In this document: one piece after another, positions 1 through 64,000 of the stretch
Numbering within the stretch: the stretch's first letter is position 1
How the letters are laid out: each line of letters begins with the position of its first letter
Source: Candidatus Moraniibacteriota bacterium
Lineage (GTDB): Bacteria > Patescibacteriota > Minisyncoccia > Moranbacterales > UBA1568
Assembly: GCA_013334575.1 (NCBI GenBank)
Contig: JAAXXG010000003.1
Coordinates: 12,699 to 76,698, forward strand
Length of the DNA stretch: 64,000 nucleotides
Direction: 5' to 3'
Made by a program: the position numbers and the translations under genes
Notes under the pieces: model-generated
Told to the model about the DNA's origin: nothing
The model's input: only the letters and a program-made list of their open reading frames with translations
Databases searched by the model: none

Positions 1-926
1 GGGATATCCCGTACGAGCGCGTCATCTTCTCGAACTTCGACTGCGATACCGTCGCGCACCCCGAGTATTTTTCGGCGCTCGCGTATCATTACGTGACCGA
101 TCCGGACCGGCTTCGCCGGGCGTACCAGCCGCTCCCCATGTATCACAACAATCTCTGGGATACCAACGCCTTCGTCCGGGTGACGGTCACCGGCTCGTCG
201 TTCTGGCACATGTATCAGGGGACGCGCAAGGAGATGGTCACGTTCTCGTCGCACTCCGAGCCGTTCGATACGCTCGTCCGGGTCGGCTATTGGCCGGTCA
301 ACATGATTTCCGAAGATTCCGTCATTTACTGGAAGGCGTTCTCGTACTTTCACGGCGATTACAAGGTGAAGCTCATCCCGCTCCCGGTCTCGCTCGATGC
401 GGTGCTCGCGGATACCTACGTGAAGACCCTCGGAAACGCGTATAAGCAGAACCGGCGCTGGGCGTACGGCGTAGAGAATTTCCCGGTCATGATGCGGGCG
501 TTCTGGCCGGACCGGAAGATGCCGCTTCGGAAGAAGCTTCGGGTCACGGAGGAGATTCTCGAGGGGCACCTGTCCTGGGCGACGGCTCCGCTCATCCTTT
601 CCTTCCTGGGATGGCTGCCGCTCTTTCTCGGCGGGACCGCGTTCAACGAGAGCGTGCTCGCACACAACCTTCCGGTCGTCACCCGCACCCTCATGACGCT
701 TTCCATGGGCGGACTCGTCACGCTCGTCTTCGTCTCGTTCCTCATGCTGCCGAAGCGGCCGGAACGCTACGGCCCGTGGCGGACGGTCTTCATGTTCGCA
801 CAGTGGTTTCTGGCCCCGTTCGTAGCCCTGCTCATGGCGACTCCCGCACTCGACGCGCAGACGCGTCTTTTGACCGCAAACTACTTCGGAGAGTTCTGGG
901 TGACCGAGAAGGTGCGGAAGAAATAG
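1..926 (+). CDS. Glycosyltransferase family 2, 5'-truncated at the window edge, with C-terminal TM helices
   Basis: The reading frame is open from position 3 with no upstream stop. It has a QNRRWAYG (QxxRW) motif typical of processive GT2 enzymes, followed by hydrophobic helices. The stop is at 924-926. Confidence 0.6.
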   Translation, partial: DIPYERVIFSNFDCDTVAHPEYFSALAYHYVTDPDRLRRAYQPLPMYHNNLWDTNAFVRVTVTGSSFWHMYQGTRKEMVTFSSHSEPFDTLVRVGYWPVNMISEDSVIYWKAFSYFHGDYKVKLIPLPVSLDAVLADTYVKTLGNAYKQNRRWAYGVENFPVMMRAFWPDRKMPLRKKLRVTEEILEGHLSWATAPLILSFLGWLPLFLGGTAFNESVLAHNLPVVTRTLMTLSMGGLVTLVFVSFLMLPKRPERYGPWRTVFMFAQWFLAPFVALLMATPALDAQTRLLTANYFGEFWVTEKVRKK

Positions 927-947
927 GGCGCGATCAGGACTCCGCCT

Positions 948-1976
948 ATGGATATTCTCTCGAGTCGGCCGTATCTGTTCCCGTTCCTGTCCGCATTTTT
1001 TCTGTCGGTCCTGTTTCTGTCGTTCGTTCCCGTGCTTGATCGGAGATTCTTGTCGAAGAGGAAAGAGAGCGGGCGTTCCCATAAGCCGCTGCCGCGACTC
1101 GGCGGTGTCGCACTCGTCCTTTCCTTTCTGGTCGCGCTTCTTTTTGAGCGGAGTATCGTCTCGTCAGGTCCGTTCCTCGGTCTCGTTTCGGGCTCCGTAC
1201 TCATCCTTTTCTTCGGTTTCCGGGACGATATCGTGCCGATTCCGTGGCCGGTACAGCTCCTGTTTCAGACGGGTCTCGCGATCCTTCTCTTCATATCCGG
1301 CATGCGAGCCTGGGTCATGACGAACCCGTTCGGAAACCCGGTCTTCCTTCATCCGGAGTCGGTCATCTGGCCGAGCCTGCTGATCGGAGCTTTCTTTACG
1401 CTTCTCATCATGAACGCGATCAACTGGGCCGACGGCGTAGACGGTCTTCTCGGCGGGATCTCGTTTCCGGCGTTCGCCGTTCTCTTTCTCGTGAGTCTTC
1501 GTCCCGAGGTCGGTCAGCCGACGGTCGCGATTCTCTCTGTCATGTTTGCCGGACTCTCGCTCGGGTTGCTCGTCTTCAATGTGCCGCCGGCCAGGCTCCT
1601 GGCCGGAACCGCAGGGTCGTATTTTCTGGGGTTCGGTATCGCCGCTTTAGCGCTCTTCTCGGGCGCCAAGATCGCGACGACCCTTCTGGTACTCTCCGTT
1701 CCGGTTCTCGATGTCTGTTTCGTCATCGCTTCGCGGATTCGCGCGCGGCATTCGCCGTTTCGGGGCGGGGACGAACGGCACCTGCACGACCGGCTTCGCA
1801 ATGCCGGATGGTCCGACGGGGCCATCATGATCTTTTTCACCTTCGTTTCAGCTATTTCGGGTATCGCCGCGCTCGTGTTGCCCGCCATGGGGAAGGCATT
1901 CTTTCTCCTCGCGCTCGGAGCGGGATTCGTATTCTTCGTGTCAAGCCTCGGAAACGTGACAAAAAAGGAAGTATGA
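948..1976 (+). CDS. UDP-HexNAc:polyprenyl-phosphate HexNAc-1-phosphate transferase (WecA/MraY/TagO family, GT4)
   Basis: The protein is multi-pass membrane. It carries the NAINWADGVDGL motif (NxxNxxDGxDGL) and the DERHLHDRL C-terminal motif of the MraY/WecA superfamily. Confidence 0.75.
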   Translation: MDILSSRPYLFPFLSAFFLSVLFLSFVPVLDRRFLSKRKESGRSHKPLPRLGGVALVLSFLVALLFERSIVSSGPFLGLVSGSVLILFFGFRDDIVPIPWPVQLLFQTGLAILLFISGMRAWVMTNPFGNPVFLHPESVIWPSLLIGAFFTLLIMNAINWADGVDGLLGGISFPAFAVLFLVSLRPEVGQPTVAILSVMFAGLSLGLLVFNVPPARLLAGTAGSYFLGFGIAALALFSGAKIATTLLVLSVPVLDVCFVIASRIRARHSPFRGGDERHLHDRLRNAGWSDGAIMIFFTFVSAISGIAALVLPAMGKAFFLLALGAGFVFFVSSLGNVTKKEV

Positions 1977-2452
1977 TCCACATTGATCGGAAAGCTCTCC
2001 GCCTTTATGCTCTTGCCATGCTGCCGGTCGTGATCGCTATGGCGTGGTTCGTGCTCCGCTCCGATCATGCGCCCGAAACGGGTGTCGTTCGTGTTTCGCC
2101 CAGAACGATACGCGTAGCGGTCGGCGGACGGGAGTTTTCGGCCGAGGTCGCGGACACGCCTTCGTCGCGGGAACTCGGTCTCGGGAACCGTGATTCGCTC
2201 TGTGATTCGTGCGCGATGCTGTTTCGGTTTGATATGCCCGGGGAATACGGTTTTTGGATGAAGGGTATGCGGTTCCCGCTCGACATCACCTGGATCCGGG
2301 ACGGAAGAATCGTCCATATCGAACGGGAAGTGTCACCGGAGAAGGAGAGGGTGATGCATCCCGGAACGACCGCGACCGAAGTGCTCGAGACGAATGCCGG
2401 CGCACTTTCGGAATCGAAGGAAGGCGATGCTATCGAAATTTCCGCTTCCTGA
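1973..2452 (+). CDS. DUF192 domain protein
   Basis: The ATG at 1973 overlaps the upstream stop as ATGA. It has an N-terminal TM segment and a GYGFWMKGMRFPLDITWI motif like DUF192. Confidence 0.55.
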   Translation: MIHIDRKALRLYALAMLPVVIAMAWFVLRSDHAPETGVVRVSPRTIRVAVGGREFSAEVADTPSSRELGLGNRDSLCDSCAMLFRFDMPGEYGFWMKGMRFPLDITWIRDGRIVHIEREVSPEKERVMHPGTTATEVLETNAGALSESKEGDAIEISAS

Positions 2453-2504
2453 AAAAAGATCGGATCGCATGGAAAAGCCTCGTTGTACTCTTCCGACAAC
2501 GAAC

Positions 2505-2526
2505 GAGACGGGGCATGCCCCGTCTC
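2505..2526. terminator. Perfect 22-bp palindrome GAGACGGGGCATGCCCCGTCTC between convergent genes; candidate bidirectional terminator
   Basis: This GC-rich perfect inverted repeat lies between the + gene ending at 2452 and the - gene ending at 2573. An identical copy sits at 5838-5865. Confidence 0.4.
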
Positions 2527-2572
2527 TACGGTAAGATAATCGAGTAAGTTTCGGGGTGTCCGGTTTTCCGGC

Positions 2573-4087
2573 TTACTTCTTCCCACTTTCACGCTCCGCG
2601 TCTTCCTCGCGCTGGGCACGGCGGATTTTGGCTTTGGCACTCGAGGTCTTCACGAACCGCAGCCAGTCGGCGTTCGGCTTCTTACGATCCTTGGCGACGA
2701 GAATCTCGACGACCTGGCCGTTTTTGATGACCGAGTCGAGCGGTGCCATCTTGCCGTCGATCTTGGCGCCGACGGCGTGTTCGCCGACCTCGGTATGGAT
2801 GGCATAGGCGAAGTCGACCGGAGTCGCCTCTTCGGGAAGCTCGATGATGTCTCCTTTCGGCGTGAAGGCGAAGATGTGGTTCTTGAAGAACTCGATCTTG
2901 AGACCGCGCAGGAATTCCTCGTCGTCACGACCGACCTCCTTTTGCCATTCGCGCAGCTGGGCGACCCAGGCGACCTCCTTCGGTTTGCCGGTCGTCGCGG
3001 CCTTGCGTCCGAAGACGAACTGTCGCCATCCGCCGCGTTCCTTCTCGGTGTAGATCCAGTGCGCCGCGATGCCGTATTCGGCCTCGTCGTGCATCTTCTG
3101 CGTCCGTATCTGAAGCTCGAAGATCCGGCCTTCCGGACCGAAGACGGTCGTATGGAGGGATTGATAGCCGTTCGGTTTCGGGAGCGAGATATAGTCCTTG
3201 ATGCGGCCGACGAGCGGGCGGTACCGTTTATGGACGGCTCCCAGGGTCTCGTAGCAGTCGACGATCTCGGGGACGATGATGCGGACCGCGATGAGGTCGT
3301 ACACGCGCGAGACTTCCATGTCGTGTTTCTCCAGCTTCCGGAAGAGCCGGTAGAGGTGTTTGGTTCGGCCGTCGATCGCGATGATTTTTATGCCGTCGCC
3401 CTCGAGTTCCTTCCGGAGCTGCTGCATGACGCGCTCAAGGTAGGACTTTCCCTCGCGGATATACGTCTCCTCGACCTTTCGCATCTCCTCGTAGTGTTCC
3501 GGGTCGAGATACCGGAAGGATAGGTCCTCGAGTTCTCCTTTTATCTCGCTGATACCGAGCCGGTTGGCGATCTGCGCGAAGATCTCCATCGTCTCCCGGG
3601 CGATGCGTTGCCGTTTCTCGGGCGGGAGCGCATCGAGCGTGCGCATATTGTGAAGCCGGTCGGCGAGCTTGATGATGACGACACGGATGTCCGACGCCAT
3701 CGCGAGGAACATCTTGCGGAGGTTCTCGAGGAAGTATTCCTCGTGCGAGCCGCGGAGCTTGATCTTGCCGAGCTTGGTGATGCCGTCGACGAGCGAGGCG
3801 ACCTCGGTCCCGAACCGCTTAGAGACCTCCTCGAGGGTGTGTTCGGTATCTTCGGGGACATCGTGAAGCAGGCCGGCCGCGAGGGTTTCCTTGTCCATGC
3901 CCATGTCCGCGAGGATCTTGGCGACGGCGATCGAATGCGTGACGTATGGTTCGCCGGATTTCCGTTCCTGTCCCTCATGGGCCTGCACCGCGAACGTAAA
4001 CGCCTCCTCGATGAAGCGGCGCTCTTCGGTCGAGAAGGGGCGGCGTGATGCCTTGAGGATATTGTCGAGTTCGTGCTTCGGGTTCAT
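2573..4087 (-). CDS. rel: Bifunctional (p)ppGpp synthetase/hydrolase Rel/SpoT, short form (504 aa) with HD, synthetase and TGS domains only
   Basis: It has the HD motif (LLHDVPEDT), the synthetase motif GYQSLHTTV and a TGS region. The true start is the ATG at 4085-4087. The listed 1092-aa ORF is an artefactual extension running antisense to pyk. Confidence 0.85.
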   Translation of the reverse strand: MNPKHELDNILKASRRPFSTEERRFIEEAFTFAVQAHEGQERKSGEPYVTHSIAVAKILADMGMDKETLAAGLLHDVPEDTEHTLEEVSKRFGTEVASLVDGITKLGKIKLRGSHEEYFLENLRKMFLAMASDIRVVIIKLADRLHNMRTLDALPPEKRQRIARETMEIFAQIANRLGISEIKGELEDLSFRYLDPEHYEEMRKVEETYIREGKSYLERVMQQLRKELEGDGIKIIAIDGRTKHLYRLFRKLEKHDMEVSRVYDLIAVRIIVPEIVDCYETLGAVHKRYRPLVGRIKDYISLPKPNGYQSLHTTVFGPEGRIFELQIRTQKMHDEAEYGIAAHWIYTEKERGGWRQFVFGRKAATTGKPKEVAWVAQLREWQKEVGRDDEEFLRGLKIEFFKNHIFAFTPKGDIIELPEEATPVDFAYAIHTEVGEHAVGAKIDGKMAPLDSVIKNGQVVEILVAKDRKKPNADWLRFVKTSSAKAKIRRAQREEDAERESGKK

Positions 4088-4225
4088 TGGGGTTCGTGTT
4101 CCGGATTCCGTCCATCTTACTATACGGAGGAAAGCCTTCCTTTCGCAAGTTTCCATTCGGAGGGACTTGATTTTTCCGGGGAATGCGGTATAATCCGTCA
4201 GTCCGTAACCATTCACCGAAGCGGT

Positions 4226-5644
4226 ATGCAGCAGGGAAAGAAGACGAAGATCGTCGCGACCATCGGTCCGGCGACGACCAGCGAAGCGGTCCTGACGAAA
4301 CTCGTGAAGTCCGGCCTCAACGTCATGCGACTCAACTTCTCGCACGGCGACTTTGCCGAACATCAGGAGAAAGTCGATAACCTCCGGAAGGTCACGGAAA
4401 AGCTCGGCACCCCGGTCGCGGTCCTGCAGGACCTTTCCGGTCCGAAGATCCGTATCGGCGATTTCTATAAGGAGCGCGTCATCCTCAAGGAGGGGGACGA
4501 GTTCGTTCTCACGACCGAGAAGTGCGTCGGCGACGAACATCGCGCGTACATCAACTATCCGAAGCTTCCGGCCGAGATCGAGGTCGGGCGTTTCATCATG
4601 GTCGACGACGGCAAGAAGAAGCTCCAGGTGCTTTCCGTGAAGGGGAACGAGATCCGGACGAAGATCATCGTCGGCGGCGAGACCAAGGGACGCCGCGGCG
4701 TGAACCTGCCCGGTACCGACCTCTCGATCAGCTCGCTTACCGCGAAAGACAAGAAGGACATCGAGTTCGGCGTGAAGAACAGGGTGGACTTCATGGCGCT
4801 CTCGTTCGTGCGTCGCGCGTCGGATGTTCACGAGCTCCGTCGCATCCTCGAGAAGAAGGGGCTTCCGGCGCAGATCGTCGTGAAGCTCGAGACGACGCAG
4901 GCGATGGACAACCTCGAGGAGATCATCCGTGCGACCGACGCGGTCATGGTGGCGCGCGGCGACCTCGCGGTCGAGGTGCCGGCCGAACAGGTGCCGCTCC
5001 TCCAGAAGCGGATCGTCCAGATGTCGCGCGAGCTCGGCAAGCCGGTCATCGTCGCGACGCAGATGCTCGAGTCGATGATCAACTCGCCGGTGCCGACGCG
5101 CGCCGAGGTGAGCGACGTGGCAAACGCCATCCTCGACGGTGCCGACGCGGTCATGCTCTCCGAGGAGACGACGCTCGGCAAGTATCCGGTCGAGGCGGTC
5201 TCGATGATGTCCAAGGTGGCCATGGAAGTCGAGGCGGCCCCGTATACCCGTCCGGTCATCAACGGCGATGAGCTTGACCTCGATTCCGTCGCCGAATCGG
5301 TCTCCGAGGCGGTCGAATTCGTGGCGTATTCCGTCGATGCCAAGGCGATTGTCGCCCTGTCGCAGTCCGGGTTCACGATGCGTGCCATCTCGCGCTACCG
5401 ACCGGATCAGCCGATCGTCGTGCTGACGCCCGACGAGCGGACGGTCCGTCGCGCCTGTCTCTCTTACGGCTGCTACGGCTATCATGTCGATTCCTTCAAG
5501 GAGATTTCGGAAGCGGTCGCCGAGGCATCGGCGATCCTGAAGAAGGAGAAGTACGCCAAGAAGGGCGACCGGTTCGTCGTTTCCGGCGGAGCACCGCTCG
5601 GCAAGGGCGGCGAGACGAACTTCGTCATGGTCCGGACGGCATAG
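4226..5644 (+). CDS. pyk: Pyruvate kinase
   Basis: The N-terminus reads KTKIVATIGPATTSEAVL and the protein contains MVARGDLAVEVP. It is 472 aa and starts at the ATG at 4226. Confidence 0.9.
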   Translation: MQQGKKTKIVATIGPATTSEAVLTKLVKSGLNVMRLNFSHGDFAEHQEKVDNLRKVTEKLGTPVAVLQDLSGPKIRIGDFYKERVILKEGDEFVLTTEKCVGDEHRAYINYPKLPAEIEVGRFIMVDDGKKKLQVLSVKGNEIRTKIIVGGETKGRRGVNLPGTDLSISSLTAKDKKDIEFGVKNRVDFMALSFVRRASDVHELRRILEKKGLPAQIVVKLETTQAMDNLEEIIRATDAVMVARGDLAVEVPAEQVPLLQKRIVQMSRELGKPVIVATQMLESMINSPVPTRAEVSDVANAILDGADAVMLSEETTLGKYPVEAVSMMSKVAMEVEAAPYTRPVINGDELDLDSVAESVSEAVEFVAYSVDAKAIVALSQSGFTMRAISRYRPDQPIVVLTPDERTVRRACLSYGCYGYHVDSFKEISEAVAEASAILKKEKYAKKGDRFVVSGGAPLGKGGETNFVMVRTA

Positions 5645-5780
5645 TCGAATCTCCAATTTCGAATTTTGAATCTCGAAACGGGGAAATCGCAGTCGATTGG
5701 GCTTAGCGAAGTAATCTTGTCGAGAGAGTCGGAGTACGTTCCACGGTTTCGGTTTTGTGGTGATATGTGATGAACGTAGA

Positions 5781-5804
5781 GACGCCCCACCGGGGCGTCT
5801 TTTG
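5781..5804 (+). terminator. Rho-independent terminator hairpin (AGACGCCCC-a-CCGGGGCGTCT followed by TTTT)
   Basis: A GC stem followed by a T-run lies about 137 nt downstream of pyk. Confidence 0.5.
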
Positions 5805-5837
5805 TACTTATCGGAATAGAAGAAAATCGCCTTCTTG

Positions 5838-5865
5838 TAGAGACGGGGCATGCCCCGTCTCTACC
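5838..5865. repeat. Second copy of the palindrome GTAGAGACGGGGCATGCCCCGTCTCTAC
   Basis: It matches the element at 2505-2526 and again lies between convergent genes (pyk and topA). Confidence 0.5.
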
Positions 5866-6052
5866 GGAAACATGAACAGCGTGTAGTCCAAAAACCGCAC
5901 TTATGGTCGAAATCGATTTTCAAAAATCGAAATCAATAATAGTCATTTTTTACGGCTTATATAAGCTGTAATTTTCAGACGAAATTAGATTTAGAAATTT
6001 GAAATCGAAAAAACAGACCCTGATTCGTTTTAGGGCCTGTTTTTTCGCGTTC

Positions 6053-8212
6053 CTATTTCTTCTCCATCTTGTGCGGGTTGTGGTTTGGGCACGATTTATC
6101 TGAACATCGTTCCGGGATGGTTTTCGTGCCTTCCATCATGAGCGCGCCGCAGAGGGGACAGAGCGCGCCGGTCGGCTTGGCCTTGATGGCGTTCTTGCAG
6201 TCGGGGTAGTTGGAGCAGGAATAGAACGTGCCGAATCGGCCGCGTTTCTCGACCATCTCTCCCTTGCCACACTTCGGGCATTTCACCCCGGTCGTCGGCT
6301 GTGATGAAGCATCCTTCTTGATGTACTTGCACTTGGGGTAGTTTCCGCAGGAAACGAACGTTCCGTAGCGGCCCTGCCGTTCGACGAGGTCGCCGCCGCA
6401 GTCGGGGCACTTCTCGCCGGTCGGCTTCGGTCCTTCGATCTCCTTACCTTCCATCGTGAGGGCTCCGTCGCAGTCCGGATACTTCGAGCAGGAAAGGAAC
6501 TTCCCGGACTTGCCGAGTTTGATGACCATCGAGGATCCGCACTTCGGGCACTTGTGCTTCTCGTCGGCTTCGCCGAGATGGGTCGCCTTGCCGGTTTCCT
6601 TGTCCTTCCGCTTCACGGCCTTCGCGAAGGGGCCGTAGAAGTCGCCGAGCGTCTTGGCATAGTCACGTTTCCCGTCTGCGATCTCGTCGAGTTCGTCCTC
6701 CATCTCCGCGGTCAGCGTGTCCGAGACGACGTCCGGAAAATGATCGGACAGGAATCCGTCCACGACCTCGCCGGTCTCGGTCGCCCGAAGCGCGCGGCCT
6801 TCCTTTTCGACATACTGCCGATCGATCAGCGTCTTGAGGATCGAGGCATAGGTCGACGGCCGTCCGAGGCCGCGTTTCTCGAGTTCCTTCACGAGTCCCG
6901 CTTCGGAATAGCGTTTCGGAGGCTCCGTCTGCTTCTCCTCGTCGCGGATATCGGTGAGCGAGAGCGGTTCGCCGGCATGTAATTTCGGCAGTTCGACGTC
7001 GTCGCGGCGCGCGTCCGGGTCGGCGGCGAGCCATCCTGGCGTGACGAGGCGCGAACCGGTCACCGCGAAATCGGGGAGCGCGCGGTCCGTCGTGTTGGCG
7101 ACGACCTTGGTGCGGAGGAGCTCGGCCGGCTTCATCTGCGAGGCGAGCGTGCGCGTGCGGATGAGTCGGTAGAGTTTCAGCTGGTCGGCCGGGAGCGCGG
7201 GGAGTTTTCCGAACGAGGTCGGCCGGATCGCTTCGTGTGCCTCCTGCGCGTTCTTTGATTTCGTCTTGTAACGCCGGATTGAGAGCGCATCCTCGCCGAA
7301 GGCGGATTTCACTGCCGCGGCGATATGGCCGATCGCCTCCTCGGAGAGCGAAACGCTGTCGGTACGCATGTAGGTGATGTGTCCCGCCTCGTAGAGTCGC
7401 TGGGCGAGTCGCATGGTGTTGCTTGGCGAGAAGCCGAGTCGCGAGCTCGCAGCCTGCTGCAGGGTCGAGGTCGTGAACGGAGCCGACGGGTTGCGTAGGA
7501 CTTCCGTCTCGTTCACCGAGACGACCTCCCAGTCTTTCGACTTCGCGAGCGAGAGGATCCGGTCGACCTCCTTCCGGTCGCGCGGCTCTTCGGAGCAGAG
7601 GAGTTCGAGTGCTTCCTTCTTTCCGGTTCTGCAGGACGCGGCGATCTTCCAGAACGTCTCGGGTACGAAGGCGCGGATCTCGCGCTCGCGCTGCGCGACG
7701 ATGTGGAGTGCCGGCGATTGTACCCGGCCGGCCGAGAGGCCGTATCGGACCTTTTTCCAGATAAGGCCGGAAAGGTCGTAGCCGACGAGCCGGTCGAGGA
7801 CGCGGCGGGCCTCCTGTGCCTTGCGGAGGTTCTCGTCGAGCGCGCGCGGTTCCTTGAGGGCTGCCCGGATGCCGCTCTCGGTGATCTCGTGGAAGAGGAC
7901 CCGTTTCGGAGACTTCAGTCCGCAGGCTTCGACGAGGTGCCAGGCGATCGCCTCACCTTCTCGGTCGGGGTCGGTCGCGAGCAGGATTTCCGCATTCTTC
8001 TTCGCGAGGCTGCGGATCTCGCTGACCACCTTCTCTTTGCCGGGGATCGTCTCGTAGCGGGGCACGAAACCCGCCTCGACGTCGATGGCGTTCCTGTTGG
8101 ATTTCGGCAGGTCCCGGACGTGACCGACCGAGGCGACCACGGCATAGTCCTTACCGAGGTATTTTCCTATAGTTTTGGCCTTGGAGGGAGACTCGACGAT
8201 AAGGAGTGGCAT
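6053..8212 (-). CDS. topA: DNA topoisomerase I with four C-terminal C4 zinc-ribbon repeats
   Basis: The N-terminus LLIVESPSKAKTIGKYLG begins a TOPRIM domain. The catalytic-Tyr region reads ITYMRTDS. It has four CPxCG...CxxC zinc-finger repeats. The start is the ATG at 8210-8212. Confidence 0.9.
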   Translation of the reverse strand: MPLLIVESPSKAKTIGKYLGKDYAVVASVGHVRDLPKSNRNAIDVEAGFVPRYETIPGKEKVVSEIRSLAKKNAEILLATDPDREGEAIAWHLVEACGLKSPKRVLFHEITESGIRAALKEPRALDENLRKAQEARRVLDRLVGYDLSGLIWKKVRYGLSAGRVQSPALHIVAQREREIRAFVPETFWKIAASCRTGKKEALELLCSEEPRDRKEVDRILSLAKSKDWEVVSVNETEVLRNPSAPFTTSTLQQAASSRLGFSPSNTMRLAQRLYEAGHITYMRTDSVSLSEEAIGHIAAAVKSAFGEDALSIRRYKTKSKNAQEAHEAIRPTSFGKLPALPADQLKLYRLIRTRTLASQMKPAELLRTKVVANTTDRALPDFAVTGSRLVTPGWLAADPDARRDDVELPKLHAGEPLSLTDIRDEEKQTEPPKRYSEAGLVKELEKRGLGRPSTYASILKTLIDRQYVEKEGRALRATETGEVVDGFLSDHFPDVVSDTLTAEMEDELDEIADGKRDYAKTLGDFYGPFAKAVKRKDKETGKATHLGEADEKHKCPKCGSSMVIKLGKSGKFLSCSKYPDCDGALTMEGKEIEGPKPTGEKCPDCGGDLVERQGRYGTFVSCGNYPKCKYIKKDASSQPTTGVKCPKCGKGEMVEKRGRFGTFYSCSNYPDCKNAIKAKPTGALCPLCGALMMEGTKTIPERCSDKSCPNHNPHKMEKK

Positions 8213-8237
8213 AGGCGTTCGGGATGGATGTTTTCCA

Positions 8238-9032
8238 CTATACAAGTTTGCGGAGTTCCGGCAAAGCCGCCGTCGCGGCGCGCTCACCTTCTTCGATCAG
8301 CTCGTGCGCCCTGGTGAACCGGTGCCATCGGGCGCCGGCGACCCGGGGCGCGATCATGACGTCCGCGGTCCGGGCGTCCATCGAGGCGAGGTGGTGTCGG
8401 AGGATGTTGAGCGACCGGTCGGCGATATCGGGGAGGCGGAAGTCCTCCTCCTCTCCCGGATGGTGGTGGTTGAGATTGACCGCGATGACCGTGTCGGATC
8501 CCATCCTCCGTACGGTTTCGACCGGTACCGGCGACGAGAGACCGCCGTCGGCGAGCAGTCGTCCTCCGATCCGGACCGGACGGAAGACGAGCGGGACGGA
8601 GATGCTCGCGCGGATGGCGGCTGCCATAGGGCCGCGATCGAGCACGACGGCCTCTCCGGTCCGCAGGTCGGTCGCTACGGCAGCGAATGGGAGGCGGCAT
8701 TCCTCTATCAGTCCGCCTCCGATGCGTTCGTCGAGGAATCGTTTTACCTTGTCGCCGCGGATGAGACCCTGCCGGATATGCGGGTCGAGGAGCGAGAAGA
8801 GAAGTTTCCAGTCCGCAGCGGTGGCGAGCGTCTCAATCTCATCGACCCGCATGCCGGTCGCGTAGAGACCGCCGATGACCGCGCCGATGCTCGATCCGGC
8901 GATCGCATCTATCGGAATACGTTCGCGTTCGAGGATCTTGAGCACCCCGATGATGGAGAGTCCCTTCGCACTGCCGCTTCCGAGCGCGAGTCCGACCGTG
9001 CGTTTCGATGAATGGACCGTTCCGTTGCTCAT
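8238..9032 (-). CDS. Patatin-like phospholipase
   Basis: It has an oxyanion GxGxxG motif (GSGSAKG), the GxSxG nucleophile (GSSIG) and a DGG motif (ADGGL). Its start overlaps the dprA stop as ATGA. Confidence 0.75.
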   Translation of the reverse strand: MSNGTVHSSKRTVGLALGSGSAKGLSIIGVLKILERERIPIDAIAGSSIGAVIGGLYATGMRVDEIETLATAADWKLLFSLLDPHIRQGLIRGDKVKRFLDERIGGGLIEECRLPFAAVATDLRTGEAVVLDRGPMAAAIRASISVPLVFRPVRIGGRLLADGGLSSPVPVETVRRMGSDTVIAVNLNHHHPGEEEDFRLPDIADRSLNILRHHLASMDARTADVMIAPRVAGARWHRFTRAHELIEEGERAATAALPELRKLV

Positions 9033-10123
9033 GTCCGTATATAGTTCATGCCGCCCAGGTTCCTGGCGAGTCCGCGGATCTCGAGCATCGTGAGCGCGGA
9101 TCCCGCCTCGGCTGTCACAAGATGCGACAACTTTATGATCCCGTCAACCTGGACGGGCTCGTGCGAGAGGAGCGAGAGGACCTTCCGTTCCGCTTCAGAA
9201 AGGTCGTCCGGAGCCGGGGTCGGCGCCGTTTCCGAGGCTCGCGAAACGTCACGGAGGGGGAGTTCCTCGAGGATGTCGGATACGCCGCGGACGAGCTTGG
9301 CGCCCTGTCGGATGAGGCCATTGGTGCCCGTCGAGGCGGGGGAGAAGATGGAGCCCGGAACCGCGAAGACGTCGCGACCGCATTCGAGTGCGTGGTCCGC
9401 GGTGATGAGCGAGCCGCTCTTCTCGGCGGCCTCGACGACGACTACGCCCTGCGAGAGCGCGGCAATGATCCGGTTCCGTGCCGGGAATGTTCCCCTGCCG
9501 GCCGGGGTGCCGGGCGGATATTCCGACAGAATCGCGCCCTGTTCCATGATGCGCCGGGCGAGCGGGAGATGTTCCTTCGGATGAATCGACGCGTCGTCAA
9601 GCCCGTTACCGAGGACCGCGACCGTCGTGCCGCCTTCGCGGAGCGTGGCGCCGTGCGCGACCGAATCGATGCCGTAGGCGAGGCCTGACACGACGACGAT
9701 ACCTGCGCGGGCGAGGTCTCCGGCGATACGTTCCGCGGCCTGGCGACCATAGGCGGTGTGTCGTCGCGAGCCGACGATCGCGACCATGGGCCGGTTCCAT
9801 CCGTCGAAATTGCCGCGCGCATAGAGGAGTGAGACGGGGAACGGCGCTTCACGTAAAAGAGAGGGGAATCCCGGGTCGGCCGGGATCAGGATGCGGATGT
9901 TTGATTTCTCGAGCTCCCGTTCCTCGTGCCGCGGGTCGATATCCCGGCGTCCCGAAACGATGGCCTCGAGCGTGTCGCGGCTCATGCCGGTTCCGGCAAG
10001 CGCCCGTTCGTCCGAATCCCACGCCTCCTTGCCGGACGGGAAGGCGGCCATGAGCGATCGGAGCCGGGTCTGTCCGATGCCGGGAATCTTCCGGAAACAG
10101 TGCCAGTAGATGGAGTCGTCCAT
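9029..10123 (-). CDS. dprA: DNA processing protein DprA (Smf)
   Basis: It has a Rossmann-like DprA core (VAIVGSR...GIDSVAH...GTTVAVLGNGLD) and an N-terminal SAM-like domain. dprA upstream of topA is classic synteny. Confidence 0.85.
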   Translation of the reverse strand: MDDSIYWHCFRKIPGIGQTRLRSLMAAFPSGKEAWDSDERALAGTGMSRDTLEAIVSGRRDIDPRHEERELEKSNIRILIPADPGFPSLLREAPFPVSLLYARGNFDGWNRPMVAIVGSRRHTAYGRQAAERIAGDLARAGIVVVSGLAYGIDSVAHGATLREGGTTVAVLGNGLDDASIHPKEHLPLARRIMEQGAILSEYPPGTPAGRGTFPARNRIIAALSQGVVVVEAAEKSGSLITADHALECGRDVFAVPGSIFSPASTGTNGLIRQGAKLVRGVSDILEELPLRDVSRASETAPTPAPDDLSEAERKVLSLLSHEPVQVDGIIKLSHLVTAEAGSALTMLEIRGLARNLGGMNYIRT

Positions 10124-10483
10124 AGTCAGTCAGCAGATAACAGTCAACGGGAAACGACGAACAAGAGCCGGGAAGCATGAGCCGGGAAGTACGGAATAGG
10201 GAACAGTGAATGCGATACGTAGGAGGATGATCCCTCCTGTTTATTGTTCATTGAGACCTGTTCACTGACATCATAGACAAATCCCTTCCGTTGGGCTAGG
10301 ATACGGGAGAAATATGGGGGTGTCATTCCGGGCTTGACCCGGAATCCATGGACGTTTCAGTGCTGAATCCCGGATCGATTGGCATGCGCCGGTCAAGAGC
10401 CCGGGACGACGGCGAAAGGGAATTTCGTCTTTTGGGAAAAGACTAGTTGCAAGTTGTCGGTTGTGAGTTGTCAGTTAATACTT

Positions 10484-10557
10484 GGGCCGTTAGCTCAGTT
10501 GGTTAGAGCGCCGCATTTGCAATGCGGAGGTCGCCGGTTCGAATCCGGCACGGTCCA
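10484..10557 (+). tRNA. tRNA-Ala (anticodon TGC)
   Basis: It folds as a cloverleaf with anticodon loop TTTGCAA, a G3:U70 acceptor pair and T-loop GGTTCGAATCC. Confidence 0.85.
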
Positions 10558-10582
10558 CTCTGATTTTCCGGGACGATGTCTT

Positions 10583-10618
10583 CCGGAGGTCACCGGTTCG
10601 AATCCGGTAGGGTCCACC
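10583..10618 (+). pseudogene. Orphan duplicate of the tRNA-Ala 3' half (T-arm plus acceptor), not a complete tRNA
   Basis: CCGGAGGTCACCGGTTCGAATCCGGTAGGGTCCA is nearly identical to the 3' 36 nt of the upstream tRNA-Ala. No matching 5' half is present. Confidence 0.5.
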
Positions 10619-10666
10619 ATGATTTTTCCAGACAACGTGGAACTTCTTCGTACCCCATCGCCGAAT

Positions 10667-11425
10667 ATGGGAAAGACAAAACGCATCTTCTTCGACTGCT
10701 ATCAGACTTTGCTCGATACGGATATTGATCCAACGCGTCGCGACGCGAATGCTCGAAACGGTTGGGAGGCGTTCGTTTCTTCGCTTTCGGAGCGGCATGA
10801 CGTTCGTATTTCGGCGGACCGTTTCGAGGAGTCGGTCGAACGAGGAAAGGAAGCATTCTATTCGGCGCACGACAAGATGACTCGCCATCACGACCTGGTC
10901 GGAATCGTAGCGGAAGCGCTTCGGAAGGAGTGCGGAGCCGAGATTCCCGAAGGGGAGATTCGGCGGTTTCTCTATGAATACCGGAAGGCGAGTCGGGGAT
11001 TCGTCCGTCCGTATCCGGGCGTTCTCGAAACTCTTGAGCGACTCTCGAAACGATACCTCCTATCGGTCGCGAGTTACACGCAATCCGCGTTCACGCTCCC
11101 GGAACTGAAGGAGGTAGGCCTCAGCGGGTTCTTCTCTGATCATATTTTTTCTTCGGATATCGGATTCCGGAAGACGTCGTCTGATTTCTATCGGGAATGC
11201 CTTCGTATCATCGGAGCCGAACCGGCGGAATGCGTCATGATCGGGGACAACTATCAGGAGGATGTCGCTGTTCCGGAGGGGATCGGCATGAAAACGATCT
11301 GGATACGGAATCCGGTCACTGCTCAGGAAGGGCTCGTACCCGACCGAGCGGATGCGGTCGTCGATCTCGCGGATATTAGGCGGTTGTCGGAGGTGCTCGA
11401 TAGGATGTTTCCGGCTGATTCGTGA
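10667..11425 (+). CDS. HAD-superfamily hydrolase, subfamily IA
   Basis: Motif I is FFDCYQTLLD (FDxYGTL type) and motif IV is IGDNYQEDV. An in-frame ATG at 10619 is an alternative start. Confidence 0.65.
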   Translation: MGKTKRIFFDCYQTLLDTDIDPTRRDANARNGWEAFVSSLSERHDVRISADRFEESVERGKEAFYSAHDKMTRHHDLVGIVAEALRKECGAEIPEGEIRRFLYEYRKASRGFVRPYPGVLETLERLSKRYLLSVASYTQSAFTLPELKEVGLSGFFSDHIFSSDIGFRKTSSDFYRECLRIIGAEPAECVMIGDNYQEDVAVPEGIGMKTIWIRNPVTAQEGLVPDRADAVVDLADIRRLSEVLDRMFPADS

Positions 11426-11773
11426 GAAGCTGAGATGCAGTGGTAGTTCCGATCCGTTTTCATGCCATTCAGTTGGTGCTTGTGGAAGAAGGTTGAGCCC
11501 GGAGTCGCTTATCTGTGGATTTTATTTCAAGTTTGGGATAATAGAGGAACGCAATTCTTTGGTCTTGGTCGCGATCATTGTAAAGCTTTGTTTATGCATG
11601 ATAAGGGTTCATTGGGCAAGCAAGATAATGAGGGTGTTTCATCGGAGCCCGTCTCTGATGGTATGGAGGACGTAGTCAATATATCCATTGACGATGGAAT
11701 GCGCGTAATCGAAGAACGTCCGGATTGGGGTGAGTTCCATGGAAGCGAGACGGATGAATTCGGGGGATATAGG

Positions 11774-12718
11774 ATGCCGACGCCAGAAGAGTCGGAGTCG
11801 TTCAAAAAAAGGATTGAGCGGATGGCGGAAATATTTGAAGGAGCCGATTTTCAGTGGTTTCTTGACGGAGCGATGAATATCTCTTTGTATAGGGGCGAGC
11901 AGATACGCGCACATAAGGACATAGATATGAGCGTGTTCGAGGAAGATTTGTCCCGATTGGATGAATTCTTGTCGAAACGAGGATTCGGGATATTCGCGAA
12001 CGCCGCCGATCGAAGGACGATGAGACGTCTGACGGGAACGGAGCTCGTCTCTTCTTGTGAGCCGGACCTGTCTATCTGCAAGATAGGTCAGGATGGCAGA
12101 ATCGAGAGTGACAGGACGGAGCCTTTCAACTTCGTCGATTTGCATGTGAATGAACGCGATTCCGAAGGGAACGTGTCTGTTCCGGGCGGTATCGGCATAT
12201 CTTTACCGAAAGAATATTTTATTCCCATTCGGAAACCGTTTGAGAACGGGAAGGAGATTTTCTTATCCCATCCAGCGGTTGTAGCATATCATAAGCTGTG
12301 TCAGGGGCGTCCACACGACTTCACTGATTTGAAAAGACTTCGGAAGTATTTAGACGAAAAGGACCTCGGGATGCTGCGCGAGATTTTCAAGAAAGAGGCC
12401 GAAGTGACGGACAAGGCTGTTGACATAATACTCGTTCGGATATGGGACTCCCTTTCGAAGTCAAAGGCGCTGTTCCTTTCTCGTGACCCGAAGGTTGTCA
12501 GTGAAATCCTTTGGGAAGATCCTGATATAAATGGCATGAGTCATGATGAGAGAGTCACTGGTTATGCCGATTCGATTTCCTCGTATGTTTCAGAGCATCC
12601 GAAAATCAGCTACGATGATTTTCGTCGACAGTCCGTCCTAATACTTGGAAATCATGATCGTTTTGATATGATTATGAGGCGGTTGAACGAGTTAGAGGGG
12701 GACGGAGTATCTGAATGA
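11774..12718 (+). CDS. Lnu(A)/LinA-like nucleotidyltransferase-domain protein with a ~200-aa C-terminal extension
   Basis: FQWFLDGAMNISLYRGEQIRAHKDIDM matches the WLDGGWGVD...Q.R.HRDIDI core of lincosamide nucleotidyltransferases. The gene has lower GC than its neighbours. In-frame upstream ATGs at 11594 and 11663 are alternative starts. Confidence 0.45.
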   Translation: MPTPEESESFKKRIERMAEIFEGADFQWFLDGAMNISLYRGEQIRAHKDIDMSVFEEDLSRLDEFLSKRGFGIFANAADRRTMRRLTGTELVSSCEPDLSICKIGQDGRIESDRTEPFNFVDLHVNERDSEGNVSVPGGIGISLPKEYFIPIRKPFENGKEIFLSHPAVVAYHKLCQGRPHDFTDLKRLRKYLDEKDLGMLREIFKKEAEVTDKAVDIILVRIWDSLSKSKALFLSRDPKVVSEILWEDPDINGMSHDERVTGYADSISSYVSEHPKISYDDFRRQSVLILGNHDRFDMIMRRLNELEGDGVSE

Positions 12719-12740
12719 TAGTCAGTGTCCTGATTTTCAT

Positions 12741-13388
12741 ATGACTCTCGAAGAGAAAAAGAAACGTGTGCGAGAGGCCTTGAAGAGACTTCGGAAGGCG
12801 TATCCGGTGACGGGGCCGTTCGTGGAGTGGTCGAACCCGCTCGAATTGGTCGTGGGGACGGCGCTCTCCGCGCAGTGCACCGACGAGCGGGTGAACATAG
12901 TCACGCGGGAGCTGTTCAAGAAGTACCGGTCGGCGAAGGATTACGCGGATGCCGATCAGGGCGTGCTCGAGAAGGAAATCTACTCGACCGGGTTCTATCG
13001 GAACAAGGCGAAGAATCTCCGCGGAATGGGCAGGGTCCTCGTGGAGGAGTTCGGAGGAAAGGTACCGGAGACGCTTGATGGACTTCTGAAGCTTCCTGGT
13101 ATCTCGAATAAGACGGCGTACATCGTGCTTGCCAAGGCGTTCGGAAAGATGGAAGGACTTGCCGTGGATACGCATGTGTTCCGCCTGGCGCCGCGCCTTG
13201 GCTGGTCGACGGCGAAGACGCCGGAGAGAATGTCTCGTGAGTTGGGTGAACTTTTTCCGAAGGGGGACTATCTCGACGTGAACGAATATCTCATCACGCA
13301 CGGTCGGGCGGTCTGCAGCCCGCGGAGCCCCAAGTGTGGCGAGTGTGTGCTTGCGGATATCTGCCCGAGTGCGGGGAAGATTCTCTGA
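12741..13388 (+). CDS. nth: Endonuclease III (HhH-GPD DNA glycosylase with 4Fe-4S cluster)
   Basis: It has the HhH motif LPGISNKTA, a catalytic-Lys/Asp region and a C-x6-C-x2-C-x5-C cluster (CSPRSPKCGECVLADIC). Confidence 0.9.
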   Translation: MTLEEKKKRVREALKRLRKAYPVTGPFVEWSNPLELVVGTALSAQCTDERVNIVTRELFKKYRSAKDYADADQGVLEKEIYSTGFYRNKAKNLRGMGRVLVEEFGGKVPETLDGLLKLPGISNKTAYIVLAKAFGKMEGLAVDTHVFRLAPRLGWSTAKTPERMSRELGELFPKGDYLDVNEYLITHGRAVCSPRSPKCGECVLADICPSAGKIL

Positions 13389-13547
13389 TTTCTCCGTTAA
13401 CGGGTTATGATGTTCCCGTTTTGGTGCTTGACTCATTATTCCTTATCCCTGACCCGTCATAGACACTTGCTTCTTTTCGCAAGGCATGGTATCCTCCGAA
13501 TGACCTCGTTTTCGGGGTGTGCTCTTCGTAGTTCGAGCCGATTCATC

Positions 13548-13621
13548 GGGCGATTAGCTCAGTTGGTTAGAGCGCGTCACTGATAATGACGAGGTCCCAA
13601 GTTCGAATCTTGGATCGCCCA
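13548..13621 (+). tRNA. tRNA-Ile (anticodon GAT)
   Basis: It folds as a cloverleaf with anticodon loop CTGATAA. Confidence 0.85.
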
Positions 13622-13651
13622 CATTCCGTCTTCGAGAGGCGGGAAACATAT

Positions 13652-13724
13652 AGCGGGGTAGAGCAGCTGGCAGCTCGTCTGGCTCATAACCAGGAGGTCG
13701 TGGGTTCGAATCCCACCCCCGCAA
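13652..13724 (+). tRNA. tRNA-Met (anticodon CAT; could be elongator Met or Ile2)
   Basis: It folds as a cloverleaf with anticodon loop CTCATAA. There is an A1/A72 mismatch at the acceptor end. It lacks the three consecutive G:C pairs of an initiator anticodon stem. Confidence 0.7.
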
Positions 13725-13912
13725 CAAGGAACGAAGTGACGCAGTGGAGGGGAGAACGCCGACGATTCGGCGTTCGGTGGGATGAGAAGGGATTTCGAAA
13801 GAAATCCCCGGCTCGAAGAGGAAGAAATTCCCTGGGAGGGAATTTTTTCTACTCGCAACAAGCGACAGAAGGAGCCGCGCGAGCGGCTTTCTTCGTCGGA
13901 ACATGAGGATTT

Positions 13913-15769
13913 ATGATCGATGCATCAAAAAAGAATACCGAACCGAAACGTCTCCCGGCAAGGCGGATTTTCGCTTGGTATTGGAAGGTGCTGCGTAAAT
14001 ATCGTCGCCCCTTCCTTTTCGCGGTCGTGAGTTACGGGTTGGCGGCCGTTTCTGGGAGCGTCATCCCGCCGATCATCTACAAGGGGTTGACGGATACGTT
14101 GTCCGGCGCCGGCTCGCCGGAAATTTTCGGGCGCACCGGCGCGTGGGTCTGGGTTTCGGCGCTCGGCTTCAACTATCTCTCGACATACGTCTTTTTCCGG
14201 CTCGGCGATATCTCCTACTTCCGCCCGTACAGCAGGGCCGCAAAGGACCTGGTCGACTCCACCTTCGATCGGATCGAGTCGCGGTCGCACGGATTCTTCG
14301 CCGACCATTTCTCGGGGAGTCTCGTGTCGCAGGCAAGGCGGTATGTCGATTCGTTCGGTTCCCTGTCGGACACGATCATCTACAATATCTGGATGCCGAC
14401 CGTCAACCTGATCGGAAGCCTGATCGGGCTCTTCGTCTTCTCTCCGCCTTTGGCGGCGCTCTTCCTGACCGGTATGGCGATCATGTTGCTTCTTCCACTG
14501 CCGCTCCTCCGCAAGAGGATGTCGTTCGACGCGCTTGAGAGCGAGGAGGATTCCAGGGTGACCGGTCGTCTCGCGGACGTGATCACGAATATCCTGACGG
14601 TGAAGATGTTCGCTTCCGGTTCCGCTGAGCGGAAGTCGTTCCGGGAATTCACCGACCGGCAGGAGCGTGCCCGGGGCATGGCCTATCGGGCGCTCCTGCA
14701 TATGATCATGCTGCAGAACGGACTCGTGCTCGTCTTCCAGTTCGTCGGCATGGCCGCGTCGGTCTGGCTCTGGTCGCGCGGGACGATCACGGTCGGTACG
14801 GTCATCCTCATGCAGGCGTACCTGATGGGTGTCTTCAGTATCGCGAACCAGTTCAACCGTTCCGTTTCCGAGATCCTCCGCTCGCTTGCCCGCGCGTCCG
14901 AGATGGTTGAAATCTTCGAACTGCCACAGGACCTGACCGATCCGGAGCGGCCGGAGGAATGTCGGATCTCGAAGGGACGGATCGCGTTCCGGGACGTCTC
15001 GTTCCGATATCCAGGCGGTGATACCGTCTTCGAGAAGTTTTCCTTCTCCGTCCGTGCCGGGGAGAAGGTCGGACTCGTCGGTCCATCAGGCGGCGGGAAG
15101 TCGACCGTGACCAAACTGCTGCTTCGGTTCGTCGATCCGCAGGAGGGGGCGATCGAGATCGACGGACAGGATATCCGTCGCATCCGGCAGGACGATTTGC
15201 GGGCGCGTATCGCCTACGTGCCGCAGGACCCGCTGCTGTTCCATCGGTCGCTGCGCGAGAACATCGGATACGGCCGAGCGGGCGCTTCCGAAGAGGAGAT
15301 GCTTTCGGCATCGCGACGCGCACATGCGGATGAGTTCGTCGCGCGCCTGCCGGAGGGGTATGACACGCTCGTCGGCGAGCGCGGCGTGAAACTTTCGGGC
15401 GGTCAGCGGCAGCGCGTCGCGATCGCACGGGCGATCCTCAAGAATGCGCCGATTCTCGTACTCGACGAGGCGACGAGCGCGCTTGATTCGGAAAGCGAAC
15501 ATGCGATCCAGGAGGCGCTTGCCGAACTTATGACGGGGAAGACCGCGATCGTCATCGCTCACCGGCTCTCGACCATACGGCGGATGGATAGGATCGTCGT
15601 CCTCGGGAAAGACGGTCGCGTAGAGGAAGAGGGGACGCACGATGAACTTCTGTCCCGGAACGGACACTATGCCTCGTTGTGGGAGCGTCAGACCGGCGGG
15701 TTCATCGATAGCGACGATGTCGAAAACGCAGCCGATTCCGAGTCGGAAGCGTACCCATTGGAAGCCTGA
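13913..15769 (+). CDS. ABC exporter, fused permease/ATPase (MsbA/lipid A exporter-like)
   Basis: It has six N-terminal TM helices, a Walker A (GPSGGGKST), the signature LSGGQRQRVAIARA and a Walker B (ILVLDEATSALD). Confidence 0.9.
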   Translation: MIDASKKNTEPKRLPARRIFAWYWKVLRKYRRPFLFAVVSYGLAAVSGSVIPPIIYKGLTDTLSGAGSPEIFGRTGAWVWVSALGFNYLSTYVFFRLGDISYFRPYSRAAKDLVDSTFDRIESRSHGFFADHFSGSLVSQARRYVDSFGSLSDTIIYNIWMPTVNLIGSLIGLFVFSPPLAALFLTGMAIMLLLPLPLLRKRMSFDALESEEDSRVTGRLADVITNILTVKMFASGSAERKSFREFTDRQERARGMAYRALLHMIMLQNGLVLVFQFVGMAASVWLWSRGTITVGTVILMQAYLMGVFSIANQFNRSVSEILRSLARASEMVEIFELPQDLTDPERPEECRISKGRIAFRDVSFRYPGGDTVFEKFSFSVRAGEKVGLVGPSGGGKSTVTKLLLRFVDPQEGAIEIDGQDIRRIRQDDLRARIAYVPQDPLLFHRSLRENIGYGRAGASEEEMLSASRRAHADEFVARLPEGYDTLVGERGVKLSGGQRQRVAIARAILKNAPILVLDEATSALDSESEHAIQEALAELMTGKTAIVIAHRLSTIRRMDRIVVLGKDGRVEEEGTHDELLSRNGHYASLWERQTGGFIDSDDVENAADSESEAYPLEA

Positions 15770-15786
15770 CGAAGAACAATCTGTAA

Positions 15787-15811
15787 GGCCGCCCGCTTCT
15801 CGGGCGGTTTT
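15787..15811 (+). terminator. Rho-independent terminator (GGCCGCCCG-cttct-CGGGCGG followed by TTTT)
   Basis: A GC stem with a T-run lies 18 nt after the ABC exporter stop. Confidence 0.6.
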
Positions 15812-15837
15812 GCTTTTCTTAAGCCATTATAATACTA

Positions 15838-15866
15838 TTGACATTTTATTAAAAAAAGAGTATAAT
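15838..15866 (+). promoter_or_regulatory. Near-consensus sigma70-type promoter TTGACA-N17-TATAAT
   Basis: A perfect -35 and -10 pair with a 17-nt spacer lies about 75 nt upstream of the LPXTG gene. A GAGAGGAAG ribosome-binding site follows. Confidence 0.6.
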
Positions 15867-15942
15867 GGATAGTTTTATCGGGTGAACGGCCGTCAGGTCG
15901 TGTCTTCCGGAAAACGGATAACCAGTGAGAGGAAGAAGACGT

Positions 15943-16434
15943 ATGAAACGGGTGAATTCGGTGATGGCCGCCTTGGTCGCCATCGGGATGCTTGCGAATC
16001 CGGCCGTTTCCGCATTCGCGTGCGGGACGTGTCAGGATACGCCGACCCCTCCGTGTCAGGAGAATCCGGTCTGTGGTAATGGCGAGGTCGAAGCAGGCGA
16101 AGCCTGCGACGACGGGAACCGCGACGACAACGATACCTGCTCGAACGACTGCGTGAAGCAGATCGTGAAGGAGGTGCCATTCGAGGTCGTGAAGGAAGTC
16201 CCGGTCGAGGTGGAAAAGGTCGTGACCAAGGAGGTTCCGGTCATCCAGACGGTGACGAACACCGTGGAGAAGGTCGTATACAAGTACAAGCATCATCACG
16301 ACAAGCACAAGAAGAAGTCGTCCAAGAAGCAGGAAGTGCTTCCGGCGACCGGACTTCCGCTTGCCGGTTTCGCGGGAATCGGTCTTGCGGCCGCGGGCGT
16401 GACGGCGGCGGTACGGAAATCGCGGAAGCGGTAA
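15943..16434 (+). CDS. Secreted cysteine-rich surface protein with C-terminal LPXTG sortase anchor
   Basis: It has a signal peptide and a Cys-rich CGNGEVEAGEACDDGN...C..DC domain like the Myxococcus Cys-rich repeat. VKEVP repeats follow. It ends LPATG, then a hydrophobic stretch, then RKSRKR. Confidence 0.75.
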   Translation: MKRVNSVMAALVAIGMLANPAVSAFACGTCQDTPTPPCQENPVCGNGEVEAGEACDDGNRDDNDTCSNDCVKQIVKEVPFEVVKEVPVEVEKVVTKEVPVIQTVTNTVEKVVYKYKHHHDKHKKKSSKKQEVLPATGLPLAGFAGIGLAAAGVTAAVRKSRKR

Positions 16435-16525
16435 TCCGTGCGGAGAGTTCGAGGGACATGCGATGAGCATGTCCTTCCTCCTTCGATCCGTTGCTTCGGC
16501 AAGGGGACGGAGGAGGAAAAAACGT

Positions 16526-17626
16526 ATGAGGGGACGTATCGTATTCATGGAGAGACATTTCGGCAAGTCGGAGCGCGCCCGCGCGGCCGCTTCCGGGCTC
16601 TGGTATCGGATGAAACCGTTTCTCGGTCCGCTGGCCGGGTTTCTTGTCGTCGCTGCCGGCTTCTTTCTCGCGGCGAGCGTCGATTTTTCCGTGATCCGTG
16701 ATGCCGTCGACGGCCTTGCCGGAAAGACGGTCCGGGCGGAATCGTTGTCGCCGGAATGGATCACCAGATATTCGATCGTGATGAACGGGCGTATCCGGCC
16801 GGACGACGATGCCGACCACGACGGACTCGGATTCGTCGCGGAACAGTCGGCCGGGACGAATCCGTACGACGCCGATACCGACGACGACGGTGCGGGTGAT
16901 GCCGAGGAACTTTCCCGCGGTACCGACCCGCTCGGCTCCGGCGAACTCGATACGGACGCGGACGGAATGCCTGATCCGTGGGAGATGGCCAGGGAGCTCG
17001 ACCCGAAGGCGGCCGACGCCGACGTCGATCCGGACGGTGACGGATTGCCGAATATCGGCGAGTACGCGTACGGCACCGATCCGCATCTCTCCGATACCGA
17101 CGGCGACGGGTTCGGCGACGCCGCGGAGATCGGGAACGGGTACGATCCCGACGCTCCCGGCGACACCAAGCCGTCGGTGACCGTCCTTATCGAGAAGGTC
17201 GGCGTCGCGGCACCGATGATCTGGTCCTCGTCCGACGACGACACGAAGATGCTTTCCGATCTCAAGAACGGCGTCATCCGGTATCCGGATTCCGGCGTGC
17301 CGGGTCAGCCGGGAAACGTGATCATCGCCGGTCACAGCAGCAACTACGCGTGGGCGCAGGGGGACTACAATTCCGTTTTCCGCCGGCTTGGCGAACTTGC
17401 GGCCGGAGACATCGTGATCCTGCGTGCCAAGCAGGCCAACGGTCGGACCTTCGATTACCGGTACCGCCTGACCGAGAAGCGCGTTACGACTCCGGACGAT
17501 CCTTGGATCTTCGAGGATGACGGTGCCGACGAGGTGACCCTGAGTACCTGTTGGCCGCTCGGAACCGCCTTCCGCAGGCTTGTCCTGCGCGGCGAGATGG
17601 AGGAGGGCGAGGATTCCGCATCCTGA
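16526..17626 (+). CDS. Sortase (transpeptidase) with N-terminal TM anchor and thrombospondin-type-3-like Asp-rich Ca-binding repeats
   Basis: The catalytic triad context is IAGHSS (His), TLSTC (Cys) and RRLVLRG (Arg). The middle region carries DTDGDG and DxDxDG repeats. GGAGG lies 8 nt upstream of the ATG at 16526. Confidence 0.75.
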   Translation: MRGRIVFMERHFGKSERARAAASGLWYRMKPFLGPLAGFLVVAAGFFLAASVDFSVIRDAVDGLAGKTVRAESLSPEWITRYSIVMNGRIRPDDDADHDGLGFVAEQSAGTNPYDADTDDDGAGDAEELSRGTDPLGSGELDTDADGMPDPWEMARELDPKAADADVDPDGDGLPNIGEYAYGTDPHLSDTDGDGFGDAAEIGNGYDPDAPGDTKPSVTVLIEKVGVAAPMIWSSSDDDTKMLSDLKNGVIRYPDSGVPGQPGNVIIAGHSSNYAWAQGDYNSVFRRLGELAAGDIVILRAKQANGRTFDYRYRLTEKRVTTPDDPWIFEDDGADEVTLSTCWPLGTAFRRLVLRGEMEEGEDSAS

Positions 17627-17740
17627 AAATATTCCGGTCCTCCGTGTGTGTTGACTCGTCTCGGAATATCGGGTATCGTTCTAAGGAATCCGGTTCCGAG
17701 AGGATCGGCGGGTTCGTGTTCCGCCCCGCACCGCCTGTCT

Positions 17741-17814
17741 GCCAGGGTAGCTCAGTTGGTTAGAGCACGGGACTCATAAGCCCGGGGTCGAGAGTTCGAA
17801 TCTCTCCCCTGGTA
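17741..17814 (+). tRNA. tRNA-Met (anticodon CAT)
   Basis: It folds as a cloverleaf with anticodon loop CTCATAA and a G1-U72 pair. Confidence 0.75.
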
Positions 17815-17844
17815 CATGGTCGGAGCGGGACGGAAAAGCATGTT

Positions 17845-17918
17845 GGACCGGTAGCTCAGTTGGTTAGAGCGCCGCCCTGTCACGGCGGAGGTCGCGAGTT
17901 CGAGTCTCGTCCGGTCCG
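17845..17918 (+). tRNA. tRNA-Asp (anticodon GTC)
   Basis: It folds as a cloverleaf with anticodon loop CTGTCAC. Confidence 0.85.
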
Positions 17919-18186
17919 CCTTCGCTGCGCTGAAGCGCAGCTACGGCGGGACACAGTCCGCTTAGGTTCCGCCAACGTGGAACTACGGCGGGACACAGTC
18001 CGCAGTAGATGAGAGAAAGTGAGAGAGAACGAAGTGAACGCAAGTCCGGAAGCGAGCTGATGATTCGGCTTTCGTCGGGACGAGAAAGGCGCAGCGCGCT
18101 TCGCCAGTAGGCGAAGCCGCAAGCCGGGGTCGAGAAGGTCCGTCGCGACGGCGACGGATCATTCGTGACCGAGTCTCGTCCGGTCC
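17919..18186 (+). repeat. Non-coding stretch with two 21-bp direct repeats (CTACGGCGGGACACAGTCCGC) ending in an orphan copy of the tRNA-Asp 3' end (CGAGTCTCGTCCGGTCCGC)
   Basis: The tRNA-Asp 3' end recurs at about 18163-18183 without the rest of the tRNA. This looks like an attL/attR-type footprint. Confidence 0.45.
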
Positions 18187-18262
18187 GCAGGGAACGGCCC
18201 ACATCGGGTCGTTTTTCGTTTCGTGATATGATTTTCCGGTATGAGGATGAGTAATCAATTTC

Positions 18263-18796
18263 ATGCCGAATCTCTGTTGCTCCACCATTTTCGCTGAGCG
18301 GGTGACGCTCAAGCCGGTCTCGTCCGCGTACGAGGATGCCATTTTCCGCGAGTTCACCGAAGCGGTGGCGAGATACACGTTTCCGAAACCCGCCGATGAT
18401 ATCGAGGGAGTACGCGCGTTCATCGGGGAGTCGCGTGCGAAGATGGAGCGCGGGACGGATCTTGTCGTCGCGGTTATCGACCGGATGAGCGGCGCGTTCC
18501 TGGGGTGTGCCGGACTTCACGGGCTCGATGGGGACGAACCGGAATTCGGGATCTGGCTCGCCGTGTCCGCGCAGGGGAAGGGTATCGGAAAGGAAGTCGT
18601 CTTGGCGCTTCATACGTGGGCGGTAGCCAACCTGCCGCAGCCGTTTCTCCGGTACGTGTCGGACCGAACGAATATTCCGAGCCGAAGGCTTGCCGAAGTG
18701 CTCGGCGGCGTGCCGGTCGGAGAGTCGGTCCTTCCGAACGCTCGCGGCGAATATCTGCCTGTCGTGACCTATCGCGTTCCCAACCGCGTGTCGTGA
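18263..18796 (+). CDS. GNAT family N-acetyltransferase (RimJ/RimL-like)
   Basis: It has the acetyl-CoA binding motif GIWLAVSAQGKGIGKEVVLAL (Q/RxxGxG/A). Confidence 0.7.
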   Translation: MPNLCCSTIFAERVTLKPVSSAYEDAIFREFTEAVARYTFPKPADDIEGVRAFIGESRAKMERGTDLVVAVIDRMSGAFLGCAGLHGLDGDEPEFGIWLAVSAQGKGIGKEVVLALHTWAVANLPQPFLRYVSDRTNIPSRRLAEVLGGVPVGESVLPNARGEYLPVVTYRVPNRVS

Positions 18797-18837
18797 GGGA
18801 TGCCGTATCCGATTGACTCCCTATCAGGCTCCGTATA

Positions 18838-18852
18838 TACTGGGGGGGAGTA
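18838..18852. promoter_or_regulatory. RcnR-type operator TACT-G7-AGTA overlapping the repressor start codon
   Basis: TACTGGGGGGGAGTA matches the TACT-G6-N-AGTA site described for RcnR. It overlaps the ATG at 18852. Confidence 0.55.
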
Positions 18853-19157
18853 TGAATGACGTCTGTCGAAAGGAAGGACGGATCGGTGCCGGAGGCCGTG
18901 GCGCGAATGCGGATCGCGGCTCTTCTTCGTGCGTGCTGCGCCGTCTTTCGCGTATCGAGGGGCAGGTCCGCGGTATCCGGAAGATGATCGAGGAAGGGCG
19001 GGACTGCGAGGCGGTCGTCCAGCAGGTGAGCGCGGTCCGCGAGGCGGTCTCCACGCTCGGACTCGAGCTGCTCCGGGACGATTTCGCCTGCCGGCGTCGC
19101 AAGGGTCGCGAGATCGACGAGCGGTTCCTCCGGTCCCTCTTCCGCATGAAACACTGA
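18852..19157 (+). CDS. CsoR/RcnR/FrmR-family (DUF156) metal-sensing transcriptional repressor
   Basis: LRRLSRIEGQVRGIRKMIEEGRDCEAVVQQVSAVREA is the family helical signature, with a conserved Cys. The protein is about 100 aa. Confidence 0.75.
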   Translation: MNDVCRKEGRIGAGGRGANADRGSSSCVLRRLSRIEGQVRGIRKMIEEGRDCEAVVQQVSAVREAVSTLGLELLRDDFACRRRKGREIDERFLRSLFRMKH

Positions 19158-19166
19158 ACGTTCCCT

Positions 19167-20246
19167 ATGCGATTCCTCGAACGGATTCTCGATGTGATCC
19201 AGTCGCATCTTATGATATGGATCGTCGCGTCGGTCGCGGCGGGACTTCTCGTCTCGTATCTCACGCCGGGGTTCGGATTTTCCGCCCTTATCTGCCTTCT
19301 GGCCGCCCTGGTCATGATCTATCCGTCGCTCGTGCCGCTCTCCTTCGACCGGTTGACGGAGATCGTCGGGCACGGCCGACCGGTCCTTTTTTCTCTCGGG
19401 CTCAACTTCATCGTCTCGCCGGCGATCGCCTACGCGATAGGGTCGGTGTTCCTGTCCGGATTTCCCGAATACCGGCTCGGGCTGACGCTTTTATCGCTTC
19501 TTCCCGGCGGCGGAATGGTGACGACCTGGGCCACGCGCTCCAAGGCCGACATGCCGGCGACCGTCGGTATCATTCTTGCGAACCTTGCCGTTGCGGTCCT
19601 CATCGTTCCGCTTTCGTTCCCGATTCTCGTCCGGGACTCCTTTTTGCCCGGCTCCGACGCGCTTCCTTCGGTATCCGAATCGTCAGCCTGTCCGCTCGGT
19701 CAGGCGACTGCCGGTGTCGTCACCTGCGGCGCAGCCGTTTCCGCAGGTATCAGTCCTTGGAAGATCGCGGTTCCCATCCTCTTCATCGTCGTCGTTCCGG
19801 CCGTACTCGCCTGGCTTACGCAGAGAGTTTTACTCCGTCGCGGCGGTATCGCCCTGCTCGATCGGGCGAAGGTCCTCTTCGGGAAGGCGGGGAACGCGGG
19901 TCTCGTTATCGTGCTGTTCGTACTCATGGGGCTTCATGCGAACCGTGAGATCCTGACCCGTCCTTCCGATATCCTGCCGGCTATCGTTCCGGTCGTCCTG
20001 TTCTACACGGCGTTGTTCCTGGTTGCCGGGTTCGCTGCCGGACGGATCGCCGACACCGCGGTTCGGAGGGCGTTCTTCTGGGGATCGTCGCTCCGGTATC
20101 TGACGCTCGCTCTCGGACTCTCCATCTCATTCGCGTTCCAGAATCCGGACATGCTCCGGATGTCGGTCGTGGTCGTCCTTTCGTATCTGGTGCAGATTCC
20201 GGCGTCGTTTCGGGTCGCGCAGCGGATGCGGCGCGCGGAATCCTGA
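19167..20246 (+). CDS. ACR3/BASS-family (bile acid:sodium symporter fold) metal(loid) efflux permease
   Basis: It is a ten-TM protein with an SLLPGGGMVTTWATRS motif. It lies directly downstream of the RcnR-like repressor. Confidence 0.5.
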   Translation: MRFLERILDVIQSHLMIWIVASVAAGLLVSYLTPGFGFSALICLLAALVMIYPSLVPLSFDRLTEIVGHGRPVLFSLGLNFIVSPAIAYAIGSVFLSGFPEYRLGLTLLSLLPGGGMVTTWATRSKADMPATVGIILANLAVAVLIVPLSFPILVRDSFLPGSDALPSVSESSACPLGQATAGVVTCGAAVSAGISPWKIAVPILFIVVVPAVLAWLTQRVLLRRGGIALLDRAKVLFGKAGNAGLVIVLFVLMGLHANREILTRPSDILPAIVPVVLFYTALFLVAGFAAGRIADTAVRRAFFWGSSLRYLTLALGLSISFAFQNPDMLRMSVVVVLSYLVQIPASFRVAQRMRRAES

Positions 20247-20403
20247 ACGGCATCCCGGCGGAACGGACGGAAGGGTACGTCCGTCGCGCCGGGGAGGCGT
20301 TCCCCATCGTTCCGGCCGACGAGCCGGTACGTGGTATAATCTCACGCGTAATCAGATCGGGATCCGCGACTCGGGCACGAGGCGCGTCGTTCCGGAAAAC
20401 GAT

Positions 20404-20736
20404 ATGAGCAAGGTAGTGGTCCTGACGGACAAGACGTTCGAGGAGGAGGTTCTCAAGTCGGAGATGCCGGTCCTCGTCGATTTCTGGGCACCGTGGTGCG
20501 GGCCTTGCCGGATGATGGCTCCGGTGCTCGACGAGCTTTCCGAGTCGCTCGACGGCAAGCTGAAGGTGGCGAAGCTCGACGTGGACGATGCGGCGCACCA
20601 GGCGCTCGCGATGCAGTACCGCATCCAGAGCATCCCGGCGCTCAAGCTCTTCAAGGGCGGGCAGGTCGTGAAGGACTTCGTCGGGTTCCGCCCGAAGGAC
20701 GTGTTCGAGGTCGAGCTTGGCAAGGAGCTCCAGTAA
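20404..20736 (+). CDS. trxA: Thioredoxin
   Basis: It has the WCGPC active site and is 110 aa. An extended -10 TGgTATAAT lies upstream at about 20331. Confidence 0.9.
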   Translation: MSKVVVLTDKTFEEEVLKSEMPVLVDFWAPWCGPCRMMAPVLDELSESLDGKLKVAKLDVDDAAHQALAMQYRIQSIPALKLFKGGQVVKDFVGFRPKDVFEVELGKELQ

Positions 20737-20757
20737 GTCGGACGGAGATTTACGGAC

Positions 20758-21687
20758 ATGGAACGGAAAGAGGAATACCCGCTCGCCATCATCGGGGCCG
20801 GTCCGGCGGGTCTGTCGGCTTCCATCTACGCTTCCCGCTACGGAGTCGATCATATCGTGATCGGTCATCTTCCCGGCGGCCAGATCTCCGAGACGCATGA
20901 GATCGACAACTATCCCGGCGTGGACGCGGCCGGCGGGTTCGAGTTCGCCGAGTCGCTGATGGCGCACGCGCGCAAGTTCGGCGCGCCGATCGAGAGTCGG
21001 ATGGTCGTCGGTGTACGGAAGGAAGACGGCGCGTTCGTGCTCTTACTCGACGGCGGTTCGACCGTCCGCTGCCGGGCGCTTCTTTTGGCGACGGGTACGA
21101 AGCGGCGCGCGCTCGGTATCCCGCGCGAGGACGAGTTCGTCGGTCGCGGCGTGTCGTACTGCGCGACCTGCGACGGGTTCTTCTACCGCGGGAAGACGGT
21201 CGCGGTCATCGGCGGGAGCAACAGCGCCGCCGGCGCCGCCCTCTACCTGTCCGATATCGCGGCGAAGGTCTATCTCGTCTATCGCGGTGACGAGCTCCGC
21301 GCGGAGGCGCATACCGTGAACCGGCTGCGGGAGAAGGGAAACGTCTCGATCATCCTCGGAACGAACGTCGTATCCCTTTCCGGAACGGAGACGCTGACCT
21401 CGGTCACGCTCGACCGGCCCCATGACGGATCGGAGGCGCTTCCGGTCGACGGACTCTTCATTGAGATCGGATCGGACCCGAGCGCCGACTTCGCTCGCGA
21501 CCTCGGGGTCGAGACCGACGAGTCCGGATTCGTGAAGGTCTCGGCCGACATGACGACGAACGTTCCCGGAGTCTTCGCGGCCGGGGACCTGACCGACGGA
21601 TCGGCCAAGTTCCGGCAGGTGGTGACGGCCGCCGCGGAAGGGGCGATCGCCGCGCGGAGCATTCACGCGTACCTGTCACGATCCTGA
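20758..21687 (+). CDS. trxB: Thioredoxin reductase
   Basis: It has FAD/NAD(P) Rossmann motifs (GAGPAG, GGGNSA) and the redox CATC motif. Confidence 0.9.
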   Translation: MERKEEYPLAIIGAGPAGLSASIYASRYGVDHIVIGHLPGGQISETHEIDNYPGVDAAGGFEFAESLMAHARKFGAPIESRMVVGVRKEDGAFVLLLDGGSTVRCRALLLATGTKRRALGIPREDEFVGRGVSYCATCDGFFYRGKTVAVIGGSNSAAGAALYLSDIAAKVYLVYRGDELRAEAHTVNRLREKGNVSIILGTNVVSLSGTETLTSVTLDRPHDGSEALPVDGLFIEIGSDPSADFARDLGVETDESGFVKVSADMTTNVPGVFAAGDLTDGSAKFRQVVTAAAEGAIAARSIHAYLSRS

Positions 21688-21771
21688 TTCCCTCGCGGTC
21701 CGAAATACGCCCCCGAACGGGGCGTTTTCGTTTTCGGGAGCCGCTTTGAGGCGGACTGACGATGGGATAGA

Positions 21772-22683
21772 ATGAGGGAAAGCATTACGGAATCATCGGA
21801 TATGAAGAGAAACGACAAGACATGGAACGGGCGATCCGATGGTCGCCGATCGCGGATCGCACTCGCGCTCTCGGGCGGCTCCGCCGTCGGTATCGCGCAT
21901 ATCGGCGCGGTCCGTGCCATCCGGGAGGCAGACATGGACATCGTGGCGGTCTCCGGGACGAGTGCCGGGTCCGTCGTCGCGGCCTGTGTCGCGTTCGGCG
22001 TTCCGGAAGAGCGGATGATCGAGGTGTCGCGACGGCTCAGCTGGTCGAACATCTCCGACTTCGGGTATTCGAAGCTGGGCTTCAATTCGAACCGTCCCGT
22101 CGGAGCGCTCGTGGAGGAACTGATCGGCGACGTCCGCATCGAGGATGCCCGGATCCCGCTTTCGGTCGTCGCGACCGACATCGACACCGGAGAGAAGATC
22201 GTCTTCCGGAAAGGGAGCCTTGCCGAGGCGATACGGGCGAGTACCTGTATCCCGGGGTTCTTCGTGCCGGTCGAGATCGGCGGACGTCGCCTGGTCGACG
22301 GCGGTATCGTCGAGAACCTGCCCATCCCGTCGTTGCCGCGCTCCAAGGCGGATCTGCGCGTCGGTATCGATCTCGGCTATTGGCGGACGATCCATCCCGC
22401 GAAGAACGTACTCGACGTCGTTACGAACTCGTATGCCATCCTCGTGCGCGGGCAGGCGGATCCGACACGGGCCGGATCCGACCGGAGTCTCGTCATCAGG
22501 CCGCATCTCGAGGGGTTCACGATCTCCGATTTCAAACGGATGGACGAGTTGATCGACGCCGGATACCGCGCGACGCGGGATCGTATCCCGTCCATGCGGC
22601 GGCGCGCCGAGGCGGCGCGGCTCAATCCGATGCGGATCATCCGTTCGGCCATCTCGTTCCTGCGGAAACGGACCGGACTATGA
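21772..22683 (+). CDS. Patatin-like phospholipase (second paralog)
   Basis: It has the oxyanion motif LSGGSAVG, the nucleophile GTSAG and a VDGG motif. Confidence 0.75.
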   Translation: MRESITESSDMKRNDKTWNGRSDGRRSRIALALSGGSAVGIAHIGAVRAIREADMDIVAVSGTSAGSVVAACVAFGVPEERMIEVSRRLSWSNISDFGYSKLGFNSNRPVGALVEELIGDVRIEDARIPLSVVATDIDTGEKIVFRKGSLAEAIRASTCIPGFFVPVEIGGRRLVDGGIVENLPIPSLPRSKADLRVGIDLGYWRTIHPAKNVLDVVTNSYAILVRGQADPTRAGSDRSLVIRPHLEGFTISDFKRMDELIDAGYRATRDRIPSMRRRAEAARLNPMRIIRSAISFLRKRTGL

Positions 22684-23645
22684 GTCCGCTTATTCCGGTT
22701 GCGGAAATCGTTGCCGGCTACGGGGTCCGGTTCGAACGGCTCCGGGAGGATATCCCGCTGTTCGGAAGTCCCGAGCGGACGGAGTATCGCGTCGCCTTCG
22801 AGGACGACGGGGGAAAGGCATTCGTGTTCGAGGAGGTGGCCGTCTCGCGCCTTGCGAAGAAGCGGGCGATCGCGCGGACCCTTGCCCGACTGTCCGAAAT
22901 GGACCCGTCGCTTCCCGTGGCGCCCTATCTCCGGAATCGCGACGGCGAGCATATCACGGAACTTTCCGGGAAGTTCTTCCAGCTCGTGCCGTATATCGAT
23001 GGCGTCTTGCTCGATCGGGAGCGCTATCTTTCCGATGACTGGCGCGGGATTGCGGCGGCCCGCTTCCTGACCGCGCTCCGGAGCACGTCGGCATCGCTCC
23101 GGTCCGATGAACTCGGTCCGATTCCCGCGCCTTTCCTCCTGCGGGACTATGTCGACGAACTGGTCGGGAAGATACGACGAAACGACCCTGATGTGCTCGA
23201 AGGGATCACGCCGGTCCTCTCGCATCTTGAGAACGATTTTTTTCCGCGGGAGGATTCGGTTCCGACGGCGTTCTGTCACGGCGACTACCATCCGGTGAAC
23301 GTCATCTGGGCAACGCGCGGTGTCGCGGGCGTCATCGACTGGGAGTTCGCCGGCGTGAAGCACGGGCTCTATGACGCGGCGAACATGGTCGGCTGCCTCG
23401 GGATGGAGGATCCGGACGCGCTCAAGGGCGGTATGGCACTCTCGTTCCTGAAGACGCTCCGGGAATCGGACGCGTTTTCAGCGGACGACTGGACTGGTTT
23501 TCCCGATCTTCTGCTCGCGACGCGATTCGCGTGGCTTTCGGAGTGGCTCCGTTTCCGCGAGGAAGGACTCGTCGCGCTCGAGACCGAATATATGAACCTG
23601 CTTCTCGAACATCGGGAGTTCCTCGTCCGGATCTGGGAACTCTAG
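22680..23645 (+). CDS. Aminoglycoside-phosphotransferase-fold (protein-kinase-like) phosphotransferase
   Basis: FCHGDYHPVNVIW is the catalytic HGD motif and GVIDWEFAG is the DWE motif. Its start overlaps the patatin stop as ATGA. Confidence 0.7.
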   Translation: MSPLIPVAEIVAGYGVRFERLREDIPLFGSPERTEYRVAFEDDGGKAFVFEEVAVSRLAKKRAIARTLARLSEMDPSLPVAPYLRNRDGEHITELSGKFFQLVPYIDGVLLDRERYLSDDWRGIAAARFLTALRSTSASLRSDELGPIPAPFLLRDYVDELVGKIRRNDPDVLEGITPVLSHLENDFFPREDSVPTAFCHGDYHPVNVIWATRGVAGVIDWEFAGVKHGLYDAANMVGCLGMEDPDALKGGMALSFLKTLRESDAFSADDWTGFPDLLLATRFAWLSEWLRFREEGLVALETEYMNLLLEHREFLVRIWEL

Positions 23646-23708
23646 CGGGACGGTTTACATCGCCGGTCCGAAACGGTACCATGGCCCCGTACGAACGAAC
23701 CTACGCCT

Positions 23709-24065
23709 ATGCCTAAGAAAATCATGCAGAAAGTCGCCGACACGCACATCCGCGGATTCGCCCAGTTCATACGGGAGCAGGGGGTCATCGGTCTCGCGAC
23801 CGGTTTCATCCTCGGCGGCGCGGTCTCCAAGGTCGTGTCCGCGTTCGTGACCGATATCATCAATCCGATCCTGTCCATCGCGCTCGGCGCCGCGGACGAG
23901 TTCCGGCAGTCGGCGGTCTCGGTCGGGGGCGCGCAGATCCTGTGGGGAGACTTCCTCTCCGTGCTTATCGATTTCGTCATCGTGGCGGCGGTCGTGTATT
24001 TCGGATTCAAGGTCCTCGGGCTCGAGAAGCTCGACAAGAAGAAGGAGAAGGCCGAGACGAAATGA
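23709..24065 (+). CDS. mscL: Large-conductance mechanosensitive channel
   Basis: It is 118 aa with two TM helices and the characteristic GVIGLATGFILGGAV sequence. Confidence 0.85.
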   Translation: MPKKIMQKVADTHIRGFAQFIREQGVIGLATGFILGGAVSKVVSAFVTDIINPILSIALGAADEFRQSAVSVGGAQILWGDFLSVLIDFVIVAAVVYFGFKVLGLEKLDKKKEKAETK

Positions 24066-24096
24066 TGACCGGGATCGGTGGAAGGGATATATAAAA

Positions 24097-24120
24097 AAGA
24101 CCCTTGGGATCAAGGGTCTT
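24097..24120. terminator. Bidirectional terminator hairpin AAGACCCTTG-ggat-CAAGGGTCTT
   Basis: A perfect 10-bp stem flanked by A-run and T-run lies between the convergent mscL and isochorismatase genes. Confidence 0.6.
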
Positions 24121-24628
24121 CATGCGGATTTTCTTGCAGGAACCTATGTGCAGCGCCGACATGTTCGACGTAGCTCGCGCCGATCGAACGCCATAGGTCA
24201 CTGCGGTTTGGGCCGCTGTAGCGCTTCCCATATCCGGCGGTCAGGGCGCCACATGCCGTAACCTGATACCCTCTCGCGATGGCATCGATAGCCGTCTCGT
24301 AGAGGCAGACGCCGGCCTCGACGCCTCCCAGAAGGAAGGAACCGATTCCGAGAGTGTCGAACGTCTCGTCGAGTGAGGTGCCGTTGAAGGCGTTCCAGTC
24401 TTTCTTCTCGATGAGATGGACGTTCTCGTATCCCGAAACGGCATCAATCAGTTTCCGGTTGGTAGTTCCTCGTCCGACAAACTCCACGATGATGACCGGA
24501 ATATGGAGGTGTCTGCATGTTCTCAGGACCGCGACCTGATGCGGGATGATTTCCCGTTTGTCAGTTGCCGATCCGTTCCGCATCTGCATGTCCATGAGGA
24601 CGAAGGCTAATCCCTTTTTCGGTTTCAT
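24110..24628 (-). CDS. Isochorismatase-family cysteine hydrolase
   Basis: FVLMDMQ marks the N-terminal Asp. The catalytic-Cys region reads GGVEAGVCLYETAIDA. Confidence 0.7.
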   Translation of the reverse strand: MKPKKGLAFVLMDMQMRNGSATDKREIIPHQVAVLRTCRHLHIPVIIVEFVGRGTTNRKLIDAVSGYENVHLIEKKDWNAFNGTSLDETFDTLGIGSFLLGGVEAGVCLYETAIDAIARGYQVTACGALTAGYGKRYSGPNRSDLWRSIGASYVEHVGAAHRFLQENPHEDP

Positions 24629-24811
24629 TGGAAAAAAGTTTGTCCGGACGATGTGCCGGTTGTTGTTGAATATGGGCGTTATTAATGTAACGTCCTATTA
24701 TACATCATTTAGAAGGAAAAATCAAGTGTCTACAGAAATCGCTTGATAGAGGGAGGAAATGGTGATATTGTAGGCGTATTCGGCGATTTATACGATTGAG
24801 AATCGTCGAGT

Positions 24812-24903
24812 GGAGAGATGGCCGAGCGGCTGAAGTCCCTTCATACCGCTTGAGCGGAATGAAGTGCTAACGCGGCATGGGGTAACACCCATCGAGGGTT
24901 CGT
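24812..24903 (+). pseudogene. Degenerate partial copy of tRNA-Ser carrying a 30-nt hairpin insertion and lacking the 3' acceptor
   Basis: It shares GGAGAGATGGCCGAGCGGCTGAAG and GCTAACG.GGCATGGGGTAACACCCATCGAGGGTTCG with the true tRNA-Ser. The insert CCTTCATACCGCTTGAGCGGAATGAAG replaces the anticodon stem. Confidence 0.5.
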
Positions 24904-24981
24904 CCGGCACATGCCGGACGCCCGGCGAATGTCCGGGCGAATCTGTCGGTTATTCTGGTTCAGGGGAATTTTGAAAATAAT

Positions 24982-25068
24982 GGAGAGATGGCCGAGCGGC
25001 TGAAGGCACCACACTGCTAACGTGGCATGGGGTAACACCCATCGAGGGTTCGAATCCCTCTCTCTCCG
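24982..25068 (+). tRNA. tRNA-Ser (anticodon GCT)
   Basis: It is a long-variable-arm class II tRNA with anticodon loop CTGCTAA. Confidence 0.85.
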
Positions 25069-25079
25069 CACAGCGGGAC

Positions 25080-25110
25080 AAGCGACTCATGAAGGGTCGC
25101 TTTTCCTTTT
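25080..25110 (+). terminator. Terminator hairpin AAGCGAC-tcatgaagg-GTCGCTT followed by a T-rich tract
   Basis: It lies immediately 3' of tRNA-Ser. A near-copy of the tRNA 3' flank plus this hairpin recurs at about 30250-30330. Confidence 0.5.
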
Positions 25111-25160
25111 TCTTACAGCGCTTTCGATGGTTCGAAGCCGCTATTTCCTGTCCGCTGTTC

Positions 25161-25223
25161 CTTGCTTTTCCGGCCCGGAGGGGTATGGTGGAGGTGTTGG
25201 TGTCTATAAAAAGGTACCTGACC
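25161..25223 (+). repeat. M1 promoter/leader repeat, copy 1
   Basis: CTTGC(C)TTTTCGGCCCGGAGGGGTATGGTGGAGGTGTTGGTGTCTATAAAAAGGTACCTGACC reads as TTGCCT-N17-TATGGT plus a conserved leader. It is upstream of the 25302 gene. Confidence 0.6.
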
Positions 25224-25301
25224 ACTTTTCTGCTATGACTGGAAGGCCTCGGTTATCGTGGTGTTTTCCGCAAAGTCGTCCTGTTTGCCGAGCAGTCGTT
25301 T

Positions 25302-27068
25302 TTGAAAGGTGTTATAGTATGGATGTCGAATGAGGAGGGGAATAACCCGACGCATATGAAAGAAAATCCGATGTCGGTTCCTAGTGACGCCGAAAGTCAG
25401 GCGAAGAATGTCCCTCTGTTCATCCGGGAATTTTCGCGCTCCGATTCGAAAGAGGAACGCGATGTCCTTGCGGCATCGATCCGCGAAAGTCGACGGAAGC
25501 GCGATGAGTGGCAGGCGGAACACGACGGGCGTTCCGTGGAGCGGGAGCGGCTCGCGGCTGAGCTGGACGGTCTTCGCAACGAGATAGCGGCGTACGAGAA
25601 CGGGGGACTCGTGACGAAGGTGAAAGATTTTCTCGCGTATCGTTCCGTGAAAGCGGAGCTGAAGGAGAAGCTGGGCGTACTCGATAAAAGCGACGATGCG
25701 ATTGCCGATGCGGAAGAGATAAAGCCTGATTTCGAGGAAACTCGGCGGCTTTTGGATGCGTTTTATACGGACGAGAAGGAGAAATGGGAGAAGGCCGGAT
25801 ATACGCCGGAGGATATCGCAAAACAGTTCACCGAGGAGCGTCTTTCCTCGTTGTCCGTCGAGGACTATGCGCTTCTGATGAGACGCTTCCCGGGCGAGAT
25901 GCTCACGCACGTGACGCGGCAGGGGATTCGCGATCATGCAGGGACTATCTGGCATACGGCTGGAGAAGGAAAATACCATAAAGGTTTCGAGTCCATGCTT
26001 GAAGATGGAAGGCTCCGTTCGAGTCTCGGAATCGCGCTCAAGGAACGTTCCAAGGAAGAAGCCGTATCGAGATTTCTTCGACTCGATAAGGTCAATTCAC
26101 GGGAGGATGCGCTTACTATGTTGGCGAAGAAATTCGAATCCAACGTGATTACGGACAACGGATTCGCCGATACCTCGGCCGTCCATTTCGCCGCGGAGAC
26201 GGTCATGGACGAGATGTACGGCTCCGAGAAAGGAAACGAGATTTTCGTGGCGTTTCCGGCGGCGTATGTCGCTTCGCAGTTGCGATTCGGCGGTCACGGG
26301 AGGTTGACCGAAGGCCATGGCGGTGTGTGGAACGACAAGTGGGTCTATACGAAGGATCATGAAGGTATGCCGCTTGATGCTGGAATAGTATTCATTCCGG
26401 AAGACGCGATGGTCAGTCCGAAAACGGGGTCCCGTTACGAGATCGGGGATGAGGGAGAGCCTTCCGTCCGGACACGTCACATCGACGAGATTCTCGATGC
26501 CCGATTCGGGAAAAACGGATTCATTCAGAAATTCGTACAGGATCTTTCACCCCGGCTTGCGAAGCTTCCGCTTCAGGAACGGCTGTCGCTCGCGCAGGGC
26601 GCGTTCAAGGAGTTCGGCATCACCGATGCGGATGCGCAAAAGGCGTTGGTGGATCTCGATGTGCTCGAAAAGTTCGCCGATGCCTGGGGAAGCGATGGGG
26701 AGCGGGACGAATACGGGAAGATCTTGGGAAAATACTACGGGAAATGCGGAGCGGATCGGTACGAGGTGGCGAAGGAGCCGATTTCTTCCAAGGAATATTG
26801 GGAGCAGTATTTCCAGCAGCATCCCGAGCGACGGCTGTCGAAGGTGGTCTACTATCGCGGAGGCGACCCCTCACACGCACTGAACCGTTGGCGGGAAGGG
26901 GCGGGAATACGGAAAGATTCGGACGATTGGAATCTTGGGTTTTCGGATCATTATGTCGGGGAAAATGCACCCGAGGCAAATGAAGGGAAAGAGCGCCTGC
27001 TGTCCCTCGCGCATAAACTCATAGACGAGCGATTTCCGGCAACGGAGATGGCTACTGAAGAAGCCTAG
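25302..27068 (+). CDS. Hypothetical protein (588 aa, soluble, no recognised domain)
   Basis: This long ORF has coding-like codon usage and sits downstream of an M1 element. Confidence 0.5.
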   Translation: MKGVIVWMSNEEGNNPTHMKENPMSVPSDAESQAKNVPLFIREFSRSDSKEERDVLAASIRESRRKRDEWQAEHDGRSVERERLAAELDGLRNEIAAYENGGLVTKVKDFLAYRSVKAELKEKLGVLDKSDDAIADAEEIKPDFEETRRLLDAFYTDEKEKWEKAGYTPEDIAKQFTEERLSSLSVEDYALLMRRFPGEMLTHVTRQGIRDHAGTIWHTAGEGKYHKGFESMLEDGRLRSSLGIALKERSKEEAVSRFLRLDKVNSREDALTMLAKKFESNVITDNGFADTSAVHFAAETVMDEMYGSEKGNEIFVAFPAAYVASQLRFGGHGRLTEGHGGVWNDKWVYTKDHEGMPLDAGIVFIPEDAMVSPKTGSRYEIGDEGEPSVRTRHIDEILDARFGKNGFIQKFVQDLSPRLAKLPLQERLSLAQGAFKEFGITDADAQKALVDLDVLEKFADAWGSDGERDEYGKILGKYYGKCGADRYEVAKEPISSKEYWEQYFQQHPERRLSKVVYYRGGDPSHALNRWREGAGIRKDSDDWNLGFSDHYVGENAPEANEGKERLLSLAHKLIDERFPATEMATEEA

Positions 27069-27110
27069 CGAGCGTTTTCGGAAGTCTGGAATGGGGTGTA
27101 GGATTTCGAC

Positions 27111-27250
27111 GTGCCTTTTCTCTTTTCATGCCAAATCACTTATAAACAGAGAGAAAGGCTTTTGAGAGTCTTTCTTTTTTCGACAAAGTCGTATTTTCAC
27201 GGTTACGGAAGGGAATTTCTTCCGGTTTACGGGAGGAATTCTCTATCCTG
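27111..27250 (+). repeat. M0 repeat (~140 bp), copy 1, immediately upstream of an M1 element
   Basis: It is about 85% identical to 31787-31941. Confidence 0.6.
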
Positions 27251-27320
27251 CCCGATTCTTGCCTTTTCAGCCCGGAGGGGTATGGTGGATATGTCAGTGT
27301 CCCATAAAAAAGGAACCTGA
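27251..27320 (+). repeat. M1 promoter/leader repeat, copy 2 (leader variant B: GGATATGTCAGTGTCCCATAAAAAAGGAACCTGA)
   Basis: It shares sequence with the other M1 copies. Confidence 0.6.
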
Positions 27321-27322
27321 TT

Positions 27323-27476
27323 TGCTCTGTAGAAATCATCTCTGCATCTCAGGCTTTCCGAGCTGTCATCCCGGGCTCGACCCGGGATCCAAGACATAGA
27401 TTCCGGCTCTTGCCCGGCGTATGCCCGGGTGGAGGCCGGAATGACCATCCTAGGACGGCTCTTTTCTGCAGCGCAT
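27323..27476 (-). repeat. M2 MITE-like structured element, inverted orientation
   Basis: It is the reverse complement of the 32012-32165 core (GTCATCCCGGGCTCGACCCGGGATCC...CCGGAATGAC). It is bounded by CTGTAGAAA/TTTCTGCAG-type termini. Confidence 0.6.
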
Positions 27477-27683
27477 GTCTGATTCCTTTTCGTTTATGCC
27501 GTTTCCGTTTCGACGGAAACGGATTAAAATCGCACGTATTTCCAGCGCTTCATTGAGATTGTTCGAAGCGGAGTATGCGACATGGCCTGAGAATGCGTGG
27601 AGGTAGGACATGATAACTGCTAAAATGAAATCAAAGGAAAACAAGAGCATTCGGAATACGTTATAGTACCTGAAAGGCAACAT

Positions 27684-28397
27684 ATGAAAACGATCATGCA
27701 AAACCGATCCTTTTTGTCCGGAATCCGTTTCGCGGCTTTCGCGTCCGCCGTTTTGACGTTCACGCCGACGCCGTTTTCCAGTCACGCATCCGCAGCAACC
27801 ACATGCTCTCCAACGGTTACGGTCACGGATACCGGGAAAACGTCCGTCAAACTCAAGGTCGCCTGTAGCAATCTCGTCAGTACGAAAGTAAGCGTGCGGT
27901 TATTGGCTACCAATGAGGAAACCGGCAAGGATTCGAAAAAAACGGTTACGGCGAAGCTTGGAAAAAAAGGGACGGTGACCATTAAACTCTCGGGACTCGA
28001 TTCGGCCACGGGCTATTCCTTCAAGGCGAAAGTGAAAAAGAACGGAGGTGCGTACGGGGCCTATTCCGATGTGGTCGAGGCGACGACCGAAGGGGCTGAT
28101 TACGATGTATCGATCGAAAAGATTAGCAGCATTACCGAGAGCTCCGCGAAACTCCGCATCACCTGCGAAGATCTCGAAGATGAGGATGTGACGCTGATGG
28201 TCGCGTACAAGAAAAAGACGTCCTGGTCGACGAAGACGTATACGCTGACTTTGGACGGCGACGGCGAAGGGGTGGTCACGGTCGACGGACTCAAGTCGGA
28301 TACGGCATACAGTTTCAAGACGAGGATCAAGAAGGACGATGATTCGATTTATTCCCGGTATTCGGAAGAGAAGTCGGCGACGACCGACGAAGATTGA
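27684..28397 (+). CDS. Secreted protein with two fibronectin-type-III-like repeats
   Basis: It has a signal peptide. Two ~90-aa repeats end GLDSATGYSFKAKVKK and GLKSDTAYSFKTRIKK. Confidence 0.55.
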   Translation: MKTIMQNRSFLSGIRFAAFASAVLTFTPTPFSSHASAATTCSPTVTVTDTGKTSVKLKVACSNLVSTKVSVRLLATNEETGKDSKKTVTAKLGKKGTVTIKLSGLDSATGYSFKAKVKKNGGAYGAYSDVVEATTEGADYDVSIEKISSITESSAKLRITCEDLEDEDVTLMVAYKKKTSWSTKTYTLTLDGDGEGVVTVDGLKSDTAYSFKTRIKKDDDSIYSRYSEEKSATTDED

Positions 28398-28419
28398 GGT
28401 ACTCATTGAACGAACACAT

Positions 28420-28770
28420 ATGACCGCTTCGCCTAGAGGGCTCTCGTTCGCCGCCGCAGGCATCGTCATGACGGCACTCATTATCGGCGGATGGTATGTC
28501 GTATTCAGAGATACCGATACGGTGAAAACCGGCTCGGTCGGCAAGGAGCGGGTTTCGGAAACGACTTCGCAGACGACTCCCTCAGCCGCTGTTTCCTCCG
28601 GGTCGGAACCGCAGGAGAAGGAGCTTCCGGCGAAAAGTACCGGCGTGCTCGTCGGTGCGTCGGCAATCCGGGATGAGTCCGACGATTCCGCCGCCCGAAA
28701 AACACAGGAGGATGATGAGGCCGATACCGATGACGGTATCTCCGTCGATGTGGAGACCGAGGAGGAATAA
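28420..28770 (+). CDS. Single-pass membrane protein with Ser/Thr-rich and acidic C-terminal tail (hypothetical)
   Basis: It starts MTASPRGLSFAAAGIVMTALIIGGWYVVF. An upstream GTG/ATG at 28339 is an alternative start. Confidence 0.4.
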   Translation: MTASPRGLSFAAAGIVMTALIIGGWYVVFRDTDTVKTGSVGKERVSETTSQTTPSAAVSSGSEPQEKELPAKSTGVLVGASAIRDESDDSAARKTQEDDEADTDDGISVDVETEEE

Positions 28771-28972
28771 CGGATTAGAATATTTCGTGGTTCCTACCGA
28801 TGATACCGAGCCTCTTTTTCTCGGGATAAGAAGGGGTCGGTATCGTTTATGAATGGCGGGTCCGGAGAGGGTGTCAGAAGCTTTTTTCTTGTCGCCGAGA
28901 GGCGATAGCACCGACGCGCCTGCCTGGCAACGGGTCAGGCGTTTTTCGATAAAACCCCTAAATTCCCGAAAA

Positions 28973-29038
28973 TCCTTGCCTTTTCGCCCAGGAAGGGTAT
29001 GGTGGAGGTGTTGGTGTCTAAAAAAGGTACCTGTCCAC
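28973..29038 (+). repeat. M1 promoter/leader repeat, copy 3
   Basis: It reads TCCTTGCCTTTTCGCCCAGGAAGGGTATGGTGGAGGTGTTGGTGTCTAAAAAAGGTACCTGTCC. Confidence 0.6.
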
Positions 29039-29167
29039 TTTTCTGTTTTGACCCCTTTTCTGTTTCGCAGGGGAATCCCTCTTTCTGCGAAAAACTCATA
29101 AGGGAGAGACTCGTGGTCTTCATGGAATGAGCAATCTAAATTGCCCGATTTGCATTTGGCATAAAGT

Positions 29168-30190
29168 ATGGAAAAATTCACCCGATTAACTCCGGAAAAT
29201 AAAACCTCAGGTATTGATAGGATACTGGGATTAGATCCTGAAGACGAGGTCGATATAAAAAAATATTTTTCGGAACTTTGTAAAAGAGAAAGCTTGGAAG
29301 TGTTTGCAAAAGAACCAAGTTTGGAGTTTAAAGAAATTTTTCCTAGCATAAATTCTTGTTTGCGAGAATTCCTTGAAGGATATGGAATAAGGCCTTTGGA
29401 TGTTTCATTATCTCAAATAGTATTTTTGGACAAGGAAAAACTTTCAGAAGGGCAGAGGTTATATTTTGAAAAAAGAAAAACAAACGCCTTTTATCATTCA
29501 AGATCGCAGAAAATCGTTCTTTTTAAGGATTGGAACGGGAATTCCAAACTAGCCGTTCTTCATGCGCTGGTGCATGAAATGGTTCATATGCAAGCTTTTG
29601 AAGCTTGGCAAAAAATTCCCAGGGAGCAAGAAGATGAAAGGGATTTCATTGTAAGTAAAGGTGATAGAAGTATACGTCTCGATCTCAGGAGATTAGGATT
29701 CAGGATGGTAGATAAAGATAGAGAAATTACGTATTTTCATGATTTAGATGAGGCGATTACCACGGAATTAACGATGCGTTTTGACTGGCAATATCTCGAA
29801 AGATTCCCCGAATTATCGGAGGAAATCAAAGAAAGAAGAGGTGTCATATTGGCGTACGCAAAAAGAAATAACTCTTCATTTGAACAAGAGAGAAGACATG
29901 TCGCGGAAATCGAGCATGAGCAATTGGAAAATGGAATAAAAAAAGTTAAGATAAATGGATATTCTTACGATCAAGAGCGAGAAAAATTCTTGATGCTGCT
30001 TGATGGGATATATAAAAATAGCTCGGAACGATTCGCCTCACCTGAAAATGTTTTCAAAGAATTTGCAACAGCGGCATTGACTGGAAATGTTTTGACAATC
30101 GCTCGCGTTATTGAGGGCGTGTATGGAAAGGGGTCTTTTCGCTATCTAGGCGAGAAAACGGCCGATAAAAGAAGCTCCGATACTGAATAG
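29168..30190 (+). CDS. Putative zinc metallopeptidase (HExxH), low-GC gene
   Basis: It has the motif AVLHALVHEMVHM (HEMVH). The gene is markedly AT-rich compared with its flanks. Confidence 0.4.
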   Translation: MEKFTRLTPENKTSGIDRILGLDPEDEVDIKKYFSELCKRESLEVFAKEPSLEFKEIFPSINSCLREFLEGYGIRPLDVSLSQIVFLDKEKLSEGQRLYFEKRKTNAFYHSRSQKIVLFKDWNGNSKLAVLHALVHEMVHMQAFEAWQKIPREQEDERDFIVSKGDRSIRLDLRRLGFRMVDKDREITYFHDLDEAITTELTMRFDWQYLERFPELSEEIKERRGVILAYAKRNNSSFEQERRHVAEIEHEQLENGIKKVKINGYSYDQEREKFLMLLDGIYKNSSERFASPENVFKEFATAALTGNVLTIARVIEGVYGKGSFRYLGEKTADKRSSDTE

Positions 30191-30567
30191 GTGGCCTATT
30201 CTCTTGAAATCATAAGATTGGATAGGCTCTTGAAAAAACTTTACAATGCGCAATATATTCGGGTTCCAGACCGAGGTAGTCCGCGCAGCGGGACAAGCGA
30301 CTCCGAGAGGGCCGCTTTTCCTCGCGGCGTTTCCGGCGGTTCGAAGGTGTCATTTCCGGCACAGAGGGACGAGCGATTCGCAGAGGGCTGTTTTTTCTTG
30401 CCGTTACGACATCGGCAGGCATCGTCGCCTGGAACCGGTTTTCCGGTTCCGGGAACGGGGTCTACAGTTGATATTTTCTCCGGGACGTGTTTTGCTGGAT
30501 CCGAGTCCTTTTTCGACAGTCCTTTCCAACTGTTTCCTGAAAACGGGAGACGCAGACAGAACGAATC

Positions 30568-30726
30568 ATGAATCAGAAGAAAACCGTATTCGCTTCCCTG
30601 GCGATCGTCGCCGTCGGGGTTTCCGGGTATTTCGCCGTCCGGGCGATCAGGCAGGCGATCGATATGGCGGGCGAGATGATCGCCTCGATTCCGTTCGCCT
30701 ATTCCTATGGCAGAAAGGAGGGGTAA
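30568..30726 (+). CDS. Small membrane protein (52 aa)
   Basis: MNQKKTVFASLAIVAVGVSGYFAV is a TM helix. A strong terminator follows at 30746-30780. Confidence 0.4.
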   Translation: MNQKKTVFASLAIVAVGVSGYFAVRAIRQAIDMAGEMIASIPFAYSYGRKEG

Positions 30727-30745
30727 GCTTCGGTCCCATGAAAAA

Positions 30746-30780
30746 ACGAGTGCACCCTCCGGCACTCGTTTTCTTTTTTT
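30746..30780 (+). terminator. Rho-independent terminator ACGAGTGC-accctccg-GCACTCGT followed by T9
   Basis: An 8-bp stem followed by a long T-run. Confidence 0.65.
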
Positions 30781-30854
30781 TGACGGAGGATCGGAAAAGG
30801 GCGTCGTATCCGAACAAGAGGGGACTGAACGGGACAAGTGTCTCCGGGATTCCT

Positions 30855-30926
30855 CCCGATTCTTGCTTTTCCGGCCCGGAGGGGTATGGTGGATATGTCA
30901 GTGTCCCATAAAAAAGGAACCTGACC
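30855..30926 (+). repeat. M1 promoter/leader repeat, copy 4 (variant B)
   Basis: It reads CCCGATTCTTGCTTTTCCGGCCCGGAGGGGTATGGTGGATATGTCAGTGTCCCATAAAAAAGGAACCTGACC. Confidence 0.6.
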
Positions 30927-31000
30927 TTTTTCTGCTCGTTCTTTTGTAAACCGACAGTCTTCGTAAGTGCGGAGATGGTGATCAATCCAAGGGAGGGAAG

Positions 31001-31765
31001 ATGAAAAACTGGGTTCTTGCGCCGCGACCATTCAACGGTTTCATGGTGTCTGTTACGGTCCTGCTCGGTTTTCATCTGACAGGACGGGATTGGAAGGAAG
31101 GATTTCCCTATTCAATAGTGGCGGCCATCCTGTATTCGGCTATCATCGTGTGGAACGATTACTGCGACCGCGAGATGGATCCTGCGAAGGGCAAACGATT
31201 CGCGAATGAACAGGGTGTCAGGTATCTTTCGTATGCCATTGTCTGGTGGGCGGTCTCACTCGCTTCCGTCGCGTGGCTCTGGATCGTACTCGGGTCGGGC
31301 CCCGGAATGCTCGCACTTGGTCTCGGGGTGTCCGGGTTTGGCTATACGTGGGCTCAGCGAAACGCGTTCGCGAAAAACGGACTGGTCGCGGTATGGACGG
31401 GGGCGGTAATGTTGTTTCCTGTGGTTTCCGGTGCGGACGTGATGCCGAAATCCCTGTGGCTGGTGGCTGTCCTGACACTTGCGAACTATGGCCGCGAAAT
31501 ACTGAAGGACGCTGAGGATGTTCATTGCGACACGGACAAGGACACCTTGGCGACGCGGTACGGTTCGTCGGTTTCTGCAATCGTCGCCTTGTTCCCGCTC
31601 GTGCTTGCGGCTGTCACGGCCGCAGTTGGCTTCGGGACAGCTGGTATCGTATATATCGTCTCATTTCTTGTCGCCGGGCTTCTCGGAGTGTGTGGACGGT
31701 ATCGTGAGTCCGTGACGTTTCTGAAGTACGGGTTGGCAATATCCGTTCCTGTCCTGTTCTTGTAA
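31001..31765 (+). CDS. UbiA-family aromatic/polyprenyl prenyltransferase
   Basis: It is eight-TM and carries the Asp-rich NDYCDREMD (NDxxDxxxD) motif. Confidence 0.65.
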   Translation: MKNWVLAPRPFNGFMVSVTVLLGFHLTGRDWKEGFPYSIVAAILYSAIIVWNDYCDREMDPAKGKRFANEQGVRYLSYAIVWWAVSLASVAWLWIVLGSGPGMLALGLGVSGFGYTWAQRNAFAKNGLVAVWTGAVMLFPVVSGADVMPKSLWLVAVLTLANYGREILKDAEDVHCDTDKDTLATRYGSSVSAIVALFPLVLAAVTAAVGFGTAGIVYIVSFLVAGLLGVCGRYRESVTFLKYGLAISVPVLFL

Positions 31766-31786
31766 TCATGAGGAGTCAGAAGAGGC

Positions 31787-31941
31787 ATGTCGAAAATCCG
31801 GCGTGCCTTTTCTCTTTTCATACCAAATCACTTTTTAGACGGAAAGAAAGACTTTCAAGAGCCTTTCTTTTTCGACGAGATCAGATTTTCGCGGTTACGG
31901 AAGGGAATTTTTCCGGTTTACGGGAGGAATCCTCTATCCTG
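31787..31941 (+). repeat. M0 repeat, copy 2
   Basis: It is a paralog of 27111-27250. Confidence 0.6.
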
Positions 31942-32011
31942 CCCGATTCTTGCCTTTTCGGCCCGGAGGGGTATGGTGGGGGTGTTGGTGTCTATAAAAA
32001 GGTACCTGACC
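31942..32011 (+). repeat. M1 promoter/leader repeat, copy 5
   Basis: It shares sequence with the other M1 copies. Confidence 0.6.
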
Positions 32012-32165
32012 TGCTCTGTAGAAAAGATCTTTGTAGGATTGTCATTCCGGCCTCCACCCGGGCATTCGCCGGGCAAGAGCCGGAATCTATGCCTTGGATC
32101 CCGGGTTTGACCCGGGATGACAGTACGGAAAATCTGAAACGCGGAGATGATTTCTACAGAGCATA
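32012..32165 (+). repeat. M2 MITE-like structured element, direct orientation
   Basis: Its termini are the inverted repeats CTGTAGAAA...TTTCTACAG. Internally it has two strong hairpins (ATTCCGGC...GCCGGAAT and ATCCCGGGtttgaCCCGGGAT). It is flanked by ACCTGACC on both sides. Confidence 0.6.
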
Positions 32166-32276
32166 CCTGACCCCTTTTCTGTTTTTGCGAGTCTTTCTTT
32201 TTCGACGAAACAGATTTTCGATATACAATGGAGGTATGAAGGAGGAGGATAAGCGAAATGGAAAGGATATTTCGAT

Positions 32277-33290
32277 ATGAGAGAAATTCCACGGTCTACG
32301 GAAAATAGGGAAGACCCGGTTTCTCCCTCGGAATCGTTCCTGAGGGAGTTCGTGTACGGAAACAGCGGCCTAAGCGAGTCCTCGAAAGCGTTTCTCGCGG
32401 AAAGGGTTGCCGTCGAAAAGCGTGGTCCATGGTCGGAAGCGGATTTTGTCCGGCGGGTCTACGAAAGCGGTGATCGGATAGTCGTCGAATTTCGGGATGG
32501 AGAAGCATATCTGTATCCTCCCTTGGGTATCAAGGCGGATGCTGACGATAATGCCGTAAGGGAAAAACGTTCCATGGAGCGGGACCTGAGGCCGATAGCC
32601 ACCACCGATTTTCAAAGGAAAATGACGGAAGTCGGTTTTGACGCTTCGGTTGTTGGGGAACTACTGAAACTCGTGCCGAGCTTGGGTCTGCGTGAAAACT
32701 CGGAAGCTCTGTTTCTTGGGCCTTCGAAGATGCCCCTTCAGTTTCTGGTCGCGAACGCGTGCGGTTCCGTAGAGGTTCTTGAGAAAAACGGCGAGCGTCG
32801 GGATTGGATTCGTGGTATGGCTGAATCGCTCGGAATTTCCGAAAAAATGAGGATCCGCGAACATGGAGAGGCAGAAATAGGCGCTGCTCGATTCGTGGAG
32901 GATTCGTATGATCTTATCGTCGCACTCAGCATACTCGATCTGGTCGGCGAGAGTCCCGAAGTCTACCGCCGTATGCTCAGGGCGGTGAGAGATGGAGGAA
33001 AGATAATAATCGGGCATCACGAGATGCTGTTCGGGGATCGGGAAAAATTGCTTCTCGAGCGGTATGCGGCAGACCTCAGGTACTCGGTTTTGGATCTCGG
33101 TATTTCGATCGATGACGGTCATGAACCGGGTGACCCATACTATAACCGGGAATCGTACCTGCTTCAGGTACTAAAACGAAAAGAGCGGAATGATACACCT
33201 TCGGGCGGGCGCCCCCGTGACCTTGTCGAGACATTACGTTTGTTTGCGGCGTTGGAAAGTCTGGGAGATGCCCGATCGCGGAAGGAATGA
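32277..33290 (+). CDS. Hypothetical protein (337 aa); weak class-I methyltransferase-like segment
   Basis: This long ORF has coding-like codon usage. YDLIVALSILDLVGESPEVYRRMLRAVRDGGKIIIG resembles the MTase motif III/IV region. Confidence 0.35.
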   Translation: MREIPRSTENREDPVSPSESFLREFVYGNSGLSESSKAFLAERVAVEKRGPWSEADFVRRVYESGDRIVVEFRDGEAYLYPPLGIKADADDNAVREKRSMERDLRPIATTDFQRKMTEVGFDASVVGELLKLVPSLGLRENSEALFLGPSKMPLQFLVANACGSVEVLEKNGERRDWIRGMAESLGISEKMRIREHGEAEIGAARFVEDSYDLIVALSILDLVGESPEVYRRMLRAVRDGGKIIIGHHEMLFGDREKLLLERYAADLRYSVLDLGISIDDGHEPGDPYYNRESYLLQVLKRKERNDTPSGGRPRDLVETLRLFAALESLGDARSRKE

Positions 33291-33349
33291 CATATTTTCG
33301 GAAAACGGCGGTATTCTTCGGAGAAAACGGACGGCGTATCGTTCCCTAG

Positions 33350-34228
33350 TCAATACCTTTGCATCACTTCTTCGGGTGTCTGGTACCCGATTCCCATATG
33401 AATCCGTTCCCCGTTGTAATACGGGAGGTATTTTGAAATTGCGTTTCTGAGCTTTGAAACGGAGCGTGGAACAAAGTCCAGGCACTCCTCCTGTATCGTA
33501 CGGTTGAACCGTTCCACATGCGCCTGATCGTTCGAGCGACGTTCCCTCGAGTGCCGGTGCGATATCCCGATTCGTTTCATCGCGTGCGTGAACCCGGTCG
33601 TGAACTCGGGTCCGTTGTCTGACTGGACCAACCGTATCTCAAACGGGGCCGATTCCCGGACCCGCCTCATGAACTCGACACTCTTTTTCGCCCCGATACG
33701 ATCCGTCGCCCAGGCAAAGCTCCACCTCGAGCAGAGATCAATCGCCGTATACACATAGACCCGTTCTCCCCTGGAAGACTGGAGGTGTATCGTATCGATT
33801 TCCACGAATGCTCCCGGATATGCGGCTTCCGGACGTCTCGTGTGGTCATGGGGTCGTTTCCAGGGAGAACGCTTCTTTGTCAGATGGCACCGGTCCAAGG
33901 TCCGCTGTACGGATGAGAGGGAAACCTTCATTCCGGCAGTCGTCAATTCATGATGGACCACCTGTCCGCACCGGTCATGTTCCAATCGTTTGTCGATGAT
34001 CGCCGAGACGATGTCTCGTGACAACGCTTTCGGATGATAGTGCGGCTTCGAAGACAGGGTCGGTATCGGTCCGACGTTCCGATGTTCCGCCTGCTTGGCC
34101 CACCGGATGATGGTGGACTGGTCATATCCGAAATATCTCGCCACTTCCCGGGAACTCTTTCCCGATCTGAGCATCTTCACCGCATCCCAGCGTACCTTCG
34201 GGATATTCGGGTTCGAGGAATATGCCAT
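33350..34228 (-). CDS. IS481-family DDE transposase (HTH plus rve integrase core)
   Basis: It has an N-terminal HTH (SSREVARYFGYDQSTIIRW) and an rve core with the D, D, E triad context (VEIDTIHL, YTAIDLCSRW, DNGPEF...HAMKRIGISHR). Confidence 0.75.
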   Translation of the reverse strand: MAYSSNPNIPKVRWDAVKMLRSGKSSREVARYFGYDQSTIIRWAKQAEHRNVGPIPTLSSKPHYHPKALSRDIVSAIIDKRLEHDRCGQVVHHELTTAGMKVSLSSVQRTLDRCHLTKKRSPWKRPHDHTRRPEAAYPGAFVEIDTIHLQSSRGERVYVYTAIDLCSRWSFAWATDRIGAKKSVEFMRRVRESAPFEIRLVQSDNGPEFTTGFTHAMKRIGISHRHSRERRSNDQAHVERFNRTIQEECLDFVPRSVSKLRNAISKYLPYYNGERIHMGIGYQTPEEVMQRY

Positions 34229-34277
34229 ATCTTTGCATGAGACGGGTCAGTCTAGCAGGTGATGCAAAGGTATTGAA
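33350..34277 (-). mobile_element. IS481-family insertion sequence (~0.93 kb) with 17-18-bp terminal inverted repeats (T)CAATACCTTTGCATCAC
   Basis: The left IR at 33350-33367 is the reverse complement of the right IR at 34259-34276. It encodes a single DDE transposase. Confidence 0.7.
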
Positions 34278-34282
34278 ACATT

Positions 34283-34311
34283 ACGAGGTCTTGACAAAAA
34301 AGACTATTTAA
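34283..34311 (+). promoter_or_regulatory. Sigma70-like promoter TTGACA-N17-TAATGT directly outside the IS right end
   Basis: A consensus -35 and a good -10 face the downstream 34460 gene. A structured leader follows. Confidence 0.5.
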
Positions 34312-34459
34312 GGTAATGTCTGTAACAGAATCTTTACATGGCTTTTCATCGATGGCCCATCCTATGCGAGTATTCGTCTCCGATGGGCCATCGACGAAAA
34401 CAATACTTCTGTCGCCCATGATGGCTGGTCGACGAAATTAGCTGAGAAAGGAGCTAATC

Positions 34460-35170
34460 ATGTATACGGAAAACTGTAATTTTAAGGTGGAGCTGCTCGT
34501 TCACGGGCGGCCTATAACGGAATACCTCCTCGGTGGTGACACGTTCGTCGAGGGACGGATGGGGTCGGAGTATGAGATCCGTATCACGAACTACAGCAGC
34601 AGAAATGCGGTCGCGGTCGTCAGCGTCGACGGTCTTTCCGTCATGAACGGCAAGCCCGCTTCCAGGGACGCTTCGGGGTACGTCCTCGAGCCGTTCGGGA
34701 ATGTCATCATTCCCGGCTGGCGTCTCAATAACGAAGGCGTCGCTCATTTCAAGTTCGGCGCGCTGCCGGAATCCTATGCCGAAAAGCAGGGAATGCCGGA
34801 GAATGTCGGGGCCATCGGCGTCGTCTTCTTCTTCGAGCGCAAGGCTCCGGAATTTCTGCCGAACTTCGATCTGCGGACAAAGGGGATTCGACCGCCGGTC
34901 ATGTACTCGGCGGCTCCGGGGTCGTACAGCGCGTCCATCGGTACCGAATTCGGCAGGCGGACCGAACACCGTGTCACGAATGTCAATTTCGACCGTGAGC
35001 CGTCTCCGGCGGCGGAGCTTGTGCTCCGCTACGACGAGGCGAGCAATCTCGAGTCGCGTGGCATCAGGCTGATCGGTTCGCATGTCGGCAGGGATGCGGT
35101 CCGTGAGGCGAGTCCGTTTCCCGCCGATATCGGCTGCGTCCCTCCCAGGGGATGGCACAGGAGAAAGTAA
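34460..35170 (+). CDS. Hypothetical protein (236 aa)
   Basis: A GGAG ribosome-binding site precedes the ATG. No recognised domain. Confidence 0.45.
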   Translation: MYTENCNFKVELLVHGRPITEYLLGGDTFVEGRMGSEYEIRITNYSSRNAVAVVSVDGLSVMNGKPASRDASGYVLEPFGNVIIPGWRLNNEGVAHFKFGALPESYAEKQGMPENVGAIGVVFFFERKAPEFLPNFDLRTKGIRPPVMYSAAPGSYSASIGTEFGRRTEHRVTNVNFDREPSPAAELVLRYDEASNLESRGIRLIGSHVGRDAVREASPFPADIGCVPPRGWHRRK

Positions 35171-35245
35171 GGCGATCGAATATTGAAATATCGAAGAGCT
35201 CGCAATGCGGGCTCTTTAATTTTACCCGGTACGAAAAAAGCCGGA

Positions 35246-35304
35246 TACCTTTTCAGCTCGGAAGGGTATTATGGGGGTGTAGGCGTCTAAAAAAATACCT
35301 GACC
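35246..35304 (+). repeat. M1-like degenerate repeat, copy 6a
   Basis: It reads ATACCTTTTCAGCTCGGAAGGGTATTATGGGGGTGTAGGCGTCTAAAAAAATACCTGACC. Confidence 0.45.
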
Positions 35305-35322
35305 TCTTTTCCGCTCCCCGAC

Positions 35323-35386
35323 TCCTTGCCTTTTCGGCCCGGAGGGGTATGGTGGAGGTGACGGTCTTTGCAAAAGGAATCCAGCC
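35323..35386 (+). repeat. M1 promoter/leader repeat, copy 6b
   Basis: It reads CTCCTTGCCTTTTCGGCCCGGAGGGGTATGGTGGAGGTGACGG... Confidence 0.55.
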
Positions 35387-35461
35387 TCTCTTTTTTGGTT
35401 GCGGGTGCTGAGTATGCCGCGTCGATATTTTGACGGAGTCGCACTTCCTGGAAATATCCGT

Positions 35462-36112
35462 ATGAAACTATATCTTTCATCATACAAACTTGGGAACGAT
35501 ATCGAGGCCCTGAAAGGGCTTGTCCCCGCCGGGAACAGGAAGACGGCATTCATCCCGAACGCTCTCGATTTTTCCACTGATTCCGAACGGCGGGAGAAGA
35601 GCGAACGATCCGATGTCGAGGATTTGTCCGCGTTGGGTCTCGAGGTGGAACGATTGGATCTGAGGGACTATTTCGGCCTGCAGTCGGAACTGGAAACGAA
35701 GCTCGGTGATTTCGGCGTCATCTGGGTACGCGGCGGAAACGCGTTCGTACTTCGGAAGGCGATGAAGAAAAGCGGTTTCGATGAAATACTCCGGCGTTTC
35801 GTGGGGAAGAAGGAATTATTGTACGGGGGATATAGCGCGGGAATCTGCGTGTTGTCACCAACGTTGGAAGGGATAGACCTTGTCGACGATCCTTATGTAG
35901 ACCCGTACGGAGACCCTTCCGCGGCGTCGTTCGAAGGCCTCGGAATCGTTGACTATTCCATAGTCCCTCATTATCGGTCCGATCATCCGGAATCGGCGAG
36001 TATCGAAAAGGTCGTCGAATATCTTGAAGAAAAAGGGATCCGATATAGGACGCTCCGGGACGGGGACGTGATAATCTCGGAGGTTTCGGAGGAGTCCGCT
36101 GTGCGGGTCTGA
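35462..36112 (+). CDS. Peptidase S51 (dipeptidase E/cyanophycinase-like), paralog 1
   Basis: It has the VRGGNAFVL motif and the nucleophile context YGGYSAGICV. An upstream in-frame ATG at 35399 is an alternative start. Confidence 0.65.
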   Translation: MKLYLSSYKLGNDIEALKGLVPAGNRKTAFIPNALDFSTDSERREKSERSDVEDLSALGLEVERLDLRDYFGLQSELETKLGDFGVIWVRGGNAFVLRKAMKKSGFDEILRRFVGKKELLYGGYSAGICVLSPTLEGIDLVDDPYVDPYGDPSAASFEGLGIVDYSIVPHYRSDHPESASIEKVVEYLEEKGIRYRTLRDGDVIISEVSEESAVRV

Positions 36113-36191
36113 ATGATGGTCGGGTGCGTCTGAGCGAGGAATCCGATTTAGGAGGTGGGGAATCGTGGAGAAGCATGCCGAGAGCTGAACT

Positions 36192-37058
36192 ATGGAATAT
36201 TCGGACCTGGTACGCGACGTATTTTCGGATGGGGAGAAAAAGCGGTTCATAACCGACAGTCTTCGCGACTCGATGACCCGTCTCGGGTTCTCTGGCGCTC
36301 TGCGCGACGAATTCCTGCGAAACATCGATACGCTTACCGTTGCCGATTTTATCGGGCGACATAAAAACGAGCTCCAGCGGGTTCAGAACGAACATTTTTT
36401 CGGGGAGTTGGTGCCGGTATATTTCAAAGAGAACGTGGTTCCCGAAATACCGGCCGGGGGCAAGGTGCTTGATCTGGGATGCGGTCCCGCCATCCTGATC
36501 CGCTGTCTCATCGAACGGGGAACGAACCCGGAAATCGTCGGTTCGGATATCGCGGCCGACCCGCGCTGGAGCGGCATCGTTCCCGAAGATGCGCGGCTCG
36601 AAGTGGTACGGGAGTCCGAATTTCTTCCATATCTGAAACGGGAGCAGCCGGACCATGTCGCGGCGACGTGGGTATTCCATCACATGGAATACGCGGAGCA
36701 GGAACGATACCTGTCCGCGCTTCACAACGCCCTCAAGCCGGGGGCGACGCTTGTCGTGTTGGAAGACTCGTATTCGGAGGTCCTCCTGCCCGAGTCCGGC
36801 AGAGAGCGAGCCCTGGCGTTCATGCGGTGGAGCCCCGAGGACCGGCACAAAATCATGGGAGCGCTCGACTGGATTGCCAACCGGATTTTCAGCATGCGGA
36901 CCTCGATGCCGGTGCCGTTCGCGTATAGGACCCTGGAAGGCTGGGCAAAAGTTTTCGAGGAAGCCGGATTTTCGGTGAAAAAGACCAGATTCCTGGGATT
37001 TCCAGACAACAGGGATATACATACTCCCCAGAGCCTGATCGTCGCCGAGAAGCGATAG
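36192..37058 (+). CDS. Class I SAM-dependent methyltransferase
   Basis: Motif I is VLDLGCGPA. Post-I is VGSDIA. Motif II/III is LVVLED. Confidence 0.65.
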   Translation: MEYSDLVRDVFSDGEKKRFITDSLRDSMTRLGFSGALRDEFLRNIDTLTVADFIGRHKNELQRVQNEHFFGELVPVYFKENVVPEIPAGGKVLDLGCGPAILIRCLIERGTNPEIVGSDIAADPRWSGIVPEDARLEVVRESEFLPYLKREQPDHVAATWVFHHMEYAEQERYLSALHNALKPGATLVVLEDSYSEVLLPESGRERALAFMRWSPEDRHKIMGALDWIANRIFSMRTSMPVPFAYRTLEGWAKVFEEAGFSVKKTRFLGFPDNRDIHTPQSLIVAEKR

Positions 37059-37258
37059 CACGACGCGCCTGCCCGGCAACGGACCGGGCGTTGTATTTTT
37101 AGTATCCTTGTTATTTTTTCCTAGAGGGGATATCGTAAAAAGGAAGTAACATTAGGTGGTAATACAGCTGCAAGAAACCGTTTCGGGCCGAAAAATCAAA
37201 AGAAAATTGATCTGCTTGTCATGTACGAGCATTTGTTTGTAGTCCAATAAATATAGAA

Positions 37259-38317
37259 TTGCAAAAATATATGGCAAAAAAAAATAAAAAAATAGAAGTC
37301 GTCGATCTTTTTAGTGGAGTAGGTGGTTTAACATACGGCTTAAGAAAGTCAGGATTGTCAGTTTTGGCTGGCATTGATAACGACCAATCATGTGCATATG
37401 CATATGAGAAAAATAATAAGGCAAGGTTTTTATCTGTTGATATATCGAAGTTTGATTTTAAAGAATTGAATAAAATTTATTCGAGGAACAGTGTTCGAGT
37501 ACTTGTTGGGTGCGCTCCGTGTCAACCCTTTTCTTCTCATGCTTATAAATTACGTAAAGACGAAAGTGACGTGCGCTGGAACTTGCTCAGTCATTTTATT
37601 AGAGGAATAAAAGTCGTCAAACCGGATATTGTTTCAATGGAGAATGTTCGAGGAGTTACGAAAACTGATGTATTTAAGAACTTCGTGAGTGAACTTGAAA
37701 AACTTGGTTATAAAGTTGATTGGAAAGTTGTATATGCACCAAATTATGGTGTGCCACAAAATCGAAGCCGCCTTATTTTGCTTGCTTCAAGACTTGGTGA
37801 AATTTCTATACCAAAAGAAACTCATACAAAAGACAATTATGTTACTGTTGGCGATGTCATTCGTGAGTTGCCAAGGATTGAAGCAGGGGAAGCATCAAAG
37901 CAGGATAAATTACATCAAGCAAAGAAGCTGGAACTTATAAATGAAAGGCGTATTTTGCAATCGAAGCCTGGTGGCACTTGGCGCGATTGGGATAAGAGTT
38001 TATTGCCGAATTGCTATAAAAAAGATAGTGGACAAACGTACACATCGGTATATGGACGTATGAAGTGGGAGGACGTATCGCCGACGATTACCACGCAATT
38101 CACAAGTTACGGATCCGGGCGATTTGGACATCCTGAACAGAATCGAGCGCTTTCAATTCGTGAGGGTGCGCTTTTGCAAACATTTCCCATTGATTATGAC
38201 TTTGGAGATTTTCCGGCTGCAAAATTGAGTCGACATATTGGTAATGCAGTGCCTCCTCAGTTGGGTGTTGTAATTGGAAGGCAAATAAAGAAACACATTG
38301 AAATCTATGGAAAGTGA
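37259..38317 (+). CDS. DNA (cytosine-5)-methyltransferase (Dcm type), AT-rich gene
   Basis: Motif I is VVDLFSGVGG. Motif IV is GCAPCQPFS. Motif VI is ENV. Motif VIII is QNRSRLIL. Motif X is GNAVPP. Confidence 0.9.
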   Translation: MQKYMAKKNKKIEVVDLFSGVGGLTYGLRKSGLSVLAGIDNDQSCAYAYEKNNKARFLSVDISKFDFKELNKIYSRNSVRVLVGCAPCQPFSSHAYKLRKDESDVRWNLLSHFIRGIKVVKPDIVSMENVRGVTKTDVFKNFVSELEKLGYKVDWKVVYAPNYGVPQNRSRLILLASRLGEISIPKETHTKDNYVTVGDVIRELPRIEAGEASKQDKLHQAKKLELINERRILQSKPGGTWRDWDKSLLPNCYKKDSGQTYTSVYGRMKWEDVSPTITTQFTSYGSGRFGHPEQNRALSIREGALLQTFPIDYDFGDFPAAKLSRHIGNAVPPQLGVVIGRQIKKHIEIYGK

Positions 38318-39953
38318 AAAGTATACATTTAATATATCCCTGAGCGTTTTAAATCATCTTGGCAGAAATTTATATCGCAGCTTTGTTACGATACTTGGTG
38401 AGGGTATTTCTAATGCTTGGGACGCTGACGCGGACAGCGTTTATATTTACTACGATTCCGAAAATCAAACCTTATGCATCATGGACGATGGTGCTGGTAT
38501 GAGTTCTGAGGATTTTCAGGGTAAATTTCTACGTGTAGGCTATACAAAACGAAAAGGTTGTGGCCTAACAAGCCCTGGAGGGCGTCATTTTATTGGGCGT
38601 AAAGGGATTGGAAAGCTAGCACTTCTGTCTGCCGCTCAAACTGTAACAGTCATAACTAAGACCAAAGATGGCGAGTTTGTTTGTGGTGTTATTGATAACG
38701 GCGGATTGGACGAGGCTATTGATGAGGACACACAACAGGCTGATTATCCACTAGGTACGGTTGATCCTATCGCTTTTCTAGAGGAAAAGAATATAAGGAT
38801 TAACAAATCAGGTACCGTCGTTTGGTTTGATGGGTTGAAAGAAAAAGCAAGCCATAGTTTTGATTTTATAAAAAAATCTCTTGCTCTTTACTTTAGATTT
38901 TCATTGCAGGACTCAAATTTCAAAATATATTTTAATAATGAATTGGTCACGGTGAAAGAATTGCAAGGACTTTGTGATAGAACTCAGTTTTTATGGCAAC
39001 TCAACGATTCATTCTCTGATGATTTTATAAATCAAATGAGTCCAAAAAGAACTGATGTAATACTTGATGATCAAAAAATAACGGGGTTTATTGCATCTGT
39101 TAATGAGCCTAGAGACAGAAACATATTTGGCTCAGGAGAACGTGTTGGTATTGATGTGTTTGTGAACGGACGCATTAGAGAAGTTGATATACTAAAACAC
39201 TTTCCTCGATCACGTATCCCCGAGCAATATTTATATGGACAAGTTCATCTAAACGATTTCGACAATGACGAAGTTGACCGGTTTACAAGCAGTCGTGAAG
39301 GAATACATGTTGATGATCCTGATTTTAAAATAATTCGTGAAAAACTTGGCGAAGTAGTTAATTCCATTATTAAACAATGGGATGTTTGGCGGCTTGAATT
39401 GAGAGAAGAGGGAGATAGCGATAACGAGGAAAATCTTAAAAAAGAGCAACGATATTCAAGAAATTTATATAACCAAGTGGCCTCAAAATATGTGCCAGCG
39501 TCTGAACAAGCCGATACGGTCAGACAATGGGAACATGAGCTGGAGAAAGACGCCGAATTAAATCTTCGTTCGTATGCAGAATGCTTCATCTCTGAAAATT
39601 TGGTTAGAAGGTATTGGCAAGAGAAAGAAATTAATCCAGACCAAAACTCATCGCAAGAAGTAAGTCATTGGAGAAACTGTGAGACAAGAGACAAAAATCA
39701 GGCAAATATATCAATAGATATACGTCTTGATAACGATGACAAATACTACATTGGAATGGAGAACTTAGCGCGACAAGCAGAGGCTCCGGGAGCTGCTGGT
39801 TCTGGTAACGCTAGTTTGCCACATGATGCAAAGGCTTTTGCGCCGTTGAGAAATGCAGTTATGCACACTTCTTTACTCACAGATCAAGCAAAAAGTAGAT
39901 TAACTACAGTCCTGGATAATATAAGAGGGCGGATTAAAACTTTGCTTCAATAA
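38298..39953 (+). CDS. MORC/HATPase_c_3-type GHKL ATPase (551 aa) with C-terminal Rx4H HEPN-like motif
   Basis: The N-box reads EGISNAWDADA, G1 reads IMDDGAGMS and G2 reads GRKGIGKLA. The C-terminus has LRNAVMH (Rx4H). Its start overlaps the dcm 3' end by 20 nt. The gene is AT-rich. Confidence 0.6.
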   Translation: MKSMESEKYTFNISLSVLNHLGRNLYRSFVTILGEGISNAWDADADSVYIYYDSENQTLCIMDDGAGMSSEDFQGKFLRVGYTKRKGCGLTSPGGRHFIGRKGIGKLALLSAAQTVTVITKTKDGEFVCGVIDNGGLDEAIDEDTQQADYPLGTVDPIAFLEEKNIRINKSGTVVWFDGLKEKASHSFDFIKKSLALYFRFSLQDSNFKIYFNNELVTVKELQGLCDRTQFLWQLNDSFSDDFINQMSPKRTDVILDDQKITGFIASVNEPRDRNIFGSGERVGIDVFVNGRIREVDILKHFPRSRIPEQYLYGQVHLNDFDNDEVDRFTSSREGIHVDDPDFKIIREKLGEVVNSIIKQWDVWRLELREEGDSDNEENLKKEQRYSRNLYNQVASKYVPASEQADTVRQWEHELEKDAELNLRSYAECFISENLVRRYWQEKEINPDQNSSQEVSHWRNCETRDKNQANISIDIRLDNDDKYYIGMENLARQAEAPGAAGSGNASLPHDAKAFAPLRNAVMHTSLLTDQAKSRLTTVLDNIRGRIKTLLQ

Positions 39954-40128
39954 AGAAACTCACTCGCGTTATCAGGTCTTTGAGCGCGTGCTGTTAGGTG
40001 TTAGGGTAGGTCAGGCACAAGTAAATTAACTTGTGCGTTAGTGTAAACCGCTTTGAATGTCGGCAAGAAAATGGGTCAGTTACTCTTTCGAAGAGGATTT
40101 TTGAACCCATTGGCGGCTCGTGACCCGG

Positions 40129-40385
40129 AACGTGTTTCCTGATAGAGTGGTGAAAATACGTAGCGGGAAATAGTGATGAAGCGTATCCGGACCATCGTCC
40201 TTACCGGCGGGCCGTGCGGCGGCAAGAGCACGGTCCTGCGGGCCTTGCGCGAGGAATTCGGCGACCGGCTGGTGCCGGTGCCGGAGGCGGCGACCGTCCT
40301 CTTCGAGGGTGGTTTTCCGGTTCCCGGCCGCGATATCGAATGGAGCGAGGAGTGGCGGGAGGCCTTCCAACCGGCCGTGTTACAT
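40129..40385 (+). repeat. Copy 1 (~257 bp) of the promoter plus 5' end of the 43917 P-loop kinase gene
   Basis: It is about 95% identical to 43862-44120 and then diverges. Confidence 0.8.
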
Positions 40386-40415
40386 CTTTTCGGGGAGGAT
40401 GTTACATGTCTCTAG
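40176..40415 (+). pseudogene. Truncated N-terminal fragment (~70 codons) of the AAA_28-type P-loop kinase
   Basis: MKRIRTIVLTGGPCGGKSTVLRALREEFGDRLVPVPEAATVLFEGGFPVPGRDIEWSEEW is identical to the 43917 gene product. Unrelated sequence and a stop follow. Confidence 0.7.
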
Positions 40416-40518
40416 GGGGATATGTTACATCTTTTTTAGGCTTATATCGGTTTCTTTTGCTTTAATAAGGCATTTGTGCTACGATCTCGTTACATGATTT
40501 CAATCCTCTAGCACATCT

Positions 40519-41661
40519 ATGCGTGATAACCTGCATATCCCGAAACCCGATTTCGGGTCCAATCTCACTCGGCTGGTCGTCAAATTGGACCATCTGCGGT
40601 CACAGAACCTGTCCGGGAGCACTCCGGCGCATATCTTCTTCCAACTCAAGGAGATCTTTCACCTGCTCGAAAGCCTCGGCTCGACGCGCATAGAGGGAAA
40701 TCATACGACCTTAGCGGAGTACATCGAGACGAAGATCACCCCGGACGAACATCCGACGGAAGGGATCCGGGAGATACAGAACAACGAGGAAGTCATGGAT
40801 TTCGTCGAGAAGACCGACACGACCGGTCCGATTACGCACGCCTTCATCCGTGAAATCCAAAGCATGATCGTCCGCGACCTCTCGACAAACAGGGAGGGCG
40901 ATCATACTCCGGGACAATATCGGAACAAGAACGTCGCAATCAGTCATTCCGAGCATACGCCGCCGGACTTTGTCCGGGTCCGGGAATACATGGACGAGCT
41001 GGTCGACTTCATAAATGCTGAGAATGAACCGCAGTTCGATTTGCTGAAGACTGCGATCATGCATCATCGGTTCGCCTGGATACACCCGTTCGGAAACGGG
41101 AACGGTCGGACCGTGAGAGCGTTGACGTACGCGATGCTTATACGCCAGGGATTCAATCTGGAGAAGGGACGTCTGGTAAATCCGACCGCAGTCTTTTGTG
41201 TCGACAGGAACCGGTACTACGAGATGCTCGAGAAGGCTGATTCGGGGAATGATGCTGACGTGCTCGCATGGTGCGAATATGTCTTGGACGGACTCGATCG
41301 TGAAATCACGAAAGTGAACCGGCTTACCGATTATGCCTATCTGAAGGACGTCATCCTGAAACCCGCCATCGGGATATCTTTCGAAAGGAATTTCATCGCG
41401 GAAAAAGAGCGGAAAATTCTTCTGATAGCGGTCGATAAGCCGCTTTTTCAGGCGGGAGATATCGCTCATCTGTTCCCGGGCGTCGCGCATACCGAGGTAT
41501 CCCGATTCCTCCGCGGGATGCGGGAGAAGAAACTTATCCGGCCAATCGCGCCGAATGCCAGGAAATATTCGATGGAAATCGCAAACGGGTATCTGTTGCG
41601 AGGCATCATGAAGGCACTCGATGAGAACGACTTTCTGCCCCTGAAGGGCGAGGCGGAGTAG
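40519..41661 (+). CDS. Fic-family protein (AMPylase/Fido domain)
   Basis: It has the Fic motif HPFGNGNGRTVRAL (HxFx[DE]GNGRxxR) and a C-terminal wHTH-like region. Confidence 0.85.
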   Translation: MRDNLHIPKPDFGSNLTRLVVKLDHLRSQNLSGSTPAHIFFQLKEIFHLLESLGSTRIEGNHTTLAEYIETKITPDEHPTEGIREIQNNEEVMDFVEKTDTTGPITHAFIREIQSMIVRDLSTNREGDHTPGQYRNKNVAISHSEHTPPDFVRVREYMDELVDFINAENEPQFDLLKTAIMHHRFAWIHPFGNGNGRTVRALTYAMLIRQGFNLEKGRLVNPTAVFCVDRNRYYEMLEKADSGNDADVLAWCEYVLDGLDREITKVNRLTDYAYLKDVILKPAIGISFERNFIAEKERKILLIAVDKPLFQAGDIAHLFPGVAHTEVSRFLRGMREKKLIRPIAPNARKYSMEIANGYLLRGIMKALDENDFLPLKGEAE

Positions 41662-41741
41662 AAACCCGTAAAAGAACGACCTGGTCCGGAAAAGGTGTCA
41701 GGTGCTTTTGACTGATGTCAGATGGCCGAGGGGCGTAAACG

Positions 41742-41846
41742 CCGTGACCCGGACCGCGTTTCCTGATAGAGTGGGGAAAATACGTAGCGGGAATCGATGA
41801 AGCGTATCCGGACTATCGTCCTTACCGGCGGGCCGTGTAGAGCCCT
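41742..41846 (+). repeat. Copy 2 (~105 bp) of the kinase promoter plus first ~30 codons
   Basis: It reads CCGTGACCCGGACCGCGTTTCCTGATAGAGTGGGGAAAATACGTAGCGGGAATCGATGAAGCGTATCCGGACTATCGTCCTTACCGGCGGGCCGTG. A TAG follows. Confidence 0.8.
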
Positions 41847-41891
41847 TTATGAATAGGTGGGGGTTGATTGAGTACTTAGTAAGGTATCTTT

Positions 41892-42464
41892 ATGATGAAG
41901 TTTGATGAGCCTCCGCGCGGCGGATCTTTAGAGGAGTGCTCTAAAGAGTCGTATATGAATCCTCGTTCGGATAGGCCGAAGTACAAGGGGCGTGATAGGG
42001 AAATCGGAGAGCGAGAAGCTAAACGACGACTCGCCATTCTTCCCAAGTTGGAAAAGATTTCTCGCGACTTCTGTGCGAAGCATTCCATAGAAAATTGTCC
42101 GATTTTGATTCCAAAGGGTTCTGCCGATGTCGGCATGAGTACTCCAGAGAGTGATTTTGATGTGGCGGTTGTTGTTAGCTCGCCTCATATTTTCCTGCAG
42201 GATCCGAACGTATGGAGGCAATATGTATCTATGCTTGAGGTGGCTGCTGATGAGGACTTCCGAGTGGAGCTACATCTTATTTCTCGATCGGAATCTGGTC
42301 TCCGTTTCGGAACGGAATTTTCCAATCATATTTCAAATGCTGAGTCGGATTCCGGATTCGGGGATTTATTTAAGAAGTTTGCTGAGTTTAAGATAGGAAA
42401 GGCGGATTGTATAAAGGATAAAAATCATGGCCAAGATACGTCCGACACGAATTCGATGGGGTAG
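41892..42464 (+). CDS. Minimal nucleotidyltransferase (MNT, Pol-beta superfamily)
   Basis: It has the motif KGSADVGMSTPESDFDVAVVV (GS...[DE]xD). It is a low-GC gene. The true start may be the internal ATG at 41955. Confidence 0.65.
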   Translation: MMKFDEPPRGGSLEECSKESYMNPRSDRPKYKGRDREIGEREAKRRLAILPKLEKISRDFCAKHSIENCPILIPKGSADVGMSTPESDFDVAVVVSSPHIFLQDPNVWRQYVSMLEVAADEDFRVELHLISRSESGLRFGTEFSNHISNAESDSGFGDLFKKFAEFKIGKADCIKDKNHGQDTSDTNSMG

Positions 42465-42505
42465 TTTTGAGTCTGTGTATTTTAGGATAAACCTGTCGCG
42501 GAACC

Positions 42506-42604
42506 CGTGACCCGGACCGCGTTTCCTGATAGAGTGGGGAAAATACGTAGCGGGAATCAATGAAGCGTATCCGGACTATCGTCCTTACCGGCGGGCCGTG
42601 CGGC
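42506..42604 (+). repeat. Copy 3 (~100 bp) of the kinase promoter plus first ~30 codons
   Basis: It is a near-identical paralog of 41742-41846. Confidence 0.8.
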
Positions 42605-42691
42605 AAAAAAGGGCCGGTCACCTCTTTTGCCCGGAGTGGGATCGCGATAGTGTCGGTATCGATAAAAGTTGCATGACACTTTTCTGCAGGA

Positions 42692-43795
42692 ATGTTTTTG
42701 GAACTTATTCGATCAATTTTTATGGAAAAATTTTTTACACAAGAAGTCAATGCGACCGGAAAGAGTATTGAGAAAGGGAGCGATTTTTTTGGGAGAATCG
42801 AAGAGCACTCTCGCGCCTTTGATCGTGAGACTGCTGATACGCGCAAGCGTTCTCGGGATGAAATACGAGAGCACTGGCGTGAGACGGAATGGAAAATCGG
42901 GGATACGACAGTGCATGCCATTGGCGTGATGCATGTGCCGGAGACGTTTTTGGAGTATCGCAAAGAAATCGAGAACGCAATCAAAGAAAGCGATATTGTT
43001 GTGAATGAATTCGCTCCCGAAGCGTTGGGTTTGTATGACAAGGAATCCGTACCGCACCTGCAACGGACGGCATCCCTGTTCAATGAGCATTATAATTTGG
43101 AACAATTACGGCAGATATATTTGAAGAACGAACGAGAATGGAATACGGGCATGTTTCATCATGAGATAGAGCTTCTTACGGCGAAATATGATAAAGATAT
43201 GGCGCTTATGGATCTCAATATGACCAAGGATTGTGAAGATTTGCTTCAGGGGAGCTCTTTGTATGCTCATGCTGCGGAACAGTCTGATGAGAATGCCGCA
43301 ACGCTCAAAAAACTCGGTTTGTACGCCGGGGCGGCCGCTTCAGTTGCCGGCGCCGTGGCGCAGAAACCCATGTCACGGAGGAAATTTTTGCGGCTTGCCC
43401 TTCTCGGTACCGGAGCGACGATAGCCGGAATAACACCAAAGCTGACTGAAACCCCGCCTCAAACAGCCATTAAGAAAGAGATGTCGATGGAGGACAAGCG
43501 GGTCGGCATGGTATTGCGTGATTTGCAAATCGCCGATTCTTTGCAGCGTCTTGCGGGGCTCGGGTATAAAAATATCACGTTTATTTACGGAGTCGGTCAT
43601 CTGTCCGGAGTCGGGAAACATCTGCATAATCCGGAAGAGTTTAGAAACATGTTGGATGAAAAAAAGGAACAACTTCATGCGTGCAATTCCGACGCCTTTC
43701 GCATATACCGTCTTGCGGACGGAGAAAATACGTCGGAAAAATTCGTCGCTTCGGACAAAAAGGTTTGGAAGCGCATCTCACCTGCAAGGGTTTAA
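42692..43795 (+). CDS. TraB/GumN-family protein
   Basis: The N-terminal motif reads TTVHAIGVMHVPETF (hxhVGxxHV). The C-terminal motif reads IYGVGHLSGV. It is a low-GC gene. Confidence 0.45.
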   Translation: MFLELIRSIFMEKFFTQEVNATGKSIEKGSDFFGRIEEHSRAFDRETADTRKRSRDEIREHWRETEWKIGDTTVHAIGVMHVPETFLEYRKEIENAIKESDIVVNEFAPEALGLYDKESVPHLQRTASLFNEHYNLEQLRQIYLKNEREWNTGMFHHEIELLTAKYDKDMALMDLNMTKDCEDLLQGSSLYAHAAEQSDENAATLKKLGLYAGAAASVAGAVAQKPMSRRKFLRLALLGTGATIAGITPKLTETPPQTAIKKEMSMEDKRVGMVLRDLQIADSLQRLAGLGYKNITFIYGVGHLSGVGKHLHNPEEFRNMLDEKKEQLHACNSDAFRIYRLADGENTSEKFVASDKKVWKRISPARV

Positions 43796-43916
43796 TTTCA
43801 GAAAACGTACCTTGTACTTCTCGAATGAAGTATCAGGGTCGAATTTTCGGGAGGCAAGGAACCGTGACCCGGACCGCGTTTCCTGATAGAGTGGGGAAAA
43901 TACGTAGCGGGAATCG

Positions 43917-44549
43917 ATGAAACGTATCCGGACCATCGTCCTTACCGGCGGGCCGTGCGGCGGCAAGAGCACGGTCCTGCGGGCCTTGCGCGAGGAATTC
44001 GGCGATCGGCTGGTGCCGGTGCCGGAGGCGGCGACCGTCCTCTTCGAGGGCGGTTTTCCGGTTCCCGGCCGGGACATCGAGTGGAGCGAGGAGTGGCAGG
44101 AGGCGTTCCAACCGGCCGTGCTGGCGCTGCAGGCCGCGCTCGAACAAAGTCACGCGCTCTTGGCCGCGGACCGGGACGTGGTGCTCGTGTGCGACCGGGG
44201 CCGGCTCGACGGGGCGGCGTATACCGAGGGCGGCGTCGGGGCGTTCTGCCGGATCCACGGGCTCGACGAGACCGAGACGCACGGACGGTACGACCTGGTG
44301 ATCCATCTGGAGTCGCTTGCGACGAGCCATCCCGAACGCTACGGGACCGAGGGGAACGCCGCGCGCTACGAGTCGCTCGAACAGGCGCAGGCGCTTGAGC
44401 GCGCGACGCGGGAGGCGTGGGGGAATCATCCACGGCGGAAAATGATCGGCGGGGAGCGGGGGATGGAGGGAAAGATCGAGGATGTGGTCGCGGTCGTGCG
44501 CGAACTGCTCGGCGAGGGCTCGGAATATTCCGATAAGGGACAACGATAA
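43917..44549 (+). CDS. AAA_28/NadR-like P-loop NTPase (predicted nucleoside/nucleotide kinase), full length
   Basis: The Walker A is LTGGPCGGKST. It is 210 aa. Its promoter and 5' end exist in three further upstream copies. Confidence 0.65.
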   Translation: MKRIRTIVLTGGPCGGKSTVLRALREEFGDRLVPVPEAATVLFEGGFPVPGRDIEWSEEWQEAFQPAVLALQAALEQSHALLAADRDVVLVCDRGRLDGAAYTEGGVGAFCRIHGLDETETHGRYDLVIHLESLATSHPERYGTEGNAARYESLEQAQALERATREAWGNHPRRKMIGGERGMEGKIEDVVAVVRELLGEGSEYSDKGQR

Positions 44550-45442
44550 TGAACTGGATCGTCCTTTCGCTCATCGCACCGCTGTTCTGGGCACTGACGA
44601 GCTTTGTCGACAAATACGTCCTCGGGAAGTATTCCCGCGGGCTGGCGGATTTCGTGTTCTTCTCGTCGCTCGGAAGCTGGCTGCTCTTTTTCGCGCTGAT
44701 GCCGTTTTCCGGGATGCCGGTTCTTAGTCTTCGGCTCCTTATTCCGGTCGCGACCGGAATGATGCTCATGTATTCCTACTGGCTCTACGGCAAAGCGCTC
44801 GGGGAGGGGGATGTCTCCACGACCATCATCCTGCTGTACAAGCTGATTCCGGTGGTCACGGCGGCGCTTGCGTTCGCGTTTCTCGGGGAGAGCCTCGCTC
44901 CGAAGGAACTTCTGGGATTCGTCATCGTCCTCGCCGGGGCGACCGCCGTTTCGTTCGAGCGGGGCGGCAAACTGCTCGTCCCGGGCCTTCCCGCCATCTT
45001 CGGGGTCGTGGTCCTCTGGTCGGTCATGACGCTTCTCATCGACTACGGATTGGAGGAAATCCCGTTCTGGCAGTACCTCATGCTCGACAGTCTCGGTTCC
45101 GCGGTCGCGGGACTTTCCCTGTTTCTTGTCCCGTCGCTACGGCGGGAGATGGTGGCGGGCATCCGGAGCGCCGGCGGCGGGAAGTATGCCTGGTACGTCG
45201 GGAACAATCTCCTCGACTTCGTCGGGCAGATGAGCGTCAAGAAGGCGGTCATGCTTGCTCCGGCCGTGAGCCTGGTGACGCTCGTCATCCAGGTCCAGTC
45301 GTTCTACGGGATCGTCATCGGGGCGCTGCTGACGGTCGTGGTTCCGCAGGTGATCCGGGAGGATATCTCGCCCCGTTCCCTGGTGCGGAAGGTCATCGGC
45401 GCCGCTGTCATGTTCTCCGGCATCGTCCTTCTGGTCGGGTGA
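44549..45442 (+). CDS. EamA/DMT-superfamily transporter
   Basis: It is ten-TM with duplicated EamA-like halves. Its start overlaps the upstream stop. Confidence 0.65.
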   Translation: MNWIVLSLIAPLFWALTSFVDKYVLGKYSRGLADFVFFSSLGSWLLFFALMPFSGMPVLSLRLLIPVATGMMLMYSYWLYGKALGEGDVSTTIILLYKLIPVVTAALAFAFLGESLAPKELLGFVIVLAGATAVSFERGGKLLVPGLPAIFGVVVLWSVMTLLIDYGLEEIPFWQYLMLDSLGSAVAGLSLFLVPSLRREMVAGIRSAGGGKYAWYVGNNLLDFVGQMSVKKAVMLAPAVSLVTLVIQVQSFYGIVIGALLTVVVPQVIREDISPRSLVRKVIGAAVMFSGIVLLVG

Positions 45443-45507
45443 CGGAACCCGCTTCCGCGAACGGTGGTCGTATAGTATTCTGAGGAGGCAGCCGATAGGC
45501 ATACCGT

Positions 45508-46896
45508 ATGAAGAACACCGCGACGAACCTGTCCTCCGCGGCTGGGAACGGAAACAGGAAGCGGCTTCCCAAGGCCGAGCGCATCGCGATCAGCCTGTAC
45601 AAGCGCACGTTGAACCGGAAGCGGTTCGGCCGGTTTCTCCGTATCCTGGGTCCGGGGCTCGTGACCGGGGCGGCAGACGACGACCCGTCGGGCATCGCGA
45701 CCTATTCGCAGGCGGGCGCCATGAACGGCTTCGGGCTCCTGTGGGCGTTCCCGCTCATGTACCCGCTTCTTCTCGGTGTACAGGAGAGCTGCTCGCGTAT
45801 CGGCGCGGTCACGGGCAAGGGGCTTGCGGCGGTCATCAAGGAATACTACGGTCGGCGCATCCTGCTGTTCGCGGTCCTGCTCGTGGTGTCGGCGAACGCG
45901 GTGAACATCGGTGCCGATCTCGGCGCGATGGCCGAGGCGACCCGGCTGTTCGTCGATCTGCCACAGATCTTCCTCGCGGTCCTGTATGCCGCGATCGTGG
46001 TGCTGCTGGTCGTTTTCGTGAACTATCGGACCTACGCCCGGATCCTCAAGTGGCTTGCGCTCTCGCTCCTGGCGTATCCGCTGACGGCATTCATGGCCGG
46101 GCTCGACTGGGCACAGGTTCTCCGGAGCACCTTCCTTTCGGTTCCGCGCCTCGACGCGGAGACCATGTACATCCTCGTCGGTATCATCGGGACCACCGTA
46201 TCGCCCTACCTGTTCTTCTGGGACACGTCCGAGGTGGTGGAAGAAGAGATCGCGAAACACAACCGGGCGTCGATCGGCCGCGATCCCAAGCCGACCGCGC
46301 GGTTTCTCCGCAATCTCCGTATCGACAACCTCGTCGGGATGACCGCCGCCAACCTGACGGCGTGGTTCATCGTCGTGGCCTGCGCCTCGACCCTTCATCT
46401 TGCCGGAGTGACCGAGATCGGCACTGCCGCCGAGGCGGCGCGCGCGCTCGAACCGATGGTCGACGGGTTCCCGCATGCGGGGCTCGTGGCCAAACTCGTC
46501 TTCTCGATCGGTATCGTCGGAACGGGGCTTCTCGCGGTTCCGGTGCTCGCGGGATCGTCGTCGTACGCGATCAGCGAGGCGTTCGGCTGGAAGGAAGGAC
46601 TGTCCCGAAAGTTCCGTAACGCCCGCGGGTTCTATGCCGTCATCGCGGTCGCGACCTTCGTCGGCCTCGCGCTCAATCTTTTCGGCGTCGACCCGATCAA
46701 GGCGCTCGTCTTCACGGCGGTCTTCAACGGTATCGCCGCGGTACCACTCCTTTTTCTTATCGTGCGGATCGGCAACGATGCCGCGATCATGGGTGACTAC
46801 CGCAACGGCCGGTGGTCCAACCTGTCCGTCCGGCTGGCGGCCGCGACCATGACCGTCGCGGTAATCGGGTTGTTCGTGTCGATGCTTGTCCGATAG
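45508..46896 (+). CDS. mntH: NRAMP-family divalent metal (Mn2+/Fe2+) transporter
   Basis: GPGLVTGAADDDPSGIATYSQAGA resembles the NRAMP TM1 metal-binding DPGN region. It is about eleven-TM. Confidence 0.7.
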   Translation: MKNTATNLSSAAGNGNRKRLPKAERIAISLYKRTLNRKRFGRFLRILGPGLVTGAADDDPSGIATYSQAGAMNGFGLLWAFPLMYPLLLGVQESCSRIGAVTGKGLAAVIKEYYGRRILLFAVLLVVSANAVNIGADLGAMAEATRLFVDLPQIFLAVLYAAIVVLLVVFVNYRTYARILKWLALSLLAYPLTAFMAGLDWAQVLRSTFLSVPRLDAETMYILVGIIGTTVSPYLFFWDTSEVVEEEIAKHNRASIGRDPKPTARFLRNLRIDNLVGMTAANLTAWFIVVACASTLHLAGVTEIGTAAEAARALEPMVDGFPHAGLVAKLVFSIGIVGTGLLAVPVLAGSSSYAISEAFGWKEGLSRKFRNARGFYAVIAVATFVGLALNLFGVDPIKALVFTAVFNGIAAVPLLFLIVRIGNDAAIMGDYRNGRWSNLSVRLAAATMTVAVIGLFVSMLVR

Positions 46897-46909
46897 CGTT
46901 CAGATATAT

Positions 46910-47446
46910 ATGAAGACCGAATTCGAAGGGCGGATACTCGGAGTCGATCCGGAAGCACTCGTGCGGATACTCGAGGAGCTCGGGGCCGAGAAGGTCGGCG
47001 AGTACCTGTATCGGCGCCATATCTACGACCTCGAACCGGGAAAAGACGAGGCGTGGATCCGACTCCGGACCGACGGCCAGACGACGACTCTGACCATCAA
47101 GGAACGCGAGCGGGACGCCGTGGACGGGATGAAGGAACTTGAATTTCCGGTCGGCGACTTCGACACAGCGCATCTTTTCGTCGAACGTCTCGGACGGCCG
47201 GCACGATGGAAACAGGAAAACCGGCGGATCCGTTACGTGCTCGATGGGATCGAGATCGATATCGACTCATGGCCGCTCATCCCGCCGTATCTCGAGGTGG
47301 AGGGGGATTCCGTGGAGGCTGTCGAACGGATGATCGAGCGGTTGGGATTTTCGCTTTCCGATATGGTCACGTTCGGGACCAAGGCTATCTATGAGAACTA
47401 CGGCATCGACCTGCATGCGATTCCGGATTTGCGGTTCGAGGAATGA
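46910..47446 (+). CDS. CYTH-domain protein (class IV adenylate cyclase/triphosphate tunnel metalloenzyme), paralog 1
   Basis: The N-terminal ExExK-type motif reads MKTEFEGRIL. IEIDIDSWP...YLEVEG is the C-terminal CyaB-like region. An upstream ATG at 46886 is an alternative start. Confidence 0.6.
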   Translation: MKTEFEGRILGVDPEALVRILEELGAEKVGEYLYRRHIYDLEPGKDEAWIRLRTDGQTTTLTIKERERDAVDGMKELEFPVGDFDTAHLFVERLGRPARWKQENRRIRYVLDGIEIDIDSWPLIPPYLEVEGDSVEAVERMIERLGFSLSDMVTFGTKAIYENYGIDLHAIPDLRFEE

Positions 47447-47521
47447 AAACTTTCCGCCGTCGGAACCGTTTTATGGCCAAGCGGCGGCTTTTGTCGCCCG
47501 GGTAACGTGTAAACGGAACGT

Positions 47522-48238
47522 ATGACGAAGCGGAAGATCGGTATCGGTGCGGCGATGATCGCGATACCCGCGGTCGCGTCGCTTCTGGTCGCGGGACAGG
47601 CGAGCGCGTTCGGTTTCGGTGACGGAGGAAGCAGGAGCGGTAATCGCGTCCAGTCGGAGGAAAGGGACGGTCGCGGTCCTGTTGGAGGATTCCGTTCGGA
47701 GGAAGCCGTTTCCGCCTGTTCGGGAAAGAGCTCGGGAGATGACTGCTCCTTCTCCATGACGCGTCCGGGGCAGAGCGAGACAACCTCGGTCTCCGGCACG
47801 TGCCGCAACGTTCCGGCAGGGAAGACGGATTCGTCCGAGTCGCTTTCCTGCATGCCGACTCCGAAGGATGGTGACGGCTCGATGGAACGCGTCCGTTCCG
47901 AGGATCGCGACGGGCGCGCCGAGAACCTGAAGGAGCGGAAGCAGGCCGAAATCAATCGGATCGAGACCCGGGTTCAGAAGATCATCGATTTCCTGAAGTC
48001 GAAGGATGTCGATACGGCGACGATAGAGGGATACTTCTCGACCTTCAAGGCGAAGGCGGATACGGTAATCGCGAAGGTCGAGGCGCTGCAGACGCTCCTT
48101 TCGACGGACAATCCGAGCGAGAGCGATCTTGCTTCGGCCCGGACGGCCGTCCGTGACGCGGGAAAAGACATGATCTCGTACTACAAGGACACGCTCCGGA
48201 CGGCTCTCAAGAGCGCTCTCGACGCCCTCAACGACTAA
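47522..48238 (+). CDS. Secreted hypothetical protein (signal peptide, Ser/Asp-rich, C-terminal coiled-coil)
   Basis: It has a signal peptide MTKRKIGIGAAMIAIPAVASLLVAGQASA. Confidence 0.5.
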   Translation: MTKRKIGIGAAMIAIPAVASLLVAGQASAFGFGDGGSRSGNRVQSEERDGRGPVGGFRSEEAVSACSGKSSGDDCSFSMTRPGQSETTSVSGTCRNVPAGKTDSSESLSCMPTPKDGDGSMERVRSEDRDGRAENLKERKQAEINRIETRVQKIIDFLKSKDVDTATIEGYFSTFKAKADTVIAKVEALQTLLSTDNPSESDLASARTAVRDAGKDMISYYKDTLRTALKSALDALND

Positions 48239-48242
48239 CGCT

Positions 48243-48545
48243 ATGAATCTCGACAGGAAGAAGATGACGGTGATCGCGGGATCGGTCGGAGGCGTGTTGC
48301 TGATCGCATTGCTTGGATGGATACTCGTCTCGCGGACGGTGCCCGGCAGCTCCGTCGACGGCGCCCGGCAGGCGGTTCAGGACCGATCGAAGGAAGTCGG
48401 TGCTCCCGAAACCGGAACCGCTTCGGACGACGCTGCTGCCGATGCGGCGGCACGGAAGTCCGTGTCGACCAGGACGGAGGCGAAGCAGGCCCTGTCGGAA
48501 CTCGATAGCGCGGTCGATTCCGTCGGGACAGGAACCGGGGAGTAG
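48243..48545 (+). CDS. Small membrane-anchored hypothetical protein
   Basis: It has one N-terminal TM helix. Confidence 0.4.
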   Translation: MNLDRKKMTVIAGSVGGVLLIALLGWILVSRTVPGSSVDGARQAVQDRSKEVGAPETGTASDDAAADAAARKSVSTRTEAKQALSELDSAVDSVGTGTGE

Positions 48546-48575
48546 GAAGGTGTCGCCACTGTCACCAGACAGAAA

Positions 48576-48607
48576 AAGAGGCCTCGGAATGCTCCGGGCC
48601 TCTTTTT
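48576..48607. terminator. Bidirectional terminator AGAGGCCTCGG-aatgct-CCGGGCCTCT flanked by A-run and T-run
   Basis: It lies between a + gene and a - gene that converge. Confidence 0.6.
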
Positions 48608-48616
48608 TGCGAGGAT

Positions 48617-48967
48617 TCAGGACGTAATCACCTTGCCAATCTTCGTGAGGAGCTGCTTTTTCCCCATGGCTCCAACAAGCGCTCTCTCCATCGGTATCGG
48701 AAGGCCATTTCTGAATACGACATATTGCGGAATGACCCTTATTCCGTATCGGCCGGTCAGTTCCGGCTCCTCATCGACGTCGACGGAACAGATATCGAAG
48801 TGCGGGTCGTTTTCTTCGATCATTTCTTTTATGACGGGAAGCATTTCCCAGCATGGTCCGCACCAGGCGGCCGCAAAAAAGACGACGACAGGCTTCTTGT
48901 TTTGAAGGACGGCCTCTTCGAAGGTTTCTCCGTTGACGGCATTGTACGGGTTCTCTTGCTGGTTCAT
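48617..48967 (-). CDS. Thioredoxin (second paralog)
   Basis: It has the WCGPC motif and is 116 aa. Confidence 0.85.
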   Translation of the reverse strand: MNQQENPYNAVNGETFEEAVLQNKKPVVVFFAAAWCGPCWEMLPVIKEMIEENDPHFDICSVDVDEEPELTGRYGIRVIPQYVVFRNGLPIPMERALVGAMGKKQLLTKIGKVITS

Positions 48968-49211
48968 GGCGGTATGGGCTTTTTGTTAACGGAATCTATG
49001 TCTGGTCGACAAGCGATTAAAGCATTTCTCTTTTATGCTGTAAAGCGGAATCCGGTTCGTGAATCCGAAACAGGAAATGAAGGACTTTCATGGCCTTTAA
49101 AAGCCTAAAAGAGTTCGCGAAATCGGATCTTTGGATCCGAAACGGGGATTCGAGGCTTTACACCAGTACGGCGGTAAGGGAAAATAGGGAGGTAATCATT
49201 CGAAGACGTAT

Positions 49212-49712
49212 ATGGCGACACAGGAGAATCTGATGGCGGCGTTCGCCGGCGAAAGTCAGGCGAATCGCAAGTACCTCGCGTTCGCGAAGAAGGCGGCGGC
49301 CGAGGGGTATCCGGCGGTAGCGAAACTTTTCCGCGCGGCAGCCGAAGCCGAGACGGTGCACGCGCACGCACATTTCGCCGCGGCCGGCGGCGTGCAGGAT
49401 ACCGTCGCGAATCTCGAGGCGGCGATCGCAGGGGAGCAGTACGAGTTTACGGATATGTATCCGGGCTTTATCGCCGAGGCCGAGAAGGAGGGTCATGCGG
49501 CTGCACTCAAGTCTTTCAGGAACGCCGACGCGGTCGAGCACGAGCACTACGAACTCTATCGGCTGGCGCTCGAGGCGATCAAAGCCGGGCATGATGTCGA
49601 GGACCTTGCGATCTATGTCTGTCCGGTCTGTGGGCACACCGAGGTCGGCGTCCGGTCGGAGAAGTGTCCGATCTGCGGCGTCCCGGGAAGCACGTTCATC
49701 GAGGTGAAATAA
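49212..49712 (+). CDS. rbr: Rubrerythrin
   Basis: It has a ferritin-like diiron domain with ExxH motifs and a C-terminal rubredoxin-like CPVCG...CPICG. Confidence 0.85.
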   Translation: MATQENLMAAFAGESQANRKYLAFAKKAAAEGYPAVAKLFRAAAEAETVHAHAHFAAAGGVQDTVANLEAAIAGEQYEFTDMYPGFIAEAEKEGHAAALKSFRNADAVEHEHYELYRLALEAIKAGHDVEDLAIYVCPVCGHTEVGVRSEKCPICGVPGSTFIEVK

Positions 49713-49727
49713 TTGAACGCTTGAAAC

Positions 49728-49752
49728 GGAAAGCGGCCCTCGGGCCGTTTTC
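49728..49752 (+). terminator. Terminator AAGCGGCCC-tc-GGGCCGTTTT
   Basis: A GC stem with a T-run. It is duplicated at about 52227-52251. Confidence 0.55.
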
Positions 49753-49833
49753 TTTCGATACGTCCTTGTTTTCGGCGCTTTACACCTTTCGGGCGATGCG
49801 GGAAAATGAACGTGAGTAATCGTGGTGAACGAT

Positions 49834-52158
49834 ATGGGCGAGAGTCATCAATTCATACCGATCCGGAACGAGGTCGTGCGACGGCGGGAAACGAAACTTC
49901 CGCGTCCTTTGACCGCGGATGAGCGGGGGGAAGACGATGGGAAACCGGAAGAGATGTCCCTTACGGACCACTGGAAGACCCTTCGGTTGTCCGTTCAGGA
50001 GAAGTCCTCAGAACGGACCGATGGTACGATACTGCCGGAAAACGTGAAATTATTGAACGAACTCATCACGCCGGAACTGATGGAGGGGTATCGGGCGATT
50101 CTTCGGGAATTCAATGTCAGGGCGAACAAGACGGAGGAGCATCCCGAGAGGGAATTTATCGACACCGAGGAAGATGGAATCGTCGGAAAGATTGATGCGT
50201 GGACGGATGCGCTTCTGCGGGAAGTCGGGGAAAAGTGCGAGGTCGGCCTTGATGAGTCGGATATCGAGGAACTTCGTGTCCAATGCCGGCTTCTGTTCGA
50301 TTCGTTCGGGAACGTGATGAATACGAATTCCCTCGAGCGGGACATTTCCGACTCTCTTGGCACGGCGGAAGGCGGCTCTGCCGGCGATGCGGAGGTGGCG
50401 AGACTGGTCGAGAAGCTCCGAAGGAAGTATCCGTTCGAGCCCGATGAGATGGAACTGCTTGTCGACCTCGTCAGGTCTGAGAAAGGCAGAGACAATGAGT
50501 ATTCCATGAGAATCCTCGCGGAGACAGTGTCCCGTCTTTGGACGGAATACGGTCTTGACCGGAAGCATGGGGATATGGCGAAGATATCGCTCGGGTACCT
50601 GGCAGCGAAGGGTGCCGAGAGCTTCGCGCCGTCCCTGTTTCAGGGGATAATGGCGAATGGCATGTTCGATGCGGCGGTTTTCATCGAATATCTCGGCCTG
50701 GAGAAGTTGTCCGAGGTCATCTCGACGAAAAACGATATCGAGCTCGCGAAGGTCATGGTCGATGTCAATCGGCAGATAAACCGACGGATAACCGATTCCC
50801 TTTTCTTTCAGGAATTCGAATTCATCCATGACAAATCGCTCGGCGAGGTATATGCCGCCTTGGAACGCGGGAAGGAATCCTCGGAGCAGATGCTTCGCGA
50901 GGTCGTATCACAGTTCGCTCCGAGCCTTTCGGGAATCGTGATGTCGCTCGCGTTCCTGACGAAGATCAATCCCATCCTCGGTGGGATCGGGGTCGGGAGT
51001 CTCCCGGTCATGTATGCGATTGCGAAGAAGCAGAACGATCAGATCTGGCCGATGTACGAGCGGGAACGTCGGGAAGGCGAGAAGATCGCGACCAGACTCG
51101 ATGCCGTGAAGCGCGGATTCGAGGAGGTGAAGACATTGGCGAATGTCGCAGGGATCGCTTCGAACGTCCGGGAACAGATGGACGCGATGGACTCTTTGGC
51201 GCTTCAGAGGTTCATAGAAGAGCGGAAGATGAGCATGATACGGCGTATCCCGTTCGATGTCTCGAGTGTCATAGCGGCCGGCGTCGGCGGAGCGCTTCAG
51301 CGGGCCGGGATGATTTCCGGCGGCGCGATCCTTTCGAATATCATGTATTCCGGGCAGCTGAATTGGCCTGTCAAGGAACTCGTGGAACTCTATTTCAACC
51401 GGTTCTCGCGATATGTTCAGGACATCCGACGCCTGGACGAGATCCTGGGGAAATACGAGACGTTGGATCTTCCGGACGGGGAGAGGGAAGGAGATCGCGT
51501 TCCGGTTTCCGATCTTCCGAACCTCGACATCTCCATCAAGGATCTCCGATATCGGGATATTCTTCGCGGCGTCGATCTTGACGTGAAACAGGGGGAATTC
51601 GTCGTTATCGCAGGAGCGTCCGGTGCCGGAAAATCAACGCTGCTGAGGAATCTGACCGGTCTCTATCGTCCGGACGGCGGCGAAGTAACGATCGGAGGTG
51701 TCCGGAACGACCGGGTGAAGCGATTTGGCAAGGAGTCCGTCTATTCGGTCATGTCGTACTGCAATCAGAGTCCGCAGTATTTCGAGGGGATGACGCTGAG
51801 GGAGAATCTGACACTCTGGTCCGGGAACGAGGCGGATGACGCGGCGGTGCGGCGGATACTTTCCGATCTCCGTCTCGATGCTCTGTCGGACCGTCTCGAC
51901 GAGGAAGTGAAACATCTGTCCGGCGGTGAGCGGGTCCGTATCGGTGTCGCCCGGACGCTTATCAAGGATGCGAAGATCCTCCTGTTCGATGAGCCGACCG
52001 CGAGTCTTGATTCGCAGGCGGCGGCCGAGGTCCGGCGGATACTCACGGAAATTCGAGAAAAGTACCCGGAGAAGACCGTTATCTGCGTGTCGCACGACGA
52101 GGAGTTGATACGGTCCAGCCCGAGAGCGGTGCGTCTCGAAGATCTGCAGCGCTCCTGA
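49834..52158 (+). CDS. ABC-type ATPase with atypical ~540-aa N-terminal domain (degenerate exporter TMD)
   Basis: The C-terminal NBD has Walker A GASGAGKST, the signature LSGGERVRIGVAR and Walker B ILLFDEPTASLD. The N-terminal region has few hydrophobic helices. A GTG at 49822 is an alternative start. Confidence 0.65.
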   Translation: MGESHQFIPIRNEVVRRRETKLPRPLTADERGEDDGKPEEMSLTDHWKTLRLSVQEKSSERTDGTILPENVKLLNELITPELMEGYRAILREFNVRANKTEEHPEREFIDTEEDGIVGKIDAWTDALLREVGEKCEVGLDESDIEELRVQCRLLFDSFGNVMNTNSLERDISDSLGTAEGGSAGDAEVARLVEKLRRKYPFEPDEMELLVDLVRSEKGRDNEYSMRILAETVSRLWTEYGLDRKHGDMAKISLGYLAAKGAESFAPSLFQGIMANGMFDAAVFIEYLGLEKLSEVISTKNDIELAKVMVDVNRQINRRITDSLFFQEFEFIHDKSLGEVYAALERGKESSEQMLREVVSQFAPSLSGIVMSLAFLTKINPILGGIGVGSLPVMYAIAKKQNDQIWPMYERERREGEKIATRLDAVKRGFEEVKTLANVAGIASNVREQMDAMDSLALQRFIEERKMSMIRRIPFDVSSVIAAGVGGALQRAGMISGGAILSNIMYSGQLNWPVKELVELYFNRFSRYVQDIRRLDEILGKYETLDLPDGEREGDRVPVSDLPNLDISIKDLRYRDILRGVDLDVKQGEFVVIAGASGAGKSTLLRNLTGLYRPDGGEVTIGGVRNDRVKRFGKESVYSVMSYCNQSPQYFEGMTLRENLTLWSGNEADDAAVRRILSDLRLDALSDRLDEEVKHLSGGERVRIGVARTLIKDAKILLFDEPTASLDSQAAAEVRRILTEIREKYPEKTVICVSHDEELIRSSPRAVRLEDLQRS

Positions 52159-52171
52159 CGGTCCGAAACCC

Positions 52172-52251
52172 CGGGGCGTCCCCGGCAACACGTTCATCGA
52201 GGTGAAATAATTGAACGCTTGAAACGGAAAGCGGCCCTCGGGCCGTTTTTC
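52172..52251 (+). repeat. Duplicate of the rubrerythrin 3' end plus terminator (~80 bp)
   Basis: CACGTTCATCGAGGTGAAATAATTGAACGCTTGAAACGGAAAGCGGCCCTCGGGCCGTTTT is identical to 49691-49752. Confidence 0.8.
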
Positions 52252-52416
52252 ATATCGTGAAACCGCCGGGTCGCCCGTATCCGGTCCCGGCCGGAGACGG
52301 TGAAGAACCGCCGGCGCCTTTACTTCCTCTTCGGAAGGGAGTAGAAATACGGTACACCGGCATATCCTGCCGACGGTCGTCGTGATCTCCTTTCCTGAAC
52401 GGATCACCCGAATCGT

Positions 52417-53418
52417 ATGTGGCCGAAATCGTTCCGGGTACTGGCCCGGGGAGGTGTCAGGATTTTCTGCGACGGGATGACCTGTCCGAGGCATATCGGT
52501 CGGGACGTGTTCGTGACGCTGGCGTTCGCGCTCGGCGCTGTCGGATTCCTGTATTCTGCGGGAAGTATCGGGATCGGAAAGCCCGGAGCTGCCGACGTGT
52601 CCGGCGACACTGCGGGCTCCGGAGCGACGGCCATGCTTCTTTCCGAAGAGGACGTCGTCGCCGAAGTGGAGCGGATCGTAGCGCCGGTCGATACCGGTTC
52701 GTGGAAGCCGTACCGCAACGACTACTACGGATTCGAACTCCGGTATCCGGCGGGGTGGCAGACGCCTTCCGGGCAGATCGCCCCGAGGGGGTCGAAGTGG
52801 GAATACCGATTCCGGTTCAGGAAGCCGGTTCCGGCAGGCGGGACCTATGTCGGGTTCGATGTCGTCGTCTACGATGTCGCCAAGGCGAAGGAACTGTCCG
52901 GGACGGACGAATATCCGGCGCTCCGGAACGAGGAGGCGAAGGGTACGGAGCGGTGCGCGACCATCGACCGATACGTCGTCGATGCCGGGGACTATCCCCT
53001 GAGCGAGATCTACGTTCCCCCGGGTGACGACTGCTATCGGCCGACGCTGTTCCTGTCCCTCGTCCGTGACCGGTATATCTACGATGTCGTCCCGATCACC
53101 GGGGAGAGTGCCGTTTCCGGTCCCGATCCGAGGGCGTCGATCAATATGGACCTTCCCGAACTGTATTCCGTCGGTTCCTCATTCCGGCTTATCGATATCG
53201 TGCGTCCGAAACCCGTACCTCCGAAGCCTCGGATCACCGCTCCGCACCCCGTGTCCTATAAGAAGGTGAACGGTCGGCTGGTCTGCGCGAAGAAACACGA
53301 TCATCCGTCGAAAAGCGGAAAAGGGAAGCATCTCGACATGGAGTGTTGCCTGGATCCCGACGAGTATCCGAATCCCTGGTGCTACTACCCGCCGGAGAAA
53401 TACGGGAAGTACCTCTGA
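52417..53418 (+). CDS. Hypothetical membrane-anchored exported protein with Cys/Pro-rich C-terminus
   Basis: The ORF is 333 aa. An internal start at 52477 gives an N-terminal TM helix. Confidence 0.45.
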   Translation: MWPKSFRVLARGGVRIFCDGMTCPRHIGRDVFVTLAFALGAVGFLYSAGSIGIGKPGAADVSGDTAGSGATAMLLSEEDVVAEVERIVAPVDTGSWKPYRNDYYGFELRYPAGWQTPSGQIAPRGSKWEYRFRFRKPVPAGGTYVGFDVVVYDVAKAKELSGTDEYPALRNEEAKGTERCATIDRYVVDAGDYPLSEIYVPPGDDCYRPTLFLSLVRDRYIYDVVPITGESAVSGPDPRASINMDLPELYSVGSSFRLIDIVRPKPVPPKPRITAPHPVSYKKVNGRLVCAKKHDHPSKSGKGKHLDMECCLDPDEYPNPWCYYPPEKYGKYL

Positions 53419-53462
53419 TCGCTTTACGGCCGAGGCGGAGGGGGGGTAGCGCTTGCAGAGGG

Positions 53463-53479
53463 CTAAAAAGTACCTGACC
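53463..53479 (+). repeat. Truncated M1 tail (CTAAAAAGTACCTGACC) preceding an M2 element
   Basis: It shares the M1 3' motif. Confidence 0.4.
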
Positions 53480-53632
53480 TGCCCTGTAGAAAAGACTTTT
53501 GTAGGATTGTCATTCCGGCCTCCGTCCGAGCATGCGCCGGCCAAGAGCCGGAATCTATGTCTTGGATTCTGGCTTTGACCCGGGATGACCGTACGGAAAA
53601 TCTGAAACGCGGAGATGATTTCTACGGAGCAT
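53480..53632 (+). repeat. M2 MITE-like structured element, direct orientation
   Basis: It is about 90% identical to 32012-32165, including the CTGTAGAAA / TTTCTACGG termini. Confidence 0.6.
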
Positions 53633-53792
53633 TCCCGACCTCTTTTCTGATTCAATTTCCGACACCTGTCACGGGAGGAACAGACCGAAAGAATCTTTCG
53701 ATTCCACGAATGATTTGGTGGCAGAAGTTATATATTACCAAAAAATAAGGCCTTCGCGAGGTGAAGGCCTTTAAGAATCGCGCTGATTCGGG

Positions 53793-54128
53793 TCAGAGTC
53801 CCTTATTCAGCAGTCCGCGTTCGACACTTTCAATCATGGATTGACCGGGGTCTATGAAATGGCTGTCCGTGAGCGACTTTCCGTCGGTTGTGCGGATCTT
53901 CATGTTCATGACGTACGTTCCCTTTTGTTCACCGGGACCGATGTCCGCAACGATTTCTGAAACGGATGGGTGCCGTTCAGTTAATTGTTGCAGGCCTATT
54001 TGGGACAGAGCCGCTTTTCCGCCGAACATGGAGATGTCGAGCTTAATCGGGTTCGGCGACTCGGCCTTGGCGGTTGTCGGTCCGAGCAGGACGGCGAACA
54101 GGAATGTCGCGGCAAGTGTTTTTTTCAT
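53793..54128 (-). CDS. Small secreted hypothetical protein (signal peptide)
   Basis: It starts MKKTLAATFLFAVLLGPTTAKA and is 111 aa. Confidence 0.5.
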   Translation of the reverse strand: MKKTLAATFLFAVLLGPTTAKAESPNPIKLDISMFGGKAALSQIGLQQLTERHPSVSEIVADIGPGEQKGTYVMNMKIRTTDGKSLTDSHFIDPGQSMIESVERGLLNKGL

Positions 54129-54264
54129 GGTCGATATCTTTTTGTTTTTTGAACGTACCCACCTTCATGTTGGGCGTATGTACTCTATAGCAGAAACAAG
54201 ATTTCTTGTCAATGATCACCGATGTGACCAGTGGTGCTTTACGACGGCCAAGGAGCGGAGGAAA

Positions 54265-55017
54265 ATGAGGGTGAAAGAGGAATATGTTTTGCGTATGCGT
54301 TTCGGGTACATGTCCGGTTGGCGCGGTGATCTGCTCTCGGAATTTGCCTTCGCGAAACGGCATTTCGATTTTACCGAAGTGACCATCGTGCCGGACGCGC
54401 TTGCGGCCGTTGAACGGACACTTCCTGAGCTTGTTGCCGCGCTCGACGGATTCCCGACGCTCGGGCATCTGCACTGGGACTTCGTGGGGTTCGACGATAT
54501 TGAAAGGAATATCCGCATACTGGAGCGGCTGGGTGTCGGCCTGATAACGATGCATCCGTTCGAAAATGTTGGAGTTCCGGAAAATATAGACATCATGGAG
54601 CGCGTTTCCGACTGTTGTCGTGGACGAGGAATCCGTCTTATGATCGAGAACGTCTCGAACGAACCCTATGCGACCATGGAGGGAATGGCTCCACTCCTGT
54701 CGGGTATTTCGAATGTCGGACTGACGTTCGATGTCGGTCATGCGAACAAGATCGGCGAGCTCGGGAATTTTCTTGACAGGTTCGGTGACCGTGTCGGACA
54801 TGTCCATCTCCACGACAATGTCGGGAAACGTGATCACTTATTTTTCTCCGATCGGAACCGGCTCAAAGCTAATCTCGAGAAACTCAGGGGAATCGGCTAT
54901 GACGGGACGGTCACGCTCGAGACCTTCGCTGCCATGAAGGACGGGCGGAGCGTCTCTCTCGGCTTCGACGAGATCAAGTCGTTTCATCCCGTCCAGGTCG
55001 AAATGCTCCGGAAATAA
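54265..55017 (+). CDS. Sugar phosphate isomerase/epimerase (xylose-isomerase-like TIM barrel)
   Basis: It has the metal-binding motifs IENV, FDVGHAN and HVHLHDN. An AGGAGCGGAGG ribosome-binding site lies upstream. Confidence 0.6.
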   Translation: MRVKEEYVLRMRFGYMSGWRGDLLSEFAFAKRHFDFTEVTIVPDALAAVERTLPELVAALDGFPTLGHLHWDFVGFDDIERNIRILERLGVGLITMHPFENVGVPENIDIMERVSDCCRGRGIRLMIENVSNEPYATMEGMAPLLSGISNVGLTFDVGHANKIGELGNFLDRFGDRVGHVHLHDNVGKRDHLFFSDRNRLKANLEKLRGIGYDGTVTLETFAAMKDGRSVSLGFDEIKSFHPVQVEMLRK

Positions 55018-55057
55018 TCCGCTTTACAACCGGGGCGGGGGGGACTTGAAAAATCAA

Positions 55058-55094
55058 AGCCGGGCAATAGTACGTCTATGCCCGGCTGGTTTTC
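55058..55094. terminator. Bidirectional terminator AGCCGGGCA-loop-TGCCCGGCT
   Basis: A 9-bp stem lies between the convergent genes ending at 55017 (+) and 55107 (-). Confidence 0.55.
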
Positions 55095-55106
55095 GAAAAT
55101 ACCGAT

Positions 55107-56120
55107 TCAGCTTATCTCGCGGTACAGGCAATGGCCGTCGCATGCCTCCGGAAGATGCTCCGGGAATCGCGCAGACAGCTCCTGAAGGACTTCGGAATAC
55201 GTCTGTCGCAGGAGATTCCCGATGACGGTGTCGTTGCCGGGGCACGGCGTCACGTCCCCGTTGCCGAGAATTTGAAGCCGTTCGATACATGCGGCTGTCC
55301 CGAAATTGTTGAGCACGGGGTGGACGAAGCCGAAACTTGCGTCGATATCGCGAATCTGCTGGCGCATCCAGGCTCGATCCTCAAGTGAGACGATGAGGCT
55401 CTGGTCGACTTCTCCTCGCCCACTTCTTCCCGTGGGAAGAAAGAACGAAAAGATGACCCAGACATTTTGTTCGCGGCACGTACGCAGCACGGCAGGGACC
55501 TCGCGGACATTGCGGCTCGTTACCACCATGTCGAAACCGAGTCGGGTCGTCCCATCATTGCGGACTGCATTGAACCCCTGCCTTTTGAGCAGCTCGAACG
55601 CCTGGTTTCGTTTCTCGAAATAACCCGGCTTTTCGTCTCCGACCATTTCGTCTTGGTAAGCCTGGTCCTGCAGGCTGTCGAGTTTCAGCACGACGCTTGC
55701 ATTGAGACCATACAGCCTGTGAACAAATTCCAGATCGGTCAAGTGCGCGGAACCCTCGCTGAAGACAACGGGAATGAGGCCGAGTGAGTGTGTAGTCCCC
55801 ACGATATCGAAGAAGTCCCGATCGAGTGTCGGCTCGCCCTCTCCGATGAAGTTGACGGTCTTCGGCCCCGACCAAGCGACCTCGTTAAGGATCAGCTTGA
55901 TCTGGTCGAGTGTGAGAGTCCGCTTTTTCTTGTCCGTAAAGCAGTGAGGGCAGTTGTGCGGACAGCCTTCCGTCATCGCGCAAAAATCGATCGTGTGCGT
56001 TCCGGCGCGAAACTTCGCGTCCGTGATGTTCCATCCGTTCAGAACGGCTCCGATCCCGATAGGGGTCCGGTTGCCGAGCTGAAAGTATCCTGGTCCATAT
56101 GACTGTGACATGGTCACCAT
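55107..56120 (-). CDS. Radical SAM protein with SPASM-like C-terminal Cys cluster
   Basis: The CPHNCPHC motif is of CxxxCxxC type. It has a GGEP-like GEGEPTL motif. The C-terminus carries CPGND...CDGHC. Confidence 0.65.
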   Translation of the reverse strand: MVTMSQSYGPGYFQLGNRTPIGIGAVLNGWNITDAKFRAGTHTIDFCAMTEGCPHNCPHCFTDKKKRTLTLDQIKLILNEVAWSGPKTVNFIGEGEPTLDRDFFDIVGTTHSLGLIPVVFSEGSAHLTDLEFVHRLYGLNASVVLKLDSLQDQAYQDEMVGDEKPGYFEKRNQAFELLKRQGFNAVRNDGTTRLGFDMVVTSRNVREVPAVLRTCREQNVWVIFSFFLPTGRSGRGEVDQSLIVSLEDRAWMRQQIRDIDASFGFVHPVLNNFGTAACIERLQILGNGDVTPCPGNDTVIGNLLRQTYSEVLQELSARFPEHLPEACDGHCLYREIS

Positions 56121-56214
56121 CCCTTTGTTTACTTGATGAAGTTGAAAAGAAACTGATGTCTAGTTATAGAAGATTTCCGACATCACGTCAAGTCCGCCGT
56201 AAGCCGGAGCCTGC

Positions 56215-56262
56215 ATGCTTTACAGTATATGCTTCGGGGAGTAGAAAGGGGGTGAAAGGGGC
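56215..56262 (+). repeat. Conserved leader repeat (GCTTTACA...GGGGAGTAGAAAGGGGGTGAAAGGG), copy 1
   Basis: It is about 85% identical to 58579-58626. Both copies precede a gene start by 20-40 nt. Confidence 0.55.
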
Positions 56263-56282
56263 AGTATACATTTGAATGGTCT

Positions 56283-57809
56283 ATGTTTTATAAGCATCAT
56301 CTGAAACATCTCGGCGTGAAGTATTCTTTTCCGAAACTTTTATCGGAAAAGGATTTTTCTGAGTGGGTGCGGGAAACGAAGGCTCCTGATGATGACGTCC
56401 TTGAGGCATTGCGCGCGGTCGATCTGGGAAAGAGGTATGGCGCGATGAATGCCCTCATGGAAGAACGGACAAAAAATATCAACGCGTTGTTTCTCGAGGA
56501 ATTGCCGGAATTTTTTGAGAATGAATCGGGAGGGAAGGAGGACGCGAAATACTTCAGTGATTTTTTGCAGGCCCATTTTTCCCGAGAGAAACATGTGCGG
56601 GTCCTGATCGTCCAGATGGTCGGGGAAATGTTGCTCGGAGCGCAGGGCACTCCCGATGGATTGAAGGATGATCTGAAAGTGAGGAAGATCATAAATGCCG
56701 AGCAAGCGGAGATCTGGCGAACCACGTTGGACTATCTCTCCCTTGCGGTCGAGGTCGTGGACGCCGCGAGCTATGTCGCCGACGACGCTTTCGACAAAAC
56801 ACTTTCACGATTCGGTGTCGATACCCCGTACAAGGTGCACGGTGATTTCGCAGGTCCGATAGGGGCCGATATCCTGTTGCACTCGCTTGGGAACTATATT
56901 TTCTATAAGACGATACGTGAGCACGAGCGCGGAGTCGAAGCCGGCTATCTGACGGAATCGGGTAGCGTGTCGACGAACGACAATCCGTATTCCTTGAAGT
57001 GGAAGGACGACACGACGGGCGTATATGTCTATATCAATCCGGAGCAGTACATGGACGTGTGGGAAGTCTGGTCGTGGGCGTGGTATCTGATCAATTCGGG
57101 ACAGATACGCGATCTGTATGAATTCGGACTCGAGGATATCGGGTCATTCGATGTCGACTCGTATATGTCGCGGGCCTATCGACTGTCCGGAGGGCTTATC
57201 GAGTGTGCCACGCATCTTTCGGCGGCCTTCATGGGATGCGGGTATTGGGAAGGTCGGCAGCATATCGGAAAATGGGCGGCGATATACGGCACGATGACGC
57301 AGATACGCAACGATTTTTACGATTACGTCCTGTATTCCGTCGAGGGTCCGAAGAAACACGATTTCGTGAAGGAGACGCACGAAGACGTCTCCTTGGGACG
57401 CGTCACACTGCCGCTCGGGTTCGCATATGCTCAGGCTGACGACGCGGACCGGAAGGCAATGCTTGAACTGGCGTCTTCCATGAAGGAAAAGAAGTCACAG
57501 GGCATGGAAATCCCCGAACAGGATAGGCTGAAGCTGAATGGTCTGATCGCGAAAAACGGTGGATTTCTCGCATCGAAAAAAATCATCTATAACATGGTGA
57601 CGTGGGCGGTGGATGAACTGATGCCGCTTCGGAAGGATTTTCAGGATAGCGGACGGTATTGGGATCTAGTCGCCTGGACCGTCGCGTCGCTGAATATCCT
57701 GAATATCGATCCGGAACGTACCGATCCTGGTGCCGGGTCGGTCGGCAATATGTTCGATTTGAAAGCGATTGCTGATTTTCTGAAACAGGCCTCGGTAAGC
57801 AATAAATGA
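56283..57809 (+). CDS. Isoprenoid-synthase-fold (trans-IPPS/terpene-synthase-like) domain protein, motifs degenerate
   Basis: It has a DDxxD motif (ADDAFD) and a second partial motif TQIRNDFYD. It is alpha-helical. Confidence 0.3.
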   Translation: MFYKHHLKHLGVKYSFPKLLSEKDFSEWVRETKAPDDDVLEALRAVDLGKRYGAMNALMEERTKNINALFLEELPEFFENESGGKEDAKYFSDFLQAHFSREKHVRVLIVQMVGEMLLGAQGTPDGLKDDLKVRKIINAEQAEIWRTTLDYLSLAVEVVDAASYVADDAFDKTLSRFGVDTPYKVHGDFAGPIGADILLHSLGNYIFYKTIREHERGVEAGYLTESGSVSTNDNPYSLKWKDDTTGVYVYINPEQYMDVWEVWSWAWYLINSGQIRDLYEFGLEDIGSFDVDSYMSRAYRLSGGLIECATHLSAAFMGCGYWEGRQHIGKWAAIYGTMTQIRNDFYDYVLYSVEGPKKHDFVKETHEDVSLGRVTLPLGFAYAQADDADRKAMLELASSMKEKKSQGMEIPEQDRLKLNGLIAKNGGFLASKKIIYNMVTWAVDELMPLRKDFQDSGRYWDLVAWTVASLNILNIDPERTDPGAGSVGNMFDLKAIADFLKQASVSNK

Positions 57810-57820
57810 AATCAACGGCG

Positions 57821-57920
57821 AAGCGGTTCAGGAAGACCTGAAAGCCTTCCTCCTGTCACTTGGCATCGGCACAGACGACATCGTCACCAAAGGCTACGAC
57901 ACGCTATTGTATGAGAAGGG
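57821..57920 (+). repeat. Orphan copy (~100 bp, ~92% identity) of the 3' end of the CYTH gene at 59101-59200
   Basis: It would encode ...AVQEDLKAFLLSLGIGTDDIVTKGYDTLLYEKG*. It sits between the 56283 gene and the S51 paralog. Confidence 0.8.
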
Positions 57921-57940
57921 GATCTGATTACACATCGACT

Positions 57941-58564
57941 ATGAAACTGATACTCGCTTCCGATTTGAGCTTTGTCCTGAAATACGGATATGGCCATACC
58001 GGTATCCCGAAGGCGGATATGCGGATCGGGTATGTGACGACCGCAACGAAGGGCGCTCGCTCGAAGGAATTTTTTGAAAACATGGAGCGGCAGATCGTGG
58101 AGTCCGGATATACTTTCGAGGAGTTCGACATCGAAGGAAAAAGCGCAGAAGAAATGAGATCGTTCTTCTCGGACAAGAATGTGATCCATATCGAGGGTGG
58201 CAATACCTTCTATCTTCTGAAAGCCATCCGAGAAACCGGCTTCGCCGAGGTACTCGATGAACTTCTCAAAGAGGGGAAAGTCTATATCGGTACGAGTACG
58301 GGATCCTATATAATGTGCCCGTCGATCGAAGTGGCGGATTGGGACGAAACCGGAAAAAGCCGGTTCGGAATGACCGACTTCACCGCCCTCAATTATGTCC
58401 CGTTCGTCCTCAAGGTACATTACAAGGATGAGATGCAGGAATCCGTGAGGGAAAAGATGAAGACTGCGCACCATCCGCTCCGATTACTGCGTGAAGGGCA
58501 AGGCATCCTCGTCGACAACGGCGTCGAAACCTTCGTCGGTGACGGAGAAGAAACGGTGTTATAG
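57941..58564 (+). CDS. Peptidase S51, paralog 2
   Basis: It has the IEGGNTFYLL motif and the nucleophile context IGTSTGSYIM. Confidence 0.65.
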   Translation: MKLILASDLSFVLKYGYGHTGIPKADMRIGYVTTATKGARSKEFFENMERQIVESGYTFEEFDIEGKSAEEMRSFFSDKNVIHIEGGNTFYLLKAIRETGFAEVLDELLKEGKVYIGTSTGSYIMCPSIEVADWDETGKSRFGMTDFTALNYVPFVLKVHYKDEMQESVREKMKTAHHPLRLLREGQGILVDNGVETFVGDGEETVL

Positions 58565-58578
58565 GTGAATTATATCCG

Positions 58579-58626
58579 CTTTACAACGGCGTGTTTGGGG
58601 AGTAGAAAGGGGGTGAAAGGGATGGA
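58579..58626 (+). repeat. Conserved leader repeat, copy 2
   Basis: It reads CCGCTTTACAACGGCGTGTTTGGGGAGTAGAAAGGGGGTGAAAGGG. Confidence 0.55.
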
Positions 58627-58665
58627 TATTCCGTTCCGATGGTGGGGTATGTCATTAGTACCGAC

Positions 58666-59229
58666 ATGAAGGAAATCGAGATCAAAGCTCGGATGCGCGA
58701 TATCGACACGCTGACCGGGGCGCTTGCCGCCAAGGGGTTCGTGTTCGGCGAACCCGCGGTCCAAAACGACGTGATATTCCTGCCGGCCGGGATCGAGTTC
58801 CCGGAAATCACCAAAGGGGTTCCGGTCGTGCGCGTGCGGAACGCGGACGGCGTTTCGACCCTGACGCTCAAGATGGGTGTCGTCGCCGGGAAGGAGCTCA
58901 TAAAGCTGGAGAAGGAGGTGAGGGTGGGCGACGACAAGACGGCTATCGAGATCGTCTCGCTTATGGGATTTCACGAGGTGATACGAGTCGGCAAGAAACG
59001 GATGGAATGCGAACACGACGGCGTGACCGTCTGTATCGACGACGTGACCGGACTCGGGGCGTTCATCGAGGTCGAGCAATTGTCGGACGCTGAAAACGAC
59101 GAAGCGGTCCAGGAAGAGCTGAAAGCCTTCCTTCTGTCGCTCGGCATCGGCACAGACGACATCGTCACCAAAGGCTACGACACGCTTTTGTATGAGAAGG
59201 ATAGCCGCTTTGCAAGGATTGGATTATAG
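58666..59229 (+). CDS. CYTH-domain protein (class IV adenylate cyclase-like), paralog 2
   Basis: The N-terminus reads MKEIEIKARM (ExExK). It has the CYTH beta-barrel motifs. Its 3' 100 bp are duplicated at 57821-57920. Confidence 0.65.
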   Translation: MKEIEIKARMRDIDTLTGALAAKGFVFGEPAVQNDVIFLPAGIEFPEITKGVPVVRVRNADGVSTLTLKMGVVAGKELIKLEKEVRVGDDKTAIEIVSLMGFHEVIRVGKKRMECEHDGVTVCIDDVTGLGAFIEVEQLSDAENDEAVQEELKAFLLSLGIGTDDIVTKGYDTLLYEKDSRFARIGL

Positions 59230-59308
59230 AGTAGAAATGAATGAGATTTATTTCAAGTGATAATTGTATATATTGTTACCTAGCAATAATTGATTTTGAC
59301 CTTTCAAT

Positions 59309-60568
59309 ATGAATCTAAAAACATTCGATGTGCATTCATATCGATCATGCCAGAGCGTTAAATTTCCTCTTAATAGAGATTTAACTGGTTTGATTGGGAT
59401 AAATGGATCGGGTAAAACCAACGTTTTGAATTCAATTTTTTTGCTGAGAAAAATATCAGAATTCAGATTCAAATACGCGAATAATCGAGACACAGAATAT
59501 AATACTTGCAAAATTGGAGCAGTCTTTGAACATAACGGGATATCCATTCAGTTGAAGGCGACGATCTATCTTGAAATGGATGAACGAAATAATGACGAGA
59601 TAATTTCTTCCGATTTTAAATGGAAGTTTTCGAATTATAATTCGAAAGAATGGCTGACAATTCCTATTGAATTCTTTTCGAATCAATTTAATAGCAGCTC
59701 ATTTCATCTTCCAGTAAGTATTCGTAGTAACATTCGTTTTTCAAAAGGATCAAGGGGCAGTTTTTTTGAAATATATAAATTATTCCATACAAAAGAATTT
59801 AAAAAAAATGTGCAACCATTACTTCATGAAGTATTTGAATTCATCAATGGAATAAATTATTATAGCGCGACACAATTTTCTGATCCCGGACGCTGTCCAG
59901 TCTCTATTGAACTGGAAGAAGACAGGTTTCGAAGGAGGACGCATTCTTCATCTGGTCATGAGCAGTTCATTTTCGATTTATATAATTCACACAAGCAAAA
60001 TGATAAGGAGTTTATAAGATATTTTAATACAATAGGCAAAGTTGGAATTGGTCTGATTGACGAATTGTCTTTTGAGACTTTACCAATTCCATCAAGTACC
60101 TATAAGGTGCGATCTGGTGGTCAAATTAAACAAAAAAATTTCGAGAGACAACTGATCGTACCAATTTTTACAATTAATGGTAAGAAATTGTCGCCTAACC
60201 AATTATCTGAAGGGACGTTCAAGACATTAGCATTGCTCTATTACCTCATTACGGATAAAAGCACACTACTTCTAATTGAGGAACCTGAGGTATGTATCCA
60301 TCATGGCTTGCTCGACAGTATAATTAAGTTATTGATTAGTCAGTCAAAGCATAAACAAATTATTATAAGTACACATTCGGATTTTGTACTAGATCACTTG
60401 TCACCAGAGAATATACTCCTTGTTAAATATCTGGAGACAAAAGGAACAACGGTTAAACAATTATCAAAGTCAATGAGTAGTGATGAGTATCGGGCTCTGA
60501 AGATGTATCTCAAAGAGTCGGGTAATTTAGGTGAATATGCACGAGAAGGCGGATTCGAGTATGAGTAA
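59309..60568 (+). CDS. OLD/ABC-type AAA ATPase (AAA_21-like), AT-rich gene
   Basis: The Walker A is GINGSGKTN. LSEGTFKTLALL is signature-like. The Walker B is LLLIEEPEVCIHH. The H-loop is IISTHS. Confidence 0.75.
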   Translation: MNLKTFDVHSYRSCQSVKFPLNRDLTGLIGINGSGKTNVLNSIFLLRKISEFRFKYANNRDTEYNTCKIGAVFEHNGISIQLKATIYLEMDERNNDEIISSDFKWKFSNYNSKEWLTIPIEFFSNQFNSSSFHLPVSIRSNIRFSKGSRGSFFEIYKLFHTKEFKKNVQPLLHEVFEFINGINYYSATQFSDPGRCPVSIELEEDRFRRRTHSSSGHEQFIFDLYNSHKQNDKEFIRYFNTIGKVGIGLIDELSFETLPIPSSTYKVRSGGQIKQKNFERQLIVPIFTINGKKLSPNQLSEGTFKTLALLYYLITDKSTLLLIEEPEVCIHHGLLDSIIKLLISQSKHKQIIISTHSDFVLDHLSPENILLVKYLETKGTTVKQLSKSMSSDEYRALKMYLKESGNLGEYAREGGFEYE

Positions 60569-61145
60569 ACGAAAGCCAAGAGTCGGAATAATTGCAGAAG
60601 ACAGGAGTGATATTGAGTGCGTACGAGCGCTGATTTTTCGAATAACAAATGATAATAAAATTGGTGTAGACGGGATGGCGAAAAATGGATGCACCATGCT
60701 GGTTCGGAAGTGCGGACATTGGGCTGTTAATTTACATGAAAAAGGATGTAATTTGCTAATTGTGATTCATGATTCGGATGGGAAAGATCCGCGTGCGATA
60801 CATAATAGGATTGAGCTTGCGCTTCATGCGTGTCCGATAGTAAAGAAAATAATCACAATACCTGTCGAAGAAATTGAAGCCTGGTTGCTTGCTGATCCTA
60901 ATGCAATAAAAAAAGGCATCAATTTAGATAAGATTCCAAAAATTAATAGAAACGTTGAACAAATATCTTCCCCAAAGGAATTTCTCGAAGACATTATTGA
61001 TAAAACATCTAATCGAGAAAAGATCTATATTAATAGTAAACATAATGCAATGATTGCTCGCAACATCGATATAGAAAAGATTAAGGAAAAGTGCCCATCC
61101 TTTTTGCCGTTTCTTAAATTTGTACAGGAAAACACTGTTTCGTAG
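60561..61145 (+). CDS. TOPRIM-like small protein (DUF4276/RloB-like), partner of the upstream ATPase
   Basis: It has a conserved Glu in GIIAEDRSD, a DxD in VIHDSDG and an EIEAWLLADP motif. Its start overlaps the ATPase stop as ATGAGTAA. It is AT-rich. Confidence 0.55.
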   Translation: MSKRKPRVGIIAEDRSDIECVRALIFRITNDNKIGVDGMAKNGCTMLVRKCGHWAVNLHEKGCNLLIVIHDSDGKDPRAIHNRIELALHACPIVKKIITIPVEEIEAWLLADPNAIKKGINLDKIPKINRNVEQISSPKEFLEDIIDKTSNREKIYINSKHNAMIARNIDIEKIKEKCPSFLPFLKFVQENTVS

Positions 61146-61253
61146 CGTAGCAAAGGGGCTCAGGTACTTTGAGCTATAATCGAGCACATGTTGAGCATCA
61201 GGCTGACGGGATTCGAATGCGGACGAAGGGAGGGAATGTGCGATACTGGCGAT

Positions 61254-61400
61254 ATGACAAAGGATGAGACATACGAACGGATACTGAAAGAAGCGAGGAA
61301 CGATTCCGAAGTCCTCGGCTTCGCTCTGACCGGGGGAGTAGGGAAGGGCTTCGTGACCGAACATTCGGAAAGATATGAACAGGCGGGCGGAAGATGGTAG
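61254..61400 (+). pseudogene. Possible truncated N-terminal fragment of an ANT(6)/AadK-like nucleotidyltransferase
   Basis: MTKDETYERILKEARNDSEVLGFALTGG resembles the AadK N-terminus M..E.EM.D.ILDFALNDERIRLVTLEGS. It stops after 48 codons. Confidence 0.25.
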
Positions 61401-61423
61401 TATTGAATCGTAGTTCTTAAGAT

Positions 61424-61864
61424 ATGCTTATGAAGGTAGGTGTTGATTATATCGGAGTCGGATGCGGGGCTATCGTCATAAACGAAAAGGACGAAGTACT
61501 GCTCCTGAGGCGATCGACAACGTCGCGGACCGATCCCGGAAAATGGTGTCGTCCGGGCGGGCAGGTCGAATTTGGTGAGTCTGTCGCGGCTGCGGTCGAG
61601 CGTGAAACGAAGGAAGAGGCGGGTATCGTCGTACGCGCAATCAGGCCGCTTGAATTCACGGATGATCGTTCCGAAGATATGTCGAAACACTGGATTGCAC
61701 TCGGGTATCTCGCCGAACACGTTTCCGGTGAACCGGTGAACGTTGAACCTGACAAGCACGACACAATCGGATGGTTTCCGCTTGACCAGCTTCCGGAAAA
61801 CCTGGCGACATATACAAAGAACTCGATTGACGTGTATCTTGATCAAAAGCGATACGGGCTGTAA
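61424..61864 (+). CDS. NUDIX hydrolase
   Basis: The Nudix box reads GGQVEFGESVAAAVERETKEEAGI (Gx5Ex7REUxEExGU). Confidence 0.8.
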   Translation: MLMKVGVDYIGVGCGAIVINEKDEVLLLRRSTTSRTDPGKWCRPGGQVEFGESVAAAVERETKEEAGIVVRAIRPLEFTDDRSEDMSKHWIALGYLAEHVSGEPVNVEPDKHDTIGWFPLDQLPENLATYTKNSIDVYLDQKRYGL

Positions 61865-61873
61865 GAAGTTTCT

Positions 61874-62488
61874 ATGCTCATCTTTCTCGCGTCGACTGCG
61901 GCAAAGACTATCGATAGGATCGTACCGCTGTTGCCGAAACCGGCCGCAGAGATGCGGGTGGCGTTTGTTCCGACGGCGGGTGATATTTACGATCCGCATC
62001 CGTGGGTTGAGGCGGACCGGGATGCGCTCGTCGGTCTCGGGTTCCAGGTCGCGGATATTGACTTGAAGACATGCCACGGAGAAGAGCTGAGGAAACGACT
62101 TTCCGGGGCGGATATCATCTTTGTCGCCGGAGGGAGCACTTCGTATCTTCTTGAGCAGGCACAACTGAGCGGCTTCGTTGTCATCGCGCGGGATCTTGTT
62201 CGGGCGGGGAAGATATACGTCGGCTCGAGCGCCGGGTCACTTCTTGCGGGCCCTGATATCGAGGTGGACAAGGTATATGACGAAGGGGATTTCGGAAAGA
62301 CGTTGGCCTCGTATGAGGGACTCGGACTTGTCGATTTCGTCGTCTTGCCGCATGCCGACCGTTTGGACTATCTTCCGTATCTGGAACGGGCGGAGTTGGA
62401 GTATGGTGAGGGCCGAAAGCTGGTTAGGCTCAATGAAATGCAGGCGATTGTCGTCACGGACGACGGGATGAAACGTATTGAGGCATGA
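61874..62488 (+). CDS. Peptidase S51, paralog 3
   Basis: It has the FVAGGSTSYLL motif and the nucleophile context YVGSSAGSLL. Confidence 0.65.
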   Translation: MLIFLASTAAKTIDRIVPLLPKPAAEMRVAFVPTAGDIYDPHPWVEADRDALVGLGFQVADIDLKTCHGEELRKRLSGADIIFVAGGSTSYLLEQAQLSGFVVIARDLVRAGKIYVGSSAGSLLAGPDIEVDKVYDEGDFGKTLASYEGLGLVDFVVLPHADRLDYLPYLERAELEYGEGRKLVRLNEMQAIVVTDDGMKRIEA

Positions 62489-62528
62489 ACGGAATCATTC
62501 AAAATACTAATCCGTTAGTCATAACCAT

Positions 62529-62693
62529 ATGGACAAGATAAAGGTCGAGCAGCATGGGTTCACGGCGTTCTCGTGGTTCGCCGGGTGGCTCTTCACGCTC
62601 GGGTTTCTCCAGCTGACGTTCTGGAAGGGGCTTCTTGCGATCGTGCTGTGGCCGTACTATATCGGCATGACAGTCGCCTCGTTCGTGCGGTAG
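62529..62693 (+). CDS. Small two-TM membrane protein (54 aa)
   Basis: It encodes MDKIKVEQHGFTAFSWFAGWLFTLGFLQLTFWKGLLAIVLWPYYIGMTVASFVR. A terminator follows. Confidence 0.3.
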   Translation: MDKIKVEQHGFTAFSWFAGWLFTLGFLQLTFWKGLLAIVLWPYYIGMTVASFVR

Positions 62694-62734
62694 GTCACGC
62701 CTTATTTCGGCTGAAATCCAGAAAGGGCGGAAAA

Positions 62735-62760
62735 GAAGGCCTGTATAAGCCTTCTTTTTT
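62735..62760 (+). terminator. Terminator GAAGGC-ctgtataa-GCCTTC followed by T6
   Basis: A paralogous terminator plus a downstream GAAATTCGG motif recurs at 63433-63470. Confidence 0.55.
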
Positions 62761-62875
62761 CGGTGAAATTCGGAAAAACGGTGGGAATTTCGCTTCGGTA
62801 TTGATTTCCGCACTGCGGTGCGATAGAGTGGCGCCAGTGTGAAATGGCTCTTTAACGCAAACAAAGGAGATAATC

Positions 62876-63379
62876 GTGAAAACGTCAGGAAAACATTCCG
62901 TGTTATCGACACGCGTGGAGGCGGGACGCATACGGCGGAACGTGGTCGCGTATCTGCGACTTGTCGTCGAACTTTGTTTTATCTTTTCCGCTGCCGTCCT
63001 TATCGTGTCACCGGTCATTGCGCTGCACATCGTCTTTACGAAGGGCTTTTCTCAATTCATGGCTCTCGTCGCGCACTGGAGTATGTTGATGCTCTATTTC
63101 GGCTTCTTCTCACTTGGTTGTGGTGTAGCTCTTTCAACCCTGTTAGCGGCCATCTCTATGACGATGTCGTCATCGACACTTGAGGAGGATGTCTACATGT
63201 TACCGTTCGTAAAGGATGGATTTATGACGTCCTGTCTTCTGGCGATCGGAAGAGGTATGTGGGCGGCGGTCACGTTCCCATTTCGTCTTTTGGCCGATAT
63301 CATTCCGTGGTGGAAGGGGGTATCGGTGATTTTCCCGAAGGAACATGTAGCGCGGAGATTTCCGCGGATTCCCAATTGA
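62876..63379 (+). CDS. Hypothetical four-TM membrane protein
   Basis: The ORF is 167 aa with hydrophobic helices. Confidence 0.5.
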   Translation: MKTSGKHSVLSTRVEAGRIRRNVVAYLRLVVELCFIFSAAVLIVSPVIALHIVFTKGFSQFMALVAHWSMLMLYFGFFSLGCGVALSTLLAAISMTMSSSTLEEDVYMLPFVKDGFMTSCLLAIGRGMWAAVTFPFRLLADIIPWWKGVSVIFPKEHVARRFPRIPN

Positions 63380-63432
63380 CGGCGACATGGTATATTTCAG
63401 TCGTTCAATCTGAAACCGAATTTCGAACGTAA

Positions 63433-63460
63433 AGAAGGCTTATCCGAGCCTTCTTTTTTT
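63433..63460 (+). terminator. Terminator AGAAGGCT-tatccg-AGCCTTCT followed by T7
   Basis: An 8-bp stem with a T-run. Confidence 0.6.
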
Positions 63461-63529
63461 GATGAAATTGGGAAGGCGGGTCGGGCGGGGTATACTGACG
63501 GCAGGCGGTATCCGATTCTTGATTTCCAT

Positions 63530-64000
63530 ATGTCGAGTGAGACCATGTCGCTGGGAGAAAGTATGCGGGAGCGGAACAACGAGAGGAGTCTGGTCGAGCG
63601 GTATCGGGAACGGCCGATCGAACTTCTGGAGGAATTTTCCGGGATCACCGTCGAGGAACTCGAGGCGCGGTTTCCGGGAGAGTTTCCGATTATCGCCTGT
63701 GATTTCGGCATATACGGTATCGGCGATGGGGAGGAGTTTCCCGGGGGATATCGTTCGGGTCGTGTCCTCTCGGTCGATCATCACGCGTCGACGTCGAGGA
63801 TGGCTCACAGGATCTCGAGTACGACGCTCGCTATCAAGCAGGCGCGAACCGAAGGATTTCCGGGAACCGGACGGGTCGTTATCCACCATACCGATTGTGA
63901 CAGCCTGCTTTCTTCACTCATCGTGAGCGGTTTCCTTCCTCCGGAAGAACGGTTCAATGCCGCGGCGATCGCAGCCGACCATACCGGGGAGCCGGACGAG
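63530..64000 (+). CDS. Hypothetical protein, 3'-truncated at the window end
   Basis: The frame is open from the ATG at 63530 to the window end, with GC3-rich codon usage. His-rich motifs SVDHH and VIHHTDCD are present. This frame is not in the supplied ORF track because it has no stop. Confidence 0.4.
   Translation, partial: MSSETMSLGESMRERNNERSLVERYRERPIELLEEFSGITVEELEARFPGEFPIIACDFGIYGIGDGEEFPGGYRSGRVLSVDHHASTSRMAHRISSTTLAIKQARTEGFPGTGRVVIHHTDCDSLLSSLIVSGFLPPEERFNAAAIAADHTGEPDE

Follow-up and report, generated by a model that had tools for sequence, protein, structure and literature searches.

The whole stretch of DNA analyzed here, a 64-kb window of a Candidatus Moranbacteria (CPR) MAG, harbors three copies of a short repeat, M2, each 152-153 nt long (nhmmer E 1e-50 to 1e-55) and all lying in one shared register of the repeated M1 leader (Table 1). 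A preliminary description of this DNA had proposed a MITE-like element of about 150 bp in three copies, and these are confirmed in number and position; nhmmer finds no further full copy in the 64 kb. Pairwise identities between the copies amount to 90.8%, 86.8% and 81.6%, and their length fits the range of MITEs (about 70-300 bp). The element has no coding capacity, as had also been claimed: the open frames spanning it are spurious read-throughs only, and a search of an M2-encoded peptide against 5.8 billion proteins, aimed at reaching more copies through such frames, gave no match. The nested hairpin and the second hairpin described earlier are both found inside M2, the second having decayed in the 53480 copy. 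Folding, a check proposed in the same description, yields structures far more stable than those of shuffled sequence, whether M2 is treated as DNA (-37.1 kcal/mol, z -6.4) or as RNA (-75.7 kcal/mol, z -7.7).

Table 1. Coordinates of M2, its parts and related sites, counted from the first letter of the window.
Feature	Position	Strand	Remarks
M2 copy A	32012-32163	+	152 nt; best preserved; nhmmer E 6e-55
M2 copy B	53480-53631	+	left arm of hairpin 2 decayed; flanks TACCTGACC / TTCCCGACC, 7/9
M2 copy C	27323-27475	-	inverted relative to M1; flanks AACCTGATT / TGTCTGATT, 6/9
Left terminal inverted repeat, TGCTCTGTAGAAAAGATC	32012-32029	+	copy A; 16/18 match to IS-clade terminus GGCTCTGTAGAAATCATC
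Right terminal inverted repeat, reverse complement TGCTCTGTAGAAATCATC	32146-32163	-	copy A
Target-site duplication, left, TACCTGACC	32003-32011	.	copy A
Target-site duplication, right, TACCTGACC	32164-32172	.	copy A, 9/9
Core hairpin 1, GTC-ATTCCGGC[27-nt nested loop]GCCGGAAT-C	32041-32086	+	CGTC/NTS-type unit, enlarged loop
Core hairpin 2, GTC-ATCCCGGG-TCAAA-CCCGGGAT-C	32097-32121	-	canonical CGTC/NTS-type unit
Bare head-to-head CGTC/NTS-type hairpin pair	10322-10410	.	no M2 ends; located upstream of tRNA-Ala
Empty M1 target site, AAAAGGTACCTGACC|ACTTTTCTG	25209-25223	+	no M2
Further empty M1 sites	29022-29036, 30912-30926, 35290-35304		no M2

Termini, target sites and related insertion sequences

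The conserved short termini first assigned to M2, CTGTAGAAA, are real but too short: the terminal inverted repeat is TGCTCTGTAGAAA, perfect (13/13) in the 32012 copy, and it continues with ..ATC at positions 16-18. The motif ACCTGACC stands before the 32012 and 53480 copies, and ACCTGATT before the inverted one. The 32012 copy had been thought to be flanked by something like a target-site duplication, and its flanks do form a perfect 9-bp repeat, with the flanking repeats of the other two copies falling in the same 9-bp register. Four M1 paralogs without M2 constitute empty sites, in each of which the 9-mer occurs only once; they read AAAAGG(T/A)ACCTG(A/T)CC, followed at once by NCTTTTCTG. These four paralogs show the site uninterrupted. 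The ACCTGACC duplication is a genuine target-site duplication, and it is centered in a symmetric AAAAG-N11-CTTTT context.

An insertion sequence (IS) with matching terminal repeats, which the preliminary description had suggested looking for, exists in metagenomic DNA but was not found in the host, as far as its 64-kb window shows; it probably belongs to the IS5 family and encodes a DDE transposase. In a metagenome scan, the right-end 20-mer of M2 hits eight loci, and in 8/8 the match adjoins unrelated flanking DNA, like the terminus of an element. At one locus, L127, positions 1697-2776 form a 1080-bp IS with M2-type termini and a 332-aa transposase; the right end of this IS is identical to the last 20 nt of M2 (32144-32163). 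This transposase matches Pfam DDE_Tnp_1 (PF01609) above cutoff (E 1.2e-15, 58 bits) and the NCBIfam IS5 model NF033579 with 123 bits (E 1.6e-35), below the curated cutoff of 140 bits; its best annotated relatives, at about 30% identity, are named "IS5 family transposase". Both ends could be located in five elements, L127 and four with homologs 47-61% identical to it (L131, L132, L133 and L135), all bounded by (G/T/A)GCT(C/T)TGTAGAA(A/T) inverted repeats to which the M2 termini are identical or near-identical; the full IS5-type elements recovered with a DDE transposase carry (G/T/A)GCTCTGTAGAAA(T/C)CATC termini. More distant homologs (L136/L137, L138 and L139; 33-35%) show similar motifs near both gene ends.

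Elements of this clade, as recovered from metagenomes, measure about 1.06-1.08 kb, and three of them (L131, L132, L135) are flanked by 8/8 target duplications; the duplication length is 8 bp in the full clade IS versus the 9-bp register in M2. The clade targets ACGCCTTC, CCAACCGC and CTGCCGGC have no sequence in common, so strict site specificity of M2 is not to be expected from the IS family. The named clade members are archaeal and the host of M2 is bacterial. A regex search and tblastn reveal no clade transposase in the 64-kb window, the IS end finds nothing among plasmids and the right-end 20-mer nothing among viral contigs; three NCBI-sourced transposase homologs that were looked up all come from metagenome assemblies other than that of the host. 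An rve-type IS at 33350-34276 was considered as the parent of M2 and rejected, its ends being different (TCAATACCTTTGCATCAC).

Several observations count against M2 as a mobile element with such a shell and core: there are only three copies, all at the same point of M1, two of the three duplications are degenerate, and the 9-bp register departs from the 8 bp of the clade. The archaeal origin of the named clade members, the lack of a clade transposase and of a GIY-YIG gene in the window, the presence of M2 in the one sibling assembly that covers the 32012 site and the failure of the published SRM expression to match the hairpins point the same way. The preliminary description had M2 inserted after the M1 tail in either direction: both orientations do occur at one M1 position, but independent insertions are not proven. 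This raises the question as to whether M2 entered one M1 leader only once, its copies having then spread by M1 duplication, recombination and gene conversion to leave what is now an immobile relic; the inverted copy would have arisen by recombination between M2's own terminal repeats, and the common site would say nothing of target choice. Such a history is a serious possibility, if somewhat short of an even one. It is favored by the single M1 register, by the absence of a common target sequence in the IS clade and by the recombinogenic nature of the M1 units, as a sibling MAG lacks window positions 29046-30858, a gap lying exactly between two M1 cores. The 5' parts of two M2-bearing M1 units are moreover mutual closest relatives (D3 89%, D8 74%), and the decay of two duplications and one hairpin, which suggests that M2 is old, would suit a relic. 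However, the M2-bearing M1 3' halves fall into two subtypes, each with its own empty counterpart: type A, filled at 31949 and empty at 25161 (95% identical), and type B, filled at 27258 and empty at 30862. The symmetric context of the duplication is what would be expected if a symmetric transposase complex favored this target, and inversion through the 13-bp repeats, while possible, adds an unobserved step. Sibling contigs were sought through exact matches of window proteins, of which 2/5 matched and 3/5 are not on record. No presence/absence polymorphism of M2 is seen among them; the single sibling assembly spanning the 32012 site also has M2. Two Logan contigs from this organism (L120, L122) break off within M2, behavior typical of a repeat in assemblies and in favor of a mobile M2. 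Within a variable gene island, M2 marks the M1 leaders as a place liable to recombination and insertion.

The hairpin core and its occurrence outside M2

None of the recovered clade IS contains the hairpins found inside M2. In hairpin 2, an 8-bp stem starting with AT encloses a 5-nt loop, and the unit stands head-to-head with hairpin 1. The tags read TGTC-ATTCCGGC and TGTC-ATCCCGGG, except for GGTC in unit 1 of copy C, and they face outwards in M2 as in two pairs devoid of M2 ends. The first of these, at 10321-10405 in the preliminary description, had been taken for a diverged relative of M2; it is a bare hairpin pair and not a diverged copy, having only the two inner hairpins and no terminal repeats. 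The second, an 82-nt core with 87% identity, belongs to another Candidatus Moranbacteria MAG (L030). In both units of copies A and C, and in unit 1 of copy B, the palindrome is still preceded by GTC and followed directly by C.

The pattern GTCATTCCGGC-N20-40-GCCGGAATCTA occurs at >119 loci spread over many phyla, about 10 CPR MAGs among them, against about 1-2 hits expected by chance on our own estimate. The long-loop form of unit 1 recurs in >119 loci, and a convergent second hairpin lies within about 90 nt in 59/122 pattern matches. The same core is also found inside unrelated MITE shells in two other genomes: Desulfobacteraceae MAGs carry it in a different shell flanked by perfect 8-bp duplications, and a Chromatiaceae MAG in a TA-type shell. 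Judged by its sequence, the core of M2 is a CGTC/NTS-type (dRS3-like) hairpin pair, a member of a cross-phylum repeat class and not a derivative of the IS. By inspection, the M2 stem differs from the NTS consensus, for which one mismatch is allowed, at several positions, and the published SRM expression has 0 matches in the window and leaves the M2 hairpins unmatched.

A hairpin-GIY-YIG-hairpin order is observed in L056 and L065, and GIY-YIG homologs are also present in L082 and L117, all four assigned through Pfam GIY-YIG, ssn genes proper being single-domain GIY-YIG of cd10448; in Melioribacter and Fibrobacter MAGs, the exact M2-type motif flanks 95-aa single-domain GIY-YIG genes. A PDB search with an Ssn-like protein returned nothing. 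It could be argued on these grounds that M2 is REPIN-like, a hairpin pair mobile as single-stranded DNA through an Ssn GIY-YIG or RAYT-type enzyme, with the outer repeat as a mere extension of the stem. The core is indeed a head-to-head dimer in the manner of REPINs, the same motif sits beside Ssn-like genes in L056 and L065, bare pairs exist in the Moranbacteria lineage, and the NTS-ssnA-NTS arrangement has been likened to an IS (PMC11893778). This reading is nevertheless improbable: the outer repeats of M2 are the termini of DDE-transposase insertion sequences, no transposition activity of Ssn has been demonstrated, and neither an Ssn nor a RAYT gene is present in the window (no GIY-YIG gene by regex and tblastn there, nor any in 8 kb of L030). 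Single-strand transposition of the IS200/IS605 type is not known to produce a flanking 9-bp direct duplication such as that seen around M2.

A probable MITE of two unrelated parts

M2 is thus probably a non-autonomous transposable element, a MITE built from two unrelated parts, an IS5-type shell and a hairpin core; the transposable element suspected at the outset is supported by an IS with the same termini, by the target duplication and by the empty sites. The outer roughly 28 and 42 nt would make up the shell, as the two termini of an IS5-family element. A DDE transposase acting in trans in the host would bind the TGCTCTGTAGAAA..ATC termini, excise M2 and insert it where the target is cut with a stagger of 8-9 bp, and it is this stagger that would give rise to the TACCTGACC duplication. 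The inner roughly 81 nt are foreign to the clade IS and consist of two CGTC-tagged REP hairpins of the dRS3/NTS class set head-to-head, each with the form GTC, AT-initiated 8-bp stem, loop, stem and C; the Moranbacteria lineage carries the same pair bare as well. Should the putative M1 promoter drive transcription, M2 would be co-transcribed as a long hairpin in the 5' leader of the downstream gene. An Ssn-type single-strand nuclease may bind or cut the core, and expression may be affected.

As an alternative, the preliminary description had suggested that M2 could be a transcribed structured RNA within the M1 leader, and a selected cis-regulatory or small RNA (attenuator, stabilizer or RNase III site) would account for its place downstream of the M1 promoter-like element and ahead of the start codon as well as for its very stable RNA fold; MITEs co-transcribed with neighboring genes are known to alter mRNA stability (reviewed in PMC3733652). 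The suggestion is not supported, since one copy runs opposite to the leader, no Rfam family matches and one hairpin, the second of the 53480 copy, is broken. M2 is also missing from four of about seven M1 leaders, there are zero compensatory changes among the copies and no T-run directly follows the stems. At gathering threshold, Rfam finds tRNAs only in the whole window, and in E-value mode over 31700-32400 it returns noise, the best scores over M2 being 15.8-19 bits against gathering scores of 50-90. A scan for sigma-70 promoters and terminators passes over the M1 promoter-like element and places no terminator in M2. A selected RNA is thus very unlikely.

Between 25 and 37 kb, all genes point the same way, their GC content is mixed and each has an M1 in front of it, and one such cassette varies between sibling MAGs, which would suit an array bounded by M1 with M2 as an attC-like recombination site; this barely credible reading was dropped, as M2 stands at only 3 junctions, its ends by eye do not resemble the attC core sites RYYYAAC/GTTRRRY, the junction of the cassette falls within M1 and not M2, and no tyrosine recombinase (integrase) family match occurs among those window proteins that were compared with Pfam or NCBIfam.

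For a candidate-phylum genome to contain a MITE is ordinary by itself, and it is the composition of M2 that adds value: two hairpins of the dRS3/NTS class stand between recognizable IS5-type ends, which are flanked by a clean target duplication. CGTC repeats are reported to have no transposase dedicated to them (PMC3733652), and only recently did work on the Ssn single-strand nucleases link the dRS3/NTS class to a protein (PMC11893778); the motif is extended here to lineages that neither paper mentions. Three shells are now seen around the core, IS5-type with an 8-9 bp duplication in CPR, one with an 8-bp duplication in Desulfobacteraceae and a TA-type one in Chromatiaceae. The presence of the core in at least two unrelated MITE shells besides that of M2, and bare in many phyla, offers a concrete route by which the hairpins could multiply. 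It may tentatively be proposed, as a less than likely generalization, that CGTC/NTS-type hairpin pairs spread largely by riding inside MITE shells that stem from unrelated IS families; if so, target sites of Ssn nucleases would have been seeded near genes in many phyla, CPR included.

Comparison with known systems

M2 resembles the IS5-derived MITEs of bacteria in its size of about 150 nt, its non-coding nature, its IS-identical ends, its 8-9 bp duplication and its proximity to genes; it differs from them by an interior that did not arise from the IS by deletion and by a parent IS not found in the host. Within the IS5 family, IS903B has the inverted repeat GGCTTTGTTGAATAAATC and a 9-bp direct repeat (PMC10569121), and the clade terminus matches that repeat at 13/18 positions. 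REPINs, which RAYT transposases mobilize, likewise join two inverted REP hairpins into one larger non-coding multi-copy hairpin unit; however, their tag is GTAG and not of the CGTC type, and they lack the target duplication and DDE-type IS ends of M2. The Correia/NEMIS elements and NIMEs of Neisseria are small gene-adjacent inverted-repeat elements co-transcribed into hairpin RNA, as M2 may be. Correia elements have other termini, a TA duplication and no dRS3-pair core, while NIMEs combine dRS3 hairpins with other repeats and, unlike M2, are not bounded by IS-type ends and duplications.

The CGTC/NTS-type hairpin motif is the substrate of the Ssn GIY-YIG nucleases, which bind and cut it as single-stranded DNA, and the GTC ahead of the palindrome and the C behind it are reported as critical for cleavage and binding by SsnA (PMC11893778). 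The M2 units share with NTS (CGTCATTCCCGCGMAVGCGGGAATCYRG, PMC11893778) both these flanks and the hairpin architecture; their stems differ, with a CCGG core versus CCGC, and no Ssn gene is seen in the available Moranbacteria DNA. CGTC-tagged REPs, which include dRS3 of Neisseria and RPE-4/6 of Rickettsia, are characterized by a CGTC/TGTC tag at one end, an 8-9 bp AT-initial stem and mostly head-to-head dimers (PMC3733652). M2 shares the TGTC/CGTC tag, AT-initial 8-bp stems, a short tail, the 5-nt loop in unit 2 and the head-to-head dimer with tags outside; its unit 1 departs from the usual 4-5 nt loop by its 27-nt nested one. In Halothiobacillus neapolitanus, CGTC-1 dimers always lie within a 41-bp palindrome of which no empty copies occur (Di Nocera et al. 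2013, PMC3733652), a composite of shell and dimer like M2. That study did not examine CPR and reported no shell of IS ends bounded by a target duplication, such as is identified here for M2.

Copies and insertion sites of M2 within M1

M2 is a ~152-nt non-coding element found in the window only within M1, a repeated intergenic leader unit. The three copies proposed in the preliminary description, two direct and one inverted, are all recovered by repeat search, alignment and profile search of the window (table); they are 82-91% identical (90.8%, 86.8% and 81.6% in pairwise alignment, n = 3), score nhmmer E-values of 1e-50 to 1e-55, and are joined by no fourth full copy in the 64 kb. The terminal inverted repeats are real and longer than first written, reading TGCTCTGTAGAAA and matching at 13/13 positions in the 32012 copy, with ATC resuming at positions 16-18. 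M2 has the two inner hairpins described; the left arm of the second is decayed in the 53480 copy. M2 folds far more stably than shuffled controls, at -37.1 kcal/mol for DNA (z -6.4) and -75.7 kcal/mol for RNA (z -7.7); no compensatory changes are seen among the three copies.

Two proteins of the window are filed at NCBI under Candidatus Moranbacteria bacterium MAGs. The host unit M1 combines a hairpin resembling a terminator, a promoter-like stretch (TTGCCT-N16-TATGGT) and a leader that closes with AAAAGGTACCTGACC; no relevant call comes from a sigma-70 and terminator scan. In an island of mixed GC content downstream of tRNA-Ser, M1 units lie upstream of genes that share one orientation, and a contig of GCA_013336155.1 that is 99.9% identical to window positions 30859-36290 also carries the 32012 copy. 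Partial copies of the tRNA-Ser occur upstream of its gene, and its 3' end and terminator recur ~5.2 kb downstream; these repeats look like the attachment-site repeats of an integrated island. In the same sibling MAG, a contig (L121, 936-1011) lacks a 1.8-kb segment (29046-30858) containing a gene of ~37% GC (29168-30190). As the junction lies in the M1 core common to the unit at 28975 and that at 30862, gene cassettes bounded by M1 vary between close strains. Elsewhere in the window, 40119-44120 holds another family of intergenic leader repeats, with no relation to M1 or M2 (58-205 nt, 83-96% identical, with four 58-nt copies starting at 40119, 41743, 42506 and 43863), and two further repeat pairs share 93-96% identity (49677-49751 with 52175-52249, ending in a GC hairpin and T-run; 57814-57919 with 59095-59200).

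Positions in the window of M2 copies, empty M1 sites and tRNA-Ser repeats
Feature	Position	Strand	Left flank	Right flank	Flank match
M2 copy, filled site	32012-32163	+	AAAAGGTACCTGACC	TACCTGACC-CCTTTTCTG	
M2 copy, filled site	53480-53631	+	..TACCTGACC	TTCCCGACC..	7/9
M2 copy, filled site, M2 inverted	27323-27475	-	..AACCTGATT	TGTCTGATT..	6/9
M1, empty site	25209-25223		AAAAGGTACCTGACC	ACTTTTCTG	
M1 paralog, empty site	29022-29036		as 25209-25223	as 25209-25223	
M1 paralog, empty site	30912-30926		as 25209-25223	as 25209-25223	
M1 paralog, empty site	35290-35304		as 25209-25223	as 25209-25223	
tRNA-Ser gene	24982-25069				
tRNA-Ser partial or 3'-end repeat	24865-24902				
tRNA-Ser partial or 3'-end repeat	25015-25107				
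tRNA-Ser partial or 3'-end repeat	30280-30322				
tRNA-Ser partial or 3'-end repeat	30356-30398				

From its junction sequences, the 32012 copy is flanked by a perfect 9-bp direct repeat, while the M1 paralogs that hold a single copy of the 9-mer are empty sites. The 9-mer occupies the centre of a symmetric context, AAAAG-N11-CTTTT. One extra T makes the repeat 9 and not 8 bp long; it stays on the same M1 side in the inverted copy and is thus part of the target, not of M2. Repeated, separate insertion of M2 is favoured, because each M2-bearing subtype of the M1 3' half has an empty counterpart and because the target is symmetric. Both observations weigh against the live alternative of one insertion followed by duplication or conversion of M1, with inversion through M2's own ends, which nevertheless draws on the ability of M1 units to recombine (as in the segment between two M1 cores that the sibling MAG lacks), on the 5' parts of the two M2-bearing units being mutual closest relatives, and on the lack of a common target sequence in the insertion sequence (IS) clade described below.

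A probable IS5-family shell

Scanning metagenomes with the right-end 20-mer of M2, GAGATGATTTCTACNGAGCA, yields eight loci, in all of which (8/8) unrelated flanking DNA adjoins the match, as for the terminus of an element. The check suggested by the preliminary description, for an IS whose terminal inverted repeats match those of M2, is answered by L127 and its relatives, which encode a DDE transposase. L127 contains a 1080-bp element (1697-2776) bounded by TGCTCTGTAGAAACCATC... and ...GAGATGATTTCTACAGAGCA; its 332-aa protein matches Pfam DDE_Tnp_1 (E 1.2e-15) and the NCBIfam IS5 model NF033579 (E 1.6e-35, 123 bits, under the 140-bit cutoff), and its best annotated plasmid relatives are IS5-family transposases at ~30% identity. 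Six of the 109 relatives retrieved by protein search were traced to contigs. Four loci 47-61% identical to L127 (L131, L132, L133 and L135) have both ends located, as (G/T/A)GCT(C/T)TGTAGAA(A/T) inverted repeats ~1.06-1.08 kb apart, with perfect 8-bp target duplications in L131, L132 and L135; only the right end is located in L134, and homologs of 33-35% identity (L136/L137, L138, L139) carry similar motifs close to both gene ends. M2-type ends also bound two MITE-like elements with different interiors, of 197 bp (L124) and 132 bp (L125).

The named members of this clade found by protein search are archaeal (Methanomassiliicoccales, Woesearchaeota, Diapherotrites); the presence of a MITE with shared termini in a CPR bacterium may indicate cross-domain IS traffic. 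No clade transposase is encoded in the window, and M2 would be mobilized in trans. The window does hold a 927-bp IS (33350-34276), which ends in TCAATACCTTTGCATCAC and encodes a rve-type transposase of 292 aa; its termini are unrelated to those of M2, of which it is not the source. This transposase belongs to a cluster of 16 proteins. Many are fragments at contig ends in Moranbacteria MAGs, and the rve-type IS is therefore multi-copy in the lineage.

Hairpins of the M2-core type are absent from the M2-clade insertion sequences; M2 thus resembles a resident hairpin pair around which IS ends have been joined, and not an internally deleted IS. Contig L130, on which lies one end of a second IS whose termini are of the M2 type, also contains two long-loop CGTC-type hairpins (2189-2241 and 3607-3655) with a different stem, TGTCATTGCGAGG...CCGCAATC.

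The hairpin core and its associated nucleases

The core is far more widespread than its shell. With one genome per species, the pattern GTCATTCCGGC-N20-40-GCCGGAATCTA matches at least 119 loci, for a chance expectation that we estimate at ~1-2; the matches listed include Bacteroidota, Planctomycetota, Chloroflexota, Desulfobacterota, Proteobacteria, Fibrobacter, Ignavibacteria and ~10 CPR MAGs, and in 59/122 matches a convergent partner hairpin, built in the same way, lies within ~90 nt. In this build, GTC is followed by an AT-initiated stem (6 bp or more), a loop and the complementary stem; many stem sequences are in use. An 82-nt core of 87% identity, lacking M2 ends, is present in another Moranbacteria MAG (L030). 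The stretch at 10321-10405, previously taken for a diverged M2 relative, likewise shares with M2 the two inner hairpins only. It corresponds to a bare head-to-head CGTC/NTS-type pair (10322-10410) directly upstream of a tRNA-Ala, the 3' half of which is duplicated just downstream (10525-10579 and 10584-10638, 82%; region 10484-10638).

CGTC-tagged REPs, described by Di Nocera et al., have a CGTC or TGTC tag, 8-9 bp stems with an initial AT and 4-5 nt loops, and in most cases form head-to-head dimers; in Halothiobacillus neapolitanus, a 41-bp palindrome surrounds every dimer (PMC3733652). The dRS3 repeat has been extended to a 28-nt NTS, bound and cut as single-stranded DNA by single-domain GIY-YIG proteins (Ssn); binding depends critically on the C that follows the palindrome, cutting on the three bases that precede it, and an NTS split in two is also cut once hybridisation has reconstituted it (PMC11893778). 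In both M2 units, GTC and C are retained at these key positions. As the published expression for the Ssn-related motif (SRM) does not match the M2 hairpins and the window contains no GIY-YIG gene, M2 is a member of the NTS/SRM class by architecture and key positions only; the core may interact with such nucleases.

Among the loci recovered with GTCATTCCGGC..GCCGGAATCTA, single-domain GIY-YIG ORFs of 84-95 aa are flanked by the M2-type motif. The clearest case is Melioribacter L056, with hairpins on both sides of ORF 1545-1829; in a Fibrobacter MAG (L065), the gene (~2252-2518) lies between motif matches at 1840 and 2755, and in both loci the flanking motif is GTCATTCCGGC..GCCGGAATC. Homologs occur in L082 (~4125-4391) and L117 (2889-3140). 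The protein family is large and highly alike across phyla, and the 65-77% identity of relatives over Bacteroidota, Ignavibacteria, Cyanobacteria and Dehalococcoidia suggests frequent horizontal transfer of these ORFs.

Comparable shells and known systems

The same core is found in other shells. In the Desulfobacteraceae MAGs GH14 and AUK187 (L004, L015, L021, L037, L069, L076), it occupies an element of 172-173 nt whose ends read GGCCTTGATCATCGTTTCGGCC, and 6/10 examined copies have perfect 8/8 duplications; many contigs terminate in this element. In the Chromatiaceae MAG FCS_M_Gamma_047.1 and a relative, it lies in inverted-repeat elements of 137-208 nt with ends TA(A/G)GGAGnCTCTGATTAATTCG and TA at start and end (L007, L026, L027, L035, L058, L072, L097, L113), some copies having an extra insert within the second hairpin. 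Three independent shell families with the same core type suggest that hairpin pairs may spread as passengers of MITE shells from several IS families; such hitch-hiking, if true, would be expected to have given many independent shell families whose duplications are recent and perfect.

The initial reading of M2 as a non-autonomous transposable element is supported and sharpened: M2 is a MITE with probable IS5-family ends and an 8-9 bp duplication, and its cargo is a CGTC/dRS3/NTS-type hairpin pair. In comparison, IS903B of the IS5 family combines a direct repeat of 9 bp with the inverted repeat GGCTTTGTTGAATAAATC (PMC10569121), and the M2-clade consensus matches this inverted repeat at 13/18 positions.

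Follow-up and report, generated by a model that had tools for sequence, protein, structure and literature searches.

The Type II restriction-modification (R-M) systems HgiDII and BbrUII (GTCGAC) are the closest characterized relatives of the gene pair described here, which lies in a 64,000-nucleotide stretch of DNA from a Candidatus Moraniibacteriota bacterium (the window). They likewise consist of two genes, one for an m5C DNA methyltransferase (MTase) and one for a protein with a GHKL ATPase and an S5-fold domain, and the module is 30 to 37% identical. However, HgiDII and BbrUII cleave DNA, not RNA, and their C-terminal ~280 residues contain a PD-(D/E)xK-like motif, whereas the window protein has a HEPN-like domain of ~170 residues in their place.

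Fusions of paraMORC to a Ymh (HEPN) domain in R-M neighborhoods were predicted in 2008 and 2013 (the R.NmeAIP subfamily; Orlowski & Bujnicki, PMC2441816; Anantharaman et al., PMC3710099) and an analogy with PrrC and RloC was proposed for them (PMC2441816, PMC3710099). They embody the same idea and the same domain order beside DNA methylases, although their HEPN family differs from the one predicted for the window protein, and they are predictions too. In PrrC and RloC, a C-terminal HEPN RNase is under the control of an NTPase module, and the whole is functionally linked to R-M (PMC3710099), much as is proposed for the pair in the window. Their ATPases, however, are of the ABC/Rad50 type rather than GHKL, and no sequence similarity was detected. 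PrrC is restrained by a complete Type I enzyme and is not paired with a lone m5C methylase. In the literature searched, we found no experimental study, biochemical or genetic, of a GHKL-HEPN and MTase pair. The predicted HEPN family here has no Pfam model; paraMORC-HEPN fusions as such had already been predicted (PMC2441816, PMC3710099).

Two further groups have the same sensor with other outputs. VcSduA, a GHKL-Shedu protein (paraMORC3), has been shown to have anti-phage activity that needs both its ATPase and its nuclease residues (PMC12137116). GHKL-Shedu proteins have their C-terminal effector under the control of a GHKL ATPase at the N terminus, as the architecture of the window protein also suggests; that effector is a DUF4263 PD-(D/E)xK DNase, however, and many members stand alone without a methylase, unlike the window protein. 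The paraMORC4-TIR proteins (Iyer et al. 2008, PMC2292703) and SpbK-type TIR effectors of abortive infection are the closest relatives outside the window protein's own family (37 to 48% identical over GHKL+S5). They have the same MTase orthogroup ahead and the same gene overlap, with TIR instead of HEPN. More distantly, MutL and eukaryotic MORC proteins have the GHKL domain and the S5 fold in common with the window protein, which also has a MutL-like FVNGR motif but lacks the C-terminal dimerization/endonuclease domain of MutL and the CW and coiled-coil domains of MORC.

The features of the locus are as follows.

37070..37099, + strand: terminator-like GC hairpin with a T-run (7-bp stem with 6 GC pairs, tail TTGTATTTTT)
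37271..38317, + strand: m5C DNA methyltransferase, 348 aa from ATG (alternative TTG start at 37259), by PF00145 and TIGR00675
38307..38317, + strand: 11-nt overlap of MTase stop and GHKL start (ATGGAAAGTGA), read from the sequence and recurring in homologous loci
38307..38876, + strand: GHKL (Bergerat-fold) ATPase domain, residues 1 to ~190, by PF13589, invariant motifs, AF2 model, and Foldseek
38877..39317, + strand: S5-fold transducer domain, residues ~191 to 337, by AF2 secondary structure, Foldseek, and invariant residues
39318..39446, + strand: long helix (residues 338 to 364) and acidic linker E-E-G-D-S-D-N-E, by AF2 and alignment to the TIR-type relative P0300
39444..39950, + strand: HEPN-like C-terminal domain, residues ~380 to 548, predicted effector (RNase)
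39594..39608, + strand: E430-N-L-V-R434, the Ex3[KR] motif of HEPN helix 2, by translation and invariance
39849..39866, + strand: RNAVMH, the Rx4H motif (R515 to H520), by translation, invariance, and place in the model

Both open reading frames are present on the + strand where the initial annotation had placed them, with TTG codons as starts. The N termini of homologues agree with ATG 37271 for the MTase and ATG 38307 for the GHKL protein; the genes therefore overlap as had been claimed, but by 11 nt and not 20 nt, and the second protein, real as an open reading frame, has 548 and not 551 amino acids. The overlap suggests translational coupling. Elsewhere, the two genes overlapped in 68 of the 75 loci in which the junction was measurable, and in 73 of the 75 they overlapped or lay no more than 30 nt apart.

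The first protein matched PF00145 over its full length (E 5e-63; 214 bits, cut-off 22; profile positions 2 to 324 of 324) and TIGR00675 dcm at 154.5 bits (cut-off 100.65). The full m5C-MTase motif set previously noted was confirmed in the translation as FSGVGG, PCQ, ENV, and QNRSR (motifs I, IV, VI, and VIII). By these profiles and motifs, it is a C-5 cytosine DNA methyltransferase, and we propose that it is the self-protecting modification component. Its TRD region is conserved and gap free among 79 partner MTases, and such a conserved single specificity is equally expected of a conventional Type II enzyme. The partner MTase of the HgiDII class has a related layout; because it is only 34% identical to the window MTase, with indels, the two are too different for GTCGAC specificity to be assumed, and we claim no recognition sequence. 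With PADLOC, the best model was DrmMII (307.5 bits), about equal to MTase_II (304.6 bits). DISARM class 2 was rejected, as drmA helicase, drmB, and drmC are not among the flanking genes, which encode a class I SAM methyltransferase upstream, a Fic protein downstream, an S51 peptidase, and an AAA_28 protein.

We then examined how widely the pair is kept together. At E <=0.001, a homologue search returned over 4,500 protein clusters, the best 120 being full-length relatives, and the MTase and GHKL-HEPN pair was present in 308 species-representative genomes. Among 80 loci from many phyla, an orthologous MTase (42 to 89% identity) lay directly upstream on the same strand and in the same order in 77; in 2 it was convergent downstream, and the contig of the remaining 1 was too short to tell. 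Thus, linkage held in 79 of 80 loci, and the pair, which the initial annotation had called unusual, is common. By gene order, then, it behaves as cognate R-M genes do, which are kept together across genomes. Across phyla the GHKL-HEPN gene is patchily distributed, as is typical for mobile defense genes. In two cases, L081 and L082/L083 (the latter on 5 contigs), the GHKL gene was split while the MTase was intact; some of these splits could be assembly or sequencing errors.

The N-terminal part of the second protein matched PF13589 (HATPase_c_3) at E 2.5e-18 and 66.8 bits (cut-off 25). The Bergerat fold noted earlier was borne out by motif I (E32xxxN36, as EGISN), motif II (D60xGxG64, as DDGAG), and the ATP lid (G97RKGIGKLA105), with E32, N36, D60, G62, G64, and G97 to G102 invariant in the best 120 homologues. 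The S5 domain carries the segment FVNGRxRE, which we take to be MutL-like, and TSSRE, a candidate phosphate sensor whose R330 and E331 are invariant in 120 homologues. A second conserved histidine motif in this domain, Rx6H (R291 to H298), falls within VNGRxRE...KH in an alpha/beta context and was rejected as a HEPN motif. When the AF2 model of the whole protein (pTM 0.76) was searched with Foldseek, the top matches were the ATPase modules of MORC2/3/4, Hsp90/TRAP1, GRP94, and SMCHD1 (E 4e-12 to 1e-10, 400 to 470 columns), led by MORC2/3/4 at E 4e-12. Because Hsp90, TRAP1, and SMCHD1 scored about as well as MORC, the similarity is one of GHKL+S5 modules in general. Judged by the model, its fold matches, and R330/E331, the protein has a GHKL+S5 module of the MORC/paraMORC/MutL type; paraMORC-type appears to be the best name for it, with fold matches that do not split MORC from Hsp90. 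MORCs in the strict sense are set apart from paraMORCs by a sequence motif of their own (PMC2292703).

The C-terminal domain is modeled with a pLDDT of 92 as all-helical, with helices at residues 379 to 395, 402 to 440, 504 to 519, and 526 to 547 and an insert at 446 to 503. The initial annotation had pointed to LRNAVMH at 39846-39866, and the RNAVMH within it withstood scrutiny. Shuffled proteins of the same composition have 0.65 Rx4H motifs on average, and the motif by itself is thus not beyond chance. We nevertheless regard it as real because R515 and H520 do not vary among the 120 homologues (~50% identity) and the next residue, 516, is always N (51 sequences) or D (69). In the model, R515 sits in helix 504-519 and H520 in the loop directly after it. 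E430 and R434 are likewise present in 120 of 120. HEPN domains are defined by Rx4-6H in which a polar residue (N, D, or H) follows the R, by a conserved acidic Ex3[KR] in helix 2, and by an insert between helices 2 and 3 (PMC3710099). [quoted passage not shown] The domain is therefore predicted to be HEPN-like and an RNase, whose products would have 2',3'-cyclic phosphate ends; toxicity is likewise a prediction.

Profile searches placed the domain in none of the families covered. Against Pfam at E <=10, residues 232 to 548 and 361 to 548 gave only noise (CENP-X, DUF7180), NCBIfam and PADLOC gave nothing, and precomputed Pfam assigned no C-terminal fragment. Since PF09509 (Hypoth_Ymh) did not match even at E <=10 and TIGR02391 did not at E <=0.1, the domain would represent a HEPN family other than Ymh, one that is unmodeled. 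A 26-sequence C-terminal profile found a spurious DEPTOR match alone among PDB sequences, Foldseek of the C-terminal model against the PDB gave nothing significant, and the profile, run against a set of 5.8 billion proteins for other architectures, recovered solely fragments of the same family. SduA_C and SduA (Shedu, DUF4263) did not match the window protein in Pfam (E <=0.1) or PADLOC, and neither Pfam nor the model revealed a DNase domain. With this predicted helical domain and with the MTase linkage across genomes, the core reading of the initial annotation, a GHKL-HEPN protein with an MTase, held on both of the points on which it could have failed.

Comparison with relatives indicates that the effector is exchangeable. 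Alignment to P0300 stops at residue 382 of the window protein, which places the probable swap point at residue ~380 to 385, the helix and acidic linker being the last segment held in common with TIR-type relatives. Relatives with an SpbK-like TIR C terminus matched PADLOC spbK at E 1e-14 to 2e-16, and the MTases ahead of their genes are 59 to 74% identical to the window MTase. In one locus (L051), a single MTase precedes two GHKL genes, of which the first encodes a GHKL-TIR and the second a GHKL-HEPN protein. These TIR-variant contexts came from exact look-ups; a word-index search with the P0300 C terminus, an alignment-based scan, and a metagenome scan found no further TIR-variant loci. The HgiDII class has the PD-(D/E)xK-like motif in its C-terminal consensus, and one member (P0329) gave a weak, subthreshold SduA_C match. 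By these comparisons, the C-terminal effector is exchanged naturally among HEPN, TIR, and a PD-(D/E)xK-like region. A TIR NADase is not a DNase, and the GHKL sensor is thus compatible with an output other than DNA cleavage.

We favor, with a probability of roughly 60%, an R-M-like two-gene module that is guarded by methylation and whose effector, an RNase in this case, can be swapped. The m5C methyltransferase would mark one specific sequence in the host genome. GHKL+S5 ATPases generally dimerize on ATP binding, and the paraMORC-type partner in the restriction-subunit position would do so as well. Its ATPase module would detect DNA without the cognate m5C mark, either directly or with the cotranslated methyltransferase as specificity subunit. 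ATP-driven N-terminal dimerization would then unite two HEPN domains into an active metal-independent RNase, and RNA cleavage would lead to growth arrest or aborted infection. The system would be silent on methylated self DNA, and a cell that lost the methylase would be poisoned. In this scheme, the toxic effect, RNA as the substrate, the trigger, and any part that the MTase plays in targeting are inferred. Two points weigh against it: the window protein shows no obvious domain for sequence-specific DNA recognition with which unmethylated sites could be read, and its characterized relatives cut DNA rather than RNA.

The alternative that survives best, although we consider it unlikely, is a conventional ATP-dependent or ATP-stimulated Type II enzyme in which the GHKL protein cuts unmethylated MTase sites and the helical C terminus serves in DNA recognition or cleavage. 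In its support, the first ~380 residues are homologous to BbrUII/HgiDII, a characterized restriction-enzyme family, and the window protein therefore holds the restriction-subunit position of an R-M lineage; it is not the oddity next to a solitary Dcm that it had at first seemed. This homology, together with Vsr in 28 of 80 loci, speaks equally for the R-M ancestry assumed in the preferred reading. The protein matched NF050001 (BbrUII/HgiDII restriction enzyme) at 265 bits (residues 6 to 378, profile positions 1 to 377) and the REBASE-derived REase_II models of PADLOC at E 1e-34 and 4e-32. However, these matches end at about residue 360 to 400, short of the nuclease part, and the 265 bits lie below the NF050001 cut-off of 550 (659 positions), so membership was rejected. 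True members score 659 to 777 bits at full length and form the next clade in an exhaustive search. The strict pairing with one MTase orthogroup of conserved TRD, the frequent presence of Vsr in the operon, and the decay of the GHKL gene with M retained, in R-M fashion, would all suit such an enzyme. On the other side, the C terminus is all-helical and no PD-(D/E)xK, HNH, GIY-YIG, or PLD motif or domain was found in the window protein, and the same sensor and MTase also occur with TIR, which is not a DNase. Moreover, HEPN enzymes are metal independent and use the RNA 2'-OH (PMC3710099), so they cannot cut DNA as known, which counts against this alternative.

The surroundings of the pair bear on the preferred reading and on the next alternative. 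Over 37 to 40 kb, the GC content is 0.387 to 0.401, against 0.53 to 0.65 in the flanking DNA, in accord with the earlier description of an AT-rich pair in a GC-rich genome, and nucleotide similarity with the nearest relative is restricted to the MTase and GHKL ORFs. By this contrast and this confinement, the two-gene cassette is horizontally acquired. The Fic neighbor (PF02661; PADLOC SoFic E 8e-49) is as initially annotated; a TraB-like neighbor was weak (E 6e-4, below the Pfam cut-off), and an MNT neighbor had no Pfam match. With a SoFic-like Fic adjacent and a HEC-01 candidate pair (PADLOC) 20 kb away, the proposed defense island is upheld in part. No separate endonuclease gene is among the direct neighbors, as had been noted.

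An addiction module, with methylase as antidote and GHKL-HEPN as toxin, that stabilizes its mobile DNA by postsegregational killing and has no anti-phage role would draw on the same toxin-antidote evidence as the preferred reading (linkage, overlap, and split genes), and the block is inserted foreign DNA. Type II R-M systems are known to act as addiction modules. The two roles are computationally indistinguishable and are not exclusive, but the cassette has other defense-type genes around it and no evident plasmid or prophage backbone, and plasmid records searched with the window region gave no match. We regard addiction as the sole role as improbable.

Vsr lies directly after the GHKL gene in 28 of 80 loci, one partner MTase is a Vsr-Dcm fusion, and some family members are named "DNA mismatch repair protein" in their sources. 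In E. coli, MutL reportedly stimulates Vsr. These points, with the likening of MutL plus Vsr to the MORC/paraMORC-methylase association (PMC2292703), would fit a MutL-like accessory, not a toxin, that recruits or stimulates Vsr at deaminated m5C in very-short-patch (T:G) repair with Dcm. This is the least probable reading, as 52 of 80 loci, the window included, have no adjacent Vsr, the two split GHKL genes beside intact MTases make more sense if the gene carries a cost, and the invariant HEPN catalytic set, the exchange of the C terminus for an SpbK-like TIR or PD-(D/E)xK-like region, and the patchy cross-phylum distribution are all left unexplained.

Beyond the preferred reading of a methylation-guarded module, we tentatively raise a widespread class of methylation-gated abortive infection in which m5C would denote self, a GHKL/S5 clamp would sense unmethylated DNA, possibly via the methyltransferase, the effector would be interchangeably HEPN or TIR, and no DNA would be cut. 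If so, annotation pipelines now mislabel such systems as ordinary Type II R-M: PADLOC would probably type the locus that way because its REase_II models match the protein, and the C-terminal domain is invisible to standard annotation because it has no Pfam model. In hundreds of genomes, the pair is present with no label beyond "ATP-binding protein" or "DNA mismatch repair protein." Should the C-terminal domain prove to be an active RNase, the epigenetic self/non-self discrimination of R-M and the suicide-type effectors of abortive infection, two strategies usually treated apart, would come together in one module. Nature also offers a series for experiments, one methylase and ATPase scaffold with HEPN or TIR and the distant HgiDII/BbrUII scaffold with a PD-(D/E)xK-like C terminus. 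Such a series could reveal how GHKL/MORC-type ATPases activate an effector once DNA has been sensed, a question that is relevant to eukaryotic MORC proteins too.

Finally, we looked at the borders of the cassette. A promoter scan gave matches that were not above shuffled expectation. An integron cassette array was rejected, as the intergenic repeats have no recognizable attC features and no integron integrase is near the module; the repeats between genes near the module are recorded here without an assigned role. The terminator-like hairpin at 37070..37099 ends the upstream host gene and forms the left border of the AT-rich cassette, beyond which GC falls. A similar hairpin stands at 28912-28943, ahead of the other AT-rich gene in the window.

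The best-supported reading of the gene pair is an R-M-like toxin/antidote module with a HEPN RNase as its effector. ORF calls and translation placed the two genes as follows.

37259 (TTG) or 37271 (ATG) to 38317, + strand: ORF A, the m5C DNA methyltransferase (MTase)
38298 (TTG) or 38307 (ATG) to 39953, + strand: ORF B, the GHKL+S5 ATPase with a HEPN-like C terminus (GHKL-HEPN)

The ATG starts of both ORFs fit the N termini of homologues and give 348 residues for ORF A and 548, rather than the 551 first annotated, for ORF B, whose call as an ORF stands. From the same starts the genes do overlap, but by 11 nt (ATGGAAAGTGA) and not by the 20 nt reported initially. The pair was also correctly described as AT rich within GC-rich DNA (GC of 0.39 to 0.40 versus 0.50 to 0.66 in the rest of the window). 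Directly 5' of it lies a terminator-like hairpin of the preceding host gene (37070-37099), and a promoter scan gave no signal above chance. The closest relative, locus L001, encodes proteins 91% and 89% identical to those of the pair. Nucleotide similarity to this locus (82.7%) is confined to 37255-39954, so the mobile unit consists of these two genes alone. Assembly GCA_013336155.1 and two sequencing runs contain an identical ORF B protein in the same context. A GC-rich hairpin is present in two copies that are 88% identical (28912-28943 and 37061-37092, the latter followed by a T-run), each just 5' of an AT-rich (GC of ~0.38) foreign block; the first block is a gene at 29168-30190, and the second is the MTase/GHKL pair. 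This repeated hairpin may be a preferred insertion site for foreign blocks.

ORF A matches PF00145 from end to end (E of 5e-63) and scores above the cutoff of TIGR00675, and all of the catalytic m5C motifs listed for it at the outset are present. The PADLOC models DrmMII and generic MTase_II gave it equal scores, and no DISARM partner genes were found among the flanking genes. When 79 partner MTases were aligned, the target-recognition region was as conserved as the catalytic motifs and contained zero gaps, which points to either a single recognition specificity or a conserved protein-protein interface.

ORF B matches the Pfam family HATPase_c_3, and its AF2 model (pLDDT, 80.7; pTM, 0.76) divides into three parts.

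Residues 1 to ~190: GHKL domain
Residues ~191-337: S5-type transducer
After the S5 transducer: all-helical C terminus

In Foldseek searches, 400 to 470 columns of ORF B aligned with the ATPase modules of MORC2/3/4, Hsp90/TRAP1/GRP94, and SMCHD1 (E of 4e-12 to 1e-10). The earlier MORC-like label is right as far as the GHKL+S5 module is concerned, and "paraMORC-type" is more precise (PMC2292703). The nucleotide-binding residues are all invariant in 120 homologues, as is the candidate phosphate sensor R330, and judged by these residues ORF B is presumably an active ATPase. It has no evident DNA-recognition domain.

The Rx4H motif that had been taken as a HEPN signature is by itself within chance, with 0.65 occurrences expected per shuffled protein of ORF B composition. 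Other findings add to its weight. R515 and H520 are invariant in the 120 homologues at ~50% identity. In the same homologues, the residue next to R515 is N or D without exception and an upstream E430-x3-R434 is also invariant. In a model of residues 337-548 (pLDDT, 92; pTM, 0.81), R515 ends helix 504-519, H520 lies in the next loop, and E430x3R434 sits in the long preceding helix 402-440, with a variable insert (446-503) between the two helices. In the HEPN layout described by Anantharaman et al., helix 3 ends with Rx4-6H, helix 2 carries Ex3[KR], and an insert lies between these helices (PMC3710099); the modeled motif layout of ORF B matches it. Foldseek found no significant match for this C-terminal model in the PDB; the best hit was the HEPN protein Csm6 (E of 1.2). 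No Pfam, NCBIfam, or PADLOC model was found to cover the domain, and PF09509/TIGR02391 (Ymh, the HEPN family reported in fusion with paraMORCs) did not match it. Given its motifs, topology, and moderate fold similarity, the C-terminal domain is very probably a HEPN domain, and we infer that it is catalytically active. Close relatives 67 to 75% identical to the window protein (P0006-P0016) have an additional ~30 residues with four cysteines, resembling a zinc ribbon, within the helix 2-3 insert (aligned to window residues ~446-503). The window protein and P0001-P0005 are without it, and this segment resembles that of the ~50%-identity majority. This pattern may reflect recombination within the C-terminal domain.

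The NCBIfam model of the Type II enzymes BbrUII/HgiDII matches residues 6-378 of ORF B with 265 bits, well under its 550-bit cutoff, and only profile positions 1-377 of 659 are covered. ORF B shares a homologous N-terminal module with BbrUII/HgiDII, whereas the C-terminal part of the family model is unmatched. We searched exhaustively with residues 1-380 using HMMER, obtained 256 representative clusters at E < 1e-30, and sorted the top 150 by C terminus. A HEPN-like C terminus was present in 72 of these 150. Approximately 40 others were 640 to 710 residues long, and the three tested (P0322, P0329, and P0334) are true BbrUII/HgiDII proteins (659 to 777 bits). The C-terminal consensus of this group contains R.DI.Y...ELK, which we read as a PD-(D/E)xK-like motif, and P0329 had a subthreshold SduA_C match. 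Five of the 150 have a different C terminus that matches the PADLOC SpbK TIR model (E of ~1e-14). Three of these five lie directly behind MTases that are 59 to 74% identical, along their full length, to that of the window, with overlapping genes, and these MTases are nearer the window's than are most MTases of HEPN variants. The alignment of HEPN and TIR variants ends at about residue 382. Two loci hold more than one such gene.

L051, 3005-7638 of Omnitrophota MAG JBAYES010000003.1: MTase, GHKL-TIR, and GHKL-HEPN, in that order
L060, 2362-7656: MTase, split HgiDII-type GHKL, Vsr, and intact GHKL-HEPN, in that order

In the first, two effectors (GHKL-TIR, 628 amino acids, PADLOC spbK E of 2e-16; GHKL-HEPN, 547 amino acids) accompany a single m5C methylase. 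In the second, the disrupted HgiDII-type paralogue (250 plus 293 amino acids) matches REase_II PDLC03419 to profile position 567. These swaps imply that the effector, the C-terminal domain, can be exchanged, and that the conserved core, in which sequence specificity must lie, is made up of the MTase together with the GHKL+S5 module. The TIR variants on this core also make a non-DNase output compatible with the sensor. Another GHKL+S5 relative among the HMMER representatives, P0347 (705 amino acids; PADLOC REase_II PDLC03485, 436 bits), has a long divergent C terminus ending in ...NFRNAIHPW..., with an R-N-x2-H motif of three-residue spacing, and may represent a further effector type.

A protein search with ORF B returned >4,500 clusters, the best 120 of which are all full length and at least 48% identical; none of these has a name other than "ATP-binding protein" or "DNA mismatch repair protein." Relatives are encoded at 308 loci (contigs, one genome per species). 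The best 80 of these span Saccharibacteria, other CPR groups, Woesearchaeota, Bacteroidota, Omnitrophota, Planctomycetota, Nitrospirota, Chloroflexota, Actinomycetota, Proteobacteria, and Acidobacteriota. In 77 of the 80, an MTase 42 to 89% identical to the window's lies directly upstream on the same strand, and in two (L014 and L037) it is downstream and convergent. GHKL homologues are therefore MTase linked elsewhere (79/80), and the pairing, initially considered unusual, is common and consistently mis- or underannotated. In the one remaining locus, L066, no MTase was detected, and the contig stops 480 bp past the GHKL-HEPN gene; upstream (96-1518) are a PLD-family nuclease and an ORF with an MZB domain (helicase C-terminal), which resembles a DISARM-like neighborhood. 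Gene junctions overlap in 68 of 75 measurable cases, most commonly by 4, 11, or 14 nt.

In two independent cases, L081 and L082/L083 (the latter on five contigs), the GHKL gene is split beside an intact MTase, which is the decay expected if the second gene is costly or toxic. The split genes are separate N- and C-terminal ORFs (L081, 3896-5546; L082/L083, 4015-5705). In L082, the MTase is fused to Vsr (Vsr-Dcm, 492 amino acids), and L081 is neighbored by a second Dcm, a faintly PvuII-like gene, and a 1,274-amino-acid helicase. Vsr is present in 28 of the 80 loci, in most of them 3' of the GHKL gene, and absent from the window locus.

In the R-M-like module with a HEPN effector, the position of the restriction subunit would be taken by an ATP-driven dimerizing clamp fused to the HEPN RNase. 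By analogy with Type III systems, the MTase could act as the specificity subunit of a methylase-GHKL complex; the nearly universal gene overlap and the single MTase orthogroup make this idea reasonable. A conventional Type II enzyme that cleaves DNA is an unlikely, though not negligible, alternative. A pure addiction module is improbable and would be compatible with a simultaneous defense role, and a Vsr/MutL-like repair accessory is the least probable of the readings.

GHKL-type putative restriction enzymes, including an R.NmeAIP subfamily with a Ymh C terminus, were catalogued in 2008 (PMC2441816), when paraMORCs in Dcm/Vsr contexts with RE-fold or TIR C termini were also described (PMC2292703). 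In 2013, paraMORC-Ymh HEPN fusions were proposed to be PrrC/RloC analogues (PMC3710099). A GHKL-HEPN protein with an MTase is thus not novel in kind, having been predicted with a Ymh C terminus (PMC2441816, PMC3710099). Those fusions carry a Ymh-family HEPN, whereas the HEPN-like domain of the window protein has no Ymh match. Literature searches turned up neither a paper dealing with this HEPN subfamily nor an experiment on any GHKL-HEPN protein; phage defense by a GHKL-Shedu protein was demonstrated in 2025 (PMC12137116).

The proposal that the locus lies in a defense island was borne out in part, by an adjacent SoFic-like Fic gene, an HEC-01 candidate, and signs of serial insertion in the region.

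40519-41661: Fic-domain protein directly downstream of the module (PADLOC SoFic, E of 8e-49; reported defense family)
59309-61145: HEC-01-type candidate, two genes, GC of 0.37 (PADLOC HEC-01A/B, E of 6e-24 and 5e-15)
40119-40379, 41742-41856, 42505-42619, and 43862-44120: four repeats of an AAA_28 gene 5' end and upstream region
25161, 27258, 28975, 30862, 31949, 35244, and 35325: seven intergenic direct repeats of 63 to 90 nt (CTTGCCTTTTCGGCCCGGAGGGGTATGGTGG...TATAAAAAGGTACCTGACC)

The HEC-01 candidate comprises an AAA_21/ABC ATPase (419 amino acids) overlapping a DUF4276 protein (204 amino acids). The AAA_28 ATPase gene of the fourfold repeat is at 43917-44549. The copies share a 58-nt core with 115-nt and 205-nt extensions (83 to 96% identity), and each precedes a different + strand gene; the one at 40175-40379 amounts to a truncated AAA_28 gene. 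A sister assembly (L084) is without the MNT-like (41892-42464) and TraB-like (42692-43795) genes between repeat copies. This arrangement suggests that a single hotspot received serial insertions, each of which regenerated the target. Members of the seven-repeat family precede a succession of + strand genes that differ in GC, a layout reminiscent of cassettes; no attC-like features were recognized in it and no integron integrase near the module. A transposase of the IS type (HTH_23 and an rve integrase core; 33350-34228, - strand) is the only clear minus-strand gene within the annotated ~27 to 47 kb, the rest being on the + strand. Three paralogous S51 peptidase genes are present (35399-36112, 57860-58564, and 61874-62488), the first of them lying two genes upstream of the module and the others close to genes for CYTH (58639-59229) and NUDIX (61424-61864) proteins. 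Finally, a tRNA-like repeat family (10482-10638, 13546-13620, and 17739-17917) lies beside lower-GC segments (10 to 14 kb, GC of ~0.50).

Follow-up and report, generated by a model that had tools for sequence, protein, structure and literature searches.

How could the 5' end of a single kinase gene come to stand four times in a row, with one unrelated gene between each copy and the next? This question is raised by a locus of a Candidatus Moraniibacteriota bacterium, studied here within a 64,000-nucleotide stretch of contig JAAXXG010000003.1 (the window). A preliminary description had interpreted the locus as a product of site-specific integration of circular elements, each bringing a replacement 5' end for the kinase gene, and had named cassette capture by homologous recombination as an alternative. 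All of the evidence considered here comes from metagenome assemblies.

Results

Structure of the array

The window contains four direct copies of the 5' flank and first codons of the kinase gene, with one ORF in each interval between consecutive copies. A 36-nt core of the repeat was matched four times in the 64 kb, against none expected (100 shuffles), so the tandem arrangement first described was borne out, as was the single gene per interval. The features, from left to right, are as follows.

40062-40118, + strand: U, the native upstream segment, with a AAAAGGGT..GGTAAC..TTTT-type motif; adjoins the leftmost copy only
40119-40379, + strand: copy 1 (261 nt), putative promoter, 5'UTR and 68 kinase codons; 94% identity to copy 4
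40378-40434, + strand: left-end repeats of the Fic cassette, three direct (A/G)TGTTACAT(C/G)T repeats with ~22 nt spacing
40519-41661, + strand: cargo 1, Fic-domain protein (Pfam Fic 1.5e-18; PADLOC SoFic 7.9e-49)
41687-41742, + strand: U', diverged U copy closing the Fic cassette on the right (from alignment)
41743-41837, + strand: copy 2 (95 nt), putative promoter, 5'UTR and ~14 kinase codons; short ORF 41797-41856
41892-42464, + strand: cargo 2, 190-aa ORFan ("MNT") with a G-S...D-x-D nucleotidyltransferase-like motif (KGSADVGMSTPESDFDVAV)
42449-42505, + strand: U'', diverged U copy closing the MNT cassette on the right (from alignment), overlapping the last codons of ORF 41892-42464
42506-42604, + strand: copy 3 (99 nt), putative promoter, 5'UTR and 15 kinase codons; short ORF 42560-42676
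42692-43795, + strand: cargo 3, TraB/GumN-like protein (Pfam TraB_PrgY_gumN 6e-4, below cutoff; NCBI name TraB/GumN)
43800-43862, + strand: U''', diverged U copy closing the TraB cassette on the right (from alignment)
43863-44549, + strand: copy 4, putative promoter and 5'UTR (43863-43916), then the intact AAA_28 P-loop kinase/ATPase gene (43917-44549)

The positions originally reported for the copies stood, with their edges refined to those listed here; the ~30 codons once assigned to each of copies 2 and 3 were an overestimate, as the kinase-derived codons number 14-15. Copy 4, with its intact kinase (AAA_28 in Pfam, 9.1e-23), is the conserved promoter-kinase module. Copy 1 is the displaced 5' end. 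Its ORF (40176-40415, stop at 40415) gives a 79-aa product that still matches AAA_28 (Pfam, 3.6e-10), and this truncated kinase gene is also annotated in many assemblies. The putative promoter of the repeat would consist of a candidate -35 (GTGACC), a 17-nt spacer and an extended -10 (TGATAGAGT), scoring 8/12, which is under the threshold of the promoter scan.

Segment U aligns with the pre-promoter segment of two related loci where the site is empty (L014 and L015) and of L001, and has a AAAAGGTACCTGACC-like motif on the minus strand. Each cassette closes with a diverged copy of U of ~55 nt, a feature absent from the preliminary description; the repeat unit is therefore U plus the putative promoter plus the 5' coding sequence, and the apparently sharp left edge of the repeat at CGTGACCC is a conservation boundary. 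The U'-type segments are ~50-60% identical, compared with 94-98% for the kinase stubs. Native U and the native-type promoter variants, which are identical to those of the empty site L014, are confined to the leftmost copy, while the gene-proximal copies carry other variants. This is the topology that had been proposed, a circle integrating with a replacement 5' end.

Cargo genes

The cassette units measure 0.76-1.6 kb and hold one gene each, with at most 25 nt from the stop codon to the U'-type segment. In G+C content the cargo (45-52%) lies below the kinase and the host sequence that follows the kinase downstream (58-71%). The preliminary description regarded the cargo as typical of defence or toxin islands, which holds for the Fic protein only, a SoFic-like single-gene defence candidate judging by its profile matches. 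The three repeats at the left end of its cassette are probably the operator or regulatory region of the Fic gene itself; the motif is found nowhere else and in this orientation only, and is kept in L001 and L005. For cargo 2, no match was found in Pfam, PADLOC or PDB, its sole match among 5.8 billion proteins was itself, and its AlphaFold2 model has a mean pLDDT of 48, so that "MNT" is a putative, unverified assignment from the motif. The nearest non-self homologue of the TraB-like protein shares 60% identity, and its homologues are placed among housekeeping genes in ordinary CPR chromosomal neighbourhoods.

Variation among relatives

The site is empty in L014, L015 and L006. The Fic cassette alone is present in L001, L005, L007-L010 and further assemblies, at least 12 in all, and the array of Fic, MNT and TraB cassettes is confined to the window's contig; no second assembly with the MNT and TraB cassettes was found. 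With none, one or three cassettes across relatives, the locus is a genuine gene-capture hotspot, in agreement with the earlier proposal. Relatives sharing the same four copies would have counted against that proposal, but they do not share them. The genes directly abutting U also differ by lineage: a restriction-modification pair in the window and L005, a Hachiman-like pair in L014, a helicase-PLD/SMC-like pair in L015, Fic-151 in L016 and a 335-aa gene in L011. In some lineages the kinase has decayed, by a frameshift in L011 and a deletion in L016. No relative has two full-length kinase copies, and no partial duplicates were found at more distant kinase loci.

The comparison with L005 gives the sole gain or loss that can be dissected. 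L005 shows 0 differences from the window over 31797-41000 (9.2 kb), followed by an L007-type tract (98.5% to L007) which runs from 41415/41445 to 41756/41787, so that its right end maps inside the copy 2 repeat. L005 lacks the MNT and TraB cassettes, and its kinase is a patchwork. The difference is a homologous-recombination mosaic ending within the repeat, and the visible exchange is ordinary homologous recombination and not the work of a dedicated integrase. It shows the exchange of cassettes, not their original formation.

When lineages are compared, the module (43863-44517) retains 90-95% identity where adjacent core genes reach 72-80%, and it is, on sequence comparison, the only good cross-lineage homology at the locus. 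A comparison of copy 1 between lineages shows 12 synonymous and 2 non-synonymous codon differences, which would fit repeated conversion from functional alleles. A DprA gene is present in the window and, as the sole indicator, suggests that the organism is competent.

Integrase and junctions

No tyrosine or serine recombinase was found in the 64-kb window, where every large ORF was scanned, confirming the preliminary description within that scope, nor in the gene tables within +/-10 kb of 12 related loci. The sole recombinase-like gene in the window encodes a DDE rve IS transposase (33350-34228). The cassettes have no terminal inverted repeats, common cargo-side junction motif or attC-like fold, and searches of viral, plasmid, phage and metagenome collections turned up no free element with the site. 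The site-specific integration first proposed was therefore not supported.

The module, however, contains the sequence GGCCGTG at two positions only, and each of these is a cassette junction: copy 1 terminates exactly past the second, copy 2 exactly past the first, and copy 3 ends 4 nt past the first. The probability of this coincidence is about 3.5e-5 to 1.7e-4, which argues for a sequence-directed cut or crossover. Capture by homologous recombination, the original alternative, fits better given the L005 mosaic, but the GGCCGTG junctions keep a sequence-specific step alive.

Discussion

We tentatively favour, with a probability of roughly 0.45, an array built by serial Campbell-type insertion-duplications at the 5' end of a circulating promoter-kinase module, with homologous recombination driving gain and loss. 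A small circle composed of a neighbour gene, U, the promoter and a kinase 5' fragment would undergo a single Campbell-type crossover with the resident module, whose 5' end would be pushed to the left and truncated at the limit of the circle's homology, leaving the kinase intact behind the imported promoter copy. In each cassette a short leader precedes the single foreign gene; a diverged ~55-nt U copy comes next, followed by the putative promoter and the first 14-68 codons of the kinase, which is the arrangement such a crossover should produce. The diverged U at each cassette end fits a cargo gene that formerly lay immediately upstream of a U-promoter-kinase unit. Circles could come from donor genomes in which the cargo is the immediate upstream neighbour of the module, or be released from an existing array when two of its repeat copies recombine. 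No circular form was found, nor a donor genome with MNT or TraB adjoining the module.

The crossover would be carried out by general homologous recombination on DNA acquired by transformation and not by a cassette-encoded integrase; the circular intermediate, the dependence on RecA/DprA and the order of insertion are what we infer here. The repeats would act as portable homology through which cassettes could be gained, lost and swapped between strains, and would themselves be homogenised, whereas the cargo-specific U' segments would never be a substrate for recombination and would remain diverged. The module would circulate horizontally among related Moranbacteria lineages. A precedent is known from experiments, in which DNA that was partly degraded and recircularised, with homology on one side, entered its target by a single crossover and produced partial target duplications of 109-950 bp (PMC3240628). 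Random degradation and recircularisation should give random junctions, however, and the GGCCGTG junctions run against that.

In a rival model along the lines of the preliminary description, small satellites lacking an integrase, comparable to cis-mobilisable elements (CIMEs), would be inserted serially by a site-specific recombinase encoded elsewhere, with a crossover core at or near GGCCGTG in the kinase 5' region. Their attP would contain U and the promoter, together with the kinase's 5' codons as far as the core, restoring the gene and mirroring islands at tRNA 3' ends. We consider this possible, if doubtful. In its favour, the junctions fall at GGCCGTG, which the module has at two positions only; the identity blocks span from the promoter (the functional gene start) to the junction, as expected under the attP-fragment strategy (PMC7192596); the cassettes are compact, and repeated integration is known to yield tandem arrays (PMC7192596). 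Against the satellites are the lack of a recombinase in the window and around the 12 related loci and of an attP-bearing element in the collections searched, three cargo-side arms without a shared motif, a junction without surrounding dyad symmetry, an L011 junction placed elsewhere (about q100, in the 5'UTR) without GGCCGTG, and the L005 comparison, in which the one gain or loss that could be dissected proved to be a homologous-recombination tract.

It is unlikely that the copies are ancient tandem kinase paralogues whose bodies were replaced one after another by foreign genes, with the stubs kept alike by promoter selection and gene conversion. A tandem duplication including U would leave a U-like segment before every copy, as seen; the amino-acid sequence of the truncated copy is nearly unchanged, and the kinase is dispensable, decaying in L011 and L016. 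But three independent replacements would be required, each deleting the kinase remainder exactly to the next U, the GGCCGTG junctions would be unaccounted for, and neither two full-length copies in a relative nor partial duplicates at distant loci were seen; the gap in identity between the U' segments and the stubs also speaks against it. An assembly artefact, in which single-cassette alleles of co-existing strains were strung together via the 95-99-nt repeat to give the MNT and TraB part, is very improbable. These cassettes are confined to one contig, and four other assemblies break within ~40-70 nt upstream of the repeat, indicating that the assembly graph is tangled there. Yet a typical read is longer than the repeats, and every copy is marked by SNPs of its own and by unique sequence to its left and right. 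Even in a wrong order each cassette would need repeat flanks in one genome or another; moreover, at least 12 independent assemblies reproduce the Fic cassette together with its 261-nt repeat. We give least weight to promoter capture, in which a duplication would have put the kinase promoter and 5' end before a second copy of a promoter-less acquired gene located upstream of the kinase, the first copy being lost later. A promoter copy does precede each cargo gene, and duplications that activate transferred genes have been described (PMC11111574). Identical U segments and duplicated cargo would be expected at birth, but U' is strongly diverged, no cargo is duplicated, and Fic has probable regulatory repeats and a promoter-like region of its own upstream.

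Comparison with known systems

Like integron arrays, the locus has compact one-gene cassettes in a single orientation, with a repeated element between them and a platform promoter adjacent. Unlike integrons, it has no IntI, attI, attC or GTTRRRY core and no folded-hairpin signal in the repeat (z about 0), and each cassette has its own promoter copy in place of a shared Pc. In complex class 1 integrons with ISCR1, cargo lies between partial duplications of the 3' conserved segment with variable truncation, explained by a circle and homologous recombination. Partial duplications with variable truncation points bracket the cargo here too, but there is no ISCR/HUH transposase, and the duplicated segment is the promoter and 5' end of a gene. 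Streptococcal CIMEs consist of integrase-less DNA between tandem att-type direct repeats at a gene end; they are deletion derivatives of ICEs, lie beside a resident ICE and its integrase, and are thought to be mobilised in trans. The array resembles CIMEs and ICE att-site accretion in its integrase-less DNA between such repeats; however, no ICE, integrase or remnants of them were found here, and the cassettes look compact, not decayed.

In the tandem integrative arrays detected by Islander and TIGER, gene-end direct repeats also flank each successive insert, the gene stays intact, being restored by a gene fragment borne on attP, and the displaced native fragment lies at the far end (PMC7192596). 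Those programs accept a unit only if it has an int gene and a length of 2 kb or more (PMC7192596), whereas the present units span just 0.76-1.6 kb, each with a single gene and without an integrase; the 5' end and promoter are duplicated instead of the 3' end, and the observed exchange is homologous recombination. In single-crossover insertion-duplication, variable partial duplications of a locus likewise bracket foreign DNA (109-950 bp there, 95-261 bp here) and host recombination functions suffice (PMC3240628), although those were laboratory plasmid constructs with junctions not reported as sequence-specific, and the present array is natural, multi-unit and polymorphic. Merodiploids generated by transformation are a related case (PMC3784515). 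As in defence-island hotspots, which are exchanged through recombination in their conserved flanks, the slot upstream of the module varies (restriction-modification, Hachiman-like, helicase-PLD/SMC-like pairs), the Fic protein is SoFic-like and exchange takes place by homologous recombination; ordinary defence hotspots, in contrast to this one, duplicate no part of the flanking gene with each insert.

Repeat copies and cassette structure

Alignment gave four direct copies of a sequence comprising the upstream region and the start of the AAA_28 P-loop kinase gene, with a single ORF between each consecutive pair, in agreement with the preliminary description. A 36-nt core of the repeat matched four times in the 64-kb window and not once in 100 shuffles. 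The spans, with copy 4 as the reference of the alignments, are:

40119-40379: copy 1, 261 nt, 94% identical to copy 4, with 68 kinase codons
41743-41837: copy 2, 95 nt
42506-42604: copy 3, 99 nt
43863 onward: copy 4, followed by the intact kinase gene
43917-44549: full-length kinase gene (AAA_28; Pfam, 9.1e-23)

Copies 2 and 3 keep 14-15 kinase codons each, about half of the ~30 first read from the sequence, and past the kinase codons copies 1-3 all run into unrelated sequence and then a stop. Every copy starts at CGTGACCC. The 55-60 nt preceding each copy can be aligned both among themselves and with U, the native segment upstream of the promoter in related loci, and share a GAAAAG...CTTTT motif and a cctgtcg...gg.ac tail. 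The sharp left edge of the repeat was considered as a recombination joint and ruled out, the flanks being diverged copies of U; because U diverges rapidly even between orthologous loci, this edge is a boundary of conservation. Each cassette therefore consists of a leader, one gene and a diverged U copy (U'), followed by the promoter and the 5' codons. The putative promoter would have a -35 GTGACC separated by a 17-nt spacer from an extended -10 TGATAGAGT, and was not flagged by a simple promoter scan. Known RNAs such as a riboswitch were ruled out for the repeat, as Rfam gave just six tRNAs in the window. The G+C content is 45-55% in the cargo, compared with 64-71% in the kinase gene and ~58-66% in the downstream host DNA.

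Cargo genes

Cargo 1 is a Fic protein (Pfam Fic, 1.5e-18), which also matches the PADLOC SoFic profile (7.9e-49) over residues 43-350, most of its length, and is thus a candidate SoFic-type single-gene defence system. The Fic gene is preceded by three TGTTACAT repeats, found nowhere else in the window. These were considered as the ends of a Tn7-like transposon, which was ruled out by their single orientation and the lack of terminal inverted repeats.

Cargo 2, previously called a minimal nucleotidyltransferase, is a putative one, with only a G-S...D-x-D motif and a helix-strand-strand-helix-strand pattern consistent with a Pol-beta NTase fold; sequence searches of Pfam, PADLOC and the PDB gave no match, and among 5.8 billion proteins its only homologue was itself. 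Its AlphaFold2 model was poor (pLDDT 48) and unsuitable for a structure search. Cargo 3 is at best a distant TraB/PrgY/GumN relative, judging from the profile scores: it carries the NCBI name TraB/GumN and some of its homologues have a precomputed PF01963 match, which partly upholds its earlier description as TraB, but its own score against TraB_PrgY_gumN (20.1 bits) is under the Pfam gathering threshold of 26.8. The closest relatives of cargo 3 are at most 60% identical and lie among the housekeeping genes of other CPR genomes, with no kinase beside them, so that these loci were ruled out as a donor context.

Occupied and empty sites in related genomes

Relatives were taken from GTDB genomes and a large protein collection by kinase similarity, and their contigs (given handles beginning with L) were then compared with the window.

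Occupancy of the kinase locus in the window and related contigs
Empty site: L014, L015 and the more distant L006; U-promoter-kinase, single copy
Fic only: at least 12 independent contigs, among them L001, L005 and L007-L010; copy 1-Fic-kinase
Fic, MNT-like and TraB-like genes: window only
Fourth lineage: L011-L013; partial U-promoter copy, 335-aa gene, then U-promoter-kinase, with the junction in the 5'UTR

As the relatives are in different occupancy states, cassette content varies between them, which was the check proposed in the preliminary description. No partial duplicates were seen at the distant kinase loci L002, L003 and L006. Native U, together with promoter variants of the native type that are the same as at the empty site in L014, is present at the leftmost copy only; the gene-proximal copies bear other promoter variants. 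Read from the sequences, this topology is the arrangement that a circle carrying part of the target would leave on integrating by one crossover.

The kinase itself is dispensable, having a frameshift in L011 and having lost its ~23 first codons in L016. This decay is seen in one lineage: the gene in L011-L013 (L011:10001-10614) is split into ORFs of 127 and 77 aa, and in L016 (L016:8289-8889) a 73-nt deletion (positions q112-184) takes out the P-loop and the start codon. Upstream of the decayed kinases, the L011-L013 and L016 loci have Fic/Doc-type genes of 228 and 151 aa, which are unrelated.

The evidence for the array comes from metagenome assemblies, and mis-threading of the MNT-like and TraB-like cassettes during assembly was weighed as one of the lesser explanations. 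The kinase, TraB-like and ORFan (cargo 2) proteins are co-located on one NCBI contig of a Candidatus Moranbacteria MAG. Four contigs from three assemblies (L017:1-115, L018:1-121, L019:1-128 and L022:1-95) break off within U or just short of it, 40-70 nt before the promoter repeat, and one carries the remnant of a Nextera adapter. Ends of this kind suggest that in these populations, too, the assembly graph has a branch at U.

Recombination between strains and probable circulation of the module

Recombination can be seen directly in L005, a Fic-only relative that lacks the MNT-like and TraB-like cassettes. It has 0 differences from the window over 31797-41000, then 36 in 41500-41837 and 52 in 43863-44613, after which near-identity is regained. 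L005 is window-type to 41415, L007-type from 41445 to ~41756 and window-type again from 41787, placing one mosaic endpoint (41756-41787) inside the repeat. Its Fic gene is 100% window-type at the 5' end and 98.5% identical to L007 at the 3' end, and its kinase is a patchwork. Since L005 and the window are otherwise identical and the tract ends inside the repeat, the two cassettes were gained or lost within a homologous-recombination tract. The repeat copies in L001, L005 and the window also differ in their patterns of indels and SNPs.

Between lineages, 43863-44517 is 90-95% identical, compared with 72-80% for the neighbouring Nramp, Pyr_redox, patatin and APH genes, and the module is therefore the sole stretch of good cross-lineage homology available for exchange. 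The genes downstream of the kinase vary by lineage (two unrelated EamA types, a KTI12-like gene, a photolyase or an unknown gene). From these comparisons the promoter-kinase module appears to circulate horizontally among lineages.

Between lineages, copy 1 has 12 synonymous and 2 non-synonymous codon differences, a pattern with a calculated probability of ~1e-5 under neutral decay, which points to conversion of copy 1 from functional alleles or to a fragment under selection.

Search for a recombinase, recombination site or free element

Pfam scans of all large ORFs in the window gave no tyrosine or serine integrase, bearing out the earlier reading on this point, and none of 12 related loci had an integrase or resolvase in its gene table. 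The sole recombinase-like gene of the window is an rve-family DDE transposase at 33350-34228 (-), 6 kb from the array and on the opposite strand. For integron components, no Phage_integrase-family match (intI, with its attI) was found anywhere in the window, and attC-like folded sites were rejected because the 95-148-nt units, folded as DNA, had z-scores of -0.32 to +1.03, no better than shuffles. Inverted-repeat scores at the left and right ends of the cassettes were likewise not above shuffles. The duplications are 95-261 nt long, compared with the target-site duplication of a few bp expected of DDE, Tn7-like, IS200/IS605 and IS91 transposons. A free element carrying the site was sought by exact-core scans of viral contigs and JGI metagenome contigs and by blastn against phages and plasmids, with nothing relevant found; contig L004 was considered as a carrier of the site and ruled out, as it holds an unrelated P-loop kinase.

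The array is consequently not an integron, in which intI/attI and a folding attC would be present, nor a transposon, which would have terminal inverted repeats and a few-bp duplication. It resembles, in the way it works, tandem integrative elements, CIMEs, laboratory insertion-duplication and ISCR1-type complex integrons. It does not belong to the integrase-based element families, because a search for the recombinase that defines them found none. It is a naturally occurring, polymorphic array in which single-gene cassettes, lacking an integrase, lie at a gene's 5' end in a CPR bacterium.

Origin of the array

We favour Campbell-type insertion-duplication by host homologous recombination, with a probability somewhat under one half (about 0.45). 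A small circle carrying part of the target would integrate by one crossover at the module, and once an array is in place, recombination between the repeat copies would release and reinsert cassettes. The latter step would explain why the repeats are 94-98% alike and yet each U' is specific to its cargo. As expected of such insertions, the inserts are bracketed by a direct duplication of the target segment with native outer flanks, and the mosaic in L005 has a recombination endpoint inside the homologous segment. Donors are plausible, as the gene immediately next to U differs among many lineages. There is experimental precedent in DNA with homology on one side, which lost part of its homologous end, recircularised and then integrated by a single crossover, giving partial duplications of 109-950 bp (PMC3240628), and duplications are known to arise from transformation (PMC3784515). 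The array may have been built by ordinary recombination.

The window also encodes DprA at 9029-10123 (-) (PF02481, 4.2e-74), beside topoisomerase I. DprA is the transformation-specific RecA loader and the recombination mediator of natural transformation. Its gene would be relevant to the entry of DNA in the proposed route and gives the only indirect support for a putative dependence on RecA.

The chief rival follows the site-specific model of the preliminary description, with a recombinase that would act in trans and have its core at GGCCGTG; we consider it unlikely, while taking it more seriously than the other alternatives. The array does have attL/attR-like direct repeats with a fragment of the target gene, and the target gene is restored. 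The model agrees with the strategy of attP-borne gene fragments that is established for tandem arrays and for integrative elements inserted in coding sequences (PMC7192596). GGCCGTG occurs just twice in the 687-nt module, and copy 2 ends directly after the first occurrence, copy 1 directly after the second and copy 3 4 nt past the first. Were the joints placed at random, at least two exact hits would have P = 3.5e-5 when the whole gene is considered and 1.7e-4 for the first 320 nt. The joints use two distinct positions in the gene, the joint in L011 is different, and a common motif looked for at the left, cargo-side ends of the cassettes was not found. A Chi-like stop signal was rejected because GGCCGTG is neither enriched nor strand-biased elsewhere (2 on the (+) and 3 on the (-) strand in 60 kb outside the array, compared with 1.9 expected). 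The coincidence at GGCCGTG is the main evidence for a possible sequence-directed step.

A wider form of this idea, which we think improbable, is an integron-like gene-capture platform without the integron integrase, in which some activity would cut or cross over at GGCCGTG in the 5' region of the module and for which the second repeat family of the window (D1) would be a sister platform. If this were true, every single gene captured would be placed behind a short leader ORF and a new promoter copy from the platform, and reduced genomes poor in integrases could generally gain genes by way of promoter-repeat cassettes. Decay of tandem paralogues and the capture of a promoter through tandem duplication were, with the mis-threading above, the lesser explanations weighed.

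CPR bacteria have tiny genomes with few recognisable mobile elements, and for that reason their gene acquisition is poorly understood. This locus provides a concrete, repeatable architecture for it, in which a short conserved module, at ~90-95% identity across lineages that are otherwise ~25% diverged, acts as a landing pad for foreign single genes, each landed gene obtains a copy of the promoter, and strains exchange content via recombination. Were the joints the work of a sequence-specific activity, the locus would represent a cassette system of a new kind; were they the product of host recombination, it would be natural insertion-duplication building an array of defence or accessory genes. 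The locus is also a warning that island finders based on integrases will overlook such hotspots.

Neighbouring features

D1 is a promoter-like element of 63-90 nt (CTTGCC, 17 nt, TATGGT, GGAGGTG, then AAAAGGTACCTGACC), with seven window copies in the 15 kb that separate tRNA-Ser from the kinase array, each followed by a gene. In relatives it lies upstream of a Hachiman-like pair, a helicase-PLD/SMC-like pair and the Fic-228 gene. The AAAAGGTACCTGACC motif has 9 matches compared with 0.7 expected, and an inverted occurrence in U at 40074-40088.

Copies of D1 and traces of the tRNA-Ser flank
D1, window (+): 25161-25223, 27258-27320, 28975-29037, 30862-30924, 31949-32011, 35244-35306, 35325-35387
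D1, relatives: L014:6548-6615, L015:1281-1365, L015:3545-3610, L011:7137-7235
tRNA-Ser flank: window 24982-25140 and 30280-30345; L001:394-594; L015:9830-9943

In L001 and L007-L010, tRNA-Ser(GCT) lies ~110 nt upstream of copy 1, and in the window ~15 kb is inserted between the downstream flank of tRNA-Ser and U. The window has a diverged second copy of this flank at ~30280-30345, and in L015 a remnant of the tRNA 3' end plus flank directly precedes U; these look like att-type scars of putative tRNA-Ser islands.

The slot between a Methyltransf_23 gene (36192-37058) and U has defence-type content that varies by strain:

Window 37259-39953, and L005: low-G+C (34-44%) type II m5C methyltransferase and a GHKL-ATPase protein matching REase_II profiles
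L014:6682-9812: HamA and a DEAD helicase (Hachiman-like)
L015:3706-9696: helicase-PLD protein and an SMC/AAA_15 ATPase

A second small indel polymorphism near the array is a CYTH-domain gene (46886-47446), present in the window and more distant relatives and missing from the otherwise 99%-identical L005. A segment of ~145 nt immediately downstream of two D1 copies is in opposite orientations at two loci (27308-27452 and 32034-32178, inverted, 86%; also 53502-53631) and direct at a third (31997-32184 and 53465-53652, 90%), and could represent a module that is invertible or palindromic. In tRNA-Ala(TGC) (10484-10558), the 3' half is repeated immediately downstream (10525-10579 and 10584-10638, 82% identity), which looks like another possible att-type scar. 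An ABC-transporter gene (49822-52158) is bracketed by a 75-nt repeat (49677-49751 and 52175-52249, 96% identical) that terminates in a GC-rich hairpin and a T-run, and an AAA_15/AAA_21 ATPase at 59309-60568 (+) matches HEC-01A, AriA, PtuA and GajA-type defence profiles.
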